Positions 1-64,000 of a DNA stretch of 64,000 nucleotides are shown piece by piece; the first letter of the stretch is position 1; the number at the start of each line of letters is the position of its first letter. Both the position numbers and the translations under genes were made by a program. The DNA is taken from the UHGV virus genome UHGV-0038492; one strand, given 5' to 3'. This DNA is from a virus. Below the pieces are notes generated by a model. That model saw only the letters and a list, made by a program, of their open reading frames with translations. It was not told where the DNA came from and did not search any database.

Positions 1-2
1 GT

Positions 3-317
3 GTAAGTTATTTCAATGCATCAACAGAGTCCATGGTACTAGGAGTATCCACACACGCAATCAGTCAAACTGAAACGGAATCTAAACGTAACAGCAAAGG
101 CGGTAAAACGGTTAACCTTAACGACCGTACGAAGCACGCTTCTGCATCGCACCTCGAATGCGGTAACGTTTATTACATTCCGAAGTCGTCCCCATTCAAA
201 TGGGGTGTCCTTAACCCGTATATGAAAACTAACCGTCAATTAGTGATGGTTCGTAATCCAAAACTTGACGAGTTAATCCAAGCAACCGAAGAAGACATTG
301 CGAAGATTGGCCGTTAA
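3..317 (+). CDS. hypothetical protein, 3' fragment (ORF open to window start)
   Basis: Frame is open from base 3 to the stop at 315-317; no RBS before the internal ATG at 33, so the gene probably starts upstream of the window. Confidence 0.4.
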   Translation, partial: VSYFNASTESMVLGVSTHAISQTETESKRNSKGGKTVNLNDRTKHASASHLECGNVYYIPKSSPFKWGVLNPYMKTNRQLVMVRNPKLDELIQATEEDIAKIGR

Positions 318-356
318 CCACGAAAGACGTATTAAGACCTATTAGGAGAATTAAGA

Positions 357-1967
357 ATGGCAAGCTACAGCGAAACTCGTGAATTTATCTTGAAAGTTTT
401 TATGGCTAAACAGGATCAGCTGTTGAACTATCTCGTCGACGCGATGAATGCGAAAGGGATAAAAGAAGATCCGTTTGTTAATGCAGCGTGTATTGTGGGT
501 AACTGGTATCTGCAAAACCGTCGTCCTAGCGACCAGACTAACGTTGCGGTTATCGAAACCTTTAAGGCAACGCTCTATAGCCGTCTGTTAGGTTTAGGTC
601 TGACCCCGTTGCAGCCGGACATTCATAGCGCGTTAGAGAAAGCGTTTGTGCTGGCGAATCAGCTTGCAGAAGAAGCTCGTCGTGCCGGGCAGGGTGGCTT
701 CGGTGTACGTACTGAACCGGTTAACTTCGGTATTCAGAATTCGCAAAATGCGCAACCAACTGCACCGATTCAGGGTTCTTCTGTACCAATGGCCAGCTAT
801 ACTCCGGCCGGTGTAACAGTGCAACCTGTACAACCCGCTCCGGTATTCGGTGGTACTCAGCAACCTCAACCTCAACCGCAAACACAGCCTGCTATTATTC
901 AGCCGACTGTTCCGCAGGAAGTGATGAACAAAAGCAAGCCTGTGGATATGAATAAGGAAACGATGGATGATATCATTCAACGTGCTAACCGTCCTCACCA
1001 TGACATTTTGCGGGTAGAAATTGTGGAAGACTATTTAGATCACGAGCTGAAAGAAAAGATTCAGCAAAACGTTGTTTCGCCGAAAGAAGCCAACACACGC
1101 GTCAAGAATTCTGTGTATGCAGAACATCGTGACTGGGGTGATAAGGTTAGTGAACTGGTTGAAGATAACGACAAACAATATTGCTCGTATGACGATGCGG
1201 GTATCATGGTGAAAGTCGAAAGCGAATATCGTCTGTATCCGATGGCACAGACTGAAACTTCTGCGGTGTATCTCCAGGAGTTTTATAGTTCGGTTCGCCA
1301 GATTATCGACGATCTCGATACCGTACGTGATATTGACGATATTGAAAAGCTGATGGAGCGTGTTTCTAATGACGTCTTCAGACTGCGTGATCTTGCACAA
1401 CGTTTGTTAATGTACTTCCTCACCAAATCTGATGAGAATGAAACGTATCGTAGCGAATGTTCAGCGTTTACTCGTCGTTTCATTGCAACATTAACTGTGC
1501 TGGTTCACAACGCCATCTCCGTGGCATCTGCTTATGGTAAAGACGTTCCGGGTACGAAATTCGTACAGTTGGAATGCTGCCTGGATGACATGACCTACTT
1601 TAAAGAGACGGTGTACGGTCGTACCATCGGTGAAAACGGCGTGAGCAAGTCTGCGGATTATTTCCGTGAAATGTTCCTGCTGATCGCGCGTTCTCTGCGT
1701 AAGCTGCACATTCGACTGACCTGCGATAATAAAGCCATTGAACTGTCTCAGGTAACGTACACGATTTCTCTGCAAGCAGATTATCAATCCGCTAACGATC
1801 GCCACATCGTGGAAATCTCATCATTTGGTAATAGCTTCGAACCGATTGTTTCAATCTACGAAGTCATTAACCAGAAAGCACCAGAAGCGTTCATTAAACT
1901 TAAGACCCCGTCTCACGTTTATTCGCTACTGAGCACAGGTGACGTTACTGCACCGGTTCGTTATTAA
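357..1967 (+). CDS. hypothetical protein with central Pro/Gln-rich linker
   Basis: 536-aa ORF; AGGAG RBS about 10 nt upstream of ATG; low-complexity linker PQPQPQTQP between two ordered halves; no catalytic motif recognised. Confidence 0.8.
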   Translation: MASYSETREFILKVFMAKQDQLLNYLVDAMNAKGIKEDPFVNAACIVGNWYLQNRRPSDQTNVAVIETFKATLYSRLLGLGLTPLQPDIHSALEKAFVLANQLAEEARRAGQGGFGVRTEPVNFGIQNSQNAQPTAPIQGSSVPMASYTPAGVTVQPVQPAPVFGGTQQPQPQPQTQPAIIQPTVPQEVMNKSKPVDMNKETMDDIIQRANRPHHDILRVEIVEDYLDHELKEKIQQNVVSPKEANTRVKNSVYAEHRDWGDKVSELVEDNDKQYCSYDDAGIMVKVESEYRLYPMAQTETSAVYLQEFYSSVRQIIDDLDTVRDIDDIEKLMERVSNDVFRLRDLAQRLLMYFLTKSDENETYRSECSAFTRRFIATLTVLVHNAISVASAYGKDVPGTKFVQLECCLDDMTYFKETVYGRTIGENGVSKSADYFREMFLLIARSLRKLHIRLTCDNKAIELSQVTYTISLQADYQSANDRHIVEISSFGNSFEPIVSIYEVINQKAPEAFIKLKTPSHVYSLLSTGDVTAPVRY

Positions 1968-2011
1968 GTTTGGATTGGGGGTGGAAACATCCCCATTTTT
2001 AAGGAGTGCGT

Positions 2012-2260
2012 ATGGCCGCTTATGTTGATTACAGTAAAGCCAAGATAGAGCTAAACGTAATTGATACCGTAGAGCGTTTAAAGCAACAACTTTCTTTGGA
2101 GTTATATCAACTTCGCGTCCGTATTCACGAGCGTGAACAACTTATTGAGAAACGTCCATTATTTATCGACGAGAAGCAGGTAAAACTTATCACTGCGGAG
2201 TTAGAAGTTATGGCCGCAGAGAAACTGTTACTCGAAGAACGTATCGCTGCTATTGGTTAA
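2012..2260 (+). CDS. small coiled-coil protein
   Basis: AAGGAG RBS 5 nt upstream of ATG at 2012 (track start 2006 is a GTG inside the RBS); heptad-like Leu/Glu-rich sequence; followed by hairpin terminator. Confidence 0.6.
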   Translation: MAAYVDYSKAKIELNVIDTVERLKQQLSLELYQLRVRIHEREQLIEKRPLFIDEKQVKLITAELEVMAAEKLLLEERIAAIG

Positions 2261-2270
2261 TCACCACACA

Positions 2271-2302
2271 AGGAGAGCCTAGGCTCTCCTCCTTTCTTTT
2301 TT
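2271..2302 (+). terminator. intrinsic terminator
   Basis: AGGAGAGCCTAGGCTCTCCT stem-loop followed by a T-run. Confidence 0.7.
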
Positions 2303-2344
2303 ATTCCCAAATTTATTATAGTACCCACTCATTAGGGAATTAAG

Positions 2345-2644
2345 ATGATTAAGTATATTGCAATCAATGTAAACTACGAACGTAACCCACGTTTTCGTTT
2401 TGAGTTACCTGAAACCAAAGCAACCATGGAGTTTAATCGTTACCTGTTAGAACATTCAAACACCAAAATCAATCACGGTAGATACTGGCTTATCTACTAT
2501 AATGCCCGTAATGAGTTACTGAAAGCCGTCAAGAAATCAGGTCAGTCAGAACTGTTAGCGAAACTGATGGCGTTTGATGGCGATCCTTTAGCAATAGGAA
2601 TTATGTTAGACCTTGCTATCAATAAAGACGAAATAGCATGGTGA
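2345..2644 (+). CDS. hypothetical protein
   Basis: 99-aa ORF with ATG and weak GGGA RBS; followed by bidirectional terminator. Confidence 0.55.
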   Translation: MIKYIAINVNYERNPRFRFELPETKATMEFNRYLLEHSNTKINHGRYWLIYYNARNELLKAVKKSGQSELLAKLMAFDGDPLAIGIMLDLAINKDEIAW

Positions 2645-2657
2645 AAAAAAGAAAGCT

Positions 2658-2704
2658 ACTCCGACCCCAGAAGGGTCGGAGTAAGCTCGAATTATTTTTT
2701 TTTT
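2658..2704. terminator. bidirectional terminator between convergent genes
   Basis: CTCCGACCC-CAGAA-GGGTCGGAG hairpin flanked by an A-run upstream and T11 downstream. Confidence 0.7.
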
Positions 2705-2709
2705 GCTAT

Positions 2710-5379
2710 TTAGAGAGTTTCATCGGTGTTGTCGTCTGTACCGGTATCCGTCTCGTCCGTGCCCTCAGTTGAAACTTCTTCTTCCGTTGTCGTATCGGTT
2801 TCCGTCGTTTCATCATCGGTCATGTCCAAGTCTTCATCACCGCCCAGATCGTCGCCACCAAAGTCGTTGCCCCCGCCGAAGTTATTGGCGTCTTCAGGAT
2901 TCAAATCAGCCGCTTTTGCTATCGTCTGAACTTTACCGGTCGCACGTTTTGCTAACTGAATCAGCGTCTTCGATGCTGCTGCAATTTCATCAGAAATCAT
3001 CTTGACGTTTTCACCACGTTTATCTTCATCGTAGATCAAATCAAACAGATCGGTTTCGATGCCCTGATTACGTAGCCAGTTGCGCGCGTAGAAGGTCTTA
3101 ACCATCGTCTTGAGGTCATCAGGTGACATTTCAATACCTTCGTTCTGAAGCATATTAGCAATGTCGTCCGTGACCACCAGATCTGCAAGTTTCTCGATAA
3201 ATTCATAGCGTTTATCGAAGAGATCAGCTTGAGATGCTGTTGCAGAAGTATCAGGCGGCGGCAAGGTGACCTTCATACCGTTTATAAACTTCGCCATATA
3301 CTCTGACGTTTGTTTTGTCATCTCTTCGCTAGTTACATTCGGATTCTGCTCACGGATATACTCAACGATAATACGGATGAGTTCTGCTTGCAGTTTCGGT
3401 GAAGCTTGCAGACTGTTTGTAACGTAGCGCGTAAGCGGGGTTGAGAGGATTTCCTGTTTCTTCACAATCTGTTGAGTAACCAACAGCGATTTAGAATAAA
3501 TCTGAGAAGCAAACTCCAGGTTCTCCGGGGTAAGTACAAGGTCAGGATCAACACACGCGATGTGACATGTACGGCGTAACAGGTTCTCGTCAATTTGTTG
3601 ATCAGGAACTTTATACTCCGGCGTGGTATCAGACACAGATACTTTGTGGCTGGCGTAGTAATCGTTACCCGTTACGTTAAAGGCAATCCCCGCGTTAGCC
3701 CCCATTGACCAGGCGTCGTTGATATCACCCCACATCGGCAGGCGACGATTGTAGGAATTAAGGATATCTGATTTAACTTGGTCAACAGTTTTTTGACCGT
3801 TTGCATCATCTGGTGACAGCTCAATGTCGTACTGCATGTGACGTGCCGAGTTCAGTACAGATGAGTTCATCGTTGCGAACAGCAGCGCCATCCTGACAGT
3901 AGAGATAATAAAGGAGCGCTCAGTAATAGAAACCCCGATACCGTCTTCGTTAAAGTCCGTTGCAAAATAGCACAAGTTATTAACCGGAATGTAAACCACC
4001 TGAGTATGACGTTTTGCGAGATGCCGCGCTAACAGAATACGACCGAATGTTTCGGTAATATTCATGCTGATTTCTGCGCCACCTAGTGCCTGACTTAATG
4101 CGCGTGCAAATTCGTTTTCAGCGATTTCACCACAACGTGTACTTAAACGGTTGGCGATTTCCGGGGTAATACGAGAAGTGTTCCCTAAGCCCAGATTAGA
4201 ACGGTTAATGATGCTGTCCGTCATCCCGTCGTTATTCAGGTAGTTCATAAAGTTCGCATCGCCGTACAGCGAGGAGCGAGCATTGATGAAGTTACCCATG
4301 TCATCTACGATGGTCAGATAACCGATAGGGTTACGAACGTCATCGCCAATTACCAGTGGCAGCGTTGACTCTGCGGGCAGTAAACGTTCGATGTATTCGA
4401 TTTTGTTATTCTCATCCATTGAGATAATAGGAATATCACCGTACGTTTGTGTTTTCGGTGTTGACTTATACGCCTCGTTTAAATCACCCAAGTTAATGAA
4501 CCCTTTTTCAGCAGCGTCACGCTGACGGTCATCGAAAGATTGATTAGGGTCGAACGGACTGCCACCGTTTGGTGTAGACGGCTTTTCATATGCGGCTTGC
4601 TCTAATTGCCCGTACAATCCCGTACGTGCGTTCTCATGCGCAATACGACGATACAAATCCGGCAGCATGGTAATGCGCGGGTTATCGGTAATCGTGATTT
4701 CCATCTGGAATTTATCCGAGAACATCGAATCGTGCTTACCGAAATCGATTTTCAATGTTTGTGGACCAGTAACGGCTCCGCGTAAACGGTTGAGAATTGA
4801 TTCTACACCAACTCGCTGCCCTTCTTTCGGCGCATTAATAGGCCCGAGGATACCAAGCTGTTGTTCGAAGAACGCCGTTTGAGAACGACGAATAGATTCA
4901 GTAGCGACCTTTGTATTCAGACCGAATAATTGGTCGAAGCCGGTATCCGAGATTATCATCACTGGACTTGCGCCTTTGGTTTTTAACGCATCGTAAATCC
5001 ACTGATATAATTTCTTAGGTAGCTGACGAATGTTATCGTGATAATCACGGGTCGGTGTCAGTAGCGCGTTACGCAGATCAATGGGGATGTCCGCGAAGTT
5101 GTCGTAAATCAACGTCGTGTTGATTAAGTCTTTTGTTGATAGCAGGCTCGAAGTTGCAATAGTAACGATTGTTTCGAGTTCAGGTAACGCATCAAAGATA
5201 CGTTCCGCATTTTTGATAGTACGAATACGTGAACTCGCAATTGCCGTGAGTTCTTGACGTGTTGGCGTAGAACCACCCTCGCTACGCGTACCGCGTTGTT
5301 GCTGAGGTGCTGGGCCCGTAGTTTTACGAAGAATTGCAGCTACGGCGGGGTCGCCCGTTAATTTACTAATATCGTCCAT
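2710..5379 (-). CDS. large hypothetical protein with strongly acidic C-terminal tail (possible virion protein)
   Basis: 889-aa ORF; last ~55 residues almost entirely D/E/T/G; no P-loop seen; a virion/portal-like role is speculation only. Confidence 0.8.
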   Translation of the reverse strand: MDDISKLTGDPAVAAILRKTTGPAPQQQRGTRSEGGSTPTRQELTAIASSRIRTIKNAERIFDALPELETIVTIATSSLLSTKDLINTTLIYDNFADIPIDLRNALLTPTRDYHDNIRQLPKKLYQWIYDALKTKGASPVMIISDTGFDQLFGLNTKVATESIRRSQTAFFEQQLGILGPINAPKEGQRVGVESILNRLRGAVTGPQTLKIDFGKHDSMFSDKFQMEITITDNPRITMLPDLYRRIAHENARTGLYGQLEQAAYEKPSTPNGGSPFDPNQSFDDRQRDAAEKGFINLGDLNEAYKSTPKTQTYGDIPIISMDENNKIEYIERLLPAESTLPLVIGDDVRNPIGYLTIVDDMGNFINARSSLYGDANFMNYLNNDGMTDSIINRSNLGLGNTSRITPEIANRLSTRCGEIAENEFARALSQALGGAEISMNITETFGRILLARHLAKRHTQVVYIPVNNLCYFATDFNEDGIGVSITERSFIISTVRMALLFATMNSSVLNSARHMQYDIELSPDDANGQKTVDQVKSDILNSYNRRLPMWGDINDAWSMGANAGIAFNVTGNDYYASHKVSVSDTTPEYKVPDQQIDENLLRRTCHIACVDPDLVLTPENLEFASQIYSKSLLVTQQIVKKQEILSTPLTRYVTNSLQASPKLQAELIRIIVEYIREQNPNVTSEEMTKQTSEYMAKFINGMKVTLPPPDTSATASQADLFDKRYEFIEKLADLVVTDDIANMLQNEGIEMSPDDLKTMVKTFYARNWLRNQGIETDLFDLIYDEDKRGENVKMISDEIAAASKTLIQLAKRATGKVQTIAKAADLNPEDANNFGGGNDFGGDDLGGDEDLDMTDDETTETDTTTEEEVSTEGTDETDTGTDDNTDETL

Positions 5380-5390
5380 TGGGGTCTCCG

Positions 5391-7574
5391 ATGCAGAGAT
5401 TTAACATATTTCGTGAACAGAACATCGCGTTGGCGAAATCACTGATTATTAAATCAGAATCAATCGCACAACAGATGAATCTGGCAATAACCGAGAACGG
5501 CGGTTTCGTTTCCGATAACCGAAGTACGTGGCGATACTACCTGCATTTAGCAGGACAACGTCACGAATGGGATAAGCCCATTTACATAACGTCGCTCGAC
5601 ACGCAAGAGCAGATAGAATTAACGACAGCCAACCTGTCCCGTCATAAAAAGACCTCAAACGTATTTCGTTCGAACGGCGAGTACATTGAGGAGCTGATCA
5701 GAACGTATCCTGACTACGCGATTTATATCCGGGGTGTGTTTAATCCGGTGGATATAAACTACGCCATCCGTGTGGCTGACTGCTCTATCCTCTATTACGA
5801 CAGTTCATTAGTGGAGTCGCAAGAGACGTCGCTGATGTCGAGATTGGAAGACAGAATAAGGGCAGCTCACGTTCGCTATATGTCAGAAGGGTGGAAAGTT
5901 CACAACGATGCGTTCGTGTTAGCATTCTACTGTATTCTGTATCCGCAGCTACCCGGCATTATCGGCTATATCCGTTCTTCTTTACAGCATACCACGGAAA
6001 CACATTCTTTTTACGTGACCGAGTTCTTAGCATCACACCAAGAACTTCACGAGTTTATGCCTTATCTGACCCAGAAACAGAAATTCATTCTGTATCGGAA
6101 TATTCGTTACTGGGAGCGTAATTCAGGGAAAGAGGAGATTTTCGACTGGCAGATTGATGCGCTACTGACAGGTTGGGGGATGCCTGCGGTCGGGTATAAT
6201 GTTGCGCAGCAGATACACGAACCGAAGGATGATGACGATTCCACGTTAACACCGTTACCGATTGGTTATCAGCAATCGCTTAACTATACGGAAAAGGATT
6301 CTGGTCGAGACCTTGACATTGTAACGACGACGGACATTATCCAGAAGGAAGTCGCGTTAGCGTACAATAACCCGGCGTACGAACCGGAGTATCAAGAAGA
6401 CTTAGATACCCGTTTAAGTTTAACGCAATACCCTAACCTAAAAACCAAACTCATTGAAGTTACAGCAGTCGATCCAGAAGCGATTGAGCGCTTCGAGTAT
6501 CTGCATAACCTCTTTAACGAATGGGTACATCTCGTCGCGAAAGGGAAATACAACATTTACCACGAGATTCTTAACCCAACAAACGGGGATACCTTAAAGC
6601 TTAGCTCAAAAGAGTTATTGGCGCTGTTCTTGTACGCGGCGTATAAAGGGTATTCTGACGTTGCGTTAGAAGAGATTCCTGTGTTCAACGTATTCGGGGT
6701 GTTAATCAAACGCTGGGTTCCATTCGATGAAATGGAACAACATTTAATCCCGAGCTGGGAAAACCGTTTCGATGCGTTGATTAACTATTATACCGATACG
6801 CACACAGAAGTCGTCGGAACGATTCTTAGTGCTGATGAACTTTACGACACGGTTAATGAAATCATTACCCAGAAACGCCGTCGTTGGCGTTATAGCCAAA
6901 ACCGTCGGAAGATTCCTGACCGCGCTGCGGGCTTGATGCTGTTTAACTACCATTATCGTGATTATCGTTGCGATTTAAAACTGAACTACCGTAACTACGA
7001 TGAGTTCTTTAAAACGTTTGGGTTAGACTATACGTTGGTTTCGGCGGAGACGTGGCAAGACATTGCTATTGATGCGTTTAACACCGCAACTAACCTGGAA
7101 ACCCGCGCAACGATTTCACAGTCTGAGATTCAGCGTGCGATGGTACGACTGATGACGAAGCTGTCATCCTACACCGTACATTTTGCTGCACGAATGGGGT
7201 CAGATTCTTACGACGTTATGGACCCGCTCTGTCCTATCTTAGGGGATATCCCTATGAGTGGGGAGGGGACAATTACAATTATTGAACCCCTCTTAGGCGT
7301 ACAGCAAGTTACGCGTCACCAGTATATGTCCACCGACACTGTGTTACCGGCAGCGCCTGTTATTAAAGAACTGTCGATGCCACAGCACATCAAACTCAGG
7401 ATGAACATTTACATGGGTATCCGAGTGAAAGTAACACAGCAGGTTGTGGTGGATATTAACGAGCCGACTACCGGGGTTGTTAAAGTGAAATCTTCGCTTG
7501 ACGATTGGACGTTAAACGAACAGGTGAAAATTAACGATCTGGACGGCTTCACGCTTGACCAGCTACCTAAGTGA
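5391..7574 (+). CDS. hypothetical protein
   Basis: 727-aa ORF from ATG 5391 (track start 5379 is a TTG); diverges from the 889-aa gene with no intergenic space; no Walker motif seen. Confidence 0.75.
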   Translation: MQRFNIFREQNIALAKSLIIKSESIAQQMNLAITENGGFVSDNRSTWRYYLHLAGQRHEWDKPIYITSLDTQEQIELTTANLSRHKKTSNVFRSNGEYIEELIRTYPDYAIYIRGVFNPVDINYAIRVADCSILYYDSSLVESQETSLMSRLEDRIRAAHVRYMSEGWKVHNDAFVLAFYCILYPQLPGIIGYIRSSLQHTTETHSFYVTEFLASHQELHEFMPYLTQKQKFILYRNIRYWERNSGKEEIFDWQIDALLTGWGMPAVGYNVAQQIHEPKDDDDSTLTPLPIGYQQSLNYTEKDSGRDLDIVTTTDIIQKEVALAYNNPAYEPEYQEDLDTRLSLTQYPNLKTKLIEVTAVDPEAIERFEYLHNLFNEWVHLVAKGKYNIYHEILNPTNGDTLKLSSKELLALFLYAAYKGYSDVALEEIPVFNVFGVLIKRWVPFDEMEQHLIPSWENRFDALINYYTDTHTEVVGTILSADELYDTVNEIITQKRRRWRYSQNRRKIPDRAAGLMLFNYHYRDYRCDLKLNYRNYDEFFKTFGLDYTLVSAETWQDIAIDAFNTATNLETRATISQSEIQRAMVRLMTKLSSYTVHFAARMGSDSYDVMDPLCPILGDIPMSGEGTITIIEPLLGVQQVTRHQYMSTDTVLPAAPVIKELSMPQHIKLRMNIYMGIRVKVTQQVVVDINEPTTGVVKVKSSLDDWTLNEQVKINDLDGFTLDQLPK

Positions 7575-7581
7575 GAAAACC

Positions 7582-8109
7582 ATGGCATATCGCGTCGACT
7601 TAACGAAAACTCCGAAACAAATTCTGGTAGATCGTATTAACTACGTTTTCGGGGTATCCTATACCACTGATAACATCGATTTTAACGATAAAGGTGTGCA
7701 ACCACTGACGAAAGACGAAGCCCGTCGTTACGGACTGGAATCGAAAGTGGCCGCTGACTTTAAAAACGGTGTTACAGGGAACCAGGAATTCATCTTAACC
7801 CGTGTTGACCTGGCAACGTTCTTAGCTGACGAACCGGTTACGGTACCGAAAGGCGAAGTAACCAGCAGCCAAGAACTGGCAGACTATATCGTTGCCCAGA
7901 CCGGTATTGATTTGACCCAAGACGACATTATGATCGAGCCTATCAGTGAGGAACTCGATTCTTATGATGTTCGCTTAGTCCCGAATCACTTATCTTTTAA
8001 AGGAACGATTCCGGTCGTATTTACTGACCCCACACCACGCACGTTGGCGTCTCTCGTGACGAAACTTGCGCTGGACGGGTTCCGCCCTGGAGAATTAATC
8101 AATGTCTAA
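7582..8109 (+). CDS. hypothetical protein, distant member of the fibre-associated small-protein family
   Basis: ATG at 7582; contains the motif ELADYIVAQTGIDLTQDDI resembling the xNLxPxDL motif of ORFs at 27860, 38024, 47326 and 48188. Confidence 0.6.
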   Translation: MAYRVDLTKTPKQILVDRINYVFGVSYTTDNIDFNDKGVQPLTKDEARRYGLESKVAADFKNGVTGNQEFILTRVDLATFLADEPVTVPKGEVTSSQELADYIVAQTGIDLTQDDIMIEPISEELDSYDVRLVPNHLSFKGTIPVVFTDPTPRTLASLVTKLALDGFRPGELINV

Positions 8110-8989
8110 TGTCAAAGTTTACGACGGTAAACTCTCGACGGTAACACTTAATGCGATGCGTCTGGCTACCGCATTAATTACCGGTGCCGATGTGCAATAC
8201 CCACAGAAGTCCACACTGAATGAGTTTTATAAACTCATGCAAACCCCAGTGCCGGACGGTAAAGCACGTCCCCATTTGCAGTACATGGCGATTGGTAACC
8301 GTGGCCATATGGTCGACACATCAGACGTTGTTGCTGATGTTGTTCCTGTAGCTAAAGAACCTATCGCGTCCGGGATGTTTTCACGCGTTCCGTTTGTCCT
8401 GCGTACTAAAGACAACGATTTGTCTGATGAACAGCGTAAGAACTACGCTTTCCGTACTCTGGAAACCATCAACAAACGTGAGTATTGGGCGTACTACTTA
8501 AAACGCATTGACATGCGTGCAGTAAAAACTACCGACTACGACATTAAGCGTGAGAACGGTGTTGAAACTGTAGAAGACTTTGTCTATACGGATACTGAAC
8601 TGAACCCGGTACCGAAAGTGTTGCCGGACTACGATTACGATGATGACGGTACCGTTGCAATTCCTGACGGCCGTTATGTGGAATCAGGTGCAGACCTGGT
8701 TATTCCGTGGACGGACTTTGACGTTCAGGAGTACATGAACGTGACCAGCATTATGCGCGGTAGCCCTCGTAGTTCGATTATCTCTGAACTGGCACTGTGC
8801 TCTGGCTTAGACCAGGTAACGTCCGGTGACTCTGCTACAGGTTCGAAGTTCAGCTACACTGAAGCTATCGGTGTACAAGCCCTGTATTACATTTCGATGT
8901 TTACTAACCTGGCGCAGACGAACGATAAACTGTCACTGACAATCCGTATCGGTCAACCTGCACCGTTCTTCTTAGGGACAGCGAATTAA
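8102..8989 (+). CDS. hypothetical protein
   Basis: 295-aa ORF, GGAGAA RBS, start overlaps upstream stop. Confidence 0.7.
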   Translation: MSNVKVYDGKLSTVTLNAMRLATALITGADVQYPQKSTLNEFYKLMQTPVPDGKARPHLQYMAIGNRGHMVDTSDVVADVVPVAKEPIASGMFSRVPFVLRTKDNDLSDEQRKNYAFRTLETINKREYWAYYLKRIDMRAVKTTDYDIKRENGVETVEDFVYTDTELNPVPKVLPDYDYDDDGTVAIPDGRYVESGADLVIPWTDFDVQEYMNVTSIMRGSPRSSIISELALCSGLDQVTSGDSATGSKFSYTEAIGVQALYYISMFTNLAQTNDKLSLTIRIGQPAPFFLGTAN

Positions 8990-9633
8990 TGTTGATTCCT
9001 GAGCCGAGACTTCCCGATAAAATGGTCAGGATCGCGGCGATAGACCCCGGTACGAGCCATCTCGGGATGGCGGTGCTGGATTGGGAATATGGCAGCGACC
9101 AAGCCGAAGTGGTGTGGGCTGATACCATGCACGTATTAGACCCAACACATCCAAGTGCGTTTGCAGAGTGTGTCGGTAAACGCGACGATCGCTTAGTAAA
9201 ACTCGAAGCGTGCTACCGTGAGTTTCTTCGGATTGCGCGTCCGACGTTTGTTGCAACAGAAACGCCGTTTATGCGGCGGGCAAAACTCTCCGCGTATGAG
9301 TCTGGTGTAGAGTTACAGCTGATGTTAAGACGGGCGTTATGGGACGTGTTTCCAGAGAAAGTGTTACACGGGTTCAATCCGATTATTGTAAAATCATTCG
9401 TCGGTGTGGAAGCGAAAGGAACGGACAAAACAGATATGTTTCGTGCCGTAACGAAGTTGTATCGCGACCACGCGTTGTTTGACATTACAACGTTGGATGA
9501 GCACAGTATCGATGCCGTGGCGGTGGGGAATATCTTTGTCAGGGTAAACCTGTTAAACTTGAATAGTCTCCTACCGCCAAAACAAAAGTCTGCTAAGACA
9601 GCAAAACGGCGGAGAAGACGTCGGAGGAAATAG
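8989..9633 (+). CDS. RuvC/RNase-H-fold protein (putative Holliday-junction resolvase) with poly-Arg C-terminal tail
   Basis: N-terminal RIAAIDPGTSHLGMAVLD resembles the first catalytic strand of RuvC-family resolvases; C-terminus KRRRRRRRK. Confidence 0.5.
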   Translation: MLIPEPRLPDKMVRIAAIDPGTSHLGMAVLDWEYGSDQAEVVWADTMHVLDPTHPSAFAECVGKRDDRLVKLEACYREFLRIARPTFVATETPFMRRAKLSAYESGVELQLMLRRALWDVFPEKVLHGFNPIIVKSFVGVEAKGTDKTDMFRAVTKLYRDHALFDITTLDEHSIDAVAVGNIFVRVNLLNLNSLLPPKQKSAKTAKRRRRRRRK

Positions 9634-9635
9634 CG

Positions 9636-10214
9636 ATGTCGCAACCAACACAAGACGTGTCAGCCGCAATTCTTGACATTCTTATCCAAGCAGGGAACAG
9701 AAAGTTAAGTAAAGAGCAGTCCGAAGAACTGTCTAAGATTCTCAAAGACAACTTCGGTGATGATGTCTCTGTAGACGTAACGCGGTCGGGTACAAAGATT
9801 CTGTCGGAGCTACGCCCAACGCTTCTTGAGAACATTGGAAAGATGGCGGAAAACTTTCAGCAGCAAGCCACAAATGCTGTAGAGAGTTTAGGTGACGAAG
9901 TAAGCAAAGAAACGATGTTGACACTGTGGCCGAAACTTGCCGGTGCACAGAAGTTCATTATTGTTCTGCTTGCACTCGCCACTGTGGTCGTGACAGGCTT
10001 CTTAGCGTACGACACGCATCAGAACTATCCAACAGACAGTATGGAAGTGTTGTTTGTATCCTTACTTCCGCTGTTCGGACTGGTAGTATTTGCAACGTGG
10101 CCGATTAAAACGTTGGCTTACAAGTCGTTGGAGATTGCTACCAAAGTTGTCGAGAAGAAACTTGAGAAATCAGGTCAGGTCGTCGCGAAGACGGAAACAA
10201 AGACAACGAAATAA
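9636..10214 (+). CDS. membrane protein (two predicted TM helices)
   Basis: GGAGG RBS; hydrophobic segments FIIVLLALATVVVTGFLAY and LFVSLLPLFGLVVFATW; followed by terminator. Confidence 0.65.
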   Translation: MSQPTQDVSAAILDILIQAGNRKLSKEQSEELSKILKDNFGDDVSVDVTRSGTKILSELRPTLLENIGKMAENFQQQATNAVESLGDEVSKETMLTLWPKLAGAQKFIIVLLALATVVVTGFLAYDTHQNYPTDSMEVLFVSLLPLFGLVVFATWPIKTLAYKSLEIATKVVEKKLEKSGQVVAKTETKTTK

Positions 10215-10220
10215 AACCAA

Positions 10221-10255
10221 CCTCTACCTTCGGGTAGAGGTTTTCTTCTTTTTAT
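10221..10255 (+). terminator. intrinsic terminator (UUCG tetraloop)
   Basis: CCTCTACC-TTCG-GGTAGAGG followed by T-rich tract. Confidence 0.75.
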
Positions 10256-10302
10256 TTTACAATTTTTGATCATACTGTGAGACTTGAACAAGGAGACTTA
10301 TC

Positions 10303-10956
10303 ATGGAACCACTACGTTTAATGACCAGAACGCTACTGATTCCTATCTGGGAATTGAAGCTTGCCCCATTGTCTGCCTCTAATGGGGAGGTCATTGATTT
10401 TATTAAAGACGAAGAATTTGTGTTGACGGCTTTCCAGGAGACGCTGCATCGTTATTATAATGCAGTGCCTTTATCTGGCGGATTAGATTGCCCTGGTGTA
10501 GAAGGGAGTACGTCTGCGTTAATCGCAGAGTATTTAGAACAGAAAGGAATCGGGGTTGGGAAAGGCCGGGTTTATGTGGACGCCGATAAACTGAGGAGTT
10601 ACCAGATTGAGCTGACGTTTCAGATAAGAAAATTACTTACCCGCTACGGTCTTTTCTCGATTAACTGTAAGGTTGATGACGTACGGATGTTAGACCACGG
10701 TTTTACCACTGTCCTCAAAACCTGTCGCGGTAAAAGATTCGTACAGTTTGCGTGGTGGGTACCAGTATTGCGTGGTGAGAGAAAAACGGTGGAGGGGTTG
10801 TACGGCTGGGCGCTATGGAGCGAAGTTCCAGTAAATAAACTCGATGCAGTTATTCCAAAGCACCGAAACGTTCCGCTTAGCAGTTTATTTACTTCCGGCG
10901 AGAACACTACGTGGGCTGAATTCGTTAATAACGTTATGTCAATTGGGGAACAATAA
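10303..10956 (+). CDS. hypothetical protein
   Basis: 217-aa ORF, AAGGAG RBS. Confidence 0.65.
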   Translation: MEPLRLMTRTLLIPIWELKLAPLSASNGEVIDFIKDEEFVLTAFQETLHRYYNAVPLSGGLDCPGVEGSTSALIAEYLEQKGIGVGKGRVYVDADKLRSYQIELTFQIRKLLTRYGLFSINCKVDDVRMLDHGFTTVLKTCRGKRFVQFAWWVPVLRGERKTVEGLYGWALWSEVPVNKLDAVIPKHRNVPLSSLFTSGENTTWAEFVNNVMSIGEQ

Positions 10957-11432
10957 TGCAGCAATTAGATATTACCGAAGACAAAATCTCCGCTAAATTT
11001 CCACAATTACGTGAATACATCAAAGACTTAAATTCGATACGCGAAACACCGGTCCGCATTACCTTAGCGGTAGAAGATGACATTACACACGGTATTGCGA
11101 TTTGGGAACCGGGCAATCTTATCTATTTGGTGGTGGCGGAAGGTTCTCGACGTTTCGGTGTGGGTTCGTTCTTATTGCAGTACGTTCAGTTGAATTCCGA
11201 TCGTCAAATGGTGACGTGTCGTGTCCACCCTTCGAACATTGACGGCCTGTGTTTCTTTTCGAAAAAAGGCTACCAGATTGACCGTTGGTATATCGCCAGC
11301 GACTCTCGTCGGTATTTTCGTATGACGAACGGTAACGTTGTTTCGTCATACGCCCCGCCGGAAGAAGGATATTTGGTGGATTTTATCGAAAACACGCCCA
11401 TCTTTCTCTCTGTTGCGGATAAAATTTATTAA
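10956..11432 (+). CDS. hypothetical protein, possible GNAT-like fold
   Basis: 158-aa ORF; segment GIAIWEPGNLIYLVVAEGSRRFGVGSFLL loosely resembles a GNAT acetyl-CoA binding core. Confidence 0.45.
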   Translation: MQQLDITEDKISAKFPQLREYIKDLNSIRETPVRITLAVEDDITHGIAIWEPGNLIYLVVAEGSRRFGVGSFLLQYVQLNSDRQMVTCRVHPSNIDGLCFFSKKGYQIDRWYIASDSRRYFRMTNGNVVSSYAPPEEGYLVDFIENTPIFLSVADKIY

Positions 11433-11448
11433 CCGTTGAGAGTCTAAA

Positions 11449-11925
11449 ATGATACGTGTCGAATATGAGACGCGGTGCTTAGAAGACAATCGAGCAAAAG
11501 CATTACGTTGTGTTGAAATCGTCCCCGAGCACGAACTGGATATCCAAGCTGGTAAGGTTCGGGGCGTTCCGGTTAAGATCGTACAACATAGCCATTGTTC
11601 GCAATATAAAGAGAAAGCTGTCCCAGTAGTACGTTCCAGTAAACGAGAAGACTTTTCAGAACTCCGTAAGTGTTTTCAACGACACTACCGTCGGAGTAAA
11701 TGGAAAGTGTTGGTATTAATGTTAGTCGACGATTTCATTAAAGACCTGGTTTGGGAAGAAGTGCTTAAAGAGCGTGGTTTTCAACCCAAACCGTTCTCGT
11801 ATCACTGGGAACGTTTCAAAAAGAAATACCACGAGTCATTGCGTTGGTCTCCGAACACCCGGAATATGATGCCACGTTTGGAATCAATGCCTTGGCTTCG
11901 TGTTTATCTCGATGAGGTAAACTGA
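11449..11925 (+). CDS. hypothetical protein
   Basis: 158-aa ORF with ATG start. Confidence 0.6.
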   Translation: MIRVEYETRCLEDNRAKALRCVEIVPEHELDIQAGKVRGVPVKIVQHSHCSQYKEKAVPVVRSSKREDFSELRKCFQRHYRRSKWKVLVLMLVDDFIKDLVWEEVLKERGFQPKPFSYHWERFKKKYHESLRWSPNTRNMMPRLESMPWLRVYLDEVN

Positions 11926-12314
11926 TGAAACGTTTTATTACTCCATTTCTAATGTTACTTTCGTTTTCTGTATTAGCTGATTTTAAACCTTACGATATCA
12001 GTCGTTACGAACCCGCTGTCCCTGGCGATAAACCGGTTGTGTTTAAAGCAGACGACCAACCCGTCACTGCGGTTCAAAACGATGAGTTTGCAGTGGTGAA
12101 TTACGGCAAAACGGACTTATGTCCTGCGGGTGGATTTTATCTGGTGAACATCAAACGTCGGACTTACCAGTTTGTTGATCCGGGTAGCTGCTCTGCAATG
12201 GTTAAGGTGACGTTAGAAACCGTACCTTACACGAATAAAAACATTAATATACAACGTTTAACCTTTTATGCGGGTGATGAAATCACAGCACGTTATCCGT
12301 TATACGGGTATTAG
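11925..12314 (+). CDS. secreted protein with N-terminal signal peptide
   Basis: MKRFITPFLMLLSFSVLADF has the n/h/c organisation of a Sec signal peptide; ATG overlaps upstream stop. Confidence 0.6.
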   Translation: MKRFITPFLMLLSFSVLADFKPYDISRYEPAVPGDKPVVFKADDQPVTAVQNDEFAVVNYGKTDLCPAGGFYLVNIKRRTYQFVDPGSCSAMVKVTLETVPYTNKNINIQRLTFYAGDEITARYPLYGY

Positions 12315-12337
12315 TGATTAGCCCCCACGGAGTTCGT

Positions 12338-12976
12338 ATGTCTTTTGTAATTGATTTCGACGTTGGCCACAGACAGAACTTACTTAATCTCGTTAGTTAT
12401 TGTAACAGTGACAGTGTACGGAAAAAGCTTTCGGCTGAAAAGGTAGACGTTACGCTCGTCGGTGCCCCAACACCGGAAGGACGCTATAAGGTAAAGTTAA
12501 CGAACCGTAACGACATAAACGATGCGGTACTGATTACCTACACAAAGCTTCAACTGAACGACTTCCTTGAGATTCCTGCCAAGTATCTGGATTGGTTTGA
12601 TTTCGAAAACGGTCAACCTAAGAACTACGATACGTGGGCAGCTTCCGCTAAAGTCGCTGTAGAGAAAATGTGCCAAGACCGAGGTATGGTGATATCTCGC
12701 GCTTGGGACACCGGTTCACAGTGTCACATTGAGTTTGACGAGTCTATCGAACGGTATGTGGTTGTCTACGAGTGCGACTCTTTTATTTATAGTGCGAGAA
12801 ACCGATTCATCTTACCTCTACACTTAGGGCAGGTGATCAACGACACGACATTAGACGGTCTTGATTACAATAACGAACTGAACAAGAAACCATTGGCGGA
12901 TTTGGACGGTGAGTTAGAAGTGTGGATGGGTCAGGCGTTGGTTGAGACAGTCGTCTTAAGCGGCCTGGAAGTATAA
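12338..12976 (+). CDS. hypothetical protein
   Basis: GGAG RBS 6 nt upstream of ATG at 12338 (track start 12314 is a GTG without RBS); terminator downstream. Confidence 0.65.
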   Translation: MSFVIDFDVGHRQNLLNLVSYCNSDSVRKKLSAEKVDVTLVGAPTPEGRYKVKLTNRNDINDAVLITYTKLQLNDFLEIPAKYLDWFDFENGQPKNYDTWAASAKVAVEKMCQDRGMVISRAWDTGSQCHIEFDESIERYVVVYECDSFIYSARNRFILPLHLGQVINDTTLDGLDYNNELNKKPLADLDGELEVWMGQALVETVVLSGLEV

Positions 12977-12986
12977 TAGTAACGGC

Positions 12987-13030
12987 GGGTAGAGAGAGCT
13001 TTCGGGCTCTCTCTACTTTTCTTTTTTTTC
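12987..13030 (+). terminator. intrinsic terminator
   Basis: GGGTAGAGAGAGC...GCTCTCTCTAC hairpin then T9. Confidence 0.75.
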
Positions 13031-13059
13031 CATTATCGACGGTCTTTATGGAGGTGACC

Positions 13060-13614
13060 ATGAAAGACTATAGAATTGCAATCATCGGGTCTCGAGAAAC
13101 ACCGGAAGACGTTATGCAGGAAATGTTAGACACGTTACGGGAAGGGTTTCGAATCTTACGAAAGAAAGGCTACACGATTACCACCCGTTCTGGCGGGTGT
13201 TATAAAGGCCCAGACCAGCTTCAGTTTATGATAGCACGTACCGAGGACGTTAAGAGCGTTTGTTATCTGCCGGATGAAAAGAAAATGTGGTTAGGGAAAA
13301 TACACCCTAAGGTAGAGTTTCGTTATATCCCACAAGACGTTCAGTACCGAGCGATAGTTGCTTCACTTCACCCAAATCCAGATAAGCTCTCACCGATTGC
13401 CTGGGCGCTACACGGCCGTAATCTGAATATCATCGCAGGTGACTGCTTAGACGAACCGGTAGACGCAGTCTATTACTTTAGCGACCACGACAAACACGGA
13501 AACGCAAAAGGTGGTACTGCGATGGGTGTAAAATACGCGAAGTCAATCGACGTTCCTTGTTACTACCATACCGTCGATCGGGATAAGTGGTTGGAAAGTC
13601 TTCGTTTATTATGA
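13060..13614 (+). CDS. SLOG/DprA-like Rossmann-fold protein (tentative)
   Basis: GGAGG RBS 5 nt upstream of ATG at 13060; IAIIGSR followed by RSGGCYKG resembles the glycine-rich strand-loop of DprA/LOG-type Rossmann domains. Confidence 0.45.
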   Translation: MKDYRIAIIGSRETPEDVMQEMLDTLREGFRILRKKGYTITTRSGGCYKGPDQLQFMIARTEDVKSVCYLPDEKKMWLGKIHPKVEFRYIPQDVQYRAIVASLHPNPDKLSPIAWALHGRNLNIIAGDCLDEPVDAVYYFSDHDKHGNAKGGTAMGVKYAKSIDVPCYYHTVDRDKWLESLRLL

Positions 13615-13737
13615 ACTTGACTTTAACCGCGTAGTTGAGTTCAGCGATTCACCGTGCGATGGGAACAGAAGTTACTGTGTATCCGTTAGCAGGGTGAACT
13701 GGGTAAAAGTAAGATCAAAGCAAACGAGTAAATTATC

Positions 13738-14871
13738 ATGTCAACGTTAGATAGCGACTTAGAAGTGCTTTGTGACGATTACGACCGACTCGTAGCGTTA
13801 GAATCCATTGGAGTAAAAGACAATTATCCGGCTATCGTTGCTATCCGTAAACGTTGGCTTTTGGATGATGTGGTTGTTGCGTCAGAGTCTGCGGCCATGA
13901 TGCACCGTGCACAGTTTTTGTCAGACACGGAACCTGATAAAGGGATAGGCAAAGCGGCGGCACGACTCACCGGACGTGCGGTTCGTGGCGTAAGTCGGGT
14001 AGCAGGACGTGCTGCCAGTGCAGGTGCAAAAGCATCGGCGAACTTCGCAGGTAAACATTCCAAACAACTTGCTTTACGTTTTGTGGATTTTGCTGAGGCT
14101 GCGGGTAAAGAAGTCATTAAGGAATTAAAAGAAGCGACGTCTAAAGCGACGACCTTAGAGCGCAAACTGCAAAAGTTAAATGCACGTCTAAATTTAATCG
14201 GTGACAAAGACACCTTAAAACCGGTTGACTGCGACACGGGAAGCTGGACGACCAAAGTTTGTTTAGAAGACAAACCTAACGTAAAAGCGTGTATTGAGTT
14301 CAGTAAGAACCTGAACGCAATGGATGCGATGGTCAACGAGTATACCGTTAAAACGCGCACCATTATCGGTAAGAGCAAGAAAGTTACTGAGAGTGGCTTG
14401 GAGAAAGTAGGTCGCTCAACGAACTGGGCGATTAAACGTAGTGCAGGGCTGTTCGGTATTATCGATCCGTTTAAAACGGTGAAAGCGTATCCGTGGCCAG
14501 GTAACGTGGTGGTCGTTGAACACGACAACGGTAAGATTGAGTGGGCGATTGCCCGTGATGGTGATTTTGGCCACTCAATCAAATCTCTGAACTTACACGA
14601 AATCGGTTCGGCTCTCGAAGCCGTTGAAAAAATTATCCGAGCTTTACGTCAGCGTGGTACGAAGCGACGTAGCGTTGGTTATACCGGTATTTACGATGAA
14701 GTTCAGCGAATGAAAAAAGAGCTGAAGTCGTTAGACGGTCGTGAGTTACGCGATGCTACCGTTCGGTATAAGAACGCACTGCGTTTAGAAGATGCGTTTA
14801 CTACCTCGTTAGTGCGTGTTGCGGAAGGCTTACTGGAATGGTGCAGGTTGTCGCTGATTGAGGTTAAATAA
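13738..14871 (+). CDS. hypothetical protein
   Basis: 377-aa ORF; Ala/Arg-rich low-complexity segment near residue 80. Confidence 0.7.
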   Translation: MSTLDSDLEVLCDDYDRLVALESIGVKDNYPAIVAIRKRWLLDDVVVASESAAMMHRAQFLSDTEPDKGIGKAAARLTGRAVRGVSRVAGRAASAGAKASANFAGKHSKQLALRFVDFAEAAGKEVIKELKEATSKATTLERKLQKLNARLNLIGDKDTLKPVDCDTGSWTTKVCLEDKPNVKACIEFSKNLNAMDAMVNEYTVKTRTIIGKSKKVTESGLEKVGRSTNWAIKRSAGLFGIIDPFKTVKAYPWPGNVVVVEHDNGKIEWAIARDGDFGHSIKSLNLHEIGSALEAVEKIIRALRQRGTKRRSVGYTGIYDEVQRMKKELKSLDGRELRDATVRYKNALRLEDAFTTSLVRVAEGLLEWCRLSLIEVK

Positions 14872-15338
14872 TGCGTATTACTATTATTCTCAAACCCGAC
14901 AGTAAATACGGAAAGTTATACGGCGACCAGGTACTCAAACTGCACAACATGTTGTTCGCAGAAGAGAAAGTGCGTATTAGTCAGTTAACTGGACGTGACA
15001 CGTTCAACCCCATCGAACGTTTAGAAGAGATTTGGCCTCAAGACTATCTCTGTGCGTGTGCGGTGGGTGACAACGAACAGCTTCTGGGATTTATGACGTT
15101 CTCATTGGGTTCTTGCTCAAAAGACACGTTTGTTTACATCGGGAATTACTATGTGATTCCTGAAGCACGTTCTCAAGGGGTAGGGCGTGCGCTTATGGAC
15201 AAAGTCCGTGAATACGGAAAGTCCAAAGGTTGTGGTTGGATGAGTCTGGATGTGTTAGACAACAACGTTAAAGCTATCTCCTTGTATGAGAAAATGGGAT
15301 TCCGTACCGAATGCAGGGAAATGATAAAGGAAATCTAA
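14871..15338 (+). CDS. GNAT-family N-acetyltransferase
   Basis: YVIPEARSQGVGRALMDKVREYGKSKG matches the GNAT motif A (Q/RxxGxG/A acetyl-CoA loop); ATG overlaps upstream stop. Confidence 0.65.
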   Translation: MRITIILKPDSKYGKLYGDQVLKLHNMLFAEEKVRISQLTGRDTFNPIERLEEIWPQDYLCACAVGDNEQLLGFMTFSLGSCSKDTFVYIGNYYVIPEARSQGVGRALMDKVREYGKSKGCGWMSLDVLDNNVKAISLYEKMGFRTECREMIKEI

Positions 15339-15339
15339 A

Positions 15340-15972
15340 ATGGCTGCAAGATTCGTACCGTTTCATGACGGGTCTAGATATACTTTTGGTGTAGAGCGTT
15401 ACGCTGTGGGTTTTCGTCCTGGTTGGAGAGTGGTACGAATCGATAAAGCGTGTTGGTGTTTACCGACCGGCATTTTTGATTACTTTACGCCTGAAGCTTT
15501 AACGCGGTTTGTTTCTCTGGGTTCTCCCACGCAACGTGCTGCGTGGGAAAAGAATATTCGTTGCCGTTATTTGGGTAAAACACGAAACGCGACGGTACGT
15601 GGTGTTTATCACGTAGGGAGTCGTTGGTTACACGTTGAGCCAACACATCCCCGTTGTGCCGTCACACCCTTTAACGGTGAATATCGCGGTCAGGTGTACA
15701 CGGGGTTACATTTTGCGTTCCCGGATAACCCTGACCTTAATTATTTTCTGGCTACCCCGAAAGACGTTACATTAGCCACGTTCTATAAATACCTTTTGTT
15801 CTATCCTGCCTACGTCGTTGCAGAATACGAACACAAAGCATTTCCTCTGCCTTACGGTAGAGACAGGAGATTAGCAGGATGTTCTATCGAGAACTTCAGC
15901 AATACACCGACGCTCTCCGAAAAGCGACCATTGATGCTCACAACAACCTCAGAGATGTCGTTAGCGTTATAG
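15340..15972 (+). CDS. hypothetical protein
   Basis: 210-aa ORF; 3' end overlaps next ORF by 94 nt in another frame. Confidence 0.6.
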   Translation: MAARFVPFHDGSRYTFGVERYAVGFRPGWRVVRIDKACWCLPTGIFDYFTPEALTRFVSLGSPTQRAAWEKNIRCRYLGKTRNATVRGVYHVGSRWLHVEPTHPRCAVTPFNGEYRGQVYTGLHFAFPDNPDLNYFLATPKDVTLATFYKYLLFYPAYVVAEYEHKAFPLPYGRDRRLAGCSIENFSNTPTLSEKRPLMLTTTSEMSLAL

Positions 15973-16250
15973 AACAGTGTTCGGATGTATTGTATGCGGA
16001 AACGATTGAAACGCCAACCCACGACGGTGTGAAATCGCTCCAGCTACACGTTTGTAGTAAACACGGCAGTCTGTCGTTAAACTTCCGTGTAGGTTTAGAT
16101 TATTACATGGTTCGTAAGAGCTATTTAAGTTGTGACGGTGACCTTTATCCGGTTGTCTGGAACAACGATTATTCTAAGTTTGTTTATCCACTTGAAGAAC
16201 ACCGACGCACGGTTTATGAATTTGTGAAAGCTGTTCTCGAGGGGTTCTAA
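15879..16250 (+). CDS. hypothetical protein
   Basis: 123-aa ORF with GGAG-type RBS; overlaps upstream ORF by 94 nt. Confidence 0.5.
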   Translation: MFYRELQQYTDALRKATIDAHNNLRDVVSVIEQCSDVLYAETIETPTHDGVKSLQLHVCSKHGSLSLNFRVGLDYYMVRKSYLSCDGDLYPVVWNNDYSKFVYPLEEHRRTVYEFVKAVLEGF

Positions 16251-16263
16251 AGAGGGTATTGTG

Positions 16264-16869
16264 ATGTCAGAGATGATTCTCGACTCATTACTGCTGATTA
16301 CGGTGGCGTATATCAACAAAACCGGTAAGCTACCAAAGCGTGGGGTGACGATTGAACGGGAGGGGTTTAAGCACCGCTACCCGTTAACGAAAGTTCTCGA
16401 TTTGGCAGCGCGGTTAGCGAAGATGCGTAGACCGACGTCAGACGCAGCACCGAAGTACGTCTTAGTGGTACTCCAACGTGCGATTTCTGAAGTCCGTCGT
16501 GCGCGTCGTCGTGCCTCGTTTCGCTTTTATCCAAACTCTACGCAGCAGGTTGTGGGGGTCTATAACGAAATGGTTGTTGATTTACGTACCGAACACTGTA
16601 ACGTTACAGGACTTGCGTATAACCGCCTCAAACGCATTCTGGACGACTCAGACGCGTTTACCACACCGCAAGAAGGTCAAGCGGCTTTAGCGCTTCTACG
16701 AGGCGCTGAGCTCGTTATTGTGGACACCGCAGTACAGGCCGCAAGAATGCAGCACTATCTTGCTAAGCAAGGATTAGTTTTACTGTGTGTTCCGTCTGCA
16801 CAGGCTGCTAATCTTACCGCACCGGAAACGTCAGAAGTGTGGAGTGGTCCGATTGTTGACCATCAATAA
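16264..16869 (+). CDS. hypothetical protein
   Basis: GAGGG RBS before ATG at 16264; terminator downstream. Confidence 0.65.
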   Translation: MSEMILDSLLLITVAYINKTGKLPKRGVTIEREGFKHRYPLTKVLDLAARLAKMRRPTSDAAPKYVLVVLQRAISEVRRARRRASFRFYPNSTQQVVGVYNEMVVDLRTEHCNVTGLAYNRLKRILDDSDAFTTPQEGQAALALLRGAELVIVDTAVQAARMQHYLAKQGLVLLCVPSAQAANLTAPETSEVWSGPIVDHQ

Positions 16870-16874
16870 AACCT

Positions 16875-16911
16875 TACCCCTACCTATCGGTAGGGGCGGG
16901 TTTCTTTTTTT
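16875..16911 (+). terminator. intrinsic terminator
   Basis: CCCCTACC-TATC-GGTAGGGG then T-run. Confidence 0.75.
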
Positions 16912-17008
16912 ATCCTAAAATTTATTACAACCAATAGCTATTATGTGAACGCCGGTATGGAATAAAGAAGTATCGGTTTAAATTTTTGTGCGTAAAGGTA
17001 AAACGATA

Positions 17009-17632
17009 ATGCTTAAGACAGTGTCTATTGATGGCCCTGACTTTTCTGGGAAATCGACGTTGTGCAAAATAGTAAAAGGTATGCTGGAATCTGCGGGGTT
17101 AAAGGTCTGCATCCGTAATCACCCTACGACGGAGACCGAAGCGGGTATCCGCGCACGCAGTTTAGTCGTTCAGTCCGCAGCAAAAGCAAAAATTGCCGAA
17201 GCGATGTGCGACGATTTCCTTCACACGTTAGACCATGTTGTTGACGATTACGATGTTGTTATTTTCGACAGGTTCTGTCCCTCTACAATCGTTTACCAGG
17301 GTGTCGACGGTAAAGACGAAGTTTTCCGACGTAAGCTAACGCGTCATTTCCACGCACCAGATTTGTACGTTTGGACGGACGTGGATTACGACGGCGCAGT
17401 AGCACGCTTTAAGAAACGGGTAGAAGAACAAGGTAAGAATTGGGACGACGAGGTTCTTACCGTTAAGTATTTAAAAGACAACCAAAGTTGGGAAGCGTTA
17501 CGTGACCACTACCGCTTTGCCCACCACATCCTCACTGAAGGCGGTTGTCTGCACCATTTATTACCCGTGAAGCAAGACGACGATTACCGTTTGAAAGCGG
17601 CTGAAATCGTTGCTTGTATTTTAGAGAATTAA
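17009..17632 (+). CDS. P-loop nucleoside-monophosphate kinase (thymidylate-kinase-like)
   Basis: N-terminal IDGPDFSGKSTL matches the xDGxDGxGKST P-loop of thymidylate/dNMP kinases; start moved to ATG 17009. Confidence 0.6.
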   Translation: MLKTVSIDGPDFSGKSTLCKIVKGMLESAGLKVCIRNHPTTETEAGIRARSLVVQSAAKAKIAEAMCDDFLHTLDHVVDDYDVVIFDRFCPSTIVYQGVDGKDEVFRRKLTRHFHAPDLYVWTDVDYDGAVARFKKRVEEQGKNWDDEVLTVKYLKDNQSWEALRDHYRFAHHILTEGGCLHHLLPVKQDDDYRLKAAEIVACILEN

Positions 17633-17640
17633 TCACATAC

Positions 17641-17674
17641 CCCTACCTTCGGGTAGGGGATTATTTAATTTTTT
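17641..17674 (+). terminator. intrinsic terminator (UUCG tetraloop)
   Basis: CCCTACC-TTCG-GGTAGGG then T-rich tract; immediately upstream of promoter-like motif. Confidence 0.65.
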
Positions 17675-17715
17675 CTCAGATATATATTACCTTAGTGAGA
17701 TTACACAGTAATCTC
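17671..17715 (+). promoter_or_regulatory. promoter-like motif TTTTCTCAGATATATATTACCTTAG followed by hairpin (copy 1)
   Basis: Near-identical 20-nt AT-rich element recurs at 39209 and 43638; hairpin GAGATTA-CACAG-TAATCTC follows; sits just after a terminator and ~55 nt before the HTH gene. Confidence 0.55.
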
Positions 17716-17750
17716 TTTACGACTTGTTCTACAGATTAGGATTAAATATC

Positions 17751-18110
17751 ATGGCTTACAATCACAACTCTATTGTTTTAGCAAAACGTAAATTCGGTCT
17801 TCATCTTTCTTACGTGATTCGTCATTTGACAGCGAAAGACATTACACAGCGTGAACTTGCCCAGCTTGCGAAAGTTTCACAGCCGGTTATTTCATCTATT
17901 AAGAACGATCATAGCGAACGCCTGAGTCTACCAATAATGATGAAGGTTGCTGATGCAATTCGTCTGAAATATCAGATTACGTTTAATTCTGTTAAAGGGC
18001 GTTGCTCAGTAACGGTTCACGTAGAGTCTGCGTTGGACTACGTTGCAAATACGTCCCTTAAACGTACAGCGAAAAATATTCGTTTTGTTACTAACAGCGC
18101 AACACACTAA
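17751..18110 (+). CDS. helix-turn-helix DNA-binding protein (XRE/Cro-like)
   Basis: ITQRELAQLAKVSQPVISSIKN is a typical HTH; gene lies about 55 nt downstream of a promoter-like motif; ATG at 17751. Confidence 0.55.
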   Translation: MAYNHNSIVLAKRKFGLHLSYVIRHLTAKDITQRELAQLAKVSQPVISSIKNDHSERLSLPIMMKVADAIRLKYQITFNSVKGRCSVTVHVESALDYVANTSLKRTAKNIRFVTNSATH

Positions 18111-18131
18111 TCAACCTAAAGGAGTATTATC

Positions 18132-18815
18132 ATGGCACCGAAAACTAAGAAAACTGAAGTTAAAGAAACTGTAGAAAAGCCGACTGATACTAAGGAAGCG
18201 GAAGTTAAGCAGACTGGGCCTAGCAAGAAGCTTGCGCTTATGCCACCCACCACAGAAATACACGGGGATAAAATCTTAAGTTACACTCCGCGCGCGAGTT
18301 TAACGATGGATATTTACCATTACCCGGTATTCGACCTGTACACGCTTGTCTGTCGACTCGACGATGAGATACTGGCAGTCGTTCCAGGTATCCACAAAGA
18401 AAAACTGCTTACGGGTTCAGTCATTAGCGAGATTTTCCTGCGCTTGATGTTTAAATCAGACGATAAGATGATCAGCCAGATTGCTAGTAAATTGACTGAC
18501 TTCTTTGTTGAGGCTTCAACGTGGTTAGGCTTTCACCCAACGGCTTATTTCATTTTCGACACCAAAATGTTGTATGCTGAAATGGGCGATAGCGTTAAGT
18601 ATCCTATCTTGCTTAATGAAGAAGTCGTTCCGTTTTCCCTTACCAGTCCTAACAAACATCTTCGCTTTCATCCTGCGTTAGAAAACCTGATTGAATACAA
18701 TCGGTTGGAAAAATATTACGCTTATCATCGCATGTTCTTTGAACTTCTGCGTGATAAATTAAGAGGCAAAGTTCCAGATTCTAGTGCAGCATTCACTAGT
18801 TCTAAGCTTTGGTAG
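18132..18815 (+). CDS. hypothetical protein with basic Lys/Glu-rich N-terminus
   Basis: AAAGGAG RBS; 227-aa ORF; terminator downstream. Confidence 0.65.
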   Translation: MAPKTKKTEVKETVEKPTDTKEAEVKQTGPSKKLALMPPTTEIHGDKILSYTPRASLTMDIYHYPVFDLYTLVCRLDDEILAVVPGIHKEKLLTGSVISEIFLRLMFKSDDKMISQIASKLTDFFVEASTWLGFHPTAYFIFDTKMLYAEMGDSVKYPILLNEEVVPFSLTSPNKHLRFHPALENLIEYNRLEKYYAYHRMFFELLRDKLRGKVPDSSAAFTSSKLW

Positions 18816-18828
18816 TTTGTAACAAACA

Positions 18829-18856
18829 GGGAGCTTCGGCTCCCTTTTTCTTTTTA
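18829..18856 (+). terminator. intrinsic terminator (UUCG tetraloop)
   Basis: GGGAGC-TTCG-GCTCCC then T-run. Confidence 0.7.
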
Positions 18857-18901
18857 CAACTTTTTCTTTTGTTGTGAGGAAAGCCGATAAGGAGTATTAA
18901 A

Positions 18902-19888
18902 ATGGTATATCGTAAAACGATAGAAAGAACCTCTTCTGATTTAACCGTAGGACGCTTAACCCGTAGAGATATTCGCAATCCTCAGCTTCAGGCATGTTTA
19001 ACGGGGCCTAACGGTGCGGTGATTCGAGAAGCACTGTGTAATACCGAGCTGAATACGTTCTCTTTACAAAAAGGAAAAACAATCCAAGGGTTTATCATCA
19101 CAAAACACATTTACGGCGACCCAACGTTACACTGCTTGTATATGCACGAAATTGTACCTGGGTGTTTGAACAAACTGAGCCTTCTATTGGTACTTGACTA
19201 TACGGGTTTTACGTACCTTAACCGAATTGCCAGAGGTGTGGAAGAAATCGCCGAGCTTAACGATTTAGGGTTTAGACATACCCACACAGCATATCGTTTA
19301 GGTACACGTAAGTTACTGGATGTCACTTTACCGACGAACGTGAAGAACGTCTCCGACGACTTCTATAAAGACTTAACCGGAGCACAACGTGAACAGCTTA
19401 TGATGTTGCTTGGCACTAGCGTCGTTGAAAACATCAATGCTGACCCTGTAACGCGTTCTCGACAAATAATGCCACAAGTTGAAACATTGGTGGAATTAGT
19501 GCGGCACGTCAATCACTACACTTACGTTTGGATGGACGGTAATGACGTTGTGGGTGTGGTGCAAGTTAAATCACGCAATCTTAGCGAGTGCGAACTAAAA
19601 GCCATTGCGGTAAGTGAAACACACCGGGGCCGTGGGATTGGGCGTGCGTTGTTGTACCGTGCTTTACAGATTGCATCGACAACAGCGGCACCATTAGAAA
19701 TAGGGTGTTACAATAACAACCCAGCATTTAGACACCTGGCCGTAGATTTGTTTAAATTCCGTCCCTACGAGTACGAATTTGTTTTAGTGCGCGACGACGA
19801 TGTCGTCAGTTGGGAGCGTCGGAAAAACCGCGTCGAGTTAGTGTTAGGCGACGAAATGTCATCGTTACAAGGCGGAATTAATGCATAA
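18902..19888 (+). CDS. protein with C-terminal GNAT acetyltransferase domain
   Basis: AAGGAG RBS; C-terminal VVGVVQVKS...AIAVSETHRGRGIGRALLYRALQIA matches the GNAT acetyl-CoA loop. Confidence 0.6.
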   Translation: MVYRKTIERTSSDLTVGRLTRRDIRNPQLQACLTGPNGAVIREALCNTELNTFSLQKGKTIQGFIITKHIYGDPTLHCLYMHEIVPGCLNKLSLLLVLDYTGFTYLNRIARGVEEIAELNDLGFRHTHTAYRLGTRKLLDVTLPTNVKNVSDDFYKDLTGAQREQLMMLLGTSVVENINADPVTRSRQIMPQVETLVELVRHVNHYTYVWMDGNDVVGVVQVKSRNLSECELKAIAVSETHRGRGIGRALLYRALQIASTTAAPLEIGCYNNNPAFRHLAVDLFKFRPYEYEFVLVRDDDVVSWERRKNRVELVLGDEMSSLQGGINA

Positions 19889-20696
19889 ACCAATTATAAA
19901 GTGGATGGGTGGCAAATCGCGGATTATCGACACCTTACTACAAGTCTTACCTGAACGTACCACTTTCGTTGAACCGTTTGTTGGCGCAGGGTCAGTGTTT
20001 TTGAACACACGTTATAAACGTTACATTCTTGCTGACTCTAACCCTGACTTAATCCAGTTGCTGAATGTAGCGAAAGACCAACCTGAAGAACTTATCTTGA
20101 AGTCGAAACCGCTATTCGAAGACGGTAACGATTGTATTAAGTATATGGAGAGACGAGAACTGTTTAATCGCGAAACGGATATGGCTCCGTTAGACCGGGC
20201 AGCAATGTTTCTGTACTTAATGCGTCACGGTTTTAACGGGATGTGTCGTTACAACGGCAGCGGGGGTTTTAACGTTCCGTTTGGTCGCTATCCTAACGGT
20301 GTGTATTACCCGTTAGAAGAGATTCGTGGTTGGGCTAAACGTTGTCAAGAACCGGAATACTTAGAAATTGTTTGTGAAGATTTCCGAACAGTTTTAGAGC
20401 GTACGCCGGAAGACAGTGTGATTTACGCAGACCCACCGTATATACCGCTCTCAGAGACCGCTAAACACGCGCAATACCATCGGAAGGAGTTTTCCCAGGC
20501 CGACCATCGGGAACTCGCCAGAGCGCTGTTTAAGCAGGTTGAGAAGGGGAATAGCGTTGTGTTGTCCAATGCGGATACGTTACTAACGCGTGAGATTTAT
20601 TACGGGTTCGAATGGCGTTCTGTGGAAGTTGGCCGATACATGGGTGCGTCAGGTGCTGCTCGTAAAACGGTAACGGAATTGTTAGGAGTGCTCTAA
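19881..20696 (+). CDS. DNA N6-adenine methyltransferase (Dam/D12 class)
   Basis: N-terminal KWMGGK (SAM-binding motif I of Dam/T4 Dam) and catalytic DPPY in VIYADPPYIPL. Confidence 0.8.
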   Translation: MHKPIIKWMGGKSRIIDTLLQVLPERTTFVEPFVGAGSVFLNTRYKRYILADSNPDLIQLLNVAKDQPEELILKSKPLFEDGNDCIKYMERRELFNRETDMAPLDRAAMFLYLMRHGFNGMCRYNGSGGFNVPFGRYPNGVYYPLEEIRGWAKRCQEPEYLEIVCEDFRTVLERTPEDSVIYADPPYIPLSETAKHAQYHRKEFSQADHRELARALFKQVEKGNSVVLSNADTLLTREIYYGFEWRSVEVGRYMGASGAARKTVTELLGVL

Positions 20697-21469
20697 TGCG
20701 TATAGTGGATATCCACGATTATCGTAATGACCATTTAGCGATTGGTGTAGAAGGTAAGATGGTTTCGTTAACCCGTGTACGCAAAGGGTTAATGGAAAAG
20801 GAGATCATTCGGGAGTCCGAAGACCCTACCTTTATCATCCTTTCGAACACTAATCAGTTACAGGGCATCTTTTCAGGGCGTGCTGACGGTAAGATTTTCT
20901 ATATGTCCGCAATCGTTGTGTTTGCGAAGAAGAACATCAACTTTGCCCAACTCAAACGTTTGTTAAACGTGAAGATGTTTGATGTCACCTACCCTGCTAA
21001 TGACCTAAAACGTCGTGATCAGTTAATGGCGTTTTTGGGTATGCAGCCAACGTCAATCGATTATGACCTTACGATTACTGAAAAGCCGGAAGTACGTACT
21101 GACTTACCTGACGTGGTCGACGTTGAATCCCTAACGTTAGAAGAGACGTTTACGATTCCTAAGGTTGTTAATGTCAACCTGGACACGCACTGTTTAGGGT
21201 TGTTAGCCGTAGGTGCAGCAGAAGGGTTGTGTTGTCGTAAAGACGGTAAGGTTGAAGGAATCTTAGTCTATTCGAAAATCAACGAAAAGACGTTTGCCAC
21301 CGAAGGCTTTTTCTATAACGACTGTACTTACGGAAACGCACTACTAACCACGTATTTCCGTATTGCTTATCTGAAAGGCGCAACTGTACGCCTCACGTTT
21401 CCATACACAGCTCCACCGTCTATGGGTGGAGTTGAGGTAGAACCATTAACCGGCCACTTTATCTTTTAA
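20696..21469 (+). CDS. hypothetical protein
   Basis: 257-aa ORF, ATG overlaps upstream stop. Confidence 0.65.
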   Translation: MRIVDIHDYRNDHLAIGVEGKMVSLTRVRKGLMEKEIIRESEDPTFIILSNTNQLQGIFSGRADGKIFYMSAIVVFAKKNINFAQLKRLLNVKMFDVTYPANDLKRRDQLMAFLGMQPTSIDYDLTITEKPEVRTDLPDVVDVESLTLEETFTIPKVVNVNLDTHCLGLLAVGAAEGLCCRKDGKVEGILVYSKINEKTFATEGFFYNDCTYGNALLTTYFRIAYLKGATVRLTFPYTAPPSMGGVEVEPLTGHFIF

Positions 21470-21478
21470 GGATGATGA

Positions 21479-21706
21479 ATGGAAATCAAACGTATTGTAA
21501 CCAAAAACAAACAGATTGTTTACGTCGCAGGTGATAACGAATTCTCGGCGGTAATCAACAGCGAAAATGTGCTCGTTATCGGTTATCCGGGTAAAGTTAT
21601 TACGCGCAGTCACCAACGTGTGATTGACAAACTTATCGCAAAAGCGAAAGCGCGTGACGGTGTTGGTTCAGTACAAACCCACACGGGGTTAACGCTGGCC
21701 CTCTAG
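21479..21706 (+). CDS. small hypothetical protein
   Basis: 75-aa ORF with AAGGA RBS. Confidence 0.5.
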   Translation: MEIKRIVTKNKQIVYVAGDNEFSAVINSENVLVIGYPGKVITRSHQRVIDKLIAKAKARDGVGSVQTHTGLTLAL

Positions 21707-21745
21707 TCAGCAGGTAATATGACCTCTTAACTGGAGACTTTAATA

Positions 21746-22252
21746 ATGAGTGAGACTCTGGATTTTAATCAGCTCGAACAACACGATTTCGACCTCGGTG
21801 TTCGTGATATCGATGCTGATCATGAAACACGTTGTAAAGAGCTGTTTAACCGTTACGGTCAGCTCATCACCGGTGCCTCTGATGACACCGAATTCAGTTT
21901 AGATGAGTTTGAAAAAGTTCTGTCGTGTTTTATCACTGACTGTCTGGCGAAGAAAGCGTTGCTGGTCGAACTGAACTTAGACTCCGTCGAACCTACTGAT
22001 GCCCATGCGGTGTTGAAAGAATCCATTATCCCAACTGATGAGATTATGGACACTGTCGCAGGTATTCGCGGTACGTTTGAAACTGCCGTAGAAGAATACA
22101 CGGAACAGCTTCGTGAATCAGGACTGACGTTGTGTGCGCCAGCAGGTGAGCCTTTACCGTCCGACGAAGAAACTGAAGAAGCGCGTAGTCGCTTAGCGCG
22201 TTATGTTATTACGTCTATCTTGGTAGATGATCGCGAAGAGAATCTGCTATAA
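21746..22252 (+). CDS. acidic hypothetical protein
   Basis: 168-aa ORF, strongly acidic; terminator downstream. Confidence 0.6.
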   Translation: MSETLDFNQLEQHDFDLGVRDIDADHETRCKELFNRYGQLITGASDDTEFSLDEFEKVLSCFITDCLAKKALLVELNLDSVEPTDAHAVLKESIIPTDEIMDTVAGIRGTFETAVEEYTEQLRESGLTLCAPAGEPLPSDEETEEARSRLARYVITSILVDDREENLL

Positions 22253-22256
22253 GCTG

Positions 22257-22294
22257 CCCCTCTCTCCGTTTGGAGAGAGGGTGTATTTATTTTT
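22257..22294 (+). terminator. intrinsic terminator
   Basis: CCCCTCTCTCCG-TTT-GGAGAGAGGG then T-rich tract; near-identical to the hairpin at 23304. Confidence 0.7.
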
Positions 22295-22350
22295 ACGCGT
22301 ATAGCCGTAGTTATGCACAAGTAAACAAAATTAATTGAGGAAACAATCTG

Positions 22351-22668
22351 ATGTGGTTAAGTGCTATTCACCGTGATTTGCCAAAACGTGAAGTGTCGTT
22401 TACTGTTGAGGACGCACCGATTGAGGTAGGCGTCGCGAAATTCGAAAGAATCGAAGAAGGGCAGTTTGTTGTAATGGATGACAACGACAACGAATTTATG
22501 TTGTTCCATCCGGAAGTTGACACGTCTGAAATTTGTGACGGTGTTCTTTTGTTGTCTTGGCAAAACCCTGAAACCAAAGAATGGATGTGGTGTGTTGCTA
22601 AACCGACAAATGAAGCCGAAACTGCATACGTGTTTGGGGAAATTTATGTCGAGCCAGAACCGCACTAA
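22351..22668 (+). CDS. hypothetical protein
   Basis: GAGG RBS; 105-aa ORF. Confidence 0.55.
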   Translation: MWLSAIHRDLPKREVSFTVEDAPIEVGVAKFERIEEGQFVVMDDNDNEFMLFHPEVDTSEICDGVLLLSWQNPETKEWMWCVAKPTNEAETAYVFGEIYVEPEPH

Positions 22669-22957
22669 TACTGATGAGTCCAATATACAGCGCTTGCAAC
22701 GGGCACTAACTGCGCCTCTAGGCGGCGAGATTCACGATCGTTGGGTAATTGCGAGGGTGGTAGAGATTGATTATTCTCAGGGACAGTTAATGTTAAATAA
22801 CTGCTCGACGAACGTGCCTTTCACGTTACCGCGCGATATATTCCGTCTTACGCCCAACGTTGATGAAATACTGACAATTGACAGGAAACTTCTATCGATA
22901 GAACTTCAGCATTTCCCCCTGCCTGGTAAGTCGGTTAACATTGCTTTGTCCAGTTAA
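22646..22957 (+). CDS. hypothetical protein
   Basis: ATG at 22646 overlapping the end of the upstream gene; track start 22478 would overlap most of the upstream ORF. Confidence 0.5.
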   Translation: MSSQNRTNTDESNIQRLQRALTAPLGGEIHDRWVIARVVEIDYSQGQLMLNNCSTNVPFTLPRDIFRLTPNVDEILTIDRKLLSIELQHFPLPGKSVNIALSS

Positions 22958-22966
22958 CGGTCTAAA

Positions 22967-23003
22967 AAATTTAAGATATATTTCATCTATGTGAGAATTC
23001 TCA
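22967..23003 (+). promoter_or_regulatory. variant of the promoter-like motif (TTTAAGATATATTTCATCTATG) with palindrome GTGAGAATTCTCAC
   Basis: Shares AGATATAT and the downstream GTGAGA...CTCAC hairpin and CTCACTTAACTAAA leader with the copy at 43638. Confidence 0.4.
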
Positions 23004-23027
23004 CTTAACTAAATGGAGTAATCTAAA

Positions 23028-23297
23028 ATGGCTAAGATTTACATTGTTGAAAAACGTTCAGGTAATGTTATTTCTTATCACGAAGAAGGTAAACCTGAAA
23101 AAGTTAAAACACTCAAGCTTGAAGGTTTTGATGTGAAAAGCCTGCGTAAAGGCGTGAAGATTACTTTCAAAGGTTTGATTCGTGCAGGTAACTTACACAT
23201 CATCAAAACAGATGGAACGATGGTTGCGTTAGCACCGGCTACCGCTGCGAAAACGACAGCCGGTCGTGGTTGCTACGGCAGCAGTCGTAAGTTTTAA
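23028..23297 (+). CDS. small basic hypothetical protein
   Basis: 89-aa ORF about 25 nt after a promoter-like motif variant and hairpin; terminator downstream. Confidence 0.55.
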   Translation: MAKIYIVEKRSGNVISYHEEGKPEKVKTLKLEGFDVKSLRKGVKITFKGLIRAGNLHIIKTDGTMVALAPATAAKTTAGRGCYGSSRKF

Positions 23298-23303
23298 GCA
23301 GTG

Positions 23304-23342
23304 CCCCTCTCTCCGCTAGGAGAGAGGGTACTTTTATTTTTC
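23304..23342 (+). terminator. intrinsic terminator
   Basis: CCCCTCTCTCCG-CTA-GGAGAGAGGG then T-run. Confidence 0.7.
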
Positions 23343-23355
23343 TTCGAGGTGTGTG

Positions 23356-23844
23356 ATGACAACGGTATTAGTAACAAAGGATTACATTTTAGCCGATCGG
23401 TTGGTTGATTACGGCGGTACAGTTAAAGAGCTTCCTAAATTACACAAATACAAAAACAAATTCGTTGTTTACACTGGGGAACGTGTATTGGACTCTGATC
23501 TCTGGAAAACGATGATAATGTCCGCAGCAGAAAAATATTTAATTGAAGAAAAGCGAACTAAGGTTGAAGGGATATTTAAAGATCTTATCGAAAAAGAACG
23601 ACTTTTCGATCAGGTTATTATTTTTACAGCTAAGGAAACGTTTTGGCTAGGGTTGGTAGCAGATAAATTTGAAGCCCACACATTGAATAAAAACACGGTT
23701 TGGACAACGGGTTCAGGTCAAGGTTTTGCTCGAGCAGCATGGGCATCAGGCATAGCCGAAAAGAATATCGTCCCCTTAGTAGGTTCGATCGATACAGCGA
23801 CATCACAGTCTTACGACTTGTTTTACAGGAAGCATTTACGATGA
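23356..23844 (+). CDS. hypothetical protein
   Basis: 162-aa ORF; ATG at 23356. Confidence 0.6.
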   Translation: MTTVLVTKDYILADRLVDYGGTVKELPKLHKYKNKFVVYTGERVLDSDLWKTMIMSAAEKYLIEEKRTKVEGIFKDLIEKERLFDQVIIFTAKETFWLGLVADKFEAHTLNKNTVWTTGSGQGFARAAWASGIAEKNIVPLVGSIDTATSQSYDLFYRKHLR

Positions 23845-24362
23845 AAATAAATGCGGTTTTAATTGGCGAAGAAATATTCGTGAATACAAAAACACAATAC
23901 TTGTGCTACGAAGGCATTACTGTAATAGATGACTATTACGGTAAGTACGGTTGGTGGATTCCGTCACCTAACTCTTTGCGATTAGAAGAAGCAATAACTG
24001 CCGAAGAAAACAAACTGGATGATGAATGGACTTATATCAGCTCCGTAATTGACGTTAGCGGACGAATTAAAGACGTCTTCTGGGCTAAAGGTATAGGGTG
24101 GCGTGTTACGCTACATCAAGCCACACCGGTAAGATTGTTGTACGACCACACTGACACTTCGGAGTTAGCGTTTACCATTGAGACGCTCTCAGTGCGTAAA
24201 GATTTAGATAACGTAGGTAAAGGGAAGTGGTCGATTGAACGTATAGAGGAAATTCTCAGTCACTTTAAAGCCAACAACCAATTTAAACGTTGGTGTACGC
24301 TACCTGAGTTAGTAGAAGAGTTGAAAAAGCGGGATTGCAAGCCGCTACCTTTTAATCCGTAA
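23841..24362 (+). CDS. hypothetical protein
   Basis: ATGA start/stop overlap with upstream gene; 173 aa. Confidence 0.6.
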   Translation: MKINAVLIGEEIFVNTKTQYLCYEGITVIDDYYGKYGWWIPSPNSLRLEEAITAEENKLDDEWTYISSVIDVSGRIKDVFWAKGIGWRVTLHQATPVRLLYDHTDTSELAFTIETLSVRKDLDNVGKGKWSIERIEEILSHFKANNQFKRWCTLPELVEELKKRDCKPLPFNP

Positions 24363-24406
24363 CTTTTTACGAATGCAGCTATTTTAATGATTAGGAGAAT
24401 ATAGAG

Positions 24407-24802
24407 ATGACAGCAATACTAGGTGTAATGGCAAGAAAAGCCGACATCATTGAAACGTTTATTGAGCAATACAACAACTCGCCGTATACGCGTTTTAGAT
24501 TACATAAACCGAAGAATAGTACAGAATGGGTTCGCTGGTTCAGGATTTGGGATAAAACAATAAGTAAAATTGATCCGTTATTTAGAATAACGGTTGAACC
24601 TGCTTATTGGATTGTAATGGAAATTTCGCTATTACGTATTATCGAAAAACGTCCGATTGACACTATGACGATGTTTGGGAAAGATACGTATAAAATGTTG
24701 ACCAATGGTTTTGTGGGTAATGGGGAACACACGTTGTATCAGGCGATGCTGGAAATGTGTTTGTTCGATTTAGTTACTTACGAATTGGGGATTTCAAAAT
24801 GA
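24407..24802 (+). CDS. hypothetical protein
   Basis: GGAGAA RBS; 131 aa. Confidence 0.6.
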   Translation: MTAILGVMARKADIIETFIEQYNNSPYTRFRLHKPKNSTEWVRWFRIWDKTISKIDPLFRITVEPAYWIVMEISLLRIIEKRPIDTMTMFGKDTYKMLTNGFVGNGEHTLYQAMLEMCLFDLVTYELGISK

Positions 24803-25263
24803 ATTGCTTCGAATCTAAAGAAATTGTTGAGTTGTTTAAGCAACGTGAGAAAACAACATTCCGTGACCTGTACGATTCCGATTACCGTCCTCTGTTTGCG
24901 GTATTGTTGAAACTGGATAAAGAACCCGAAATCGCACTAGCAGAAGTTCAGCATCATCACATCAGTTTCGTGTTAACTGAAAACAAGGAACGTTGGGTAG
25001 ATGACATACTGGGTCGTATTGCGCTTTTGGAAACGCCGCATCGCTGGGAAGTGGTTATTCAGAAATCGTTGTTCCCGCGTGAAGACATTTTCAACAATTA
25101 TCGTCCGAAACAGTATTACAACCACGACGGGTCACCAAAACGTGCTTTTCTGGCACCCCAGCATTTCGTAACCTACGTAACGTTGCGTTACAAAGACACC
25201 GTGGTACCGTTTGACACCTACCTGGAAATGCGTGAGATAATTTTAGGGAAGAATCCAACATGA
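24799..25263 (+). CDS. hypothetical protein
   Basis: ATGA overlap coupling with upstream gene; 154 aa. Confidence 0.6.
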   Translation: MNCFESKEIVELFKQREKTTFRDLYDSDYRPLFAVLLKLDKEPEIALAEVQHHHISFVLTENKERWVDDILGRIALLETPHRWEVVIQKSLFPREDIFNNYRPKQYYNHDGSPKRAFLAPQHFVTYVTLRYKDTVVPFDTYLEMREIILGKNPT

Positions 25264-25742
25264 TTCAATTTTCTGTTGACGCAGAAAGACTGGCGTCGTT
25301 TAAAGAACGTGCTCAGTCTGCAACTAAAAACGGCTATATCGAGAAAGGTGTTCGTGATACCTGTAAACTAATTAACGACCATCCGCACCTGGCGACAATG
25401 TGGAGCTGTGAAGGTCACGGTATGTATTCTAAGTCACCTGGAAATCTGCATATCGTTTTTGCAACAGACGCTATTGGAAGTCAGATTCCAATGCAGGTTA
25501 TGTCCGAACTTGCAAAATCGGATTTACCTAATTTTTGGAATCTTAGTTTGTGTCGTCTTTATATACCAGATTCATACACGGATTTGGTATATCTTGAACC
25601 TGACTATGGGCTAAACACCGACGACACGTCTTACTGGGCTTGGAAAATCGGATACATGTGCTTGATTAATCGGCCAGCATTAATTGAGACACGTCAAGCT
25701 CTTTACAAAGCATTTCACACAGTATTAGTTGAGAATAAATAA
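25260..25742 (+). CDS. hypothetical protein
   Basis: ATGA overlap; 160 aa. Confidence 0.6.
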   Translation: MIQFSVDAERLASFKERAQSATKNGYIEKGVRDTCKLINDHPHLATMWSCEGHGMYSKSPGNLHIVFATDAIGSQIPMQVMSELAKSDLPNFWNLSLCRLYIPDSYTDLVYLEPDYGLNTDDTSYWAWKIGYMCLINRPALIETRQALYKAFHTVLVENK

Positions 25743-26434
25743 TGGCTACCAAACAAAAGAAACCTCGTAACAAAAAGTATAACCCGAAAGCGGCTGCTAA
25801 CCGTACTGCGCACACCATTGCTGAAAATGCGCTAAACCGTATTACTTTCGTCGGTAGCTCTATTCGTCCTATTGGTCCGTACGCAGGCCGTGGTTTCCAG
25901 TTCACAACGTCACCGCGTATGCGCATGGCAGCGACTGATATGTTAATCGGTGGTTTGTTTGACGAACCACGTAACTGGAAACTCTGGGTTGCGCATCTGT
26001 ACGAAACGGATAATGGTGTACAAGCAGAAACCGTCGTGGCAACGCTTGACGACTACACGTTAAGTGACTTCTGTCAACACGGCGACAAAATCATCAAGTC
26101 GTTACGTGAGACAGAAGAAAACTACTTCGGTTACGCTTTCGTTGCTGCACCTAACGAACGCTATGATTTCGACCAGGGAGAAGAACGCTTACTGGAAAAC
26201 TTCATGCATTCTGGACTGTTAGACAAATCCTTACACTTACCTGAAGAAGAACTGATGGTTTCGCGTAAGGATATGGTAACGTTGCTGTTAGCCGACCGTG
26301 GTCGTTTTGATATCACCGAGCCACATGTACGTAAGGTACAGAAACTCGTGGATAAGGTAGACGAAACTGACCTGGACACTAATGAAGTCGCAACGCGTAT
26401 TCAAAGTGTAGTAAACCAGATTGAGGATTACTAA
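25742..26434 (+). CDS. hypothetical protein
   Basis: 230-aa ORF, basic N-terminus, acidic C-terminal half. Confidence 0.65.
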   Translation: MATKQKKPRNKKYNPKAAANRTAHTIAENALNRITFVGSSIRPIGPYAGRGFQFTTSPRMRMAATDMLIGGLFDEPRNWKLWVAHLYETDNGVQAETVVATLDDYTLSDFCQHGDKIIKSLRETEENYFGYAFVAAPNERYDFDQGEERLLENFMHSGLLDKSLHLPEEELMVSRKDMVTLLLADRGRFDITEPHVRKVQKLVDKVDETDLDTNEVATRIQSVVNQIEDY

Positions 26435-26436
26435 AC

Positions 26437-26967
26437 GTGATAGCACGACTTGTGGGTTGGTTTAAGCAACGTCGTGCAAAGGCGGTCGAATGGCCGCCTA
26501 TTACGCATGACGAGAAAGTGGCTCTTTTTTTGGGGTATAACAAAGACTTGGGGAGATTAGGCGAGTTAATGCACTTAACGGAACGCCAGGTTTTTGCTAA
26601 GATTTCGAGCAGCGAGTTGCGTAAAGAAGTAATTCCCCACCTATCCTTTTTAGGGCAGGTTTATGCAAAGACGACAGAGGAATTTTTATCAACCCAAGGT
26701 AGCGAACGGCCACATATTCGGTTTTCCGTCGTAGGTGAACCTGATACGGTAGGTGAAATCGATTTTAAGATGCTGTATCGCAGAATAAAAGATGATGGGT
26801 TTATACATGTTAAACGATTATCAGAAACTTCTGTGGTGATTTATCATCGCACTGATCAGGATTTGTTAGGGTGTGTTATAAAGCTATCAAATTTACATAG
26901 TTTTTACGTTGATTTACTTACGGACTTTTATCCAGAACCTTGGTGCTTTATAGATGAAAATAAATGA
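26437..26967 (+). CDS. hypothetical protein
   Basis: 176-aa ORF with GTG start. Confidence 0.55.
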   Translation: MIARLVGWFKQRRAKAVEWPPITHDEKVALFLGYNKDLGRLGELMHLTERQVFAKISSSELRKEVIPHLSFLGQVYAKTTEEFLSTQGSERPHIRFSVVGEPDTVGEIDFKMLYRRIKDDGFIHVKRLSETSVVIYHRTDQDLLGCVIKLSNLHSFYVDLLTDFYPEPWCFIDENK

Positions 26968-27166
26968 CGGATATATCATTTCAGCAATCGTTTCAACTGC
27001 GTTGATTGTAGCGATGTTGATGTTCTACGTTAAGACGTCTGACGAATCACGTAGAGACTCCCTTTATCGTGAATGTATGTCAGGCACTACTGTAGATAGC
27101 CCACGTTACGCTGAATTAGTAATGGCGTGTACGGAATACGCTAATCGAATGGGAGGAGGGAAATGA
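26954..27166 (+). CDS. small membrane protein (single N-terminal TM helix)
   Basis: 70 aa; IISAIVSTALIVAMLMFYV hydrophobic helix; paralogous to next ORF. Confidence 0.5.
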   Translation: MKINDGYIISAIVSTALIVAMLMFYVKTSDESRRDSLYRECMSGTTVDSPRYAELVMACTEYANRMGGGK

Positions 27167-27360
27167 AAATTTGGTTGCCGATTGTAGTTTTTATCGTTAT
27201 TGCAGGGGCTTTAGCGAATGCCGAGTACGACTCTCGTACTTTAGAAACGAAACGTGAATTGTACCAGGACTGTATAAAGGATTATACACCGGGCACAGAA
27301 CTTCATGCGCAAGCTGTAAAAAGCTGTGCGCTGATGGCTGAATCGCAGACTCGTTCCTAA
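27163..27360 (+). CDS. small membrane protein, tandem paralog
   Basis: 65 aa; WLPIVVFIVIAGALA helix; shares RxxLYxxC...C pattern with the previous ORF. Confidence 0.5.
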   Translation: MKIWLPIVVFIVIAGALANAEYDSRTLETKRELYQDCIKDYTPGTELHAQAVKSCALMAESQTRS

Positions 27361-27734
27361 TGCGTATCTGGACGCTACAACTCGCTAAGTGGCGGTTAGC
27401 TAAGCAGAAAGGATTTCACGCAGTGGATATCACTGTGAAGTCAGGGCGGAAGGAACTCGCCCCCGACTGGGATTTCCTAATGGCGTATAAAAACTCTGCC
27501 CAAGACGCCGCCGCTGAGCGTGAATACACGATAAAGTATTTGTACAAGCTCGAACGACTGTTAGATGCCGATGCCGAAACGTTGGTCTCGTTGCTTAGAC
27601 ACGAAGATTTGGTTTTGATGTGTTATTGTCCCGCAGGTAAGTTTTGTCATCGTCACCTACTGGCGAGCAAACTTCAAGAAGTAGGAATGATGTTCGGTAT
27701 CGATGTTGAGTTGTGTGGCGAATTAACCGAATGA
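27360..27734 (+). CDS. hypothetical protein with Cys/His cluster
   Basis: 124 aa; CYCPAGKFCHRH could be a metal-binding site; terminator downstream. Confidence 0.55.
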   Translation: MRIWTLQLAKWRLAKQKGFHAVDITVKSGRKELAPDWDFLMAYKNSAQDAAAEREYTIKYLYKLERLLDADAETLVSLLRHEDLVLMCYCPAGKFCHRHLLASKLQEVGMMFGIDVELCGELTE

Positions 27735-27796
27735 AAAACTTTATCAAAACCTTCCGAAAATCACCAATCGTTCTTGATTTTTAAGTACAGAATAGT

Positions 27797-27843
27797 CTCC
27801 TACCGCCCGATTCTATGGGCGGTAGGTGTTTTATTTTTTTTTC
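27797..27843 (+). terminator. intrinsic terminator
   Basis: CTACCGCCC...GGGCGGTAG hairpin then T10. Confidence 0.75.
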
Positions 27844-27859
27844 GATCTTGGAGGGTTAA

Positions 27860-28423
27860 GTGGCCACATCTTACGTACCTGATTTGAGTCTGACCTCAGC
27901 AGAGCTAGTGGTCGCTTTAATCAATCATGATAACGGGTTACAGCTTACACTAAACGAAATCCGTATTAGCGGAACTGTAACAAACCCATCCCCAACAACT
28001 TCGCGACGTAACACTATCACCGAAATCAGTAAAATCAGAAAACCAGATGGTGCGTCTGTTGTGGTTTACTACGACAGACTTGACGCCGATGAGGTATTAA
28101 CGTCCGAACCTATTTTGATTTCGTTAGACGGTACCGAAGCGAACATTCGTGATGTGCTTAGTGTTGTAAATGAATACTGCGGTACGAATTTACAACCTGA
28201 GGACTTACGTGCCTCAGATATTACTTCAGGTAATGATCCTATTGCTATTAACGTTGCTGACGATTCTCCTGCCTGGATGAATGCGTTTATGGTGACGTTG
28301 TTTGATAAAACCGAACGTGCGTTAGCGAACGAAGAAGATGAAATCTTCTGCATCGGTGACGATAGCGTTCTTACATTCGAGGTTACAGATGGCGACAGCA
28401 CTGAAGAAGACGAGACTCCATGA
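27860..28423 (+). CDS. fibre-associated small protein, family member 1
   Basis: GTG start after GGAGGG; homologous to ORF 38024 (PDLSLTS..., ...NLQPEDL); directly precedes a fibre gene. Confidence 0.65.
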   Translation: MATSYVPDLSLTSAELVVALINHDNGLQLTLNEIRISGTVTNPSPTTSRRNTITEISKIRKPDGASVVVYYDRLDADEVLTSEPILISLDGTEANIRDVLSVVNEYCGTNLQPEDLRASDITSGNDPIAINVADDSPAWMNAFMVTLFDKTERALANEEDEIFCIGDDSVLTFEVTDGDSTEEDETP

Positions 28424-28850
28424 GCTCGAAAGCTACGCAGGCACACCCCAAGGCGGGGTACTGCTGTATAGCAAAGACAATAAAGAATATAAAATTGATG
28501 TTGATAAGTTAGCCCCGGTTGCGACAGTCACCACGGTTAACGGTTCGAATAATGCCGCCACGTTGGATTTCAATACCAGCACTGACATTATTCTGGTGTT
28601 AAACGATCCTAACACTACAGTGACGTTCGCAGCCCTTACCAACGTTGCAGAAAATACCCGTTTCGAAGTAATGCTAACGATTAAGCAAGGAACAGGGGCG
28701 AATAAAGTAACCTGGCCTGAAAACGTTAAATGGCCTCACGGTGCACAACCGGTTTTATCCTACGCGGCAAATGCGGAAGACACTCTGTCGCTTTATACCC
28801 TTGATGGGGGTGCCACCTGGAAAGGTTCTCTTCTTGCAGCGGGTTACTAA
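28389..28850 (+). CDS. short tail-fibre-like protein with conserved N-terminal anchor motif
   Basis: Internal ATG at 28389 with GAGG RBS gives MATALKKTRLHELESYAGTPQGGVLLYSKD, homologous to the N-termini of ORFs 31938 and 38539. Confidence 0.6.
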   Translation: MATALKKTRLHELESYAGTPQGGVLLYSKDNKEYKIDVDKLAPVATVTTVNGSNNAATLDFNTSTDIILVLNDPNTTVTFAALTNVAENTRFEVMLTIKQGTGANKVTWPENVKWPHGAQPVLSYAANAEDTLSLYTLDGGATWKGSLLAAGY

Positions 28851-31800
28851 ATGAGAAAACATTTTCAGCGTCACGCGATTAGCTACGCGTTATCGTTAGC
28901 TTACGGACACCAATCCTTCGTTACCCGGAATACGGGAACGACTCACGACGCGCACAACGAACACTATATTCAAAACGAAGAAGGTGTTCTGTCGAATAAC
29001 CGTCATTTCATTGCTGACACTATGGCGGAATACCAACCGAACGGGGATGCGACGACCGAGGGTCAGTCGTTACACGTTATTGGTTACTGCCACATGTATA
29101 TCGCGACGAAAGACGAAAGATGGTTAGATGCGGCGAAACGTGCCTGGGATGCGTACAACACGTACTTCTACGTCGGACAACCTATTCCGACCACACCCCA
29201 GCGTCGTATTTGTAACTGGTTGGTAAACGGGAAAGAACCGGTATTAGCACATTATCCAATACATCCTACAGAACCTACCCAAGGTGGGTATAAAAGCGTT
29301 CCTGTAAGGTTTACAAACGGACAGTGTAAAATACCGCATGGTGCACCGTTCTGGGGAGAGTATTTGGATACCTTTACGTTTGCGCATCGTGGTCACCCTG
29401 CCTGGGAAGCCATTAACGCAGACGTACAGATTATCAAGGAAGACAAAGAAGGGTCAATTAATTGGGAAGATGTTTTAACTCACGTTATTACCAATCCTGA
29501 TAAACCCTACGAGGCCAAAGCGTGGGTTGATTGGCCTACGTTATTAAACAACGCTACAGGGTACACCCCGCTTTGGGGTGGGAGCGCAACAAAAGCCCCT
29601 AAACACGACGTTGACTGGATAATTGCCTGGACAGGTAACAAAATCCAGGACAGTGAGATTATTGAAACAGGATTAGCAGATGCTGATAAAGGTACCGTAC
29701 AGTTAAAAGACACGCAGTTAAACGGTGTCTATTTGATTAACTACGCGGTAAAACTGCCTGTCGAACACGGTGGTTACGAGTTTAAACGTAACGAACCGTG
29801 GCACAACCGTCCAGTTCACACGCCGTTCTTAGGATCGAAAAACCAATACGGTAACGCCGCTGATGCTGAACTGTGGTTTATTGACGCCTGTTATTTGCTG
29901 TGGCGAATCACGGGTGAAGAGAAATACAAACAAGCATTAGACTGTACTTTCTACACAGCACACGAGTACACGTATATTGATGCGGTAGATAAATTCTTCC
30001 GTCGTTCTACCGCTGCGGAAACACCGTTTACGGACGGCATTTCGTACGACTTCAATTACCCGGACACCGTAAGTGCTACATACGGCCGTGATGAGAATGG
30101 GGATATTACCATCCATGTGCCTGAAGCGGCACAACACTTTATGGAGCAGAAAGCGGTTCGATTCAGGATTAACAAAGACTCCAAACTACGTGTCACGTAC
30201 GGCGGGGTTTGTAAGAACGGCGATCCTGTCTACTGTAAAGCAATGGTAAACATTAACCCTGTGAAAGCTGATACCGAGGAAGTAAACTGGTACGGTTTAA
30301 CTTTACCTCGGTCTACGGTAAATACCGTTAAGCAGTACGATGTTGACTTAGGCCAACTTGCCCGTATTAGCACCCCAGAAGGGGAAGATTACCTGATAGC
30401 TGATGACCGTGCGTGTTCGGACTATGGTGGTTGTACGTGGGAAGAACGTTTTGAGGACAGCATTTACGACGGTCGCGCGGGTACCGTTATAGAAGCTGAA
30501 TTTCCTGATGACGGTGCCGGGTTTATTATCGGGTTCTGGTTAACCGCTGAAGAGAAGGTAAAACCGGTTTCTATTGTCTACCGTGCGGACGCAGATTTTA
30601 ACCTGCGTTTAGCTGACAGCGATAAGTGGCGTTGGTGGTGGATGTTACCCAACACAAACAACGAATGGCGTCAGGTAACGTTAAATCCGGATGATGCCAC
30701 ACTTTCCAGTTATCAGCCGGACCACACAGACGACGACCCTAAACCGGCAGCGCCGAATTTCGATAAGGTGGATCAGGTCACGATTCTCCCTGACTCTACG
30801 GTTGACCATGCGCACTTTGCTTACTATTGTGTTAACGATGTTCCACCGCTCTTTAATAAAGACGACGGTTATATTCTCACCTTCCGTATTGGGTTACGCG
30901 GCGGTGGAGAGTTTGATGCGAAGGTCGGCGACTGTACGATCAAAGATTACCGTTTGGATTCGTTAGCGTATTGTCCGGGTACGATACCGTTCTCGAACAA
31001 CTATTCAGAAGGTTCAGAACAGTTAGGTGCTTGGCACGGGATGCCTTATCCGGGTTATCAGTATCCGTTTATGTACACTATCCACAAAGACGACCGGTAT
31101 AAGCTGTGGTTAGATAACCAGATTCAATTCATGTACGATTCGCAGTTGGCTTACCAACGGCAGCTCGGTGAATTAGGGCCTGGTTGTGCAGCTTATATTT
31201 GGAACCGTTGGGACAACTACACCTACGGAGAAGCGGATACCTGGACAACGTTCCATTGGAGCGACGACCATCCGTGGCCAGGGTATCAACCTCGTGCGTT
31301 TCATGCTGCGTGTCGTTGCTGGTACGAACTGAAACTAAGAGGTAAAGAGGTTCCTGAAGCGTTAACAAGCTATATTGAAAACTGGGTGAATTGGCTAGGT
31401 GGGTTTGTGGATCGGTTTAACGGACACACCCCTAACGAGTTTCCTACAGCACCGAATAAACCCGTTTGGGTGGAAGATGACTTCAACGCACATATGTGTG
31501 CGTTGTGGTTAGCAGGCTGTTGTTGGGCATTACTCGCTGGTGCAACGAATCCGAACTACGATAAGGTAGTTAATGCGGCAATTAAGGAGTTAGGTGAAGG
31601 GTTTACGATTACCTCAATTCCGAATAAGCCGATTAACGGGGCGTGGTCTCCAGCCGCTCGAGAGTCTTCCGATAACGGTATGGCTTTTGGGTTCTACAGT
31701 GGGGAAGCGTTCCGTGCGTTAGGTCTCTACGTTACTTACAAAACTTACGGAGCCAACGCTAATATTTATCGTGACTTAGCGATTACTGACCACAGTCAAG

Positions 31801-31856
31801 CGGTTTTAGACGTTACGTTAACGATAGAAGACGATGCATTAAAACCAGAGCAATAA
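28851..31856 (+). CDS. large tail-associated protein, possible glycan hydrolase/depolymerase
   Basis: 1001-aa ORF between two fibre genes; Trp/Tyr/Asp-rich composition typical of carbohydrate-active enzymes; no motif-level proof. Confidence 0.7.
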   Translation: MRKHFQRHAISYALSLAYGHQSFVTRNTGTTHDAHNEHYIQNEEGVLSNNRHFIADTMAEYQPNGDATTEGQSLHVIGYCHMYIATKDERWLDAAKRAWDAYNTYFYVGQPIPTTPQRRICNWLVNGKEPVLAHYPIHPTEPTQGGYKSVPVRFTNGQCKIPHGAPFWGEYLDTFTFAHRGHPAWEAINADVQIIKEDKEGSINWEDVLTHVITNPDKPYEAKAWVDWPTLLNNATGYTPLWGGSATKAPKHDVDWIIAWTGNKIQDSEIIETGLADADKGTVQLKDTQLNGVYLINYAVKLPVEHGGYEFKRNEPWHNRPVHTPFLGSKNQYGNAADAELWFIDACYLLWRITGEEKYKQALDCTFYTAHEYTYIDAVDKFFRRSTAAETPFTDGISYDFNYPDTVSATYGRDENGDITIHVPEAAQHFMEQKAVRFRINKDSKLRVTYGGVCKNGDPVYCKAMVNINPVKADTEEVNWYGLTLPRSTVNTVKQYDVDLGQLARISTPEGEDYLIADDRACSDYGGCTWEERFEDSIYDGRAGTVIEAEFPDDGAGFIIGFWLTAEEKVKPVSIVYRADADFNLRLADSDKWRWWWMLPNTNNEWRQVTLNPDDATLSSYQPDHTDDDPKPAAPNFDKVDQVTILPDSTVDHAHFAYYCVNDVPPLFNKDDGYILTFRIGLRGGGEFDAKVGDCTIKDYRLDSLAYCPGTIPFSNNYSEGSEQLGAWHGMPYPGYQYPFMYTIHKDDRYKLWLDNQIQFMYDSQLAYQRQLGELGPGCAAYIWNRWDNYTYGEADTWTTFHWSDDHPWPGYQPRAFHAACRCWYELKLRGKEVPEALTSYIENWVNWLGGFVDRFNGHTPNEFPTAPNKPVWVEDDFNAHMCALWLAGCCWALLAGATNPNYDKVVNAAIKELGEGFTITSIPNKPINGAWSPAARESSDNGMAFGFYSGEAFRALGLYVTYKTYGANANIYRDLAITDHSQAVLDVTLTIEDDALKPEQ

Positions 31857-31880
31857 TAACCCGCTTATAAAAAAAATATT

Positions 31881-31905
31881 GGGGGGGGGGTAAGCTACTC
31901 CCCCC
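31881..31905 (+). other. G10...C6 homopolymer hairpin upstream of the long fibre gene
   Basis: GGGGGGGGGG TAAGCTACT CCCCCC about 35 nt before ATG 31938. Confidence 0.6.
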
Positions 31906-31937
31906 GATCTTTAGCTCCCGATAGAGAACTTAATATC

Positions 31938-34900
31938 ATGGCAAAAGCGGTAAAGAAAATACGATTACATAATCTTAGACCATATACCGGTGATATCGGT
32001 GAAGGCGTTTTACTTTTCTCCAAGGATGAGAAAGATTATAAGTTACCAGTCCGTGAGATCATTGCGGATATTGACACCGTACGTAATGCGGTGGCTGAAG
32101 CACAGACAGCAGCAACACAATCACAAGAAGCTGCAACTCAGGCTACACAAGCAAAGAATTTAGCAGAAACAGCAAAACAACAAACTGACACCGTTGCAGC
32201 TACGGTTGCTCAACAAGCGCAAACTGTAACCGAAAAAGCAACTGAAGTCGGTACAAAACACACTGAAGTGTTAGCCGCGAAAACTGCGGTAGACGAAGTA
32301 TCAGTGTCGGTGAATGAGAAGGCTCAAGCTGTCGCCGCAAGCGAACAATCGGTGACGGCTGCTGCGGCTGATGTAACTAAGAAAGCAGAAACGGTTGCGC
32401 AACAGGCCGGACAAGTTCAACAGACGGCTACCAGCGTCGCAAATACTGCGGCATCAGTTGAGGCCAGTAAAGGTGCAGTGGAGAAAATTGCTGCGCAGGT
32501 CACGAAAGATAAAGAAACGTCGGAGGGCGCGGCTACCCGCTCAGAAGCGGCCGCACAACGTGCTGAGAAAATCGCCGCCCAAGGCTTAGTTGACGCTAGT
32601 ACGATCGGTAAAGGCATCGTTAAACTTAACGATACCCTGACTAGTGAATCCGTGACGGAGGCTGCCACGCCGTCCACGGTTAAACAGCTGAACGACGAAT
32701 TACAGTTAAAAGCCAATAAACATTCGCCGAATTTTACGGGTAAACCGACATCCCCAAAACCGCCGAAGGACTCGAATGACACGAGCATCTCCACAACGTC
32801 CTGGGTGCGTGACGCGATTGCTGAATTGGTTGGTTCCTCACCCGAGACGTTAAATACCTTAGCGGAATTAGCAGAGGCGTTAGGTAATGACCCTAACTTC
32901 GCAACAACGATCACTGAGGAGCTTGCGCAGAAGCAACCTATCAGCCCATTACTCACCGCAATCGCTGCGGTTACAAGTGCAGCAAACAAACTCCTGTATT
33001 TCACGGGCTCTAATAAAGTCGAGTTAACCGATTTTACAGAAACTGCCAGATCCTTGTTAGCGAAAGGGTCAACTGCGGATATTATTAACTTCCTGGGTTT
33101 GAAACCCACCGTTGATAAAGCAAACGGCGCACTACAGAAAAACTCTAACGGTGCTGATATCCCAAATAAAGAAACTTTTGCTCGCAACATCGGCCTATCT
33201 CCTGATACCTATCTGCGTTTCCGTGGCAAAATGCCTGTAGATGCTGATATTAACACATTTGCTCCAGATGCTAATTACACAGGAACGTGGTCTAAGTCGA
33301 CATCAACCAATGCGTCGATGGCAAAACACTTCCCAGAAGACGGTGCAGTCGGTTATCTGGAAGTGTATAAAGCGGGCAACTACAGTGGCGCGCAACGTTT
33401 TACCTGTCGTAATGGTAACGTGTACAACCGTATGTTGTCAGCCGCGTGGAACGGAACTAATGGCCCGTGGTCGCCGTGGAGAATGGTAACTACCGGTGTA
33501 CGCCCGTTATCTACATCGATTGATCTGAACTCTTTAGGCGGTGCCGAACACATGGGTAACTGGCGTAACTCGTCCAGTTCGTTAGCGGTGTTTGACAGAC
33601 ATTATCCTGAAGAGGGCGGTGGCGCTCAAGGTGTTCTGGAAGTCATGGAAGGTGGTCTTTACGGACGGTTGCAGCGATACACTACGCGTCGTGGCACAAT
33701 GTATGTCCGTGGTTTGACTGCAACATGGGATTCATCAAACCCACAATGGGAAGATTGGATTCAGGTTGGTTATCAGACTGACGGTGCTTTCTTTAAAGCC
33801 AATTTTAACGATCTCGTTAAACCGGGTCGTTTCAGTGTCACTGGTCAGGCAACTAACGGCCCACTTACCGGTTCTTCTGGCGAAACCATATTAGGCGTTT
33901 GTGAAGTTACCTTACGCTTAGACGGTACAGGGGTCGAACAGAATTATACCACATACGGCACGGGTGCAGAAACTAAAGGTCGTAAATTCCAACGTATCCG
34001 TACGGGTAACATTTGGAGCGATTGGCGTGAGGTTTTCACATCCTATTCGCTTCCGTTGGCCTTAGGTATCGGTGGGGTTGCTGCCAAGGTCGATCCGTTA
34101 GACTGGCAAACCTTCGACTTCGTTCCTGGCCAGATGATAAGCACACCGTTGAATACCATGAAAAACATTCCTGCGGGAATGGATTGGGGTGTTATTGACG
34201 GTAACTTGGTCACTATTCTTGTAGGGGCGTCGGAGGACACCGGTACTGGTCGGAGTATGTTGGTCTGGCGTGGTACAGTGTCTACTGCTAACTATCGCTT
34301 CTTTGCAGTACGTATCGCCGGTGAGAAGGGTAGCCGTACGATTACGCCACGACAGATGCCTGTGTTAAATGCAGCACACACTTGGGCCGAGAAACAAACG
34401 TTCTCTAAAGGCTTAGCGGGTGAATTGACAGGTAATGCGTCAACGGCAACGAAACTGAAAACAGCCCGTTTAATCGGTGGTGTAAGTTTCGACGGCACTA
34501 GCGACATTCCACTCCCTGGTGTTAACCAGCAAGGTAATCAAAACACCACTGGGAACGCGGGAACCGCAACCAAATTACAAACGGCTCGAAACATCAACGG
34601 TGTGAAATTCGATGGCTCTAGAGACATCAATATCAACACCTTGGTAGGACGTGGACGTGTTACTGCACTGACGGGATCAAACAAAGGTACGCCTGGTATT
34701 CAGATGTACGAAGTTTACAATAACGGTTATCCGACCGCTTATGGTAACTTATTGCATTTGGGTGGTGCTACTGCGCTAGGCGAAGGCGAGTTGTTAATCG
34801 GATGGTCGGGGACGAGTGGTGCGCACGCGCCAGTTTATATTCGTAGCCGACGTGATACGGCTGACGCGCCGTGGTCAGATTGGGCACAAGTTTATACTGC

Positions 34901-36497
34901 CCGTGACAGCATTCCTGGCGTAAATGCCACAGGTAATCAAGATACTACCGGCAATGCCGCTACCGCGACGAAACTGAAAACCGCTCGCAGAATTGGAGGC
35001 GTTACCTTTGACGGTACTGGGGATATCAATTTACCGGGGGTTAACCAAGCCGGTAACCAGAATACGTCAGGTAATGCTGCGACAGCGACTAAACTTCAGA
35101 CTGCGCGAAATATAGGCGGTGTGGCTTTTGATGGTACTAAAGACATCAGTTTACCTGGTGTAAACCAGACGGGTAATCAGTCGACTACCGGAAACGCAGC
35201 CACGGCCACAAAGTTGCAGACAGCTCGTACCATTAACGGTATCCCATTTGACGGCACTAGAAATATATCGTTAGGGCCTGCCGATATAGGTTGCCCGGCA
35301 TCACCTAGTGGTTGGTTAGAAACTGGCGCTGATGGCGCTGCAATAACTACAGCACAGCTAGTGACGTTATTGAAAAATAACGGCGCGTTTACCACAAGAT
35401 CGTGGGTTGCTCGCTGCGCATGGGCTTATGCCGCTAGTGCAAGTATACCTCATAGCGAGACGGGTTGTGGTGTTATTCCATTAGCTGGGGCTGTTATAGA
35501 AGTGATTAGTAACGGCAACAGCACAAACAACTACACGATCCGTATAACGACCGCCACAACGACGAGCGTCTCCGGCGCACTCACTAATGCGGAGTTTATC
35601 TACGTATTTAACGGCGATACTTACTCACCAGGTTGGCGTCGCGTGTACAATACGAGAAACAAGCCAACTGCTGCGGATGTTGGGGCGTTGCCATTATCTG
35701 GCGGTCAGTTGAATGGCGCGTTGGGTATTGGAACCACTAATGCTTTAGGTGGGAACTCCATAGTTTTAGGGGATAATGACACCGGCCTTAAGCAGAACGG
35801 GGATGGCGTTCTAGATGTTTACGCCAATAATGCTCATGTTTTACGCTTTACGAGTGGGGCTGTTCAAAGCAATAAACCTCTCAACGTTACCGGAGATATA
35901 AGAACCAATACTTGGGTTTATGCAAATAGATATTCTATTAACAGCAACTCAGGTTCTTGGATTAGCATGAGAGACCATAACGTTATTTTTGGTCTTAATC
36001 CGGTAGGAACTAGTTCTGCTCAGGCATTGTTAAGACAAGACCATGCTGATAGGAAATTTTTTGTTGGTGGTTTAGGTAACTATCAATTCGGCTTTTACAT
36101 GATAAACAACTCACGTACTGATAATGGCACCGATGCTAATGCTTATTTGCAAAACGACGGTACTTGGGTTTGTGGTGGGAACGGTAACTTTAACGACGTT
36201 TATATACGATCTGACGCCCGGCTGAAAAGTAATTTCTCTCCAATAACTAATGCATTGGAGAAGGTAAAGGAATTGTCAGGTTTAATATACGACAAAAAGG
36301 AGAACTTTAAATCCACTAATGTTCATCGTGAGGCTGGTGTTGTAGCGCAGACCTTACAAAAAGTGTTACCTGAAGCAGTTTCTACTTATAAAGACGCTAA
36401 TGGTGAGGACGTTTTGACGGTCTCTAACTCTGCACAAATAGCTCTACTTATTGAAGCAATAAAGGAGTTGGCGGAGATAATTGAGACCAAGTTATAA
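31938..36497 (+). CDS. long tail fibre protein with C-terminal intramolecular chaperone (peptidase S74-like) domain
   Basis: 1519 aa; conserved N-terminal anchor; Ala/Gln/Thr-rich helical stretch; four knob-like repeats ending W-x-x-W; five copies of the TGNAATATKLQTAR...FDG fibre repeat; C-terminal SDARLKSN motif of endosialidase/T5-fibre-type self-cleaving chaperones. Confidence 0.9.
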   Translation: MAKAVKKIRLHNLRPYTGDIGEGVLLFSKDEKDYKLPVREIIADIDTVRNAVAEAQTAATQSQEAATQATQAKNLAETAKQQTDTVAATVAQQAQTVTEKATEVGTKHTEVLAAKTAVDEVSVSVNEKAQAVAASEQSVTAAAADVTKKAETVAQQAGQVQQTATSVANTAASVEASKGAVEKIAAQVTKDKETSEGAATRSEAAAQRAEKIAAQGLVDASTIGKGIVKLNDTLTSESVTEAATPSTVKQLNDELQLKANKHSPNFTGKPTSPKPPKDSNDTSISTTSWVRDAIAELVGSSPETLNTLAELAEALGNDPNFATTITEELAQKQPISPLLTAIAAVTSAANKLLYFTGSNKVELTDFTETARSLLAKGSTADIINFLGLKPTVDKANGALQKNSNGADIPNKETFARNIGLSPDTYLRFRGKMPVDADINTFAPDANYTGTWSKSTSTNASMAKHFPEDGAVGYLEVYKAGNYSGAQRFTCRNGNVYNRMLSAAWNGTNGPWSPWRMVTTGVRPLSTSIDLNSLGGAEHMGNWRNSSSSLAVFDRHYPEEGGGAQGVLEVMEGGLYGRLQRYTTRRGTMYVRGLTATWDSSNPQWEDWIQVGYQTDGAFFKANFNDLVKPGRFSVTGQATNGPLTGSSGETILGVCEVTLRLDGTGVEQNYTTYGTGAETKGRKFQRIRTGNIWSDWREVFTSYSLPLALGIGGVAAKVDPLDWQTFDFVPGQMISTPLNTMKNIPAGMDWGVIDGNLVTILVGASEDTGTGRSMLVWRGTVSTANYRFFAVRIAGEKGSRTITPRQMPVLNAAHTWAEKQTFSKGLAGELTGNASTATKLKTARLIGGVSFDGTSDIPLPGVNQQGNQNTTGNAGTATKLQTARNINGVKFDGSRDININTLVGRGRVTALTGSNKGTPGIQMYEVYNNGYPTAYGNLLHLGGATALGEGELLIGWSGTSGAHAPVYIRSRRDTADAPWSDWAQVYTARDSIPGVNATGNQDTTGNAATATKLKTARRIGGVTFDGTGDINLPGVNQAGNQNTSGNAATATKLQTARNIGGVAFDGTKDISLPGVNQTGNQSTTGNAATATKLQTARTINGIPFDGTRNISLGPADIGCPASPSGWLETGADGAAITTAQLVTLLKNNGAFTTRSWVARCAWAYAASASIPHSETGCGVIPLAGAVIEVISNGNSTNNYTIRITTATTTSVSGALTNAEFIYVFNGDTYSPGWRRVYNTRNKPTAADVGALPLSGGQLNGALGIGTTNALGGNSIVLGDNDTGLKQNGDGVLDVYANNAHVLRFTSGAVQSNKPLNVTGDIRTNTWVYANRYSINSNSGSWISMRDHNVIFGLNPVGTSSAQALLRQDHADRKFFVGGLGNYQFGFYMINNSRTDNGTDANAYLQNDGTWVCGGNGNFNDVYIRSDARLKSNFSPITNALEKVKELSGLIYDKKENFKSTNVHREAGVVAQTLQKVLPEAVSTYKDANGEDVLTVSNSAQIALLIEAIKELAEIIETKL
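34428..35272 (+). repeat. in-frame tandem tail-fibre repeats (about 38 aa each), five copies interrupted by one knob-like domain
   Basis: Protein-level repeats GNQNTTGNAGTATKLQTARNINGVKFDGSRDI and variants; nucleotide copies are diverged. Confidence 0.8.
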
Positions 36498-36501
36498 TTA
36501 T

Positions 36502-36524
36502 CAGTGAGGGGTTCCCCCTCACTG
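36502..36524 (+). terminator. hairpin after the long fibre gene (no T-run)
   Basis: CAGTGAGGGG-TT-CCCCTCACTG perfect palindrome directly after the stop codon. Confidence 0.4.
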
Positions 36525-36544
36525 ACTCACAAGTACGTTATAAG

Positions 36545-37336
36545 GTGGTTATTTTGTCTGTATCAGCGACTCCCGGATGGATTGGTTCTTCAGCAAAAGC
36601 TGAAGCTGGTAATGGTTGGATGTCTGGCGCGATGCACACACTCGGTGTGCCAGTTCCAGGCTGGATGTCGCAATTGGCGGGAAAATCAAAAGAGGCTCAG
36701 TATTCGATCGGGGCTAATCACAATTACAATAAAGATACGCTTATTAACTATTTACGTTCCATAGGCTCTACTGCTGTCGTTGTGACCATTACAGGGGATT
36801 TAGTGTCTTATAGTAGCGGGGTTCCTTGTTTAGAGTTCCCTAGCAATCTTCCAAATTCGTATATTACCCTCATCATCAATCCTGGGGTTACAGTATACGG
36901 CAGAGGAGGCAACGGCGGTTCTAACTCACCAGGCGGTGCAGGTGGAACCGCAATACAGAACGGAATAGGAAACAGACTGCGTATAACCAACCGTGGCGCT
37001 ATTGCCGGAGGCGGTGGCGGCGGTGGCGGCGGTAACAGGGGTAGACTAATATTTGGTGGTGGCGGTGGTCGCCCATTCGGTGCTGGTGGGTCTTCCTCTC
37101 ATATGAGTTCCGGTGCGGCTGCTGGTACTATTTCCGCTCCTGGTAGAGGATCTGTTGGTGAGGGGTCTCTTAGTGCATATACAGGCGGTTCGGGTGGTAA
37201 TGTCGGTGCTGGTGGAGGAAGATGTAATACTCATGGTAACGGTACAGAATATAACGGCGGAGCAGCTGGTGCAGCTGTTACTGGTAATGCGCCAAGATGG
37301 GACGCAGTAGGTGCAATATACGGTTCACGTGTTTAA
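36545..37336 (+). CDS. glycine-rich fibre-associated protein
   Basis: 263 aa; run of nine Gly encoded by (GGN)9 and overall Gly/Ala/Ser-rich C-terminal part; N-terminus homologous to next ORF; start may be GTG 36545 or TTG 36554. Confidence 0.65.
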   Translation: MVILSVSATPGWIGSSAKAEAGNGWMSGAMHTLGVPVPGWMSQLAGKSKEAQYSIGANHNYNKDTLINYLRSIGSTAVVVTITGDLVSYSSGVPCLEFPSNLPNSYITLIINPGVTVYGRGGNGGSNSPGGAGGTAIQNGIGNRLRITNRGAIAGGGGGGGGGNRGRLIFGGGGGRPFGAGGSSSHMSSGAAAGTISAPGRGSVGEGSLSAYTGGSGGNVGAGGGRCNTHGNGTEYNGGAAGAAVTGNAPRWDAVGAIYGSRV

Positions 37337-37352
37337 TTAAAAAGGAGGGTAG

Positions 37353-37865
37353 ATGGGGGTAGCGTCAGGATGGGTCGGATCTTCAGCTAAGAATGAAACT
37401 GGCCAACAATGGATGAGCGCTGCGGGTAGTAAATTAGGATTGGGTAGACCTTTTATGATGAGCCAAATGGTAGGCAAGTCCGTAGGTTGCAAAATAGCAA
37501 CAGCTTATTATAAAACGTCAAATACTGATAAAGTAGAGAACTGGGGTGCTGTCGGAGCCGATTGGCCGTTGGTAGATAAGAACAAAGGAACGCTTTCTGG
37601 TGCCTCGAACTGTGGCTTAGGACGTTTAGTGGGGATCGTACTTACGCAAGCTCACTACATTTCTGGTGTTCCACCCACTGCGGCTTTATACATCGCAGGA
37701 GGAAGGGCAAGTAATATTACAGTAACAGTTGGTGGTGTTTCGCAAGCATTTACTTACGATAGTGTTATTAACGGTTTTCACTATTATTGGCAAGGAACGC
37801 CTAGTTCGGCCTTTATAGCGGCAATGAAGAAGACGGGTGTTACACAAGATTTGAAAGTTAGCTAA
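37353..37865 (+). CDS. paralog of the Gly-rich protein N-terminal domain
   Basis: AAAGGAGGG RBS; MGVASGWVGSSAKNETGQQWMSAAG aligns with SVSATPGWIGSSAKAEAGNGWMSGA of the upstream ORF. Confidence 0.65.
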   Translation: MGVASGWVGSSAKNETGQQWMSAAGSKLGLGRPFMMSQMVGKSVGCKIATAYYKTSNTDKVENWGAVGADWPLVDKNKGTLSGASNCGLGRLVGIVLTQAHYISGVPPTAALYIAGGRASNITVTVGGVSQAFTYDSVINGFHYYWQGTPSSAFIAAMKKTGVTQDLKVS

Positions 37866-38023
37866 CTAATTGGGGTAAAACGATAACTAAAACTAGTAAA
37901 ATAAGAGTTCGTGAATTCGTAATTCAATAATTTTTTATAGAAAGATTGATTTATTAGAATCGGAGGGGTGCGATGTTTTTAGCCAACATTTTACGTCTCC
38001 CCAATCATAGGAGGTAACCATAC

Positions 38024-38536
38024 GTGGAACAATTCACGCCAGATTTGTCGTTAACTTCACTTAACATGGTTATTTCACTGGTTAACCATGACCTCCAGCT
38101 TGACTTGCAAGAGAACGAGGTTGAAGTCAGCGACGTAAAGACCAGTAACGAAATGGATCGTGACACCACTGCTGTTGTAAAGATAAAACGTCCCGGTAAC
38201 AGAACGTTACAAATCTATTACAACCGTTTAACCGCAGAACGTTGGTTAAACCAGCAACCTATTCTGGTGCAAGTAACTGGAGAGGGGTTTAACACACACG
38301 ATTTAATCGATGCGATTAACGCAGCCTGTGGTAGTAACCTGCAACCCGAAGATCTTCAGGACGATTCATTTACAGTAGGAAAAGACGCTGTAACGTTACA
38401 GGTATCACCTAACTCCCTAAGTTATAAAGGCCAATTCTCTGTTTTGGTTTTTGGTAACGGCGAAGAGGCCGCAGTAACAAAAGATGACAACCTAATCGTT
38501 ACCGCAGATAATCGCGTCTTAACCTTTGGAGGTTAA
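38024..38536 (+). CDS. fibre-associated small protein, family member 2
   Basis: GTG start after AGGAGG; homologous to ORF 27860; precedes a fibre gene. Confidence 0.65.
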   Translation: MEQFTPDLSLTSLNMVISLVNHDLQLDLQENEVEVSDVKTSNEMDRDTTAVVKIKRPGNRTLQIYYNRLTAERWLNQQPILVQVTGEGFNTHDLIDAINAACGSNLQPEDLQDDSFTVGKDAVTLQVSPNSLSYKGQFSVLVFGNGEEAAVTKDDNLIVTADNRVLTFGG

Positions 38537-38538
38537 CA

Positions 38539-39159
38539 GTGGCTGAACTGGTAGGAAAGGTACGCATTCACGAGCTACCGTCACTTTCAGAAGACATTAC
38601 TGGTGTGGTGGTGTTAGCGTCTAAGGAACAAACCGAATACCAACTCCCGATTGAGAATTTAGGGGGTGGTGAGGTTACAGTGAGTCCGTCAGCGAATAAC
38701 ATCCTTAAGTCTAACAGCGATGGACTGTTTGTTGATGGCGCACATCCTATTGTACCGAAAATGGATGCAAAAACCTTATCGGGAAATATGGTGGTAGAAA
38801 AAACGCTGACAGGTGGTGCGGTAATCTGCAAAACAACGGTTGACGTTAATAATAGGCTGGGGATTTCGCAATTATCTGGGGTGTCAATTTATAGCCAGTG
38901 CCTGCTGGAAAATAAATTGGTTTACCTGGCAGAAGACGGCAGTATTATTGATGCGTACTTCTACATTAGTAATACAAAGAACACGGCCAGTACAATAACC
39001 CACACCATTCGGGTTGTCTTAGCGAAAGTACCTTCTAAAGTTGTCGATATCACCGATTTATCTGAAACTGAGGTGCAGTATCAGGATGCTAATTTGCCTG
39101 TTAAGATCGTTATTAAGCATCTTACAGGGACAACACTTTCCCAGAACGGAATGAAATAA
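38539..39159 (+). CDS. short tail-fibre-like protein with conserved N-terminal anchor motif
   Basis: GTG start after GGAGG; N-terminus MAELVGKVRIHELPSLSEDITGVVVLASKEQTEYQL homologous to ORFs 28389 and 31938; terminator downstream. Confidence 0.65.
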   Translation: MAELVGKVRIHELPSLSEDITGVVVLASKEQTEYQLPIENLGGGEVTVSPSANNILKSNSDGLFVDGAHPIVPKMDAKTLSGNMVVEKTLTGGAVICKTTVDVNNRLGISQLSGVSIYSQCLLENKLVYLAEDGSIIDAYFYISNTKNTASTITHTIRVVLAKVPSKVVDITDLSETEVQYQDANLPVKIVIKHLTGTTLSQNGMK

Positions 39160-39163
39160 GTTA

Positions 39164-39210
39164 TAGGTAGTAGGGGCTAAGCCCCTACTACCTTTCTTTT
39201 TTTTTATTTT
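39164..39210 (+). terminator. intrinsic terminator
   Basis: GTAGTAGGGGC-TAA-GCCCCTACTAC then T-run; ends the fibre module. Confidence 0.75.
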
Positions 39211-39258
39211 TTCTCAGATATATATTACCTAGAGGAGAGCGAAATTTACATTCGCTCT
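39209..39258 (+). promoter_or_regulatory. promoter-like motif TTTTCTCAGATATATATTACCTAG followed by hairpin (copy 2)
   Basis: Identical core to copy 1; hairpin AGAGCGAA...TTCGCTCT; sits after a terminator and ~50 nt before ORF 39286. Confidence 0.55.
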
Positions 39259-39285
39259 ATTAGTTATAGCCGAAAGGAGGATTAG

Positions 39286-40137
39286 ATGTATCACCCGTAT
39301 TATCTCCCGCACATTCTAGCAAATAGGGACCCTGATTACTACTACGAACAAACAAAAGGATCTTTTAATCGGCTCTACATTCGCGAATTTAATACCGATG
39401 AAATGACGGACGACCAGTATCTGGAGTATCTAAAAGACCTTTACGGTTTTTCAAAATCGAATAAAGGTGACTTTGGACGTTCCGCAGTCATTAGGGTTGG
39501 TGAATATCGACATTTGGCTAAGCCTGTTACGTATCCTATTGTTACACGCGCCTATACATCGGATAGGCAATATATTGCTGAACTAAAATTTCCTTTACGG
39601 ATAGACGGGCCCCAAATTAGCGCTATAGAAGTAGAGATTCAACCAATTGCTGAAGACTATATTGAAGACTACTTCAAGAAAGCTAAAGACGTACTCGAGG
39701 AGGGTTTAAGCTACTCTGAAGAAGGAACGATTTGTCTTCTCTCGTTACTCTCGAAGACTTATGTCACAGCAAATTTCCGTATCTCCGATTCCAGTAACTA
39801 CAATACACTTACCCCCTCTAAAACAAAACCTGTTTATTGGGACGATCGGTTAGTCGACAGACAACGCTGGCTTACTATCTTAGATAAAGTAAAATTCGAA
39901 CCCCCTAAACACACCGAAGACGATTTTATTTTATTGCACAACTTTGAACCAATTTATATTCCGACGCATTTTGATCAAGCCTTACGTCATCGGTTGAAGT
40001 ATGTGTTGGAATTACGGTACGGAAAGATAAACGGACTAACCTGTTCCGGTGAATTGGGTGAAGAAGAACGCGAGAAGATAAAAATCGTGTTTGATAAGTT
40101 GGTTGAAGATTACATTAAGAAGGAAGGACAAATATGA
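39286..40137 (+). CDS. hypothetical protein (first gene after promoter-like motif)
   Basis: AAAGGAGG RBS; 283 aa. Confidence 0.65.
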   Translation: MYHPYYLPHILANRDPDYYYEQTKGSFNRLYIREFNTDEMTDDQYLEYLKDLYGFSKSNKGDFGRSAVIRVGEYRHLAKPVTYPIVTRAYTSDRQYIAELKFPLRIDGPQISAIEVEIQPIAEDYIEDYFKKAKDVLEEGLSYSEEGTICLLSLLSKTYVTANFRISDSSNYNTLTPSKTKPVYWDDRLVDRQRWLTILDKVKFEPPKHTEDDFILLHNFEPIYIPTHFDQALRHRLKYVLELRYGKINGLTCSGELGEEEREKIKIVFDKLVEDYIKKEGQI

Positions 40138-40577
40138 AACCAAATACTACTAATGGCATTATGCTACTTTGTGATTCTGAAACGTTAGCAAACCGTATTC
40201 GTGGTTTGATGGAAGTACGTTGGAAGCAAAAGGTTCGCGTGGACTATGCTGCACCGTTTGTTCACGTTACTTGGTTACCAGAAGCTAACGATTTCAAAGA
40301 AAATATCACCACGAAAAGAATTAAAAATTGGTTAATGGCAATCATTAACAAACAGATTACCGTTATCAATTTCCAGTTGTTCGGTAGTAAAGAAGAACAT
40401 GAAACCTTAAAACGCTGTTTAAGGGGATTGGATCTTGCCTTTTCTGTTCGTGGAAACTGTTACACAGCGTTCTTCATCGGTTCTCTTGAGTTATTTCAGG
40501 GAACATTAAACATTCAACTAAAAGAAGATTACGGGATTGTAAATAAGATTGATTTCGAATTCCCAGCAATGATTTAA
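40134..40577 (+). CDS. hypothetical protein
   Basis: ATGA overlap; 147 aa. Confidence 0.6.
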   Translation: MKPNTTNGIMLLCDSETLANRIRGLMEVRWKQKVRVDYAAPFVHVTWLPEANDFKENITTKRIKNWLMAIINKQITVINFQLFGSKEEHETLKRCLRGLDLAFSVRGNCYTAFFIGSLELFQGTLNIQLKEDYGIVNKIDFEFPAMI

Positions 40578-40588
40578 GGAGTAGTAAC

Positions 40589-41431
40589 ATGTTTCAGTTC
40601 GAACTAACCGAAGAAGAAAAGGTTATCAACAAGTTTAAAATTTCCCCTATCCCTACTGAAGAACAAATTAAGGAAATCGCTGAGCTACAAAACACGTACA
40701 CGTTTTACTATAAAGTTAAATCAGAAGCGTTTAACATTTTCTGGGTAGAAGGCGAGGTCGATTTCCCTAACAAGCTCATTAGTGCGGTTATGGATATTTT
40801 AGTACGGCCTGTTGAGACGCCTAAAGATCCAGAAATTCCGGATCAAATGACTTGTAGGCTAAAAGACAAGCCAACTGCGAAAGACGTCGCTTACTTCACA
40901 GACGAGATTCTACTTACCCCAAAACAAGCAGGCAAAGTTGAACCAATAATAGACCTTTTTTTCAGTGACGAATTCACTTATGTGGCTGAAGACAACAAGC
41001 TAAAAGTGAGCTATGAGAGTGCTTGTTGTCACTCTCTTTTAAAAGATCTATTGGAAGACATAGAGGATGAAAGAATTCTGCTATTTACCGTTGAAAATAT
41101 TACCGAACTCGATGCTGATGTATTTATCCACGACGTGGATGATGAAATTGGACGTTTTGTAATGGCAATTTGTCAACAAAAATATCTTGAAGGTAACTTG
41201 CATCTCTTGGTCAAAAACGAACCACGGGTTCTTAAAGTTTTGAAGTCCCATGTACGGAAAATTAAGAGAAATAATGAATTATATAAACGTGTTTTCGAGA
41301 AATACGAAAAGGAAGTCAGACAACGTTTTTCACGCCATTGTTCCGGCTGGTTCGAAAATCACGGTGTGGAACTCGCCCAGCTGTTTGATCAGTTTTATAA
41401 TGAGATGAGGAAGATTCAAGATCTTAAATAA
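40589..41431 (+). CDS. hypothetical protein
   Basis: AAGGAG RBS; 280 aa. Confidence 0.65.
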   Translation: MFQFELTEEEKVINKFKISPIPTEEQIKEIAELQNTYTFYYKVKSEAFNIFWVEGEVDFPNKLISAVMDILVRPVETPKDPEIPDQMTCRLKDKPTAKDVAYFTDEILLTPKQAGKVEPIIDLFFSDEFTYVAEDNKLKVSYESACCHSLLKDLLEDIEDERILLFTVENITELDADVFIHDVDDEIGRFVMAICQQKYLEGNLHLLVKNEPRVLKVLKSHVRKIKRNNELYKRVFEKYEKEVRQRFSRHCSGWFENHGVELAQLFDQFYNEMRKIQDLK

Positions 41432-41465
41432 AGGGTTGAAACCCACTTTCGATAATTATTAAACA

Positions 41466-41487
41466 GGGGAATTTACCCCCCCCCTCC
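41466..41487 (+). other. GGGGA...C9 homopolymer hairpin
   Basis: GGGGAATTTACCCCCCCCC about 30 nt before ATG 41518. Confidence 0.5.
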
Positions 41488-41517
41488 ACATAGAGTAAAT
41501 CCCTAAAGGAGCATTAA

Positions 41518-42033
41518 ATGTCTGTAACAATCAACATGAATCTTTATACCAAACGTGAACGTCAAATCTTGGCTAATCAGCCAGGCGTTACTACTATCGA
41601 CGGTAAACCTATCGACCCATTAAAAGTCGTTGTCGCACACAACTGTTTCGAGAAAGACTGGGACATCATGTATTTCCGTTGCCGTTCTGTCGCAAACGCA
41701 CTTACCCAGCTCTCGAATTATCATCCTGGTCCAGTATTAAAAGACTGGGTTTGGTTAGTCCCTAAAACACCTTCAGCGATTGAGTATCCGTCGGGTATGG
41801 TCTATATTCGTCCTGTCGCTTATCCAGAACGTTTAAAAGAATATCTGGAGGTTATCTGGGACCGACCTCGTAAAGAGCTGGTGACGATTATCCGTTTACT
41901 TCAAATGTGCGATATCCCCAATGTTTCGAATCTGAAACTTACGTCTCGCGATGTTAACCAGGCTTACTGGGAACTGGAGTGGACTGAAATGAAATTCGAA
42001 AACACTAACCGCATTTTCTTGCACCGGGGGTAA
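41518..42033 (+). CDS. hypothetical protein
   Basis: AAAGGAG RBS; 171 aa. Confidence 0.65.
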   Translation: MSVTINMNLYTKRERQILANQPGVTTIDGKPIDPLKVVVAHNCFEKDWDIMYFRCRSVANALTQLSNYHPGPVLKDWVWLVPKTPSAIEYPSGMVYIRPVAYPERLKEYLEVIWDRPRKELVTIIRLLQMCDIPNVSNLKLTSRDVNQAYWELEWTEMKFENTNRIFLHRG

Positions 42034-42035
42034 AA

Positions 42036-42317
42036 ATGTTAGATTGGTTGTTGGGCTTAATTAACTCACGTCAACAGGAGCTTTATAAAGAAAACACGCG
42101 GTTACGGCAGCAGCTTAGTAACAATCGTCAAACCAAACGACAATTAATTCGGATGGTAAAACAACAGGCGCGCTGTATACGCGATATCGATTATCAGTAT
42201 CACCGTCTGAATACCTTAGACCCAACAACAAAAGCTTTAGGTAGTACGATTGGACACGCACGTAAAGTCAGTCACGATGCGTTAGTTCGAATCGATACAG
42301 TCGAAGAGAAACTGTGA
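42036..42317 (+). CDS. small coiled-coil protein
   Basis: 93 aa, Gln/Arg-rich helical; hairpin downstream. Confidence 0.55.
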   Translation: MLDWLLGLINSRQQELYKENTRLRQQLSNNRQTKRQLIRMVKQQARCIRDIDYQYHRLNTLDPTTKALGSTIGHARKVSHDALVRIDTVEEKL

Positions 42318-42321
42318 TTAG

Positions 42322-42348
42322 CTCTCCCTCGGGATTACCGAGGGAGAT
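42322..42348 (+). terminator. hairpin (no T-run)
   Basis: CTCTCCCTCGG-GATTA-CCGAGGGAGA. Confidence 0.35.
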
Positions 42349-42360
42349 AAGGCGATTTAC

Positions 42361-42750
42361 ATGATGCGTTTATCTTACATTAAAAGACGTTTGTTACTAA
42401 AAGCTCAACTGTATGCTAACGGGAAAGTTAAAAACTGGCTATGCGGTGAAAGGGTACAACGTATCGTTAGTGAGGGCGACTGGTATACAGAAATCGTGGT
42501 TTCACCAAACGGTGAGCTTATAAACGTTACTATTCGTGACGTTTTAGTTAAGATTGGCAGGGCAGGTGGCCTGCTGTTTGAATCGGAAACTACAAAAGTC
42601 GTTGCTAAACAATTGAAAGAAGGTCGGGTTATATTCAATGTCACCGCCCAGAAATATTACGACCATTTATTCGAATGTCAACGAGCTTTGGACAGAATGA
42701 CCCGTGAGATGCGAAGAATGCACATCACGGAGATCACTATAGGGGTTTAA
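42361..42750 (+). CDS. hypothetical protein
   Basis: 129-aa ORF. Confidence 0.6.
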   Translation: MMRLSYIKRRLLLKAQLYANGKVKNWLCGERVQRIVSEGDWYTEIVVSPNGELINVTIRDVLVKIGRAGGLLFESETTKVVAKQLKEGRVIFNVTAQKYYDHLFECQRALDRMTREMRRMHITEITIGV

Positions 42751-43061
42751 TGATGGAAAGTAAAATCACGAACACAACGACACCTGAGAACATTGTCAAC
42801 TACATTCTCAGTGGCGGGTTATTAGAAGACAACAAAGAAACGTGCGATAAACTCGTTTCTCAACTACTGCCGATTCGTTCAGAATACTGCGAAGTCGTTA
42901 TCCTGGGTTCTGAGTATTGCGTACGTTCCTACTGTCGTCGTTTCGAAGCCTTACGTGTTCCACGTACGTTAGGTGGCGTGATACTCTTAGTCTCTAACTT
43001 TCACAATGCACACGTTCGTGTTGCAACCTGGATTGCTAACGGTGGTGACAATGGTTTTTAA
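42750..43061 (+). CDS. hypothetical protein
   Basis: 103 aa; ATG overlaps upstream stop. Confidence 0.55.
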   Translation: MMESKITNTTTPENIVNYILSGGLLEDNKETCDKLVSQLLPIRSEYCEVVILGSEYCVRSYCRRFEALRVPRTLGGVILLVSNFHNAHVRVATWIANGGDNGF

Positions 43062-43359
43062 ATTGTTAGGTTTCGGAAAATGCAAAGAGTGCGCAAAGCA
43101 CGAAGAATATATCAAGTTATTAGAAGAAACGGTTGAAACGCAAAAAGAACTTATCTCTGAATACCGCGCGAAAACCGGTTCAGTGGAATATCTGACCATC
43201 CTTGTTTGTGCTATTGCTGAATTGGGTTGTGAGGGAAAATTACCTAAAGAAGAGATATTAAAATTATTAAAAGAAAAAACAGAGTTCTACCGTAAAGAAA
43301 TTGATGATTATAAACGTGAAGTTATAAGAGCGAATTGGGAGGTTATTAATGAAGCGTGA
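43051..43359 (+). CDS. hypothetical protein
   Basis: ATG at 43051 overlapping upstream gene end; 102 aa. Confidence 0.55.
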   Translation: MVFKLLGFGKCKECAKHEEYIKLLEETVETQKELISEYRAKTGSVEYLTILVCAIAELGCEGKLPKEEILKLLKEKTEFYRKEIDDYKREVIRANWEVINEA

Positions 43360-43630
43360 AACAGTTGTATTTCGTAGCAACGGTGATGTGGTTTTGTATC
43401 GTGGTAAGAAACGTATTCGTACGTTAGAATACCGAGAAGCAAAACGTTTTGTTGAAGAGTGTGCATGGTTAATGCATTACGAAGGGAACTATCGAGCTAT
43501 CTTAGAAGCACCGCGTTTAGAACGTGCGGTTGCACAGATGGCAATAGGTAATCCTAAGAACTGTTACCTGGCACGTAAGCCAAAATACCTACAGCGGCTT
43601 TCGTTAGGCAGCTTTATTGCTGGATTTTAA
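43349..43630 (+). CDS. hypothetical protein
   Basis: 93 aa; overlaps upstream gene end. Confidence 0.55.
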   Translation: MKRETVVFRSNGDVVLYRGKKRIRTLEYREAKRFVEECAWLMHYEGNYRAILEAPRLERAVAQMAIGNPKNCYLARKPKYLQRLSLGSFIAGF

Positions 43631-43637
43631 TAAAAAT

Positions 43638-43682
43638 AATTTCAGATATATATTACCTAGGTGAGAGTTCAGCTACTCTCAC
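43638..43682 (+). promoter_or_regulatory. promoter-like motif ATTTCAGATATATATTACCTAG followed by hairpin (copy 3)
   Basis: Identical 18-nt core; hairpin GTGAGAG...CTCTCAC; ~50 nt before ORF 43712. Confidence 0.55.
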
Positions 43683-43711
43683 TTAACTAAACCATTTTAG
43701 GAGCATATACC

Positions 43712-44206
43712 ATGAACTTCACTAGACTTGATTACACTAACGAATTAGTTGACAAAGAAAAATACAAATTCACCGTTGATTTGGGTTACGGATTACTGGA
43801 CGTAGAAAAAGATGTTCTGCACAAAGAATTCCGTGAGCAGTTCGGTGCTTTGTTCTGCGCAGGTTTCCGCAGAAACACTATTGATATCGGCTATAGCGCA
43901 ACAGCGTATACCGACGAAGAAATGTTTAAGCTGGTAACACAGATTGTCGGAACGCGTGGAGCCAAACGACTCAACTATTCCAATGAGCTTGTTTCGAAAG
44001 AACATTACAAGTTCACCGTTAGACTACCTGTTCACCTCACAGAAGAAGATAAGAACATCCTCTATAAAGCTCTTCAAACCGAATTCGGTAAAACGCTCAA
44101 AGTAGGGTTCCGTAGTCGTAGTATCGACATCGGGATTAGTGTAGACGTATGCAGTGACGATGACCTTTACGAACTAGTTTCGGAAGTTATCGGAAAACAT
44201 CTTTAA
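43712..44206 (+). CDS. hypothetical protein built from two tandem ~78-aa repeats
   Basis: Two halves align (YTNELVDKEKYKFTVDLGYGLL...FRRNTIDIGYS versus YSNELVSKEHYKFTVRLPVHL...FRSRSIDIGIS); preceded by promoter-like motif. Confidence 0.65.
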   Translation: MNFTRLDYTNELVDKEKYKFTVDLGYGLLDVEKDVLHKEFREQFGALFCAGFRRNTIDIGYSATAYTDEEMFKLVTQIVGTRGAKRLNYSNELVSKEHYKFTVRLPVHLTEEDKNILYKALQTEFGKTLKVGFRSRSIDIGISVDVCSDDDLYELVSEVIGKHL

Positions 44207-44250
44207 CGTAAATTAACACTTCGACTTGTAAATCTAAAAGGAAAAATAAA

Positions 44251-45042
44251 ATGGCTACTTTAACTATTGCTAATACTCTTACTCCTCGTAAAATGAAACG
44301 TCTTACGACTTTTATCTCTCGCTGCACACCTAGCGTCAAATTGGAAACGACCTCTGACAAAATCACGTTTTGGACTTATAGTGACGTAGAACTTGAAACT
44401 GTGAAAGGGTTTGTTAATGGGCTAGTTGAAAATACCGCATCATCGCTCGTTATTAGCTTCACTAGCGAAAATAGCGAGATGAACGAAGCAACAATTTCGG
44501 ATGCAATCTATTACGCGACTGGCAATAATTTTGATACCGCCGACAGACTTAATCTTTCTAATAACCTTTGTAAAATCGACGACAAGACTTACATCCTATA
44601 TTTTAATAGTCCGTTCCCACAAATCGGAGGTTTTAAACATTATCTTTCAATGAAACCTATCTTGGGTATAGAAGTTTTCTCTACGGATCTTGAAGACAAT
44701 GTACAGCTAAACCGTATTCGTTATCGCGGTAAACGTCCAACCGAAACAGATTCTGAATACGGTGCTTGTGCTGAATATATTCTGGTTCATAAAGATCGCT
44801 TCGCTTACTACAACCAAGACGATATTGAACGTCTTGTAGAAGCCGTCAATTTATACACTCGTGATTTTGCATTCCGATTGGTTTATAACACTTATCCGAA
44901 TGGTGTAACGGCTTTCTATATCCCTCCCTACCTTTTCGACAAGGTTTATTGTATTCTGTCTAAAGAACTGGAAAAAATTAAACCGGTTTTCGTGGGCGAA
45001 GACGCTATGGCTTATATCAGGAGTGGTGCTAATGTCCTCTAA
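44251..45042 (+). CDS. hypothetical protein
   Basis: 263-aa ORF. Confidence 0.65.
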   Translation: MATLTIANTLTPRKMKRLTTFISRCTPSVKLETTSDKITFWTYSDVELETVKGFVNGLVENTASSLVISFTSENSEMNEATISDAIYYATGNNFDTADRLNLSNNLCKIDDKTYILYFNSPFPQIGGFKHYLSMKPILGIEVFSTDLEDNVQLNRIRYRGKRPTETDSEYGACAEYILVHKDRFAYYNQDDIERLVEAVNLYTRDFAFRLVYNTYPNGVTAFYIPPYLFDKVYCILSKELEKIKPVFVGEDAMAYIRSGANVL

Positions 45043-45463
45043 ACTTAAAGATGAATTGCGTGATTACATTCGTAAATACCCAGCCAGTATTCCGGTACTG
45101 GCTTCACTCTCTTTATCGGGTATGGACCTTAATACCTTAACGGTAGAAAAATTCCACGAAGTGGTAAAATCGTCGTATCAAATTGTTACCGATATGTCAG
45201 TGCGGAAACGTGCTGACTACCCAGACGGTGATTTCGGTACAGAGATGTTCACAGACTACGCAGTTGCGTATCTGATGGGACGTCACTTTATCGATAAGCT
45301 CAATACAGCTGTAGAAGGAGAAACCGTTACGGAAATTGTCAATGCTTGGCAACAACGTATTGTGAGTGACGCTTACTGTCGTCAAGCCTTAAAGAAAATG
45401 TCGGCGGTAGCATTAACCAACGACCAACGTGCTTTAGAGTTCCTTAAGCACAATTACGAATAA
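45032..45463 (+). CDS. hypothetical protein, paralog A
   Basis: GGAG RBS; paralogous to ORF 46727 (shared N-terminal L-K-D-x-(L/I)-R-(D/N)-Y-I-R-K/N motif). Confidence 0.6.
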   Translation: MSSKLKDELRDYIRKYPASIPVLASLSLSGMDLNTLTVEKFHEVVKSSYQIVTDMSVRKRADYPDGDFGTEMFTDYAVAYLMGRHFIDKLNTAVEGETVTEIVNAWQQRIVSDAYCRQALKKMSAVALTNDQRALEFLKHNYE

Positions 45464-45484
45464 TTTACCAAAAGGAAAAGTACC

Positions 45485-46657
45485 ATGTTTAATATTGAGA
45501 TTACACCGCTCGTTAAAACTGAAATCCGTCCGGTTCCTGAAGCACAGTTACTCGATCAACTTTATCGTATATTCCTGGATAAAGGTGTGCATTTCCGTGT
45601 AGAACAGGTCAATGACGAAAGCATCGTGTTCTACTGGACTCACAGCAACGATTATCTTTGCGATACTATCGCGAAAGAAATTGGTGAGTTGCTCAACCCA
45701 GCAGCCACGAACGCCAAGGTAGAAACGACCGAGACTGAACAACCGAAAGTCGAAGAACAGCAGTGGCCTGAAACCAGCGCCGACAACCCGCTCGTCTATC
45801 GGTATGGTGCCGAAACGAATGAGAAAATTAAAGAAACATTAGAGGCTCTCTATCCTGATTATTTAACCATCAGTCAACAATGCGACGTGTTAGTTATCTG
45901 GATGAATGATTTCGAACCCAAGCTCATTAAAGCTATTCGCATCACCGTTGCACTGATCGTCAAAGACGCCGTTCGCCTTATTTCGTTTGAAGGTATCGGT
46001 CGACGTGACGCGGATGATTTCATGCGTGATGTCGTTCACGAACACAAGGAGAAAATTCTTCGGTCTAATTATGTTGGTGACACTCTAATTGTGCTTGTTG
46101 ATAATGATCCCGTTATTATTAATCAGCTGAACATCCGTATGCGTAAGTTAACAAAGAAAATTTTTCTTAAAGGGGAGCAATCGCTTGAAGAGTCCAAAGT
46201 GTCTAAAGTCTTTACTTACACTGGTCCAGATGCCAAAGCGATTAACGATACTTTGGCAGCTTTCTATTCTAGCAAAGTAGAGACTAAACTCGAGGGCGAA
46301 GAACTCACCATTAAATGGAAATGGTGGGACATTGCTCTTGAAGAAGAAATTCATAGTCTTATTAAAGAGATTGTTGACAATCGTCTACGTCTTCTAACAA
46401 TCACTACTATCGGTGGAGAAGATGCCGATGCGTTTATAAGCGGGGTTCTTCGCGCGTATCCTGAGAAAGTCCGTCAATGGACTTACAATGACGATACACT
46501 TATCATCCTGCTCAACTATGAACCTGGCCTTATTGGGAAATTGAAGGATCGTCTACGCGATCTGTGGTACAAACGATTTCTTAAGGATGGGTCGAAAGAG
46601 CTCATTAAACGATTGTTTTCTGATTGCAACTGTCCTATATGTCAGAAGCATCGCTAA
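45485..46657 (+). CDS. hypothetical protein
   Basis: 390-aa ORF; C-terminal CNCPICQKH. Confidence 0.65.
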   Translation: MFNIEITPLVKTEIRPVPEAQLLDQLYRIFLDKGVHFRVEQVNDESIVFYWTHSNDYLCDTIAKEIGELLNPAATNAKVETTETEQPKVEEQQWPETSADNPLVYRYGAETNEKIKETLEALYPDYLTISQQCDVLVIWMNDFEPKLIKAIRITVALIVKDAVRLISFEGIGRRDADDFMRDVVHEHKEKILRSNYVGDTLIVLVDNDPVIINQLNIRMRKLTKKIFLKGEQSLEESKVSKVFTYTGPDAKAINDTLAAFYSSKVETKLEGEELTIKWKWWDIALEEEIHSLIKEIVDNRLRLLTITTIGGEDADAFISGVLRAYPEKVRQWTYNDDTLIILLNYEPGLIGKLKDRLRDLWYKRFLKDGSKELIKRLFSDCNCPICQKHR

Positions 46658-46674
46658 TTAACTAAATTCGTACA

Positions 46675-46710
46675 AGGGGTGGTTTACCACCCCTCTATTA
46701 TTGTATTTAC
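46675..46710 (+). terminator. intrinsic terminator (weak T tract)
   Basis: AGGGGTGG-TTTA-CCACCCCT. Confidence 0.5.
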
Positions 46711-46726
46711 CTAAAGGAGTATTAAA

Positions 46727-47158
46727 ATGTTTTTCGTATTAAAAGATGATATTCGTAACTACATTCGTAACAATCCGATTGCTCTAGGCGTTTTAGCAGG
46801 TTTCTGTCGTCCAAATACTGACTTCGATTTAGTTAAGTTAGAAGAATATCAAGAAATTGTGAATACTACCTACCTGCACATCTGTAGCTGGGGTAAACGT
46901 CCTCGTGAAGAGTACCCTGTGGGTGAGTTAGGTGACACCATGCACCGTGACCAGAATCTGATGCACGAATTCGTTGAATACACACTGGAAAATCTTAACT
47001 ATCCGCTCCTGGTCGACACTGTACCAGAAATGGTTGACGAATGGTTAAAACGTGTTTATAGCGATCCTACCGCCAACAAGTTACTGAGCCAGATGTCACA
47101 AACTTCTCGTGACATCGACACTCGTACGCTGATGTACTTAGCACATAATGTTCGCTAA
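46727..47158 (+). CDS. hypothetical protein, paralog B
   Basis: AAAGGAG RBS; paralog of ORF 45032; terminator downstream. Confidence 0.6.
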   Translation: MFFVLKDDIRNYIRNNPIALGVLAGFCRPNTDFDLVKLEEYQEIVNTTYLHICSWGKRPREEYPVGELGDTMHRDQNLMHEFVEYTLENLNYPLLVDTVPEMVDEWLKRVYSDPTANKLLSQMSQTSRDIDTRTLMYLAHNVR

Positions 47159-47165
47159 CCTCTTT

Positions 47166-47220
47166 CCGCTATAGGCTTCGGTCTATAGCGGAATTAATTT
47201 TCTTCCCCTTTTCTTTTTTT
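47166..47220 (+). terminator. intrinsic terminator
   Basis: CCGCTATAG...CTATAGCGG hairpin then T-rich tract. Confidence 0.6.
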
Positions 47221-47325
47221 GTTATTTTGACACCACTTTACTTACACCCTACCCGACTATTCCTATGCTGGCTGAGGGATGTAAAACGACCTCTTAAACC
47301 TTTTTACTTACTGTGAGTTAACGCG

Positions 47326-48174
47326 ATGTCTCTTACGTCAAAACAGAAACTGCTAAAACTCATCAACACTGAAAACAATATTATTCCACCGTTGACTTTC
47401 AGTGATGTTGAAATCGGGGAACCTACCGGTACTGGGGTTGATACCCAGGTGGTTCTGACCTCTAAACTTAAAGGCGATGAGTCTACTACTTTAACAGTGA
47501 CTTACCACCGTCGTAACTTACCTGACTACCTAACCGGTGAGTTGGTATTCGGTAACGACAGTGTGGTAACCGCATCAGATTTGCTTAATGCGATTAACGC
47601 AAAATACAACCTAAATATTTTACCCTCGGATATCGTTGACGCAAAAGTTGAAGGCGAAACCCATCAGCTTACCGCTAACGAGAAATCTTACGAGTGGTGC
47701 GGTGTAGTAACGCTTACGCTGCGCGATCCTATTGACCTGACTGAACTGTTACCGGTTACTCAATTAGAGAATCTGGTAGAGTATCCGTCCACGAAGAAAG
47801 GTAACGCGGCGGTTTATTCTCACCCGATTGATTTCACCGCAGAAAAAGATTACCTTGACCCGATTACTATCAACGACGCTGTAGACTTGGTAGAATTAGC
47901 TACTAAACTGGATAGCGTCGTTGACGAGAAATGGGTAAGCGTACCTAAGAACGCGGCTAACAACCTGTACGGAGCGAAGATTATTTACGATGGTCCAACC
48001 GCAGGTTACGAAGGCGCAAATACGAAGTTCACTCGTGTGTTGGTGCTAACACTCAGCCCGCTGTGTTCTAACCTGACCGGTAACCTGTTAATTCACTTTA
48101 ACGGGACCGATCGTCCGAAGTCGAAGATTGAATTAGCACAGACTAATCCGGTCTTACCGGGATTCTTAGATTAA
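47326..48174 (+). CDS. hypothetical protein, fibre-associated small-protein family (extended)
   Basis: 282 aa; contains SDLLNAINAKYNLNILPSDI matching the family motif. Confidence 0.65.
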   Translation: MSLTSKQKLLKLINTENNIIPPLTFSDVEIGEPTGTGVDTQVVLTSKLKGDESTTLTVTYHRRNLPDYLTGELVFGNDSVVTASDLLNAINAKYNLNILPSDIVDAKVEGETHQLTANEKSYEWCGVVTLTLRDPIDLTELLPVTQLENLVEYPSTKKGNAAVYSHPIDFTAEKDYLDPITINDAVDLVELATKLDSVVDEKWVSVPKNAANNLYGAKIIYDGPTAGYEGANTKFTRVLVLTLSPLCSNLTGNLLIHFNGTDRPKSKIELAQTNPVLPGFLD

Positions 48175-48187
48175 GAGGATTACAGTA

Positions 48188-48667
48188 ATGGCCAATCAAG
48201 AAACTATCTTCGACCTTATTAAAAAGGCTAACCCGGACGCTGAGTTCGACACCACCAAAGTCACACTGGGTGAACCGGTTGTGACCACCGGTACTTACAA
48301 TACCGAAATTACGGTTGCGTCGATTAAGAATCTCGGTTATGTTAATAAGCAAACGTTCCAGTATAACCGCATTGACGCAGGTTTGTATTTCCTGAACGTA
48401 TTACCGAAATTGTTGGTAGAATCTGCAACGACTACCGCTGACTTACTGCCCGTCATTAACGAGCAGTACAGCCTAACCCTTACAGAAGACGACGTGTGGG
48501 TAGAACAGGTTGGTGAGTTACCGTTAGACGGTAGCGCAATCGAACACGGTATTTTCTTCCGTCCTGAGTGTCTGACCTGGGTTGGTGGTTTTACAGTGCG
48601 TGTTGCGCGTAAACCGGCTGACGCCACACCGCCAAAGACGGCGTCTCGCGCTAAAAAGAAAAAATAA
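48188..48667 (+). CDS. hypothetical protein, same family
   Basis: 159 aa; ADLLPVINEQYSLTLTEDDV motif; Lys-rich C-terminus; terminator downstream. Confidence 0.6.
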   Translation: MANQETIFDLIKKANPDAEFDTTKVTLGEPVVTTGTYNTEITVASIKNLGYVNKQTFQYNRIDAGLYFLNVLPKLLVESATTTADLLPVINEQYSLTLTEDDVWVEQVGELPLDGSAIEHGIFFRPECLTWVGGFTVRVARKPADATPPKTASRAKKKK

Positions 48668-48671
48668 TCAC

Positions 48672-48706
48672 AGGGTGGGGTAATCCCCACCCTCTTTTCT
48701 TTTTTG
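48672..48706 (+). terminator. intrinsic terminator
   Basis: AGGGTGGGG-TAAT-CCCCACCCT then T-run. Confidence 0.75.
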
Positions 48707-48729
48707 TGTAAAATAGGAGTTAAACGAAA

Positions 48730-49320
48730 ATGGCCGAACGTTGGACTAAAGAAGGTATTATTGAATCCAAAACCGATTTGGAAGGTGGGTACGTCAACGA
48801 CCCTGACGACAAAGGTGGAGAAACCTGTCACGGGGTAACACTGACAACTGCACGCGAATACGGGTACAAAGGAAGAATGAAAGATCTGACCCGTGCGCAA
48901 GCGTTTGACATTTACGATCGTGGTTGGTGGAAGAAACTTAAACTCGATGAGATTTTCGCTATCTCGCCGATACTCGCCGACCGGATGTTTGATTTTGCTA
49001 TTAACTCTGGCCGTGTTAACTGTGTGAAGTCATTACAACGTATTCTCAACGTTTTAAATAACGAAGGGAAACTTTACGCAGATATTGACACCGACGGTGG
49101 TATGGGACCTAAAACACTAGGTGCTCTGAATGCTTATCTAAATTACCGTAAAGGCGAGGGATTAGGCATCTTAATCTTTGCGTTAATCTCACACCAGGTA
49201 ACCTACTACACGGAAATCTCCGAAAAGCGTAAGAAGAATGAAAAATTCGCTTACGGCTGGTACGGACGTGTGTACAGGGAAATGCCGGATTATGTAGTGA
49301 AGGCGGGGTTAGTAAAATGA
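48730..49320 (+). CDS. endolysin-like peptidoglycan hydrolase (GH108-type N-acetylmuramidase)
   Basis: N-terminal EGGYVNDPDDKGGETCHGVT matches the conserved GH108 signature (EGGYxNDPxDxGGxTxxG). Confidence 0.7.
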   Translation: MAERWTKEGIIESKTDLEGGYVNDPDDKGGETCHGVTLTTAREYGYKGRMKDLTRAQAFDIYDRGWWKKLKLDEIFAISPILADRMFDFAINSGRVNCVKSLQRILNVLNNEGKLYADIDTDGGMGPKTLGALNAYLNYRKGEGLGILIFALISHQVTYYTEISEKRKKNEKFAYGWYGRVYREMPDYVVKAGLVK

Positions 49321-49421
49321 ATTGGTTTGCTAAACTCTTAGCGTTATTGTGGAAAGCGTTAACGTCTGGTCGAAAACGTAAAGACGAAAAACGTGGGCAA
49401 GAATTCTTCTGGTTTTTGTAA
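49317..49421 (+). CDS. 34-aa amphipathic peptide (possible lysis accessory)
   Basis: ATGA overlap with endolysin stop; MNWFAKLLALLWKALTSGRKRKDEKRGQEFFWFL; too short for the ORF track. Confidence 0.3.
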   Translation: MNWFAKLLALLWKALTSGRKRKDEKRGQEFFWFL

Positions 49422-49436
49422 GGAAAGGTGTGGGTA

Positions 49437-50102
49437 ATGGAAAAGCTTCAATATAAACGTTTAGATGATAAGTGGTTTGTATTAACGGAGGATTACCATT
49501 ATCCGTTTACGTTACGTGAGATTTATCACGACCACGTACACTTAGACCGTGCGGTTTATTTAACCGGTGTATTACCTGACACGCAACTGTGGTTAACCGC
49601 TCCGAAAGGGTTCGTAACGGACTTAGCGTCGATACCCGAACACTTACAGGGAATTTTCCATCCTGACGGGCCTTGGGCACCGGCTGCGTGTATTCACGAC
49701 TTGTTATACCAGAAATGCAGTACGGAACGTAGCTACCCTATGACGCCCGGTGGAAACGTTTCTCGCATTATCGATAAAGAGTTCGCTGACTTAACGTTTC
49801 TGCGTATTATGCAGTCGTTAGAAATCTCACCGTATATCTGCCAAACGTTTTATAAAGCCGTTGTAGGATTCGGTTGGGATGCTTACGTAGACCCTAACGC
49901 GAAACCGTCTTATACCACTAACGACTACCGTACGTTAGATTACAATCGAAACTATTTGTTCGTTCGCGAGTTTAAGGAGCCTGCTATTCCTGACCACGAA
50001 CGAGTTGATATCACCACAGGTTGTCCCGTTAATGTCAAATACCTGAACATTAAACGGGCTTTTCTGTCTGGGAGGGAAGATGTTTCATCCAAATCCGAGT
50101 AA
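49437..50102 (+). CDS. hypothetical protein (DUF1353-like, tentative)
   Basis: AAGGAAAGG RBS before ATG 49437; segment GFVTDLASIP resembles DUF1353-type phage proteins. Confidence 0.55.
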   Translation: MEKLQYKRLDDKWFVLTEDYHYPFTLREIYHDHVHLDRAVYLTGVLPDTQLWLTAPKGFVTDLASIPEHLQGIFHPDGPWAPAACIHDLLYQKCSTERSYPMTPGGNVSRIIDKEFADLTFLRIMQSLEISPYICQTFYKAVVGFGWDAYVDPNAKPSYTTNDYRTLDYNRNYLFVREFKEPAIPDHERVDITTGCPVNVKYLNIKRAFLSGREDVSSKSE

Positions 50103-50595
50103 CTTTAAAATCAAAGAGTTAGTACCGCAATCGTACATCACCAAATACGGTGATTCTGCAATTCGGTTTATGAACCCGCTGTTAATGATTTCGCTACAGC
50201 AGATTCGTAACCGTTTCGGCAGAATGGTAATTAACTCGTCTGCTGCGCAACAACGTGGTTTAAGAACCTTAGACTTTTTCATCAACCAAGAAAAGCCTAA
50301 GGGTGGTAACTATAAACAACGTGCTTTACAACTCTATTCCGATTCAGGAAGTCAGCACAAGTTCGGTAACGCGTTCGACGCAACATTGTTAGATTCAACG
50401 GTAAAACAAGTCCACGATTACATCGCCGCCAATCCTGATGAGTTTCCGTTTATTCACTTTATTGAATGCGACATCAGTTGGTTACATATCGATGTTCGTA
50501 ACCAACCGAATATCACGTTCTGGTCACCGAATCGGGGTACTGTGAAAGTCGCGAAACAAAGCCCTATCGATTGGAGCGCCTTAGTTAAAATCTAA
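50080..50595 (+). CDS. peptidase M15-like (LAS-type zinc peptidoglycan peptidase)
   Basis: SQHKFGNAFD fits the SxHxxGxAxD zinc-binding motif and a later WLHID provides the second His. Confidence 0.5.
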   Translation: MFHPNPSNFKIKELVPQSYITKYGDSAIRFMNPLLMISLQQIRNRFGRMVINSSAAQQRGLRTLDFFINQEKPKGGNYKQRALQLYSDSGSQHKFGNAFDATLLDSTVKQVHDYIAANPDEFPFIHFIECDISWLHIDVRNQPNITFWSPNRGTVKVAKQSPIDWSALVKI

Positions 50596-50679
50596 GCGCA
50601 TATTCCTTAACTTAGGGTGATTGTACCTTATTTTGTATAAACCGTCTTAGAACGCGTTCTAGCGCGCTCTACGGACAAA

Positions 50680-50718
50680 ATAAACCTACCCTCCTGCTTA
50701 GCAGGAGGGTATTTATTA
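50680..50718. terminator. bidirectional terminator between convergent genes
   Basis: ACCCTCCTGC-TTA-GCAGGAGGGT flanked by A-rich and T-rich tracts. Confidence 0.7.
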
Positions 50719-51195
50719 TTCTACCGGGTGCAGCATAGTGCCGGTATCTGGAATGCTGCCTTCGTGACATCTGAAGAACGTTACACCTTTACCTTCACCT
50801 GTTTTGTAGTTGATGGTAGAATACGCAAACGTTGGGGTTTTCGACAGTAACCCGTTTACACGGTAATAGCGCTCACCGGTAACAACGTTTAAGTTACCGT
50901 CCACTTTACCTAACAGGTCTTTATAAAGTTGCGGAGATTCAATTTTACCTTCGTCCCATGTAGCGACCCAATTCGCTCCTGTATCCATGACTAACACCGA
51001 AAGGGGCATCAGTTTTAGGCTAGACGGTACCGGTTTAAAATCAGCGAATTCTTGAGAAGCACCTGTACAGGTGTAAATGACCATATCGTGTTGGTCAACA
51101 GGTACGGTGGAGAACTGACCTTCTGCGTTCGGCTGAATAGCACAACTTGCCAATGTCATTACAAAAGCAACGACCACGAGAATGCGTTTTAGCAT
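50716..51195 (-). CDS. lipoprotein (signal peptide with lipobox LASC)
   Basis: AAGGATGAG RBS before ATG at 51195; MLKRILVVVAFVMTLASC; lone minus-strand gene between two plus-strand blocks with terminators on both sides. Confidence 0.65.
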   Translation of the reverse strand: MLKRILVVVAFVMTLASCAIQPNAEGQFSTVPVDQHDMVIYTCTGASQEFADFKPVPSSLKLMPLSVLVMDTGANWVATWDEGKIESPQLYKDLLGKVDGNLNVVTGERYYRVNGLLSKTPTFAYSTINYKTGEGKGVTFFRCHEGSIPDTGTMLHPVE

Positions 51196-51334
51196 AATCT
51201 CATCCTTATTAAAATTAAGAAAAATTAATTTTTTCAGGTTAGCGCTTACTGCCAACCGTCATATCTATATTTTAGGAAATGTCTAAAATAACATTCTTAT
51301 GCAATCCACCCCTGCCACTTACGAGGTAAAAACG

Positions 51335-51871
51335 ATGGCTAAAGCCTTCAAACAGCAGCTCATCGAAGCTGTAATTGCTAAAAACTCAGAAACCGCTTCT
51401 AATCTGACGGTTGCTGATGTTGATTTTGGCGCTGTTGCTGAGTTCAGCGGAGACGCTGGCCGCAACACTAAAATTACCCTGACCGCCAAGGCAGAAAGCC
51501 AGAACTTCAAAGGCGAGAAAGAATTCCACTACATTCGTCTGGCTTCTCAAGACCTGATCGGTGCTAAAGCTTACGAACAAGCCGGTAGCCTCGATCTGGA
51601 AAACTCTGCCATTGTAACCAAACTGAACGAAGAAATGGTTACTAAAGGTTATGTCGATGACGAGTTTGCAGAGAGCGAACTGTCCATTGAGAAATCCGAA
51701 GGCGACAGCGGTGCTAAAGTTTACACTGTCAAAGTAAGCGAAGGTCACATCAAATTCCTGGCTGGTACCATTGCCACCTTCACTTATTCCAACCCAGCTC
51801 CTGAGAAGGTAGCACTGAGCGGTCTGGAAGGTGAACTTGATGGCTTCACTGCGCCGGGTGTCGGTGGCTAA
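51335..51871 (+). CDS. hypothetical protein, paralog 1 (C-terminal GELDGFTA motif)
   Basis: GAGGT RBS before ATG 51335; host-like high-expression codon choice; paralogous to ORF 51943. Confidence 0.65.
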   Translation: MAKAFKQQLIEAVIAKNSETASNLTVADVDFGAVAEFSGDAGRNTKITLTAKAESQNFKGEKEFHYIRLASQDLIGAKAYEQAGSLDLENSAIVTKLNEEMVTKGYVDDEFAESELSIEKSEGDSGAKVYTVKVSEGHIKFLAGTIATFTYSNPAPEKVALSGLEGELDGFTAPGVGG

Positions 51872-51883
51872 GTAAGTTAAATC

Positions 51884-51904
51884 GGGGGGGGGGTGACCTC
51901 CCCC
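51884..51904 (+). other. G10...C5 homopolymer hairpin between the GELDGFTA paralogs
   Basis: ATCGGGGGGGGGG TGACCT CCCCCGAT about 40 nt before ATG 51943. Confidence 0.6.
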
Positions 51905-51942
51905 GATATTTCTTTAACTCGTATTATTAAGGACCTAAGATA

Positions 51943-52473
51943 ATGGCCGCTACTAACCAGATGATGTTGGTCGCGCTTTATAATGCTGCTAACACTGAGC
52001 TACCGCATCAGATTACAGATAAAGAAGTGTCCTTTGGTTTGCCTGCTGCGCTGGAAGGCGAAGGTAAGAATACCAAAGTTACCATGACCGCACTACCGGG
52101 TTCTGAGAATTTCAAAGGCGAAATCGAACTGCATTACGATCGTCTGGAGCCAGGTGTTGTAGGACGGATTGAACTAACTGACGATCTGTCTCGCTGGGTT
52201 CAAGAAAATGAACTCCGTGCTTGGTTACAGTATTACATCAACAAAGTAAAACCTGACGACGCTATCGCACCAGGCGACGTTGTGTACAACACCGAAGACC
52301 AGAAAGACGAACATGAAAACGTCACTCTGCGTACCGTGACGTGCACCGTTACTGAAAAGAACCTCCGTTATAAACCAGGTGTAATGGCAACTTTCGTAAT
52401 TACACCGAAGGTTGTCGATAATCGTATTGACCTGGCCACCACCAACGGTGAGTTGGACGGCTTTACTGCTTAA
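51943..52473 (+). CDS. hypothetical protein, paralog 2 (C-terminal GELDGFTA motif)
   Basis: AAGGA RBS; shares TK(I/V)T(L/M)TA...ENFKGE and the C-terminal motif with ORF 51335. Confidence 0.65.
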   Translation: MAATNQMMLVALYNAANTELPHQITDKEVSFGLPAALEGEGKNTKVTMTALPGSENFKGEIELHYDRLEPGVVGRIELTDDLSRWVQENELRAWLQYYINKVKPDDAIAPGDVVYNTEDQKDEHENVTLRTVTCTVTEKNLRYKPGVMATFVITPKVVDNRIDLATTNGELDGFTA

Positions 52474-52510
52474 TCGCTAAGTCAACTACTATAACAAAAA
52501 ATAATAAGTT

Positions 52511-52546
52511 TACCTACCTCCGTAAAGGAGGTAGGTATTTTTTTTT
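52511..52546. terminator. bidirectional terminator between convergent genes
   Basis: TACCTACCTCC-GTAAA-GGAGGTAGGTA flanked by an A-run and T9. Confidence 0.75.
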
Positions 52547-52554
52547 GCCGCTAA

Positions 52555-53226
52555 TTACAGCCCTTGCTCTAATGCAAACGCTTTAATTGAATCGTAATCA
52601 CGGGCTTCGGCCCAAGCTCTGACTTCTTTTTTCTGTTCCGTCATTGCCTGATGCAGTTGCTGGTCGCGTTGCACAATAGCACCCAGCAGTGTTTTGCACT
52701 GCTCTAACGTAAACGGTTCGATACGGGTGTTGTTGGCCGTTAACCAATACGCTGGCGCGGTTTCTGACTGAATATAACGACTCAGTGCTACCTGTGACTT
52801 CTCATCTGCCTGGAAAGTGAAATCACCCACTTGAATCTCGGCATACCGCGCATCCTGATAACGGAATTCCAATGCGCTTAGGATTTTCTGAACATCGGTA
52901 AAGATATACCGCACAGTGGAGCGTAAACCCGTACGAATCTCTTCCAGGTCAATTCCCAACGTGTCGTTAACAAAGTCTTTCGCTTTCTGTAACGTAAATC
53001 GTGCTTCGATTTCAGACATGTCGTAGTTACGCATTTGTTCCAATGCTTCACGATCGGACATCCCATCAATCAATTTATAGTGCAGTAACGCACAAAAACC
53101 CGTACGACCATGATCTTCGCTACCGATTTTTTCCATATAGTTACCATGGCGGTCAATCGGTAAATCGTGCTCAAAATAACGACGACGGATTTCTTCTTTC
53201 GTTAAGCCTTCACCAGTAGCAGACAT
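52555..53226 (-). CDS. hypothetical protein, last gene of the fibre/radical-SAM operon
   Basis: 223-aa ORF overlapping the upstream gene by 25 nt; terminator downstream. Confidence 0.6.
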   Translation of the reverse strand: MSATGEGLTKEEIRRRYFEHDLPIDRHGNYMEKIGSEDHGRTGFCALLHYKLIDGMSDREALEQMRNYDMSEIEARFTLQKAKDFVNDTLGIDLEEIRTGLRSTVRYIFTDVQKILSALEFRYQDARYAEIQVGDFTFQADEKSQVALSRYIQSETAPAYWLTANNTRIEPFTLEQCKTLLGAIVQRDQQLHQAMTEQKKEVRAWAEARDYDSIKAFALEQGL

Positions 53227-53774
53227 TCATCGTCTCCTTTAATCAATCCTAATTCGATTAACAGTTCAAAATCGATATGACGGAATCTTGTATCAAAATC
53301 CGATTCCCAATCGATGCGGATACCCTGGCACTCTTCTGATGTTAGCTCGGGAAAAATTACGGTATTAAATTTCTCACGCTCATCGTAAAACCCATCAATC
53401 GGTGAGTTCGGGTTACGCGTTGCGAAAATAGTAATACCAGGGAAAGATAATGCTAACACAGTGATAGATTCTGCGCTGGGCTCACTTAAAGAGCGGCGTA
53501 GAAACGCAATTTTGTGGCGTGGGAAGTCCAATACGCGTTCTTCAAACCCTGGATTACGTTTTTCGATTTCCGCTACCGACAGGTCAGTAAGTTCGGTGCA
53601 ATACATTGGGATGATTACAGTCACGCCGTGGCGAATCAGTAAACGTTTTACGTCATCGGTAAAATCTTCGCCGTTAATCATCACGTAACAACCGAACAGC
53701 TTACTGTTTTCCAGAAACTTATCCAGAAGTCGAATTCTACGCTTCGTAATATTGTTGATCAGAATTGGTTTCAT
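53202..53774 (-). CDS. hypothetical protein co-operonic with radical-SAM enzymes
   Basis: 190-aa ORF overlapping both neighbours. Confidence 0.6.
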   Translation of the reverse strand: MKPILINNITKRRIRLLDKFLENSKLFGCYVMINGEDFTDDVKRLLIRHGVTVIIPMYCTELTDLSVAEIEKRNPGFEERVLDFPRHKIAFLRRSLSEPSAESITVLALSFPGITIFATRNPNSPIDGFYDEREKFNTVIFPELTSEECQGIRIDWESDFDTRFRHIDFELLIELGLIKGDDECLLLVKA

Positions 53775-55059
53775 CTTTGGCTTCTCTTAATAATTTTTCC
53801 TTTTGGGCGCGTTCACGAACACAGCGTGGGCAATAACACATACTCGTGTCGTGGAACGCTTTTGCTGACGTCGTACCCATCTTCTGTTTCCAGTATTCCG
53901 CCACCATCAGTTTCGCTGTCGTCCACCCGCACTGACGTCGCTCAGCGTGATACGCTTTACGGTCTTCCAGTGTCCCTTCACCGTTTTCGTAAGAAGCCGC
54001 AGCGCAGCTACCACAAGCGTGTTTCATCGGACAACCTAAGCACGTCTCTGGATAGTTGGTATATTGTGTTTGAATCTCTTCTAACAATTTACCGTTGTCC
54101 AGGCTGACGAATTCCCGACCTACCAACTCAAATACCGCAGAACGTGATGTTACGGTTGACATAAAGCGATTGCAACCGAAGATCTTACGGTCAAAACCTA
54201 AACACGTCATGTGTGTTAATGTCCCACAGAACGGACGTAAACGTTCTGGGTTCAACCGCACCGTGTCATTATAAAGTAATTGATCACGCCAGTTCGGTTC
54301 CCAAATCGTATCGAAATCCAACCCTTCTGGGATGATGTGCGATAAGATATTACGTGGGTTGGTGTGTAATCCTTTCTCGACCCAATAATCAATCACATCC
54401 ATCATCTGCAATGCAATTGAAGTAGCCATCCCACGTGGCATAATGTCTTCGAAGGTTACGTTGCCGGAGATAGTTCCGCCACCAGTAATATCAATTAATG
54501 ACTTCATTCCGGCAGCATAGTACGGTAACGTTTCTAACGTAAAGGTCGCCTTTACGCCAAGCTCTGCAATGCCAACCTCTTTTAAGTAGTTATAGCCTCG
54601 TACTGCGGCTTCGTAAGAACCCTGGCGCGTCGTTGTAAAGATACGATAACGGTCATGGGACTCAGGTAAGCCGTCAATTGAAACCCCAACCGAAAGTTTG
54701 TCTTTCCAACGCTCTACGATCTCACGGTTCAACGGGCGATCTAACAACGTCCCGTTTGTGGAAATACTAAACATAAACGGCCGATTATGTTCTTTACACA
54801 ACTGCTCGGCGGTTTCAAATGCAGCCAGCAGCAACTTAGGCTGCATGAACGGTTCACCACCGATAATGTCAATAATAACTTCAACATTCGGTTCGTTTTT
54901 ATCGCGTTCAAAACAGGCGTGCAAGAAATCAACAATATCTGCCGCTTTGTTGTTACGCGGGTACTTACGTTCGTAACAATATTCGCAGTCCAGGTTACAC
55001 GAAAGGTTCGTTACAATCTGATACGTTAGCTGCTTAGGGAATTCATTTACCTGACTCAT
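53737..55059 (-). CDS. radical SAM enzyme with C-terminal SPASM-like Cys cluster (anSME/peptide-maturase-like)
   Basis: N-terminal CNLDCEYC (CxxxCxxC), GGEPFM SAM-binding motif, and C-terminal cysteines (CLGCPMKHACGSC...CYCPRC) typical of auxiliary Fe-S clusters. Confidence 0.75.
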   Translation of the reverse strand: MSQVNEFPKQLTYQIVTNLSCNLDCEYCYERKYPRNNKAADIVDFLHACFERDKNEPNVEVIIDIIGGEPFMQPKLLLAAFETAEQLCKEHNRPFMFSISTNGTLLDRPLNREIVERWKDKLSVGVSIDGLPESHDRYRIFTTTRQGSYEAAVRGYNYLKEVGIAELGVKATFTLETLPYYAAGMKSLIDITGGGTISGNVTFEDIMPRGMATSIALQMMDVIDYWVEKGLHTNPRNILSHIIPEGLDFDTIWEPNWRDQLLYNDTVRLNPERLRPFCGTLTHMTCLGFDRKIFGCNRFMSTVTSRSAVFELVGREFVSLDNGKLLEEIQTQYTNYPETCLGCPMKHACGSCAAASYENGEGTLEDRKAYHAERRQCGWTTAKLMVAEYWKQKMGTTSAKAFHDTSMCYCPRCVRERAQKEKLLREAKDETNSDQQYYEA

Positions 55060-55966
55060 TTGCCGCCCCTCTATTACGACCTGCCATCACTACGCGACGA
55101 ATATATTCGTACGCCTCTACACCGATAGAGAAGGCCAGTTGGTTACACCCGGATTCCAGTACGTTAGGTGCGTTCTGGAGCTGGTGCTCACCACCGTCTG
55201 CATTAATCCAGAGACTTTCGCTGCAAACGTTACACCCTTCTTCAAACACTTTACTTACCGTAAAACCACATTCACGACTGTTTACTACATTCAGTCGTTC
55301 AATGTTGTCCTGAACCCGATAGTAGCCGTAAATAAAGTTCATGACGTGGTCAGGTGATAAAGGCTTTGGCATTTTCGCATCTAAGAGTAACGTCATTGCT
55401 CGGAAACCGTAATGGTAAATCGCGCTGTGCAGCTGAATAATATCTTCATGCCAACGTTTATCCCCCAAACGGTCCCGTGTCAAGACACCCCAAGTCTGGA
55501 CATTATCCAGCTCGTAGATCGTTTCCAGTGCTTCGTAACAGCCTTCGTCAATAAAGCGCATAAATGGACGCTCAGACGACTTAAACCCATCGATGCTAAC
55601 GTAGACATTGTCAAACTGTTTTAGCAACGGGAGATGCGATTTACGCATCTTTAAGCCATTGGTATACAACTGGTGTTTGAGTTCTGGACGAATCACTTTT
55701 AATTCGTCAACAAACGCCTCAATTTTACGGGTTGCCAATAGTGGCTCACCACCCGTCCACTGAATTTCGGTAATGGTTGGATTAGCTTCCAGCGCTTCCA
55801 AAATTCGCTCACGTTGAAACTCTCGCGGAGAATCTTCACGATTCATGTAATAGGCTCCACCGCAGAAGCTACAATCCAGGTTACACTTGGACGTAGCGAC
55901 TACGGACAATACGGTGGGTTTATCGTATAAACGATTCGATAACCTTGGTTCTGCATTGGTTGTCAT
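55043..55966 (-). CDS. radical SAM enzyme, paralog of the 440-aa enzyme
   Basis: CNLDCSFC and GGEPLL motifs; C-terminal Cys pairs (CGFTVSKVFEEGCNVC...GC); overlaps downstream gene by 17 nt. Confidence 0.75.
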   Translation of the reverse strand: MTTNAEPRLSNRLYDKPTVLSVVATSKCNLDCSFCGGAYYMNREDSPREFQRERILEALEANPTITEIQWTGGEPLLATRKIEAFVDELKVIRPELKHQLYTNGLKMRKSHLPLLKQFDNVYVSIDGFKSSERPFMRFIDEGCYEALETIYELDNVQTWGVLTRDRLGDKRWHEDIIQLHSAIYHYGFRAMTLLLDAKMPKPLSPDHVMNFIYGYYRVQDNIERLNVVNSRECGFTVSKVFEEGCNVCSESLWINADGGEHQLQNAPNVLESGCNQLAFSIGVEAYEYIRRVVMAGRNRGAANESGK

Positions 55967-55987
55967 TGCAGGTGACTCCGGTCGTTT

Positions 55988-56887
55988 TTAAATATAATCA
56001 ATGGCGAACAAAGGATCGTCGTCTACGTTAGCACCAGGGGTTAACAAGAATGGAGAGTTATACGCTTCCAAAATACGGTTAAGGTCTTTATAACGGACAT
56101 TTAAACGTTCTAAATCCGCTAACGTTACGTTACGGTCCAACACCGCCGACACTGCTGCTTTCTCTTCGTCAGTTAACGTGACTTTCGTCATTAAGAAACT
56201 AACGAGTTTTGCCAGATCCGCTTCTGTTGACGGATGCTCGCCGATACGCGTTTGAATCAAATGCTGCATCCATGGTTTACGGATGCGTTTTGTGATCTCA
56301 TGTTCATCCGTTAGGGCAACCCACACGGAACGTTCACGATCCCACACGAACTTATAGCTATACGCCATTAAATCCGCTAAACAATTAATCCCTAAGGCTT
56401 CGTACCCTTCAATTTCAATATACGATTCCGTATCGAAATAGTTCTTCGTTTCTGGTGTTACCAGGGTAAAGAAATACGGGAACGAGCCCAAGTAATCTGG
56501 TGACCACCAACGACGGGCAACCGGTTTTGCACCCATTTCTTCAAACGGGGTAAAGAACAATTCCATATCCACGGAGTTATTCAAAATCCCATCACTAAAG
56601 AAATATTTACCTGCAACCAATTTACCACGCAACTCAGAGTCACCGGTAAATACCACTACACTTTCTGCCGTCAGATCACGAATCTTAAACGTATTTTCTA
56701 CACGATAGTTTTTACGATCGGTAAAGAAACGTCCGCGCACTTTAGGCCATTCGCCTGGCAATTGCGTCAGCAGACGAACTTCATCTGCTAAGTGTGCACG
56801 TACGGAATCAGGGGAAGAAATGTGAAGTGGATGATTGAAAATCGTTTTGTACGCTAAATGTAAATCATTCTTCATTGATTGCTCCAA
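55988..56887 (-). CDS. hypothetical protein between Cys-rich proteins and radical-SAM enzymes
   Basis: 299-aa ORF; no motif recognised. Confidence 0.6.
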   Translation of the reverse strand: MEQSMKNDLHLAYKTIFNHPLHISSPDSVRAHLADEVRLLTQLPGEWPKVRGRFFTDRKNYRVENTFKIRDLTAESVVVFTGDSELRGKLVAGKYFFSDGILNNSVDMELFFTPFEEMGAKPVARRWWSPDYLGSFPYFFTLVTPETKNYFDTESYIEIEGYEALGINCLADLMAYSYKFVWDRERSVWVALTDEHEITKRIRKPWMQHLIQTRIGEHPSTEADLAKLVSFLMTKVTLTDEEKAAVSAVLDRNVTLADLERLNVRYKDLNRILEAYNSPFLLTPGANVDDDPLFAIDYI

Positions 56888-56910
56888 CTATTTTACGGTC
56901 AAACGGACGT

Positions 56911-57120
56911 TCAGGGTATAGAACCCACCCCGCCATTGTCTGCCGGTAACTTGAAACTCAGCAGTAAACCCATTCGATTTACTCGGTTGCTGGTTAATCG
57001 CCATACTACCGCCGGAATTCTTAAAACCTCTAAAGAGATAGAAGCAGAAGTCGCATTACCGATTGAGTCTATCTTAAAACTAGCCGCATCTGTAAAATTG
57101 ACAGTAATACCATCACCCAT
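56911..57120 (-). CDS. possible small ORF filling the gap in the operon
   Basis: 69-aa ORF spaced about 22 nt from both neighbours in a tightly packed operon; weak RBS. Confidence 0.3.
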   Translation of the reverse strand: MGDGITVNFTDAASFKIDSIGNATSASISLEVLRIPAVVWRLTSNRVNRMGLLLSFKLPADNGGVGSIP

Positions 57121-57142
57121 CGCAACTCGGGGAAAGGCTTAC

Positions 57143-57349
57143 TTACCGCCCCCCTGCTCCCTTACTACAGCTACCGCTGCACGACCAGCTACATCCACCG
57201 TTACAGTTGTAGTGGCTTAAAGGTAAACCGGCAAGGTTATTGGTTGAAGACACGGTACCCTGGTTTGCAATATAGTTGTTTGCGTTAGCGGTCGTAATAT
57301 ACCCTTCCGCTGTTACTAAACGATCACGAAGGTTCTTAAGGCTAATCAC
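57143..57349 (-). CDS. Cys-rich protein, short copy 3
   Basis: GTG start 6 nt after GGGAGG (which is also the last two codons of the upstream gene); leader ISLKNLRDRL... then NCNGGCSWSCSGSCSKGAGGR. Confidence 0.55.
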   Translation of the reverse strand: MISLKNLRDRLVTAEGYITTANANNYIANQGTVSSTNNLAGLPLSHYNCNGGCSWSCSGSCSKGAGGR

Positions 57350-57351
57350 AA

Positions 57352-57750
57352 TTACCTCCCAGAACACCCACCGGAACAAGAACCTGAACAGCCTGAAGAA
57401 CAGTTCCCTGTACACGCGTTAGAACAGCTCCCCGTGCAACTTCCTGAACACCCACCGGAGCAGGTATTCGAACATCCGCTACAGCCCGCGCTACAACCTG
57501 ATACGCAGTTTGCAGAACACGAGGAACCACAACCACCGGATGCGTTTCCTGTGCAGCCACCAGAACAACTCGAACACGTCCAGCTACAACTACCTCCGCA
57601 GTCGTAGTGATTGCGGGCCTGTCCTCCGAATAAGTCTGCGTTGTTTGTCGCTTTCCCGCGAATATAGTTTTGTACTGCACCCGTATTCTTCAATGCAGTG
57701 CTGTCAATGTTATTTAACCGCGCTTGTAGCGCAGGTAATCCAATTGCCAT
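57352..57750 (-). CDS. Cys/Gly/Ser-rich protein, copy 2
   Basis: 132 aa; ~50-aa N-terminal leader-like region ending DCGG, then about 80 residues with 20 Cys in a C-x2-3 periodicity. Confidence 0.7.
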   Translation of the reverse strand: MAIGLPALQARLNNIDSTALKNTGAVQNYIRGKATNNADLFGGQARNHYDCGGSCSWTCSSCSGGCTGNASGGCGSSCSANCVSGCSAGCSGCSNTCSGGCSGSCTGSCSNACTGNCSSGCSGSCSGGCSGR

Positions 57751-57760
57751 TTTTCACCTC

Positions 57761-58156
57761 TTAGGTTGGGCCAGAACAGCCGCCAGAGCAGGCACCAGAA
57801 CAACCCGTAGAACAACGGCCTGAGCAAGCACCCCCACAGGTTCCGCTACAACCTGAACACCCACCTGAACACGTTGAGCTACATCCAGTACATTGGTTAC
57901 CGCACGCAGAGGAGCAGCTGCCTACACACACAGACGTACAAGTACCCGAACAGCTCGTACAACCATGCGTACAGCCGTTTGAGCACGTCCAGCTACAACT
58001 ACCTCCGCAGTCTAACCGGTTTGGCGTCCAACCCGAAAATGTGTCGGCTGCATTATGTGCTTTCGACGCAACTTGCGGATCAACACGTGGGCCAGTTGCC
58101 ATTTGGTTCTCTACGTTGGTGATTCGGTCACGTACGTTTTTAACACTGATCGCCAT
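57761..58156 (-). CDS. Cys/Gly/Ser-rich protein, copy 1
   Basis: AAGGA RBS before ATG 58156; leader MAISVKNVRDRITNV...LDCGG then 21 Cys in about 80 residues. Confidence 0.7.
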   Translation of the reverse strand: MAISVKNVRDRITNVENQMATGPRVDPQVASKAHNAADTFSGWTPNRLDCGGSCSWTCSNGCTHGCTSCSGTCTSVCVGSCSSACGNQCTGCSSTCSGGCSGCSGTCGGACSGRCSTGCSGACSGGCSGPT

Positions 58157-58223
58157 CACGTATCCTTAAAATAAAAAAGAATGGAGGACTACGTCCATAA
58201 ACATAGTTCCTCCTGTAATTAAA

Positions 58224-59429
58224 TTATTTCGTACCCGCTTCCGCCTGTACGTCATCACGAGACGTCAGGTTAGCGTTAACGTGTACTGCGGCCTGAACCA
58301 CGCCACCGTATTTCTTGTGGAGATAACCGGTGTGTGGGTTATCTGCCGCAATGTGGTTTTGTAGGTTTTGGTTCGCTTGACTGATTGCGTTCGTGTTATT
58401 GTTAACCTGCTGTTTAAGCGCATCCAGGCTTTGTTGTACCTGATTGATTTTCTGATCGGTTTCTTGACCCTGTTGCTCTAACGCGTCAACACGCTGAATA
58501 ACCTGATTCAGTTTTGTGTTTAAATCGTTGATGTTCTTTTGCAGCTGTAACACTAACGAGTTCAGGTTCGCTAACGCTAAGGCCATTTTCTGGTAGTTTT
58601 GAGCAACCACGTTAAGTTGGTCGTTCCACGCTTCCAGAGAGTTGACAACAGCGTCAATACGTTTACCTAAAGCTTCGTCCGCTTTCTTCAGTGCATTGAT
58701 TTCCGTAATCGTTGCATCGATAGCAGACTGAACGTCACGAATAAGCGCACGGATTTCAGTTTCTCTTAACCCGTTAACCTGGTGAATATCAAGATGGTGA
58801 ACGTTACCCGTTGCGTTGATGTGTGCATTTAAAGCATCTAAGAAGTCATTTTTCAGACTTTCTAAAATCGCTTTAATGTTCTCTAACTGTACCGCGTCAC
58901 CAGAACTGATCGCATCTTTAATCCCCGCCAATACGGTGATGATATATTCAAAACCGTAGATGTCACCCACGTCTTTATACGTCGGTGCAGACGGGAATGT
59001 ATCCGGTACGTTACGTAAGTCTTTAAACGCAATCGTACGGTTATCGAGGTTTAACTCAGCAATCGCCTGTTCGATAGCCACGATGTTCGCAGACTGTGGA
59101 CCACCAACGACCTGCGCAGATACCGTAATATCTGTTGGAATCGCTGTGTTAGTGACCACCACCGCCATAACAATCTCGCGGTTTTTAGTCAGCTTTTCAT
59201 AAGTCGGGTGTGCAAAAATCAACTCATAATCGGTACCACGTTCGTAGGTTGCTTCCGGTCGGTTAGCAACGCGTAAACGGAACGTGTCCGCAAAGAACGG
59301 ACCATCAGGAAAAGCAAAAGCACGGTTTACTTTACCTGTACCTAACGTAATCTGACGCTCCACAGCGTTAGACGTTAGCGAGCCCGTTAAATCTAAAGGA
59401 TATTGATAAACAATGGAGGCCATGGCCAC
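58224..59429 (-). CDS. tail fibre protein with long coiled-coil
   Basis: 401 aa; central heptad-rich Asn/Gln/Leu region typical of fibre shafts. Confidence 0.7.
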   Translation of the reverse strand: MAMASIVYQYPLDLTGSLTSNAVERQITLGTGKVNRAFAFPDGPFFADTFRLRVANRPEATYERGTDYELIFAHPTYEKLTKNREIVMAVVVTNTAIPTDITVSAQVVGGPQSANIVAIEQAIAELNLDNRTIAFKDLRNVPDTFPSAPTYKDVGDIYGFEYIITVLAGIKDAISSGDAVQLENIKAILESLKNDFLDALNAHINATGNVHHLDIHQVNGLRETEIRALIRDVQSAIDATITEINALKKADEALGKRIDAVVNSLEAWNDQLNVVAQNYQKMALALANLNSLVLQLQKNINDLNTKLNQVIQRVDALEQQGQETDQKINQVQQSLDALKQQVNNNTNAISQANQNLQNHIAADNPHTGYLHKKYGGVVQAAVHVNANLTSRDDVQAEAGTK

Positions 59430-59463
59430 TCTCCTTTATTCGAGACGTCCTTGTCCCGAGTCA

Positions 59464-62400
59464 TTAAGATGTAAACATAAGATTGAACTGGAGTTTGTCG
59501 ATATCGCGAGTTTCTGCTGGATTCACACCATCGTACGCGGTCGCTACGTAAACCGTTAGCGTGCCGTTAGCGTAAGACGATTTCACCGGTGGGTTAGTTC
59601 CAGTCTGACCATCTCGCACAATGAGTGTAGGTTCACTTGGGAGATTATCAAACTGACCCTTGACCGCTTTATACACCAAACCAGATTGCGCAGACAGTTC
59701 AGTGTCCGTAAAGACAAAGAACGGTGTGTCGATATCAGCCTGTTTAATCGTGGTACCGGTCTCGACGTCAATCAACTGTACCGCCCCAAACTTCGTACGA
59801 TAACTTTCATACTCGTTCTTCGGAATAACGAACGTGACGTGAACGCGAACCTCCTCGGCAGGTTTAAACCCAGCGTGCTCTTTTTCCAGGTACTGGTTGG
59901 CGGTTAACGTGACGTCCTGCTCTTTCATCGTACCACCGGCCTGGTTTAATGCATAGCGAGCTTCAACAATACCGGTTGGCGCAGCAAGTCGCAGTTTCAG
60001 AGCACGATTTGCCGTTCCTGGATTACCTGGCACCTGAACGCGCAAACTCAATGCTAAGTAAACATTCGTTCCGGTAGTCGGTTTCGTATACGCACCAATC
60101 CATTTCATGTTCGCAGACGCTGCCTGCGTGTTCTCAGAAGCAGTGGCTGTCGCAATGTTAGCAGCTACCGCTTTCTGCCAGAATTGGTCAGCGCAGTTCT
60201 CATACGCTACCCTGGCCACGCTCTTATAACCCGAATACGTTTCCTGAATTGGTAACTTAGGACGCGTCGTAATACCAGACAATGAACCCCATTTTTGACC
60301 GTCAACATACCCTTCGCCCTTCGACGCAGACGCCGTAGGCGCTTTAACGGGTTTGTTAACCAGTGTTAATAGAGGACCCGTCTTTCTGTCAAACGCTGCT
60401 GCAACATCATGTTGGTCGATAATTGCTGCGTGGTCTTCCAGTTCTTTCACACGACCCAAACGTTTTACTTTGTCGATGTTGATACCAGTAATACGGCTGG
60501 AATCGGTGGTTACTGACCCGACGAACAGTCTTGTTGAAGTGTCAGCTAACTGCTCCAAACCGATACGGTATTGCGCAGTAGAACCTGACACCTCAGCGTG
60601 CACGTAGAACGTCTGGTTAGCGTGGTTAGACGGGAATTCGCTGCTTAAATCCACAGACCACGTTGGGAGTGTGTAACTGCTGCTACCGAAGTCTAACTTG
60701 ACTTCTTCTGTCAAATACAGAATCCAGCCTTCTGCTGTCTCCACACCGGCAATAATAACAGCCTGACCTCCGGTTGAGAACCTCGTGTCGTTAACGAACT
60801 CTGCGGCTGTATACGCGTTACCTGAACAGAAAACACGGTCAGCTTTAGAGTAAATCAACGCCATCTTGTCCCAATTACCCGCACCCATATAGCACCCAGA
60901 TTCTGGGTTATGTGCAGGGGCCATCTGTCGTAACTGTGACTTACCAGGAACGCGAGACCAACCTGAACCTGGGTCGTAGGTATACTTCGCGGCGTAACCT
61001 AGTGCATTTAAGTCCCCGATATTTCGGATAGTTAACGTATAAGGTAGCCAAATACCGAAGTTTACACCGTCGGCAGAAGCAAAAATTGGCTGACCGACAC
61101 GTCGTGTTTTATTACCCGCTTCTTCCCTCAGAGACTGATAACTTAAACCATAATCGAGGTCTAAGAACCAGTCCACCAACTTAAAGGTGGCTGAGTTGAA
61201 ACGTAAGTAGCCGTTCTCTTTAGATGGACTCACCATGAAGTAATAGATGTCAAGAATTCGACGTCCGTTACTTGAGGTTTTCATGCACGAAACTTGCAAC
61301 AAGTCAAATTCGCACACGGTGTTGATACCCAACATCCAAAGAGCAAACAGTGCATTACCGGTTTGATGTGCAGCACTGATGCGCTCATTCGCGTAACCAT
61401 TTGCTTGACCAGATGGCGCACCGTCAACGATCATCCGAATCATTTTCTGACGATCGGCTTCTTCTAGCGTTAAGCGTTCGGAAGACAATGCGAAATTACC
61501 GTAGATGTTACGATACGGGAACGTTTCTGCTTTGGTCAAATACCAACCGTTTAGCTGCCCGTGACGCTCCTCAGGAGTCATGCACGCAGCCATACAGCTA
61601 AGCTGCTCGTAGAGCGTTGGATCGACTTCACGACGGTTGTTGTTCGGACCGTATCCGCTATAACCCGGAACATCGTAAGGTTTGTTCGGATCAACTTCTA
61701 CTTCGATGGTGTAACGGTTACGTGGGTTAGACAACCACACTTTATTCGAACCGCCTATTCCGACAGGATGGGAAAGACCGATGGTGTAAATAGAACCGCG
61801 ACCTTTATCCCAGGTAAACGTTCCTTCGCCCGAGGTGTTGTTTGGGTTATCGTAACGCAGATAATCGAAAAGCTCTTTGCCTTGTGTACCCTTAATAGAA
61901 ACATTAGGCATTTGGTCCGCATCGTTAATCTGCCAGCAGGAAAGCATCATTCCTGTACCGTTAGGTTTTGCATACGTCGCGAAACAACGGTTGTTTGCCT
62001 GACCACCACCCCACTTACGACTGGTTTCTACAGTTGAACCATCCGCGAACGAGAGTGCAGTAGCATCAGCCTTGATGGGGAAGCGTTCGCGGCCTTCTAA
62101 CGTAACCTTGCCCGTCAACGTATCGATTGTAAAACTTGTTGCCCATTGACGAAAGTTAATTTGTGAGCTGTCGGCCGCTGCAAACCACACAGTAGGCATA
62201 TGGTTCACACGAATCACGCTTTCGCGTACCGCACACGCGTGGTTACATTCTGGCCCGTGAACAAAGTTGTGGCCAATTGTCCATTTAGCCCGTGCTTCCG
62301 GCGTCAAATACGTAAAGAATTGACCCGTCTGCGACTCTTCGGTTTTCTGGCCAATACGTAGGCAGAGGTTATCTCCGAATTGTCCCATTTCACCGGTTAG

Positions 62401-64000
62401 TGTTACACGTTCAAATTCTAACGTAGTGTTAGTAGACAAATCGTCTTTACGTAAGCGCCATGCTGCAACAGCGTAAGCAGAGTTATTTACCGTGGAGCGG
62501 AGAAGATAAACATAGTCCTCAACCAACACAACGTCATCGGCTTCTGGCCACGGATTCCAGGTTTGTTCTGTAGTACCGCTGGGGTTACCGTTACGGTACA
62601 TAGGCATCGTGACACGACATACCACCGTGTGTTTAGTGTGGTCCATCGAACCATTAAACAGCACCAAATAACGATTATTGTCAGAACCCAGGCAAATAAT
62701 CGCTTCCTGACCACCGATCAATATCGCTTTTAGGGTCACTCCAGGATATTTACTCATCCCGGCAGGGTGATATTTCACTGAGGTCTGCTGCGGATTTACA
62801 AACGCGTTTGAGGTGTTAATGTCCGCGTAGCCGTAATAAATGGCTTCTGTACCCGGCACGCCATTAGAACCGTTACGTAGCGAATAAACCTTACCCTGCT
62901 GATACCCAACAACCCCTTTCTGGTAAGACTGGTTTTTGGTATAGCCCGCGTAGTTACCTAACGCTGGGATAGGTAAGAAGTTCTTATTACCGAACTTCGC
63001 ACCGCCTACCGTCCATGCCGGTAAGATGGTATTCAGTTTATCAGAGACTTTCTTAATCTCTTTTGCGAACAACCACCCTTGACGTGACGTGACAGCTTTA
63101 TCATTAGTGGTGTCAATTGCATCCCACAGCTGTAAGACACCGTCAACCGTTGCACTACCAATTGGGACGTTATCCAAGTCAGCAGTGGTGTGGGTGTGCG
63201 TTTTCAAACTCTTGTTTTTCAACACGTTCGTTAACGCTTTTGTCACAGGCTTAGCACTCGGTATGGTGTTATCCATCTTATCGATACCGAAATCGGTTTT
63301 CGTTAAGGTTAACACCATCTTGTCGCCCGTCTTAACAAACCCTTTACCGTTAACGGTATAGTCATCGTCAACGTACAGGTCCAAACGGTCTTTTAGTTCG
63401 GTTACGGCTTTCTGGGAGATGGCAGTACCTAACGCCGCAGACGTAGAGATGTTCGTAATCGAGAACAACCCATAAACTGATTCGGACGCTGTGGGAATAT
63501 TCGCGTTTAACGTGACCGGGTTAGTCTGTTTTGCAGTACCGTACGGTTTTACGGTGTCTGACGCTTTGAAATACGCGTTTGCTTCAAGCAACGTTACTGA
63601 CGTCAGATACATGTTCACCATTTCTGGCGTGACCAGGTACACGGAGTTATAAACCGGTGCTAATACATCCTGTTCTGACCCCGAGTGAACCCAAAGCGTA
63701 TTCAGACCCGCACTAAACTCCACCGCTAAACCTGATTCGTTATTGTCCTGGTCTGCTTTAATCACTAACGGTTGCGGTGAGGTAATTAACCACTTATCAC
63801 CACGAATACTGATGATGTGACCACCTGACGTTTTAAACGTTAATTCATTACCGTTCGTGGTACCCCATCGACCGTAAACAGTACCGAGGGCTTCACCCAT
63901 TAACTGATCAACGTCGGATTGCTCGATACCCGCTGAACCCATCAGCGTAGCCAATTCGTCAATCGTCAACCCAAATGCTTTTGTGGCGTCAACAGCGCGT
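59464..64000 (-). CDS. very large tail fibre/receptor-binding protein, 5' end outside window
   Basis: More than 1500 codons open to the window edge (track start at 63969 is a TTG and the frame stays open); Thr/Ser/Gly/Asn-rich beta-type composition. Confidence 0.8.
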   Translation of the reverse strand, partial: RAVDATKAFGLTIDELATLMGSAGIEQSDVDQLMGEALGTVYGRWGTTNGNELTFKTSGGHIISIRGDKWLITSPQPLVIKADQDNNESGLAVEFSAGLNTLWVHSGSEQDVLAPVYNSVYLVTPEMVNMYLTSVTLLEANAYFKASDTVKPYGTAKQTNPVTLNANIPTASESVYGLFSITNISTSAALGTAISQKAVTELKDRLDLYVDDDYTVNGKGFVKTGDKMVLTLTKTDFGIDKMDNTIPSAKPVTKALTNVLKNKSLKTHTHTTADLDNVPIGSATVDGVLQLWDAIDTTNDKAVTSRQGWLFAKEIKKVSDKLNTILPAWTVGGAKFGNKNFLPIPALGNYAGYTKNQSYQKGVVGYQQGKVYSLRNGSNGVPGTEAIYYGYADINTSNAFVNPQQTSVKYHPAGMSKYPGVTLKAILIGGQEAIICLGSDNNRYLVLFNGSMDHTKHTVVCRVTMPMYRNGNPSGTTEQTWNPWPEADDVVLVEDYVYLLRSTVNNSAYAVAAWRLRKDDLSTNTTLEFERVTLTGEMGQFGDNLCLRIGQKTEESQTGQFFTYLTPEARAKWTIGHNFVHGPECNHACAVRESVIRVNHMPTVWFAAADSSQINFRQWATSFTIDTLTGKVTLEGRERFPIKADATALSFADGSTVETSRKWGGGQANNRCFATYAKPNGTGMMLSCWQINDADQMPNVSIKGTQGKELFDYLRYDNPNNTSGEGTFTWDKGRGSIYTIGLSHPVGIGGSNKVWLSNPRNRYTIEVEVDPNKPYDVPGYSGYGPNNNRREVDPTLYEQLSCMAACMTPEERHGQLNGWYLTKAETFPYRNIYGNFALSSERLTLEEADRQKMIRMIVDGAPSGQANGYANERISAAHQTGNALFALWMLGINTVCEFDLLQVSCMKTSSNGRRILDIYYFMVSPSKENGYLRFNSATFKLVDWFLDLDYGLSYQSLREEAGNKTRRVGQPIFASADGVNFGIWLPYTLTIRNIGDLNALGYAAKYTYDPGSGWSRVPGKSQLRQMAPAHNPESGCYMGAGNWDKMALIYSKADRVFCSGNAYTAAEFVNDTRFSTGGQAVIIAGVETAEGWILYLTEEVKLDFGSSSYTLPTWSVDLSSEFPSNHANQTFYVHAEVSGSTAQYRIGLEQLADTSTRLFVGSVTTDSSRITGINIDKVKRLGRVKELEDHAAIIDQHDVAAAFDRKTGPLLTLVNKPVKAPTASASKGEGYVDGQKWGSLSGITTRPKLPIQETYSGYKSVARVAYENCADQFWQKAVAANIATATASENTQAASANMKWIGAYTKPTTGTNVYLALSLRVQVPGNPGTANRALKLRLAAPTGIVEARYALNQAGGTMKEQDVTLTANQYLEKEHAGFKPAEEVRVHVTFVIPKNEYESYRTKFGAVQLIDVETGTTIKQADIDTPFFVFTDTELSAQSGLVYKAVKGQFDNLPSEPTLIVRDGQTGTNPPVKSSYANGTLTVYVATAYDGVNPAETRDIDKLQFNLMFTS

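Follow-up and report, generated by a model that had tools for sequence, protein, structure and literature searches.

What does a DNA adenine methyltransferase gene contribute to a nucleus-forming phage, and does its position downstream of a kinase gene and a helix-turn-helix (HTH) gene bear on that role? The DNA analyzed here (the window) is a 64,000-nucleotide stretch of a virus genome that is assigned, by sequence, to a metagenomic phage of the nucleus-forming Chimalliviridae related to Salmonella phage SPN3US. The first-pass annotation had proposed that an orphan Dam-type enzyme most likely methylates phage DNA, serving either restriction evasion or the timing of gene expression, both of which are plausible textbook options. 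The three genes that it named (kinase, HTH, and Dam) are all present on the + strand where it had placed them, and gene calls made independently on an identical metagenome contig yielded the same ORFs. The locus contains the following features.

16877-16896, + strand: intrinsic-terminator-like hairpin CCCCTACCTATCGGTAGGGG (8 pairs, 6 GC), then a T-rich tail, ending the unit 5' of the kinase gene
17009-17632, + strand: divergent P-loop kinase of the thymidylate kinase family, 207 aa, in its own transcription unit (PF02223, phrog_761)
17640-17659, + strand: terminator-like hairpin CCCCTACCTTCGGGTAGGGG, then a T-rich tail, 3' of the kinase gene
17678-17692, + strand: 15-mer AGATATATATTACCT resembling early promoters of the jumbo-phage virion-RNA-polymerase type, 5' of the HTH gene
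17697-17715, + strand: hairpin GAGATTAC-ACA-GTAATCTC just 3' of the promoter motif (RNA fold, -8.2 kcal/mol)
17751-18110, + strand: Cro/C1-type HTH DNA-binding protein, 119 aa, ortholog of SPN3US gp101 (HTH_37, HTH_26, HTH_3, phrog_7126)
18132-18815, + strand: ORF227, 227 aa, with a Lys/Glu/Thr-rich N terminus, in the HTH unit
18828-18845, + strand: terminator-like hairpin AGGGAGCTTCGGCTCCCT, then a T run, ending the HTH unit
18849-18877, + strand: conserved noncoding element TCTTTTTACAAC...TTGTTGTGA, 5' of the GNAT-Dam operon
18902-19888, + strand: GNAT protein, 328 aa, with a C-terminal acetyltransferase domain (PF00583, 1.2e-11; phrog_8663, 3.3e-44)
19881-20696, + strand: Dam-family (D12, alpha-class) DNA N6-adenine methyltransferase, 271 aa (PF02086, TIGR00571, 2G1P match)
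20696-21469, + strand: ORF257, 257 aa, function not assigned, its start overlapping the Dam stop by 1 nt (TAATG)
22258-22281, + strand: strong terminator-like hairpin CCCTCTCTCCGTTTGGAGAGAGGG (10 pairs, 7 GC)

The Dam ORF matches Pfam PF02086 (1.3e-57, 195.9 bits, span 8-250) and scores 254.7 bits against the TIGR00571 dam subfamily model, for which the cutoff is 114.85. It misses NF008152, the enterobacterial housekeeping equivalog (255.6 vs 441 bits), and its top PADLOC model is an orphan methyltransferase. The top matches among solved structures are GATC enzymes, namely, E. coli Dam (2G1P, 1.1e-63) and DpnM (2DPM, 1.8e-41). When aligned with E. coli Dam (EcoDam; 44.6% identity over 260 residues), the ORF retains K9, N120, R124, P134, R137, Y138, R95, N126, and N132, along with FxGxG, D54, DPPY, and S188, while Y119 is replaced by F and L122 by M, the same residues that T4 Dam has at these positions. 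The two profiles and this residue map bear out the earlier Dam-type call, which had been made from the KWMGGK and DPPY motifs. Since the DNA-contact residues of EcoDam are conserved, GATC is the expected target. The relevant positions are as follows.

19899-19901, + strand: K7 of the Dam ORF (EcoDam K9), inside KWMGGK
19899-19916, + strand: KWMGGK
19977-19991, + strand: FxGxG
20232-20291, + strand: recognition hairpin, F118-Y137
20430-20441, + strand: DPPY

On sequence comparison, the gene is an already known, conserved, and annotated ortholog of SPN3US gp105 and phiEaH2 gp028 (67% and 73% protein identity, respectively). The same gene order is found in SPN3US (gp100-gp106) and phiEaH2, where Dam is already annotated, and the order in STsAS is alike. 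At least 31 jumbo-phage records carry orthologs annotated as Dam at 60 to 80% identity, and further jumbo phages of Erwinia and Vibrio have more divergent copies. The nearest relatives outside jumbo phages are Dam genes in Pectobacterium, Dickeya, and Erwinia genomes (45 to 49% identity), at least one of which is named as a phage gene. The GC and GC3 contents of the Dam gene match those of the window, giving no indication that it was captured recently.

The neighboring genes were assigned in the same way. The kinase ORF, which starts at the ATG at 17009 and carries a P-loop (GPDFSGKST) and a DRF motif, matches PF02223 (1.6e-17, 64.2 bits, cutoff 27), phrog_761 (3.3e-39), and thymidylate kinases in the PDB (E, 3e-7), although it falls below the TIGR00041 equivalog cutoff (52.9 vs 83.25 bits); its orthologs are SPN3US gp100 and phiEaH2 gp025. 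The HTH ORF matches HTH_37 (2e-07), HTH_26, HTH_3, and phrog_7126 (6.9e-32) and likely starts at the ATG at 17751; its 119-aa length was also called on the identical contig. Two genes that the first-pass annotation had left unmentioned lie between HTH and Dam: ORF227, for which Pfam, PHROGs, NCBIfam, and PADLOC returned no family match, and the GNAT gene, which runs 8 nt into the start of Dam (ATGCATAA). The GNAT gene is the ortholog of SPN3US gp104 and is missing from phiEaH2.

The first-pass annotation had also noted a promoter-like motif in front of the HTH gene, and this observation stands. The 15-mer AGATATATATTACCT occurs in three exact copies in the 64 kb (at 17678, 39216, and 43644), all of them intergenic and 5' of + strand genes. 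Allowing as many as 3 mismatches brings the count to 6 vs 1.55 expected. The motif is also retained in front of the HTH orthologs of phiEaH2 and SPN3US, and its sequence matches the AT-rich early-promoter class known in jumbo phages with RNA polymerases of their own (PMC7598289). A sigma-70 reading of the motif was rejected, as a sigma-70 scan returned 10 sites vs 13 expected. The hairpin at 17697-17715 probably forms a stem-loop at the 5' end of the early transcript: its stem differs in sequence yet keeps its pairing in phiEaH2 and SPN3US, and the other two copies of the motif are likewise followed by hairpins. The HTH gene is predicted to be an early gene. No copy of the motif precedes the Dam operon in the 64-kb window, and neither the motif nor its flanks contain GATC, so that a Dam-timed early promoter is unsupported.

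The terminator-like hairpins at 16877-16896, 17640-17659, and 18828-18845, which the first-pass annotation had not mentioned, divide the region into three separate units, consisting of the kinase gene, HTH with ORF227, and GNAT-Dam-ORF257. By this reading of the sequence, Dam is transcribed with GNAT and ORF257, separately from the kinase and HTH genes, in a unit (GNAT-Dam-ORF257-ORF75-ORF168) for which the hairpin at 22258-22281 is the probable end. The element at 18849-18877, which is unique in the window and is retained at the corresponding location in SPN3US, STsAS, and phiEaH2, is a candidate non-early promoter or regulatory site. Hence, although the gene order in the first-pass annotation was correct, the association that it implied between Dam and the kinase and HTH genes is unsupported.

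Also in line with that annotation, no restriction enzyme family was found beside Dam when the neighbors were searched with Pfam, NCBIfam, PADLOC, and PHROGs, and Pfam detected none among 65 further ORFs in the rest of the window. At the sensitivity of these family libraries, the methyltransferase is apparently an orphan. The adjacent ORF257, whose orthologs are SPN3US gp106 and phiEaH2 gp029, yielded no nuclease family or motif in family searches and motif inspection, and its AlphaFold model is unusable (pLDDT 31.7).

These data bear on two ways in which Dam could be tied to its neighbors. A functional module uniting the kinase, the HTH regulator, and Dam, with HTH controlling Dam, for example, or the kinase feeding nucleotides for modified DNA, would fit the conserved kinase-HTH-Dam order in SPN3US, STsAS, and phiEaH2, and the conserved locus-specific element between the HTH unit and the Dam operon could be an operator. 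We nevertheless consider such a module very improbable, given that the three hairpins make the units independent, that, among them, the early-promoter motif is confined to the HTH unit, and that Dam acts on already synthesized DNA and needs no special nucleotide pool. Since the whole window is apparently collinear with SPN3US and phiEaH2 (judged by comparing annotated order in the stretches fetched with ORF classes in the window), conserved order says little about function. Even harder to credit is a restriction-modification or toxin-like pair formed by Dam and a translationally coupled ORF257, in which case the methylase would not be an orphan. The TAATG overlap is a layout typical of coupled operons, ORF257 matches no known family, and family searches often miss restriction enzymes. 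However, four aligned ORF257 orthologs share no invariant lysine and only a single invariant histidine and a single invariant asparagine, so that neither PD-(D/E)XK nor HNH sites fit. A search of 1.84 billion representatives yielded only 6 relatives, all of them compatible with the SPN3US-like phage group. Two divergent paralogs are present in each of SPN3US, STsAS, and phiEaH2, which would be unusual for a restriction enzyme. A GATC endonuclease would also be useless against Dam-methylated hosts.

The window itself is poor in the expected target. GATC is the most depleted of the 256 tetranucleotides (123 observed vs 258.8 expected under a maximal-order Markov model; observed/expected ratio [O/E], 0.48; z, -11.3), and dinucleotide shuffles gave 181.6 ± 14.2. 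It likewise ranks first in SPN3US (O/E, 0.37) and phiEaH2 (O/E, 0.26), whereas phiKZ, the sole control and one that differs in both host and Dam status, has an O/E of 0.89 (rank 32). GATC counterselection in enterobacteriophages is established, as is its connection with MutH, which acts on DNA that lacks methylation (McClelland 1984; Deschavanne and Radman 1991; both as cited in PMC5014478). The depletion could be host driven rather than due to the phage Dam, or it could reflect methyl-dependent nucleases; methylated, protected sites would not obviously need to be avoided so strongly.

Taken together, these results lead us to favor, with a probability of about 0.6, an active stand-alone GATC methyltransferase, encoded by a conserved Chimalliviridae accessory gene, that keeps the sparse phage GATC sites methylated for protection. 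The enzyme would use S-adenosylmethionine to methylate N6 of adenine in GATC, and the gene would be an accessory gene of SPN3US/phiEaH2-like jumbo phages of Dam-positive Enterobacterales. While the genome replicates rapidly inside a compartment that host Dam may be unable to enter, both strands of the few remaining sites would be held methylated. Packaged genomes would then reach the next cell with resistance already in place against nucleases of unmethylated or hemimethylated GATC; genome-wide GATC avoidance may be a second arm of the same strategy. We infer the methylation itself, access to phage DNA inside the nucleus, the selective benefit, and the timing of expression, the last solely because the early motif is missing; the searchable literature returned no methylation data or experimental tests for SPN3US gp105 or phiEaH2 gp028. 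Nucleus-forming jumbo phages have few DNA modification enzymes, and those present may protect DNA just after entry (Iyer et al. 2021, PMC7824862). Since Chimalliviridae are reported to keep restriction enzymes out of the nucleus and to enclose the injected genome early (PMC12707154), the need for methyl protection is in doubt, and since the hosts are Dam positive, host methylation might suffice.

Two other roles were weighed against protection. GATC methylation might instead serve phage DNA transactions by signaling packaging, replication initiation, or late transcription. P1, in which Dam methylation of pac is required for packaging, and a documented regulatory role for orphan phage methyltransferases (PMC12707154) provide precedents; several genera conserve the gene, the lack of an early motif may mean that expression coincides with replication and packaging, and the reduced GATC set could be the functional sites retained. 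We regard this role as possible but unlikely, given that the early-promoter motif and its flanks are GATC free, that the remaining sites are unclustered (5 neighbor pairs within 25 bp vs ~5.7 for random spacing), and that the 64 kb, beyond which the genome ends may lie, contains no pac-like GATC cluster. More doubtful still is that Dam acts mainly on host DNA or does little, as a dispensable cytoplasmic enzyme that an ancestor acquired from an enterobacterial prophage or host and that is irrelevant to nucleus-enclosed DNA. The relatives in Pectobacterium, Dickeya, and Erwinia genomes, at least one of them named as a phage gene, would fit such an origin, what T4 Dam does in vivo has yet to be settled (PMC12707154), and the general scarcity of DNA modification enzymes in nucleus-forming phages (PMC7824862) points the same way. 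However, the ORF is intact and, despite being only 45% identical to EcoDam, retains every catalytic and DNA-contact residue; the gene has stayed at the same locus across genera diverged to 65 to 73% protein identity, and its composition is fully ameliorated. Together, these points speak for purifying selection acting on a functional enzyme. The hosts, moreover, already methylate their own GATC, and extra methylation would change little.

Among known systems, E. coli Dam (PDB 2G1P, 4RTJ, and others) has the same fold family and motif order as the Dam ORF; its GATC-contact, cofactor, and catalytic residues are all kept or conservatively replaced, and neither enzyme has a partner restriction enzyme. 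Unlike E. coli Dam, the ORF falls below the NF008152 equivalog and is encoded by a lytic nucleus-forming phage, so that the cellular roles of E. coli Dam (mismatch repair strand marking and oriC/SeqA timing) are not directly transferable. DpnM (M1.DpnII), the second-best solved relative and also a GATC enzyme, belongs to a type II restriction-modification system and is paired with an adjacent restriction enzyme, whereas no such gene was found beside the Dam ORF. T4 Dam (PDB 1YFL, 1Q0T) and P1 Dmt are, like the Dam ORF, phage-encoded orphan GATC adenine methylases. T4 Dam is only distantly similar (E, about 1e-7), and the ORF lies in the EcoDam/DpnM branch, outside the T4 branch that is commonest in jumbo phages (Iyer et al., PMC7824862); P1 needs GATC methylation for packaging (PMC12707154), whereas a pac-type cluster was not seen in this window. 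Compared with SPN3US and phiEaH2, the window phage has a single ORF257-type gene downstream of Dam rather than two paralogs, and megablast-level DNA similarity is confined to a 66-bp promoter/terminator module. In length class, genomic position, and kinase, HTH, and ORF257-like flanks, the Dam ORF nonetheless resembles both phiEaH2 gp028 (YP_007237678.1), which lacks the GNAT neighbor, and SPN3US gp105 (AEP83938.1/YP_009153399.1), which shares it.

The gene at 19881-20696 had been described in the first-pass annotation as Dam-like on account of its KWMGGK and DPPY motifs, and both are real, at residues 7 to 12 and 184 to 187 of a 271-amino-acid ORF (here called Dam). Its product scored 195.9 bits against PF02086 (cutoff, 22; E = 1.3e-57), with residues 8 to 250 covering the whole domain, and 254.7 bits against TIGR00571 (cutoff, 114.85); at the level of sequence, its membership in the Dam family (D12-class, alpha) of N6-adenine methyltransferases is secure. 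Since its score against NF008152, the equivalog model for the enterobacterial housekeeping enzyme, was below the cutoff (255.6 versus 441 bits), we classify the protein as a Dam-family enzyme but not an ortholog of cellular Dam. Among solved structures, the two top matches, E. coli Dam (EcoDam; E = 1.1e-63) and DpnM (E = 1.8e-41), act on GATC. AdoMet motif I (F33-V-G-A-G37, FxGxG), the recognition hairpin (F118-Y137), and motif IV (D184-P-P-Y187) follow one another in the alpha-class order, and the motifs align with F35/G37/G39 and D181-Y184 of EcoDam.

In the EcoDam-DNA structure of Horton et al. (2006), GATC is reportedly read by K9, Y119, N120, L122, R124, and P134. The equivalents in the window Dam are K7, F118 (Y to F), N119, M121 (L to M), R123, and P133, and R136, Y137, R92, N125, and N131 are also kept. 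In EcoDam numbering, K9, N120, R124, P134, R137, and Y138 are thus retained together with the phosphate contacts R95, N126, and N132, and only two of the contact residues differ, Y119 (F here) and L122 (M here); T4 Dam bears F and M at these same two positions. Because the cofactor, catalytic, and GATC-contact residues are present and the Y119F/L122M pair is shared with T4 Dam, specificity for GATC is expected, and it is highly likely, as regards both chemistry and target, that the enzyme methylates GATC on phage DNA. The GC and GC3 contents of the gene equal the window average, so Dam is a long-resident gene.

Dam lies in a compact row of plus-strand ORFs at 16.9 to 22.3 kb; the same ORFs were called independently on a metagenome contig of identical sequence.

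ORFs of the row containing Dam
17009-17632, + strand: thymidylate-kinase-family protein, 207 aa
17751-18110, + strand: Cro/C1-type helix-turn-helix (HTH) protein, 119 aa
18132-18815, + strand: ORF227, no assigned product, 227 aa
18902-19888, + strand: protein with a C-terminal GNAT domain, 328 aa
19881-20696, + strand: Dam, 271 aa
20696-21469, + strand: ORF257, no assigned product, 257 aa
21479-21706, + strand: small ORF (ORF75), 75 aa
21746-22252, + strand: small ORF (ORF168), 168 aa

The upstream starts that appear in the ORF listing, GTG at 16988 and TTG at 17724, are less likely than the ATG starts used here, since the latter give lengths exactly equal to those of the SPN3US orthologs or the independent calls and are preceded by AGGA/AAGG-type ribosome-binding sequences. 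No tRNAs were found within the window.

The large ORFs of the window encode virion, tail, and internal-head proteins of the phiKZ/SPN3US type. Dam is 73% identical to gp028 of Erwinia phage phiEaH2 and 67% identical to gp105 of Salmonella phage SPN3US, and the gene order flanking it is that of SPN3US, STsAS, and phiEaH2. The nearest genera, Seoulvirus and Erskinevirus, belong to the nucleus-forming Chimalliviridae; the window shares their gene order and carries a phiKZ-type internal head protein. The phage is thus a probable member of this family, whose defining chimallin shell protein, like the RNA polymerases, is encoded beyond the window. Copies of Dam with 100% identity occurred solely on assemblies, one of them a 222,818-bp ENA metagenome contig. 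Near-identical phages are present in several public assemblies, among them this contig and a 187-kb contig filed under Shigella sonnei, which carries a close relative of ORF257. Together with the Gp38 adhesin domains of the T-even type encoded in the window, the latter contig hints at Escherichia or Shigella as the host. DUF7941, a family of paralogous virion proteins, is matched by seven ORFs of the window; Gp38 tail-fiber adhesin domains occur in two or three ORFs; one ORF matches DUF488-N3a; and in the SPN3US stretch that was fetched, the place corresponding to the tail-fiber ORF (31938-36497, 1519 aa) contains no ORF of that size. An adjacent radical-SAM pair on the minus strand (53737-55059 and 55043-55966; phrog_1802; Pfam Radical_SAM and Fer4_12), both members of which SPN3US has, may serve in nucleic-acid modification or in metabolism and have no connection with Dam. 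Two genes for GNAT acetyltransferases lie less than 5 kb apart: one (14871-15338, 155 aa) is directly 3' of an internal head protein gene, and the other (18902-19888, 328 aa), which is missing from phiEaH2, overlaps the start of Dam.

The proposal that Dam is an orphan, with no restriction enzyme next to it, stood up to closer analysis. Searches of Pfam, NCBIfam, PADLOC, and PHROGs revealed no nuclease family in its neighbors, the GNAT-domain protein upstream and ORF257 downstream, and when the other 65 plausible ORFs in the window were compared with Pfam, 12 families were identified (structural proteins, endolysin, radical SAM, and others), with no nuclease or second methyltransferase among them. 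The adjacent endonuclease gene that marks a type II restriction-modification system was therefore not found, although the fold of ORF257 could not be predicted. ORF257 matches no Pfam, NCBIfam, or PADLOC family, only a PHROG of unknown function; it is the ortholog of SPN3US gp106 and phiEaH2 gp029 (22 to 26% identity), and a second, divergent paralog is present in SPN3US, STsAS, and phiEaH2. Across four orthologs, no lysine, one histidine, and one asparagine are invariant. ORF257 is translationally coupled to Dam, and its family is very narrow, with six relatives among 1.84 billion representatives in an exhaustive HMMER search; all proteins retrieved in a separate search for homologs had 89% identity or more, and the AlphaFold model built on that shallow alignment (pLDDT, 31.7) was discarded. 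Neither the family searches, the invariant residues, nor the homologs support assigning ORF257 as a nuclease. Paralogy between ORF257 and the GNAT protein is not claimed either: BLASTP gave a weak collinear stretch (E = 0.006), but the profile-profile probability was 0.1.

The first-pass annotation had also placed Dam near the kinase and HTH genes; the association that this implies is not supported, given that terminator-like hairpins divide the row into separate units.

Transcription signals in and around the row
16877-16896, + strand: terminator-like hairpin with T tail (hairpin scan)
17640-17659, + strand: terminator-like hairpin with T tail (hairpin scan)
17678-17692, + strand: early-promoter-like 15-mer AGATATATATTACCT, with exact repeats at 39216 and 43644
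18828-18845, + strand: terminator-like hairpin with T tail (hairpin scan)
18849-18877, + strand: conserved noncoding element TCTTTTTAC...TTGTTGTGA, directly upstream of the GNAT-Dam operon
22258-22281, + strand: terminator-like hairpin with T tail (hairpin scan)

Three units are predicted between the hairpins: the kinase gene alone; the HTH gene with ORF227; and GNAT-Dam-ORF257-ORF75-ORF168, in which the end of the GNAT gene and the beginning of Dam share 8 nt and ORF257 begins on the final base of the stop codon of Dam (a 1-nt overlap). The kinase and HTH genes would accordingly share no transcript with Dam. Moreover, since collinearity with the relatives seems to extend across the window, as far as their fetched stretches show, the conserved neighborhood is no evidence of a functional link.

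Calling the kinase "dNMP-kinase-like" was a fair description. It scored 64.2 bits against PF02223 (cutoff, 27) and carries the P-loop GPDFSGKST and the motif DRF-x-x-S-x-x-YQG, but its score against the dTMP-kinase equivalog TIGR00041 was below the cutoff (52.9 versus 83.25 bits; aligned part, residues 5 to 141 of 207); judged by these profiles, it is a true thymidylate-kinase-family protein in the Pfam sense, and its substrate assignment is not certain. The HTH protein matched solely generic Cro/C1-type models and a phage-specific PHROG, and no solved relative of it was found. ORF227, predicted to be cotranscribed with the early HTH gene, matched no known family; Lys, Glu, and Thr abound in its first ~40 residues (MAPKTKKTEVKETVEKPTDTKEAEVKQ...), which are reminiscent of basic nucleic-acid-binding tails.

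The promoter-like motif noted ahead of the HTH gene proved to be real. AGATATATATTACCT occurs exactly three times in the window, each time in an intergenic region, co-oriented with the downstream gene, and preceded by T-rich sequence, and downstream of each copy lies a stable hairpin whose first bases are GAGAG or GAGAT (17678-17715, 39216-39258, and 43644-43685). The combination looks like an early-promoter plus 5'-stem-loop module. The motif is also found in SPN3US, STsAS, and phiEaH2, with additional copies before other genes there; ahead of the HTH orthologs of phiEaH2 and SPN3US it is invariant, while the stem sequence of the hairpin varies with its pairing kept. The early promoters of the virion RNA polymerase in such phages have been described bioinformatically as a highly conserved, AT-rich element of ~10 nt before presumed early operons (PMC7598289), and AGATATATATTACCT is a repeated, conserved, AT-rich motif of this published type, so the HTH gene is predicted to be early. 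Promoters of this type would start transcription ~10 nt downstream and show early kinetics; the start predicted for the HTH unit is near 17693-17700. A sigma-70 scan yielded 10 sites versus 13 expected, a number not above chance, and none of them lies before the named genes. The hairpin after the promoter could have been an operator for the HTH protein, but we dropped this reading because the three hairpins differ in sequence and have only the GAGAG-like start in common; a 5' stem-loop of the transcript fits better. When 16900-20800 was compared with a phage collection by megablast, no DNA match exceeded 66 bp (17639-17704; Salmonella phages STsAS and SPAsTU), and this match was rejected as an ortholog of the spacer, being another copy of the terminator-plus-early-promoter module.

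The Dam unit lacks the AGATATATATTACCT motif. The element at 18849-18877 is unique in the window and is kept in SPN3US, STsAS, and phiEaH2 (in the relatives' fetched stretches, at about 4930-4965 of L002 and about 5833-5863 of L001), with the pattern TCTTTTTAC(A/G)... (T/A)TG(T/A)TGTGA across four phages that represent three lineages; phiEaH2 lacks the GNAT gene, and there the element stands directly before Dam. This element may be a non-early promoter or an operator. A search of Rfam with 16500-22500 gave no match at E values up to 0.1. The early-promoter 15-mer, the 5' hairpins, and the terminators together provide a practical transcription map that can be reused in annotating the rest of the genome and its relatives.

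GATC itself is strongly avoided in the window, with 123 sites observed versus 181.6 ± 14.2 in dinucleotide-preserving shuffles. Under a maximal-order Markov model, 258.8 sites were expected (O/E, 0.48; z = -11.3), making GATC the most underrepresented of the 256 tetranucleotides. It also ranked first in 50-kb samples of SPN3US (100-150 kb; O/E, 0.37) and phiEaH2 (1-50 kb; O/E, 0.26), versus rank 32 in the sample of phiKZ (100-150 kb; O/E, 0.89), but phiKZ, the sole control genome, differs in host and Dam content alike, so the depletion may be tied to the phage enzyme or simply to the host. A clustering of GATC, or an unusual GATC-free stretch, around Dam was rejected: the gaps at 14464-17907 and 18470-20803 are the first and fourth longest in the window, and they are not remarkable when sites are spaced 520 bp apart on average. 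In the window, SPN3US, phiEaH2, and phiKZ alike, TATG and the complementary CATA rank among the tetranucleotides with the strongest depletion (z = -5.2 to -8.5). TATG is the core of the phiKZ late promoters read by the nonvirion RNA polymerase (PMC7598289), and its depletion may reflect avoidance of spurious late starts.

It is mildly noteworthy that these phages avoid GATC yet carry a predicted GATC methylase, even though their replicating DNA is thought to be shielded. The roles suggested in the first-pass annotation, evasion of host restriction or timing of gene expression, are plausible. The most probable benefit is that progeny genomes would be fully methylated at GATC by the phage Dam, so that on entry into the next cell they would be no substrate for nucleases directed at unmethylated or hemimethylated GATC; avoidance of the site would be a complementary measure. 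By analogy with P1, the enzyme may instead have a packaging or replication role (PMC12707154), or the gene may be largely dispensable (PMC12707154). Chimalliviridae on Dam-positive Enterobacterales have a conserved Dam and avoid GATC most, whereas the Pseudomonas phage phiKZ shows neither. In a more novel reading of this combination, unmethylated or hemimethylated GATC would be a real liability even for nucleus-forming phages, with host Dam shut out, a GATC-directed host activity reaching the genome, and the phage Dam imported into the nucleus as a self-marker. We regard this reading as doubtful, giving it about one chance in four. If it were true, the host activity would be MutH, SeqA, or a restriction enzyme, the genome would be reached at injection, in the early vesicle, or during packaging at the shell, and the phage Dam would offer a handle on what crosses the nuclear shell.

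In itself the gene adds little, being one more ortholog, from an uncultured phage; its value lies in the context: phages with DNA supposedly sheltered from host nucleases retain a GATC methylase, and in these same phages no tetranucleotide is avoided more than GATC. Dam and GATC avoidance together are a cheap, testable indication of the stage at which a nucleus-forming phage exposes its genome to host enzymes and of whether the phage nucleus excludes host Dam. Literature searches turned up neither methylation nor genetic data on the orthologs of this Dam and nothing specific on SPN3US gp105, on Dam in Chimalliviridae, or on DpnI/MboI tests of jumbo phages; matches to "gp105," judged by their titles, appear to concern proteins of other phages.

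With regard to known systems, avoidance of GATC by enterobacteriophages is old knowledge and has been linked to Dam and MutH, with phage yields falling in dam-negative mutH-positive cells (McClelland 1984; Deschavanne and Radman 1991, as cited in PMC5014478). The proposed benefit at entry is in line with Iyer et al., who suggested that nucleus-forming phages use their modification enzymes to protect the DNA just after entry (PMC7824862). The window Dam is a new ortholog of a known gene, annotated already in dozens of SPN3US-like jumbo phages, and it is distant from the Dam of T4 (E about 1e-7).

Follow-up and report, generated by a model that had tools for sequence, protein, structure and literature searches.

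Predicted early promoters with a 5'-terminal RNA stem-loop in a relative of Salmonella phage SPN3US

The early promoters of jumbo phages related to phiKZ have been described as motifs centred near -10 that are read by the virion RNA polymerase (PMC7598289), with the consensus TATATTAC in phiKZ and TTTRARR_BTATATTACDWHDGTG in 201phi2-1 (PMC7058600). In these phages, the TATATTAC core precedes a conserved (G)TG by about 7 nt and is accompanied by an A/T-rich upstream element, multiple co-oriented copies lie between genes ahead of ORFan-rich operons, and the genome carries split genes for a virion (vRNAP) and a non-virion (nvRNAP) RNA polymerase; OBP and N1M2 have a likewise related consensus, ...TTTCARRYAKATATTATYWAAGTG. 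In Escherichia coli, 5'-terminal stem-loops of the ompA type stabilise mRNA, the decay of which by RppH and RNase E depends on the 5' end. The PeSL (promoter-early stem-loop) cassettes of T4-type phages join early promoters for the host sigma-70 enzyme to stem-loops that are terminators, and a role in recombination has been shown for them. Coliphage N4 injects from its virion a single-subunit RNA polymerase, which transcribes the early genes from promoters with a small hairpin; this hairpin lies upstream of +1, has a 3-nt loop and conserved bases, and is read as DNA.

The DNA analysed here, a stretch of 64,000 nucleotides (hereafter the window), is, judging by sequence comparison, from a new, previously unsequenced relative of Salmonella phage SPN3US (Chimalliviridae). 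Its gene order is syntenic with that of SPN3US, and its portal protein is 72–75% identical to the portals of the SPN3US/phiEaH2 group. The original prediction proposed that the phage uses its own RNA polymerase and that split RNA polymerase genes should be sought. Both the window and its close relatives support this proposal, the window by one gene end:

3–317, + strand: C-terminal end of the nvRNAP beta N-terminal fragment; 104 aa align with the C-terminus of SPN3US gp77 at 82% identity.

SPN3US gp77 has been named the nvRNAP beta N-terminal fragment (PMC5105663), and nt 3–317, which encode a C-terminus of the gp77 type, show that this phage possesses split multisubunit RNA polymerase genes. 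The vRNAP gene is absent from the window itself, but a 1400-aa homologue of the virion RNA polymerase subunit gp241 is found in three metagenomic relatives with 89–93% DNA identity to the window. The vRNAP complex, to which the virion protein gp241 has been assigned, is essential according to mutants in three vRNAP subunit genes. The nvRNAP fragment in the window and the vRNAP subunit in the relatives together point to the split pair of polymerases that the phiKZ-related phages also carry.

Four copies of an AT-rich element lie between genes in the window, all in the orientation of the next gene. The core AGATATATATTAC occurs exactly, on the + strand, at 17678, 39216 and 43644, and the 19-mer TCAGATATATATTACCTAG, likewise always on the + strand, recurs without mismatch at 39214 and 43642 and with two mismatches at 17676. 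The chance expectation for this 19-mer with up to three mismatches is 0.01 copies, and none of 100 shuffles contained three or more, which bears out the claim of three near-identical intergenic copies and one diverged copy (core at 22974). A PWM derived from 38 related instances, with which both strands of the window were scanned, gave 53–70 bits to the strong sites P1 (53.3), P3 (53.9) and P4 (70.0) and 18.6 bits to the diverged copy P2; besides these four sites, no score of at least 10 bits was found on either strand. The downstream start codons (17751, 23028, 39286 and 43712) lie 38–57 nt past the end of the 19-mer, so that the upstream placement stands, while the range had been put slightly too low, at 25–55 nt. 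The features are as follows:

17640–17659, + strand: intrinsic terminator upstream of P1, stem CCCCTACC-TTCG-GGTAGGGG with a T-rich tail behind it; closes the preceding unit.
17661–17696, + strand: predicted early promoter P1, with an A/T-rich upstream element, core AGATATATATTAC at 17678–17690 and discriminator CTTAGT.
17697–17715, + strand: P1 inverted repeat, DNA GAGATTAC-ACA-GTAATCTC, RNA hairpin GAGAUUAC-ACA-GUAAUCUC; predicted +1 at G 17697.
22974–23013, + strand: degenerate paralogue P2, core AGATATATTTCAT at 22974–22986, palindrome GTGAGAATTCTCAC at 22991–23004 and leader CTCACTTAACTAAA at 23000–23013.
39165–39193, + strand: strong intrinsic terminator immediately upstream of P3, a 13-bp stem followed by a T-run.
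39195–39234, + strand: predicted early promoter P3, with a T-rich upstream element, core AGATATATATTAC at 39216–39228 and CTAGAG.
39235–39258, + strand: P3 hairpin, predicted +1 at G 39235; DNA repeat at 39236–39258, AGAGCGAA-ATTTACA-TTCGCTCT, RNA AGAGCGAA-AUUUACA-UUCGCUCU.
43627–43662, + strand: predicted early promoter P4, with GGATTTTAATAAAAATAATTTC, core AGATATATATTAC at 43644–43656 and CTAGGT; the closest to the clade consensus.
43663–43691, + strand: P4 hairpin and leader, predicted +1 at G 43663; DNA repeat at 43661–43682, GTGAGAGT-TCAGCT-ACTCTCAC, RNA GAGAGU-UCAGCU-ACUCUC, leader CTCACTTAACTAAA.

Two of the copies are thus directly preceded by a terminator (17640–17659 before P1, with its core ending at 17690, and 39165–39193 before P3, with its core ending at 39228), and the T-run of the former runs into the A/T upstream element of P1. 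This terminator and the P1 promoter form the sole part of the window between 17000 and 24000 for which Seoulvirus phages show conservation of at least 85%, and the sole similarity detectable by megablast in these 7 kb. The P1 leader extends to an HTH gene (17751–18110, a match to phrog_7126). P2 precedes an 89-aa gene (23028–23297) that stops at the terminator 23305–23328. The P3 unit consists of a first gene at 39286–40137 and eight further ORFans, its ORFs being mostly without a PHROG match, and the P4 unit opens with a gene at 43712–44206 and ends at terminators 46675–46694 and 47164–47193. The downstream units are accordingly as they had been described, an HTH gene block and an ORFan block at 39.3–47.2 kb that stops at terminators, and the leader said to be common to two copies, CTCACTTAACTAAA, is indeed exact at 23000 (P2) and 43678 (P4).

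The proposed resemblance to the early promoter consensus of phiKZ-like phages agrees with the published motifs of phiKZ and 201phi2-1. The element matches the 201phi2-1, OBP, N1M2 and phiKZ consensus, including the GTG 5–7 nt past TATATTAC; the AT-rich core of about 10 nt with TATATTAC or TATATTAT is present as AGATATATATTAC, exact in three copies; and the A/T-rich elements near -20/-30 and the (G)TG at the start are those described for phiKZ and 201phi2-1. In the information profile of the PWM, conservation is seen for GATTAAAAA..ATTTC upstream and CTAGGTGAGA downstream. Several co-oriented intergenic copies (4 in the window, 10 in SPN3US) precede operons of mostly unknown function. The consensus here differs from the phiKZ type in being longer and nearly invariant, AGATATATATTACCTAGGTGAGA, and in that a covarying stem-loop systematically begins at +1. 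The start itself can be placed by comparison: positions -2 and -9 were reported to be conserved in 201phi2-1 and variable in phiKZ, and the variable positions of phiKZ sites are precisely the T of TATAT[T/C]AC and the base located 5 nt past TAC, while T and G at +6/+7 after TAC are invariant. From this we infer that +1 is the G with which GAGA starts, 7 nt past the core. The assignment could be 1–2 nt off, and ONT-cappable-seq in 201phi2-1 showed a scatter of start sites of 1–2 nt. When folded from the inferred +1, the three strong copies keep the hairpin with 0–1 unpaired 5' nucleotides, and that of P1 has none.

The same architecture surrounds the motif in related genomes, where about 12 jumbo contigs of 220–245 kb yielded 29 stretches with the exact 18-mer. 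The motif search that had been proposed for the complete genome was run on the cultured relative SPN3US and gave 10 sites, every one of them on the + strand and outside the annotated genes. Of these, one or two precede gp76-gp77 (the nvRNAP beta N-terminal fragment), one is upstream of a cluster with an annotated RNA polymerase subunit gene, and paralogous SPN3US sites have a TAATCGACYATTA leader in common. Orthologous sites occupy syntenic positions, with the HTH gene the first of the P1 unit in both the window and SPN3US, and the promoter core is unchanged among orthologues whose flanks and loops differ. At P3, the terminator 39165–39193 is kept in five orthologous loci, and the core and upstream T-run (AGATATATATTACCTAG) are identical in six of six orthologues, while one discriminator base (39233, A/G), the flanks and the loop vary; in the stem, C-G is exchanged for U-A among the orthologues, which is compensatory, and G.U for G-C.

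An inverted repeat had been claimed to follow each copy, and all four do have one. In the three strong copies it is significant, with 8-bp stems against 2.3–3.9 bp in the shuffled downstream part (P = 0.007–0.02 each) and hairpins of 6–8 bp, whereas the 5-bp stem of P2 is not (P = 0.29) and shrinks to 3 bp if +1 is at 22993. The covariance model likewise scores P1 at 45.1 bits and P2 at 15.8 bits (E = 0.81). Over 48 instances, the mean MFE z-score was -1.8 and the stem started within GUGAGA in 43; perfect stems averaged 6.6 bp, compared with 3.7 bp for the null, although about 11 of the 38 strong sites have imperfect stems only. All 27 sites with stems of at least 6 bp start them at +1 to +3, counted from the G of GAGA. 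In the covariance-model alignment, which was fitted to the structure so that the percentage is inflated, 93.6% of cells pair, against 78% in shuffled alignments (0 of 500 as high) and 45–55% with a slid partner. Compensatory double changes occur in seven of the eight stem pairs, and the excess of G.T over A.C cells in the stems (39 against 5, or eightfold) indicates an RNA of the sense strand. In this model-fitted alignment, compensatory changes and strand-specific G.U pairs thus mark a conserved RNA secondary structure, with loops of 3–8 nt and inner stem sequences that vary between sites while pairing is retained. The stems are AU-rich (-6 to -12 kcal/mol) and lack a U-tract, and we rejected an intrinsic terminator or attenuator; only 39236–39258 was marginally flagged. 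No Rfam family matched the window at the gathering threshold. The place of the hairpin at the predicted RNA 5' end, and its covariation, had been missed in the original prediction.

Could the host enzyme read these sites? The core contains TATATT, one mismatch from the -10 box TATAAT, next to a UP-like A-tract, and two of the four sites have weak two-hexamer matches of 9/12 (22954–22982 and 43627–43654), but the other two have none, no -35 hexamer is conserved, and the number of sigma-70-like matches in these regions does not rise above the level of shuffles (13 against 21.5 expected; 30 against 29.5). The most conserved positions (the AGA before the core, the final C of TATATTAC, and CTAGGTGAGA) are not sigma-70 determinants. 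Moreover, in Pseudomonas phages with the same core, infection is rifampicin-resistant and early-gene transcription is independent of the host RNA polymerase (PMC7598289), and transcription of the early genes from host sigma-70 promoters is hardly credible here. It is also very doubtful that the module of terminator, promoter and hairpin is chiefly a mobile or recombinogenic cassette that shuffles ORFan genes between genomes. Such a role would account for modules that border ORFan-rich blocks, for leaders common to paralogous sites (CTCACTTAACTAAA in the window, TAATCGACYATTA in SPN3US) and for a module conserved where the flanking DNA is not; yet promoter function explains this conservation equally well, orthologous sites are syntenic and no recombination junction was found. 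The cassettes would resemble PeSL, likewise repeated modules of early promoter and stem-loop that border blocks of small ORFan early genes, and this reading is compatible with a promoter and does not exclude one.

Two further proposals concern the repeat itself. As a duplex DNA operator, it would bind a phage regulator in dimeric form, such as the HTH protein of P1, which would repress or autoregulate early transcription; its coverage of +1 to +20, the classic position of a repressor site, its conserved outer bases AGA...TCT and the HTH gene at the head of the P1 unit in the window and SPN3US all fit. However, the inner stems differ and still pair, the spacing of the arms varies with loops of 3–8 nt, the 39 G.T against 5 A.C cells are a strand asymmetry not expected of a duplex site, and the AGA can also be accounted for as initially transcribed sequence, which together make an operator improbable. 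Somewhat less remote, though still unlikely, is a hairpin that serves initiation by vRNAP and not the fate of the mRNA: a hairpin of the non-template strand might stabilise the open complex, or one in the nascent RNA might drive promoter escape or RNA-DNA separation. In nearly all sites the hairpin keeps its place at the inferred +1, promoter recognition by vRNAP is biochemically uncharacterized in the phiKZ-like family, and the N4 enzyme is a precedent for a virion RNA polymerase that reads DNA hairpins (PMC4496689). Unlike the N4 hairpins, with their fixed 3-nt loops upstream of +1, those found here lie downstream of both the core and the inferred +1, have loops of 3–8 nt and contain G.U pairs that indicate RNA (G.T pairs are poor in DNA), and an N4-type hairpin promoter was rejected. 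In addition, phiKZ and 201phi2-1 early-type sites have the same core and no consistent +1 hairpin, which in phiKZ sites and a small sample of 201phi2-1- or OBP-type sites is sporadic or further downstream; because phiKZ early-type sites do not carry it consistently, vRNAP promoters in general cannot depend on the hairpin.

We therefore regard SPN3US-like early promoters with a 5'-terminal RNA stem-loop as the probable identity of these elements taken as a whole. The four would be early promoters, three strong and one decayed, most likely read by the RNA polymerase packaged in the virion, and the units downstream would be expressed early. The promoter type is already known, while the 5'-terminal stem-loop seems to be typical of the clade and undescribed in the accessible literature; the accessible transcriptome literature on phiKZ-related phages does not mention a hairpin. 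A virion-packaged multisubunit RNA polymerase would enter with the injected DNA and recognize modules composed of, often, an intrinsic terminator, then an A/T-rich element at about -20 to -35, the core AGATATATATTAC at about -19 to -7, a CTAGGT discriminator and the start. The first 20 or so nucleotides of each transcript would fold into a stem-loop of 6–11 bp with 0–2 unpaired 5' nucleotides, which would act in cis on the RNA. That it stabilises the mRNA is a tentative proposal, made by analogy: the hairpin would most probably shield the triphosphate 5' end of early mRNAs, which arise before any phage protein exists, from the 5'-end-dependent decay by RppH and RNase E, and the Shine-Dalgarno sequence, about 25–35 nt further on, would stay free of it. 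No Dip homologue was found, which lends this role weak support. Like the ompA-type stabilisers of E. coli, the hairpins are short, would stand at the 5' end with at most two unpaired nucleotides and lie well upstream of a ribosome-binding site that should be accessible; unlike them, they form one structural class on a whole phage promoter regulon.

The promoter-like element stands on the plus strand throughout, the 19-mer TCAGATATATATTACCTAG occurring exactly at 39214 and 43642 and with two mismatches at 17676, against 0.01 matches expected by chance in the window. These are the three near-identical copies of the original prediction. Its diverged fourth copy is also present, with four substitutions in the core (AGATATATTTCAT, 22974–22986); relatedness is clear from the retained GTGAGA and from the leader CTCACTTAACTAAA, which recurs unchanged at the 43.6 kb copy, as had been noted for two of the copies. 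On reading the four regions the layout was the same in each: the core AGATATATATTAC comes after a run rich in T and A, and a short spacer separates it from the inverted repeat that had been described after every copy. A weight matrix 55 nt long, built from 38 related instances, scored the four sites (P1 to P4) at 53.3, 18.6, 53.9 and 70.0 bits, and found no further site of at least 10 bits on either strand of the 64 kb.

Probable early-promoter copies in the window, with predicted +1 (the G of GAGA), downstream start codon and unit
17690, + strand: P1; terminator upstream at 17640–17659; +1 at 17697; start codon 17751; HTH protein (phrog_7126) and 227-aa ORF, ending at the terminator at 18828
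22974–22986 (core), + strand: P2, decayed; +1 at 22993; start codon 23028; 89-aa gene, ending at the terminator at 23305
39228, + strand: P3; terminator with a 13-bp stem upstream; +1 at 39235; start codon 39286; nine ORFs, almost all without a family match
43656, + strand: P4; +1 at 43663; start codon 43712; five further ORFs, with terminators at 46675 and 47164

The HTH gene block and the ORFan block (39.3–47.2 kb) proposed to lie downstream of the elements correspond to the P1, P3 and P4 units, and an array of virion-protein paralogues begins after the P4-unit terminators. A GC-rich terminator with a TTCG loop lies 15–45 nt upstream of 8–9 of the 14 sites in the window and SPN3US; the terminators of the window carry a T-rich tail of the TTAT/TTTAT type, as described for phiKZ terminators.

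Megablast of window positions 17–24 kb against 50,697 phage records gave a single similarity, 66 nt over terminator and motif at 85% identity, in two Salmonella Seoulvirus records. At the protein level, the window encodes an 889-aa portal-like protein with 72–75% identity to those of Erwinia phages Asesino and phiEaH2 and the SPN3US group, and its gene order parallels that of SPN3US from 76 kb onward. The window phage is accordingly a new relative of SPN3US, at some distance from it, within the nucleus-forming phages related to phiKZ. Closer uncultured relatives in IMG/VR share 89–95% DNA identity with it.

Early promoters of this family, predicted or mapped, have been described as TATATTAC in phiKZ, TTTRARR_BTATATTACDWHDGTG in 201phi2-1 and ...TTTCARRYAKATATTATYWAAGTG in OBP and N1M2 (PMC7058600). 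According to reviews, a motif upstream of early operons is present in every RNA polymerase-encoding jumbo phage; it is AT-rich, about 10 nt long, centred near -10 and read by the virion RNA polymerase, and early transcription in these phages needs neither host RNA polymerase nor protein synthesis (PMC7598289; PMC4666361). The window element, TTTC-AGATATATATTAC-CTAG-GTG, fits these published motifs base for base except that the upstream TTT(RARR) segment is out of register by one base, which supports the phiKZ-like reading of the original prediction. A full-text literature search with ATATATTAC returned, among the matches listed, only unrelated papers.

The genome-wide motif search that had been proposed was run in its complete-genome part on SPN3US, the phage itself being covered within the 64-kb window. 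The weight matrix found 10 sites in SPN3US, all on the plus strand and all in gaps between annotated genes. Among these, one is the orthologue of P1, the HTH-gene promoter, one or two precede gp76–gp77 (gp77 being the N-terminal beta fragment of the non-virion RNA polymerase, nvRNAP), and one precedes a cluster with an annotated RNA polymerase subunit gene. The exact 18-mer of the element was found in 29 stretches on about 12 jumbo contigs of 220–245 kb. In orthologue alignments the core, its upstream T-run and all discriminator bases except 39233 (A/G) are invariant; the flanks, the length of the T-run and the hairpin loops vary. A host sigma-70 promoter was considered and rejected, there being no conserved -35 hexamer and a 9/12 match at just two of the four sites, and sigma-70-like matches around the sites were no commoner than in shuffled sequence; this alternative is weak. 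The four elements are very probably early promoters. The promoter family itself is already known and its occurrence in a new SPN3US-like genome is expected. What appears typical of the SPN3US-like clade is the greater length and near-invariance of the consensus, together with the regular presence of the +1 hairpin, a stem-loop directly 3' of the promoter.

On the split multisubunit genes whose search was suggested with the hint of a phage RNA polymerase, two lines of evidence show that the phage has polymerases of its own. Positions 3–317 (+) code for a C-terminus of 104 residues with 82% identity to SPN3US gp77, the end of the nvRNAP fragment, and three close relatives of the window carry full-length homologues of SPN3US gp241 (76–77% over 1400 aa). 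The latter protein occurs in the virion and has been attributed to the virion RNA polymerase (vRNAP) of five subunits, a complex shown to be essential by mutants in three of its subunit genes (PMC5694885). Pfam did not recognize gp241-type subunits, detecting an Rpb2 domain in a different SPN3US subunit, and the identity of gp241 as a vRNAP subunit comes from SPN3US virion proteomics and genetics. ORF 357–1967 of the window occupies the position of SPN3US gp78, which is essential and possibly regulatory.

The start point was placed by comparison with phiKZ and 201phi2-1. In the -50 to +1 windows of the 201phi2-1 study, positions -2, -9 and -31 are highly conserved in that phage and variable in phiKZ. 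Among six early-type sites in the first 50 kb of phiKZ, variation was confined to the T in TATAT[T/C]AC and to the nucleotide that follows TAC at a distance of 5 nt, and the T and G located 6 and 7 nt after TAC were invariant. Together these leave a single register, in which +1 would be the G of GAGA, 7 nt after the core. For SPN3US this register predicts starts at 4446, 56313, 65432, 94258, 114005, 165706 and 223296. Given such a start, each of the 27 stems of at least 6 bp would begin at +1 to +3; P2 would have a stem of just 3 bp with a start at 22993. Predicted folds of whole 5' UTRs retain the hairpin with 0–1 unpaired 5' nucleotides and place the ribosome-binding site about 25–35 nt downstream, unpaired or weakly paired.

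For the hairpin itself, the window, SPN3US and IMG/VR loci together supplied 48 distinct instances, which were folded over 36 nt starting 5 nt after the core. They gave a mean MFE of -6.7 kcal/mol (mean z-score -1.8), with the stem starting within GUGAGA in 43 of the 48; the longest perfect stem averaged 6.6 bp versus 3.7 bp when the first 8 nt were fixed and the rest shuffled, and stems reached at least 7 bp at 27 of 38 strong sites. Stem sequences are diverse (GAGAUUAC/GUAAUCUC, AGAGCGAA/UUCGCUCU, GAGAGUGAA/UUCACUC, AGAUGAG/CUCAUCU, UGAUAGA/UCUAUCA and GAGCGUUA/UAACGCUU) and enclose loops of 3–8 nt. Because loop lengths differ, a column-based consensus fold of 27 instances (MAFFT and RNAalifold) returned no structure. 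A covariance model seeded with six equal-length hairpins aligned 46 hits with 93.6% of cells paired, a figure that leans high since the alignment is fitted to the model; shuffled partners gave 78% (none of 500 shuffles reaching 93.6%), and sliding by 1–3 columns gave 45–55%. Compensatory double changes occurred in seven of the eight pairs (36 cells versus 9.6 expected). In the P3 stem, comparison of the window with its relatives shows a C-G pair exchanged for U-A and a G.U pair turned into G-C, the other differences lying in the loop. Both the slid controls and this independent orthologue comparison agree with the pairing of the covariance model. Rfam and tRNA scans gave zero matches.

An inverted repeat at this position might also be a DNA operator. 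However, the 39 G.T cells against 5 A.C cells indicate pairing on the sense strand, in RNA and not in duplex DNA or antisense, and we consider a selected RNA structure likely. A terminator or attenuator was rejected for want of a U-tract, and RNase III processing was rejected as well, hairpin stems of this length being too short for it. Two further rivals are less likely: the hairpin might act in initiation or promoter escape, or the module might be a PeSL-like mobile cassette.

The virion RNA polymerase would start on the G of GAGA, and the 5' end of the nascent RNA would fold immediately into the stem-loop. In E. coli, 5'-terminal stem-loops block RppH as well as the sensor by which RNase E recognizes 5' ends. 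By analogy, the hairpin would keep both enzymes from the message. Protection in cis would be sensible, early messages being made before any phage protein exists. Unlike phiKZ, which encodes the degradosome inhibitor Dip, SPN3US and the window gave no Dip homologue by tblastn, which weakly favours a cis-acting strategy. Stabilization may be the main role of the hairpin, although we put this at somewhat below an even chance. The broader proposition, that every vRNAP transcript in the SPN3US-like clade opens with a selected stem-loop from +1 to about +20 that serves as a cis-acting, cap-like signature of early mRNA, is speculative and on balance doubtful. If true, the stem-loop could shield early mRNAs from host 5'-end-dependent decay ahead of phage proteins, and could also mark them for steps particular to early infection, such as exit from the early-infection vesicle, ribosome recruitment or vRNAP promoter escape; an RNA element shared in this way by a whole regulon has not been described in phiKZ-like phages.

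At phiKZ sites and the few sampled sites of 201phi2-1 and OBP type the +1 hairpin is sporadic, whereas in the SPN3US-like clade it appears to be systematic; two degenerate scans of IMG/VR for the 201phi2-1 and OBP types yielded few sites, partly chance matches. The comparison shows that the predicted hairpin is not general beyond the SPN3US-like clade. No mention of a 5' hairpin on early transcripts was found in the part of the jumbo-phage transcriptome literature that was read. With the promoter call, early operons, those of host takeover, can be delimited reliably in SPN3US-like jumbo phages that are uncultured, and its compact consensus could be put to use in phage engineering as an orthogonal promoter. 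Of greater interest is the covarying hairpin that the early transcripts examined across the clade carry at their predicted 5' end. In nucleus-forming phages the injected polymerase makes early mRNAs before any phage protein is available, and the conservation of a structure at the 5' end offers a definite candidate, amenable to mutation, for their survival and ribosome access; SPN3US, for which a genetic system exists, lends itself to testing this.

After the hairpin, a block TAATCGACYATTAATCTAAAGGAGTATT containing the Shine-Dalgarno sequence is common to several early leaders of SPN3US (C of core TAC at 65425, 94251, 113998 and 223289 in the SPN3US record), so that whole promoter-leader cassettes are homogenized within a genome; in the lineage of the window the shared leader is a different one, CTCACTTAACTAAA. 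At SPN3US ~165,687–165,760 a GC-rich terminator, GGCTACCTTCGGGTAGCC with a T-run, lies about 5 nt beyond an early promoter and its +1 hairpin. The predicted transcript of about 55 nt could represent a small RNA or else an attenuator, similar to the sRNAs that are reported to derive from 5' UTRs in phiKZ and 201phi2-1.

In the window, a plus-strand terminator at 16877–16896 is followed at 16920 by ATTTATTAC (region 16877–16930), which scores below 10 bits, is without GTGAGA and may represent a promoter that is very weak or has been lost; its SPN3US counterpart at 92552 is a weak early-type site of 22 bits. The plus-strand terminators at 22258–22281 and 23305–23328 have near-identical stems (CCCTCTCTCCG..GGAGAGAGGG) and flank a 1-kb segment with P2 and its 89-aa gene, which looks like a duplicated or cassette-like unit. 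Paralogous ORFs at 45023–45463 and 46727–47158 (+), both phrog_8484, close the early block, and with the gene at 47326–48174 (+) begins an array, known from SPN3US, of virion structural proteins that are paralogues of one another (phrog_1037). Positions 31938–39159 (+), with a 1519-aa tail-fibre protein (Phage_fiber_2 repeat, C-terminal Peptidase_S74 chaperone domain) and several ORFs, are probably a swapped host-range module; SPN3US has only small hypothetical genes at the same position after the tail protein. Two adjacent radical-SAM genes at 53737–55966 (-) are conserved with SPN3US, whose annotation lists their products as radical SAM domain proteins.

Follow-up and report, generated by a model that had tools for sequence, protein, structure and literature searches.

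A tandem pair of predicted exported mini-proteins with a shared C-x17-C helical hairpin in a SPN3US-like jumbo phage

No part of a phage genome is annotated as poorly as its small exported proteins. The few whose role has been studied, such as T4 Spackle, Imm and RI and T5 Llp, govern superinfection, the timing of lysis and the masking of receptors. In the periplasm, T4 Spackle (Sp, gene 61.3), a helical bundle of 75 aa that contains one disulfide, blocks the tail lysozyme of an incoming phage (PMC7677548). Also in T4, the antiholin RI binds the periplasmic domain of the single-TMD holin T (PMC12894885). Here we describe two tiny overlapping genes, ORF1 and ORF2, in a window of 64,000 nt (the whole stretch of DNA analysed) from a SPN3US-like jumbo phage. 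The phage that carries them occurs as a 220–230 kb element in the assemblies of many isolates of Salmonella, E. coli, Shigella and Enterobacter.

ORF1 (26954–27166, 70 aa) and ORF2 (27163–27360, 65 aa) lie on the plus strand, as do their parts, the two adjoining genes and the hairpin at 27799–27826 described below. The ORF listing and the sequence agree with an earlier note on this DNA as to both reading frames, their coordinates and their 4-nt overlap, an ATGA at 27163–27166 in which ORF1 ends and ORF2 starts. A Shine-Dalgarno sequence for ORF2, GGGAGGAGGG (27151–27160, read from the sequence), sits inside the 3' end of ORF1 and leaves a gap of 2 nt to the ORF2 ATG at 27163; only a weak GGTG precedes the start of ORF1. 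That start is overlapped by 14 nt by an upstream ORF of 176 aa (26437–26967), which has no Pfam or PHROG match. Relatives preserve a gene of 173–176 aa ahead of the pair, and in every one of them its stop and the ORF1 start overlap by 4 or 14 nt, a typical translational-coupling arrangement; the 176-aa ORF is co-transcribed with the pair and is probably coupled translationally to ORF1. On the other side, the ATG of a DUF488-N3a gene (27360–27734; Pfam PF22751, E = 7e-12) overlaps the ORF2 stop codon (TAATG). A strong intrinsic-terminator-like hairpin (27799–27826; 11 bp stem with 8 GC pairs, followed by a T-run) closes the gene string that contains the pair, and a comparably strong hairpin at 23305–23328 stands immediately ahead of the gene that opens the string. 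ORF1 and ORF2 would be translated from a single message, with the ribosome-binding site of the second within the first, and in translational coupling with both the upstream 176-aa protein and the downstream DUF488 protein. A promoter and terminator scan of this operon did not reveal its promoter class, and with it its expression class.

Both ORFs are genuine genes under purifying selection. Pairwise dN/dS against relatives was 0.14–0.17 for ORF1 and 0.16–0.29 for ORF2, at dS of up to 1.2. The tandem arrangement is retained in 5/5 distinct relatives inspected, and length, both cysteines and the tandem overlap are preserved in every related contig examined. Chance reading frames, or a single real gene beside a spurious one, might be suspected from the absence of ORF1 from the PGAP annotation of two RefSeq records (NZ_CP173450.1 and NZ_CP134650.1, in both of which the ORF is intact) and from its poor ribosome-binding site and its overlap with the earlier ORF; this suspicion is scarcely tenable against the dN/dS of ORF1, the constancy of its 70-aa length, with an invariant Cys and transmembrane segment, across 31 distinct homologs, and the start/stop overlap kept in all relatives. 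The lesson for annotation is that PGAP misses ORF1.

ORF1 is predicted to be a bitopic membrane protein, N-in/C-out, with a periplasmic helix-loop-helix domain. Its hydrophobic stretch covers residues 7/8–26 (Kyte-Doolittle mean 2.45 over 19 residues), and the putative transmembrane anchor (26972–27031; residues 7–26, YIISAIVSTALIVAMLMFYV) is invariant at 15/20 positions among the 31 distinct homologs and displays a conserved Ser/Thr face (S10, S14, T15). About 6 residues would remain in the cytoplasm and 44 would make up the periplasmic domain. The latter carries the motif R34-x-x-L-Y-x-x-C41...C59, whose cysteines are spaced C-x17-C (27074–27130; TGT codons at 27074–27076 and 27128–27130). 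The family alignment of ORF1 (A1) has 30 invariant columns; C41 is invariant, and C59 is present in every full-length homolog. In the AF2 model (pLDDT 78.9), helix 3–41 and helix 52–67 are joined by a loop at 42–51, and C41 and C59 are predicted to form a disulfide staple spanning this hairpin.

The earlier note had given each protein one N-terminal TM helix. Hydropathy bears out a single hydrophobic stretch in both, but that of ORF2 (residues 3–17; mean hydropathy 2.78 over 15 residues) resembles a cleavable signal peptide. By rule-based inspection, residues 1–20 (27163–27222) are a predicted Sec signal peptide made up of MK, the 15-residue h-region IWLPIVVFIVIAGAL and an AxA element (ANA), with cleavage predicted before E21 (A-N-A↓E). 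We favour this over a stable transmembrane helix because the h-region is short, the A-N-A↓E site is present and only 4/20 positions of the N-terminal segment are invariant; most homologs retain Ala at both –3 and –1 (ALANA, ALASA, ALAKA). Since this signal-peptide-like N-terminus evolves freely and the mature part is nearly invariant (residues 37–59, family alignment A2), the conserved domain is probably exported. ORF2 is thus predicted to be a secreted periplasmic mini-protein with a mature length of ~45 aa. It carries K30-R-E-L-Y-x-x-C37...C55, again spaced C-x17-C (27271–27327; TGT codons at 27271–27273 and 27325–27327), and both C37 and C55 are invariant in A2. The AF2 model (pLDDT 77.7) consists of helix 4–38, loop 39–45 and helix 46–64, and the models of both proteins place their two cysteines on opposite helices.

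The two proteins share a common build, a hydrophobic N-terminal segment followed by a helix-loop-helix of ~45 aa with two invariant cysteines in C-x17-C spacing. The RxxLYxxC...C pattern noticed earlier is real, with the Arg of ORF2 displaced by one position and 17 residues between the cysteines in both. Direct comparison gave E = 2e-4 by BLASTP and E = 3.9e-4 by hhalign of the two families, the latter at a probability of only 36%; when the soluble domains alone were compared, 7/20,000 shuffles reached the observed score. The similarity is above chance, and by these comparisons ORF1 and ORF2 are distant paralogs; the architecture first read from this locus was right, and the two genes are translationally coupled paralogs. 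Exactly two family copies occur per genome, and an hmmsearch over all ORFs of a 221.9-kb relative found no additional paralogs. We regard this structural and topological description of the pair as highly probable.

Searches for homologs pointed back to the same lineage. Pfam, PHROGs and NCBIfam returned nothing usable for ORF1, ORF2 or their soluble domains, and tblastn of both proteins against phages gave only noise (E = 8–9). Searches of 5.8 billion proteins and a profile search of 1.84 billion proteins recovered the pair's own lineage, SPN3US_0116, two further proteins (P0096 and P0097) and spurious plant PPR proteins; to judge from these searches, the family is confined to its own lineage. 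Neither the PDB sequences searched with the family profile (nothing meaningful at E ≤ 10) nor Foldseek of the ORF2 model against PDB and BFVD (no match at E ≤ 0.001) gave a relative, as expected for a bare two-helix hairpin. Foldseek matches to a DUF1311 chain (E = 5.4) and to small phage "lipoproteins" (E = 0.4–3) were too weak to count as evidence and were set aside.

SPN3US_0116 (phrog_28359; 69 aa) has the same order of parts, a hydrophobic N-terminus, a linker of ~15 residues and [LF][YFR]xxC-x17-C..A, and occupies a neighbouring genomic position directly after the gp115 homolog. Shared architecture, the C-x17-C motif and pairwise similarity tie it to the pair (alignments A3 and A4): its score with ORF2 was reached by 4/20,000 shuffles and that with ORF1 by 61/20,000, and BLASTP aligned it with ORF1 at E = 0.005 and gave no alignment with ORF2. 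It differs in being only ~20–25% identical to ORF1 and ORF2, in being a single copy in SPN3US and in standing before the intervening genes instead of after them. The phrog_28359 profile did not match either protein at E ≤ 1, and the SPN3US literature makes no mention of gp116, gp118, a holin or a transcript map of these genes.

Outside the lineage, the 1.84-billion-protein profile search found two phage proteins of 65–70 aa, P0096 (E = 1.3e-4), from T4-like metagenomic phages, and P0097 (E = 3.1e-4). Their LFxNCI...(S/T)PxYAExVKACxDAA segment aligns with both cysteines of the pair, and 0/20,000 shuffles reached the score of ORF1 with mature P0096. They differ in that lipoboxes (LLSAC, FLSAC) precede the motif, so that a lipobox Cys anchor takes the place of the TM helix of ORF1 or the plain signal peptide of ORF2, and in a cysteine spacing of 15 or 18 residues. 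Kinship with these lipoproteins, as read from the E-values, is marginal. The best match of P0096 by tblastn among plasmids fell in a related element, at the position that ORF1 occupies there, but only at E = 0.4; IMG/VR, searched with the lipoprotein sub-alignment, yielded no confirmed locus, and a search for further relatives with the back-translated VKACxDAAI pattern gave two chance matches only. Because SPN3US_0116 and these two marginal small lipoproteins are the only relatives found, the hairpin is expected to face the periplasm.

The pair occupies a variable slot whose content changes from one related jumbo phage to another. In Erwinia and Salmonella relatives, 2-TM mini-proteins and signal-peptide proteins stand in this slot, between the gp115 homolog and DUF488; SPN3US_0118 and Asesino gp134, for example, each combine a signal peptide with a C-x21/22-C hairpin there, and the SPN3US_0118 domain matched the family profile by hhalign at E = 0.006. 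Confinement of the family to one lineage, its two copies per genome and the presence of other small proteins in the slot elsewhere give the pair an accessory character.

We tentatively propose, at a probability of roughly 0.35–0.4, that ORF1 and ORF2 are an accessory envelope or superinfection-exclusion factor, an anchored-plus-secreted periplasmic pair analogous to T4 Spackle. They would be a duplicated pair of exported mini-proteins, each a helix-loop-helix of ~45 residues with two invariant cysteines, one per helix, that are probably stapled by a disulfide; such a disulfide would place the domain in the periplasm, where conditions are oxidising. A 20-residue anchor would tether the ORF1 domain to the inner membrane, N-in/C-out, signal-peptidase cleavage would free ORF2 into the periplasm, and the pair would work at the inner-membrane/periplasm interface of the infected cell. 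In its likeliest form, this role would be superinfection exclusion or a defence against lysis from without, directed at a periplasm-crossing component of the incoming phage, for example a tail-borne cell-wall hydrolase, as Spackle acts on the gp5 lysozyme. In a close relative, an SLT transglycosylase domain forms part of a 2377-aa tail protein, and by analogy this protein would be the matching Spackle-type target. Each copy, anchored or free, might serve a compartment of its own, or the two might heterodimerise. Against exclusion, the two cysteines could have another purpose, such a factor should be expressed early while the scan of the operon gave no promoter class, and the tight coupling to the cytoplasmic 176-aa ORF and DUF488 is not readily explained by it. 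The earlier note had offered holin/antiholin couples and immunity proteins as possible identities; nothing was found for the former, and a periplasm-acting accessory of the immunity type fits better, which we only infer, as the family has no homolog of known function.

The same predicted periplasm-facing location would also suit modulation of a host periplasmic or inner-membrane machine for the benefit of the current infection, with no blocking of other phages. Such hairpins could act on the synthesis or hydrolysis of the cell wall, on the divisome, on secretion or on a defence sensor bound to the membrane. Some single-pass proteins of phages, such as SPO1 gp56, inhibit division proteins, the degree of conservation of the ORF1 transmembrane segment suggests a specific partner within the membrane, and co-expression with uncharacterised, probably cytoplasmic proteins including DUF488 would find a place here. 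Nothing indicates a particular host target, however, the pair has no similarity to known inhibitors in Pfam, PHROGs, NCBIfam or PDB sequences, and a variable, replaceable slot argues against an essential takeover step; we consider host-envelope takeover rather unlikely.

A role in lysis timing, with ORF1 as a minimal single-TMD holin (class III-like, N-in/C-out) and ORF2 as a secreted paralogous antiholin, is distinctly unlikely. By analogy with RI on T, ORF2 would bind the periplasmic hairpin of the holin and delay hole formation. The topology does parallel T4 T/RI, the paralogous domains could plausibly heterodimerise, and ORF1 has the transmembrane domain that a holin needs, a strongly conserved one with a Ser/Thr face. 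The holin slot of the lineage is moreover still open, since the phiKZ holin, its regulator and the spanins have no detectable homolog here (tblastn/phmmer for gp142); the SLT domain of gp144 was the sole match in the phiKZ lysis-cassette comparison. However, no endolysin adjoins the pair, whose neighbours are the 176-aa ORF and DUF488. The nearest peptidoglycan hydrolases, a GH108 protein (48730–49320) and an M15-like peptidase (50080–50595), lie ~21 kb away, and no membrane protein gene stands beside either. ORF1 matches no Pfam or PHROG holin and has none of the regulatory bulk of T or phiKZ gp142, while the conserved part of ORF2 is its exported domain and, on inspection, its strongly hydrophobic h-region followed by AxA is unlike the weakly hydrophobic, Gly/Ala/Ser-rich SAR type. 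A core lysis function is expected to be conserved, so the variable slot counts against this role: SPN3US has only a single family member nearby, and the slot contains none in Asesino, Wellington, Machina or SPAsTU. Better-placed membrane-protein candidates exist in the genome of a relative, namely a 2-TM 159-aa protein and small 1–2-TM proteins near a signal-peptide SLT, and an i-spanin-like plus exported Pro-rich pair at 211308–212270. That the pair serves SPN3US-like jumbo phages as a so far overlooked minimal lysis clock, with a 70-aa single-TMD holin and a secreted paralogous antiholin that caps its periplasmic disulfide hairpin, is in our estimate quite improbable.

A two-component spanin, with ORF1 as inner-membrane and ORF2 as outer-membrane subunit, would account for the overlapping adjacent genes, the TM-anchored first protein and the periplasmic cysteines of both, but is effectively refuted by the family-wide lack of a lipobox in ORF2 (ALANA↓EYD, no Cys at +1), and the modelled 44-aa hairpin of ORF1 contrasts with the long coiled coils of lambda Rz and phiKZ gp141; the pair at 211308–212270 of the relative is a better spanin candidate.

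Whatever the pair does, its C-x17-C helical hairpin is an uncatalogued mini-domain that is exported in three ways: on a TM anchor, by a signal peptide and, marginally, on a lipid anchor. Should the pair block superinfection, as in our preferred reading, it would affect the use of SPN3US-like phages in therapy cocktails against strains that already harbour this element; should it govern lysis, the lineage would have its missing holin.

Compared with described systems, the exclusion pair that we propose resembles T4 T/RI and phiKZ gp142/gp143 in combining a single-TMD N-in/C-out protein with a small partner exported to the periplasm. It differs from T and phiKZ gp142, which have large regulatory domains, in the 44-aa hairpin of ORF1, and from gp142/gp143 in showing no similarity to them, and, unlike either system, it lies outside any lysis cassette. 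EexN, the entry-exclusion lipoprotein of IncN plasmids, is likewise small and exported, has a helix-Cys-loop-Cys-helix build and blocks incoming DNA; its C-x11-C spacing and lipobox set it apart, neither ORF1 nor ORF2 matches its profile (NF033894), and it is an architectural and conceptual analogue only. A link to EexN through P0096 (NCBIfam E = 0.006, 16.4 bits against a cut-off of 33) was rejected when hhalign of the soluble domains (P0096 against R46 eexN) gave E = 0.47 over 7 columns. Spackle shares no sequence similarity with the family in the PDB profile search, nor a fold match in the Foldseek search of PDB, and is a five-helix bundle encoded by a single gene, whereas here a two-helix hairpin occurs in an anchored-plus-secreted paralog pair. 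It is nevertheless, like ORF2 in its predicted architecture, a small phage protein with a cleavable export signal, and its tiny all-helical mature domain (75 aa, against ~45 aa here) is held by one intramolecular disulfide, as would be the hairpins described here.

Two overlapping plus-strand ORFs, ORF1 (26954–27166, 70 aa) and ORF2 (27163–27360, 65 aa), lie where the earlier note had placed them and share an ATGA. On sequence evidence, both are genuine genes. In 5.8 billion proteins, ORF1 matched 33 clusters and ORF2 matched 51, with identity down to 71–74%; homolog lengths were steady at 70 and 65 aa, respectively, bar a few variant or fragmentary entries. Family alignments retained both cysteines in each protein, and residues 37–59 of ORF2 did not vary in the sampled homologs. 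Compared with three relatives (Nei–Gojobori, dS up to 1.2), dN/dS was 0.14–0.17 for ORF1 and 0.16–0.29 for ORF2. The order 173–176-aa ORF, 70-aa ORF, 65-aa ORF and DUF488 gene, overlaps included, recurred in every related contig inspected. PGAP left ORF1 uncalled in two RefSeq records, NZ_CP173450.1 (4561–4773 of comparison locus L003) and NZ_CP134650.1 (~4950–5162 of comparison locus L020), in both of which the 70-aa frame is unbroken and under purifying selection; that these ORFs are not genes is extremely improbable.

The stop region of the upstream 176-aa ORF (26437–26967) overlaps the ORF1 start by 14 nt, and the ATG of the DUF488-N3a gene (27360–27734) overlaps the ORF2 stop, so the four genes would form a translationally coupled string; GGGAGGAGGG precedes ORF2 at 27151–27160, within ORF1. 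Strong terminator-like hairpins at 23305–23328 and 27799–27826 flank a unit of ~10 genes with this string at its end. The hairpins at 22258–22281 and 23305–23328, both strong, have an identical stem, CCCTCTCTCCG...GGAGAGAGGG, which appears to be a terminator module used again.

One N-terminal transmembrane (TM) helix had been proposed for each protein. This holds for ORF1, in which residues 7–26 form a 20-residue hydrophobic helix with 15 of 20 positions invariant across 31 distinct homologs and a conserved S10/S14/T15 face. In contrast, the ORF2 segment looks like a cleavable signal peptide: MK is followed by a 15-residue h-region and A-N-A↓E, invariance is limited to 4 of 20 positions, and AxA is present in most homologs. 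By rule-based prediction, this difference in conservation and the AxA are consistent with ORF1 being stably anchored and ORF2 being cleaved after its signal peptide. In a sub-clade of ORF2 variants (P0080–P0082), an additional cysteine lies two residues past the predicted cleavage site (ALASAEC...), which would give a mature protein with three cysteines. AlphaFold2, given the combined family alignment, modelled both proteins as helix-loop-helix (ORF1, pLDDT 78.9, helices 3–41 and 52–67; ORF2, pLDDT 77.7, helices 4–38 and 46–64) with one cysteine per helix. The two invariant cysteines spanning the modelled hairpin fit a periplasmic disulfide.

ORF1 and ORF2 have a common build of linker, [KR]..LY..C, exactly 17 residues and C..A. 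The RxxLYxxC pattern that the earlier note described as shared is exact in ORF1; in ORF2 the Arg is one position off. A weak but consistent sequence signal relates the two (BLASTP, E = 2e-4; hhalign of the two families, E = 3.9e-4, probability 36%), with the score of the soluble domains alone reached by 7 of 20,000 shuffles. Across all ORFs of a 221.9-kb relative, hmmsearch found exactly two family members.

Library and structure searches returned no known relative of either protein. Spurious plant PPR proteins aside, a profile run against 1.84 billion representative proteins added only two small phage lipoproteins, P0096 (E = 1.3e-4), from T4-like contigs with a Gp23 capsid gene, and P0097 (E = 3.1e-4), from a cluster of small phage-like genes. 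These are 65–70 aa long, with lipoboxes LLSAC and FLSAC followed by LFxNCI...PxYAExVKACxDAA. The score of P0096 was reached by 0 of 20,000 shuffles against ORF1 and by 17 of 20,000 against ORF2; its best tblastn match in 7.3 Gb of plasmids, at only E = 0.4, fell where ORF1 lies unannotated in a related 222-kb element. A weak NCBIfam match linking P0096 with EexN, an entry-exclusion lipoprotein, failed when soluble domains were compared. Within the same neighbourhood of phage SPN3US, SPN3US_0116 (69 aa) has the build and C-x17-C spacing of ORF1/ORF2, and the soluble domain of SPN3US_0118 matched the family profile at E = 0.006 with both cysteines in register. Since the domain occurs behind a TM anchor, a signal peptide and a lipobox, it is probably an exported domain, the lipoprotein link being marginal. 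The family is an uncatalogued, lineage-restricted group of small, probably exported phage proteins. In the records of several SPFM Salmonella phages (P0090–P0093), the deposited proteins carry the sequence of SPN3US_0116 in scrambled, permuted order, apparently through an artefact of annotation or assembly.

By its DNA, the window is from an SPN3US-like jumbo phage, ~70% identical to Salmonella phage SPN3US and relatives. Two circular 'plasmid' entries of ~222 kb, from E. coli 98232 (221,873 bp, 93% identity to the window) and Enterobacter ludwigii, are near-identical genomes (NZ_CP173450.1 and NZ_CP134650.1), and 220–230-kb contigs with homologs occur in numerous isolate assemblies of Salmonella, E. 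coli and Shigella. This suggests that a lytic-type jumbo phage is stably carried, whether in a carrier state, as a pseudolysogen or through plasmid-like maintenance. Upstream of the pair are GNAT and Dam methylase genes. Downstream are DUF7941 proteins, with six paralogs dispersed over the tail-fibre region (27860–28423, 38024–38536, 47326–48174, 48188–48667, 51299–51871 and 51943–52473), and a tail-fibre module (31938–37865). This encodes a 1519-aa fibre with Phage_fiber_2 repeats and a Peptidase_S74 chaperone domain and, 3′ of it, two T4 Gp38-type adhesins (36545–37336 and 37353–37865), a T-even-style receptor-binding module within a phiKZ-like jumbo phage. A 192-aa protein (phrog_8722; 9636–10214), adjoining a RuvC-like resolvase gene, has a ~105-aa soluble N-terminal domain and then two strong hydrophobic helices. 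Further signal-peptide proteins of 129–160 aa (window 11925–12314; NZ_CP173450.1 1909–2298, 2735–3217 and 3236–3628) point to a sizeable secreted repertoire besides ORF1/ORF2; two of them have a CPAG(G/Y)(F/Y)Y motif in common.

The stretch from the gp115 homolog to DUF488 varies among related phages. SPN3US has 0116 (TM, C-x17-C), 0117, 0118 (signal peptide, C-x21-C) and 0119; in Asesino (gp133/gp134, L010 6748–7213), a 58-aa two-TM protein comes directly before a C-x22-C protein with a signal peptide; and two-TM mini-proteins occupy the stretch in Wellington, Machina and SPAsTU. Such two-TM proteins span 58–67 aa in Erwinia and Salmonella jumbo phages (comparison loci L010 6748–7213, L011 6100–6303, L012 9093–9575 and L013 7902–8105). 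Pairs made up of a small membrane protein and a secreted protein with a Cys hairpin may recur. This variation marks a hot spot for small envelope proteins, behaviour of accessory rather than core genes.

An accessory role at the envelope is favoured by the exported hairpins, the replaceable accessory slot and, in phages of this type, a large transglycosylase borne on the tail (the close relative has a 2377-aa tail protein containing an SLT domain). Its most plausible form is the exclusion of superinfecting phage or protection against lysis from without (probability about 0.35–0.4). Anchored ORF1 and free ORF2 paralogs would act jointly. The immunity-type half of the earlier interpretation is plausible; its holin/antiholin half found no support. 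Roles outside those considered have a smaller but appreciable chance, and a part in host-envelope takeover is rather unlikely.

A holin/antiholin pair is unlikely. The pair lies ~21 kb from the genes for a GH108 muramidase with a PG_binding_3 domain (48730–49320) and an M15-like peptidase (phrog_894 'endolysin', 50080–50595), is not conserved across the lineage, and lacks both the regulatory domain of class III holins (ORF1) and a SAR-like signal (ORF2). A DUF1353 gene lies between those hydrolase genes, and neither a membrane protein nor a holin is encoded beside them; at 50716–51195, on the minus strand, is a gene for a 159-aa lipoprotein (lipobox LASC, phrog_9559). The experimentally defined phiKZ cassette is gp141, gp141.1, gp142, gp143 and gp144 (PMC12894885); in the close relative NZ_CP173450.1, no homolog was detectable besides an SLT domain, with none by sequence for holin, regulator or spanins. 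In principle, therefore, the lineage's holin could still lie in this pair. Candidate lysis components in that relative, outside the window, are a signal-peptide SLT transglycosylase (216997–217683), whose gene is followed by those for a 169-aa protein and a two-TM 159-aa protein (215948–216427); 44-aa and 66-aa membrane mini-proteins with 1–2 TM (219683–219990), ~2 kb from the transglycosylase; and an i-spanin-like 167-aa protein with an exported, Pro-rich protein of 151 aa encoded directly after it (211308–212270). That ORF1/ORF2 are themselves spanins is highly improbable, given no lipobox and a short periplasmic domain.

For an accessory envelope-acting role, the nearest functional analogue of ORF1/ORF2 is T4 Spackle, a 75-aa helical protein exported by a signal peptide and holding one disulfide, which acts on superinfecting phage by inhibiting its tail lysozyme (PMC7677548).
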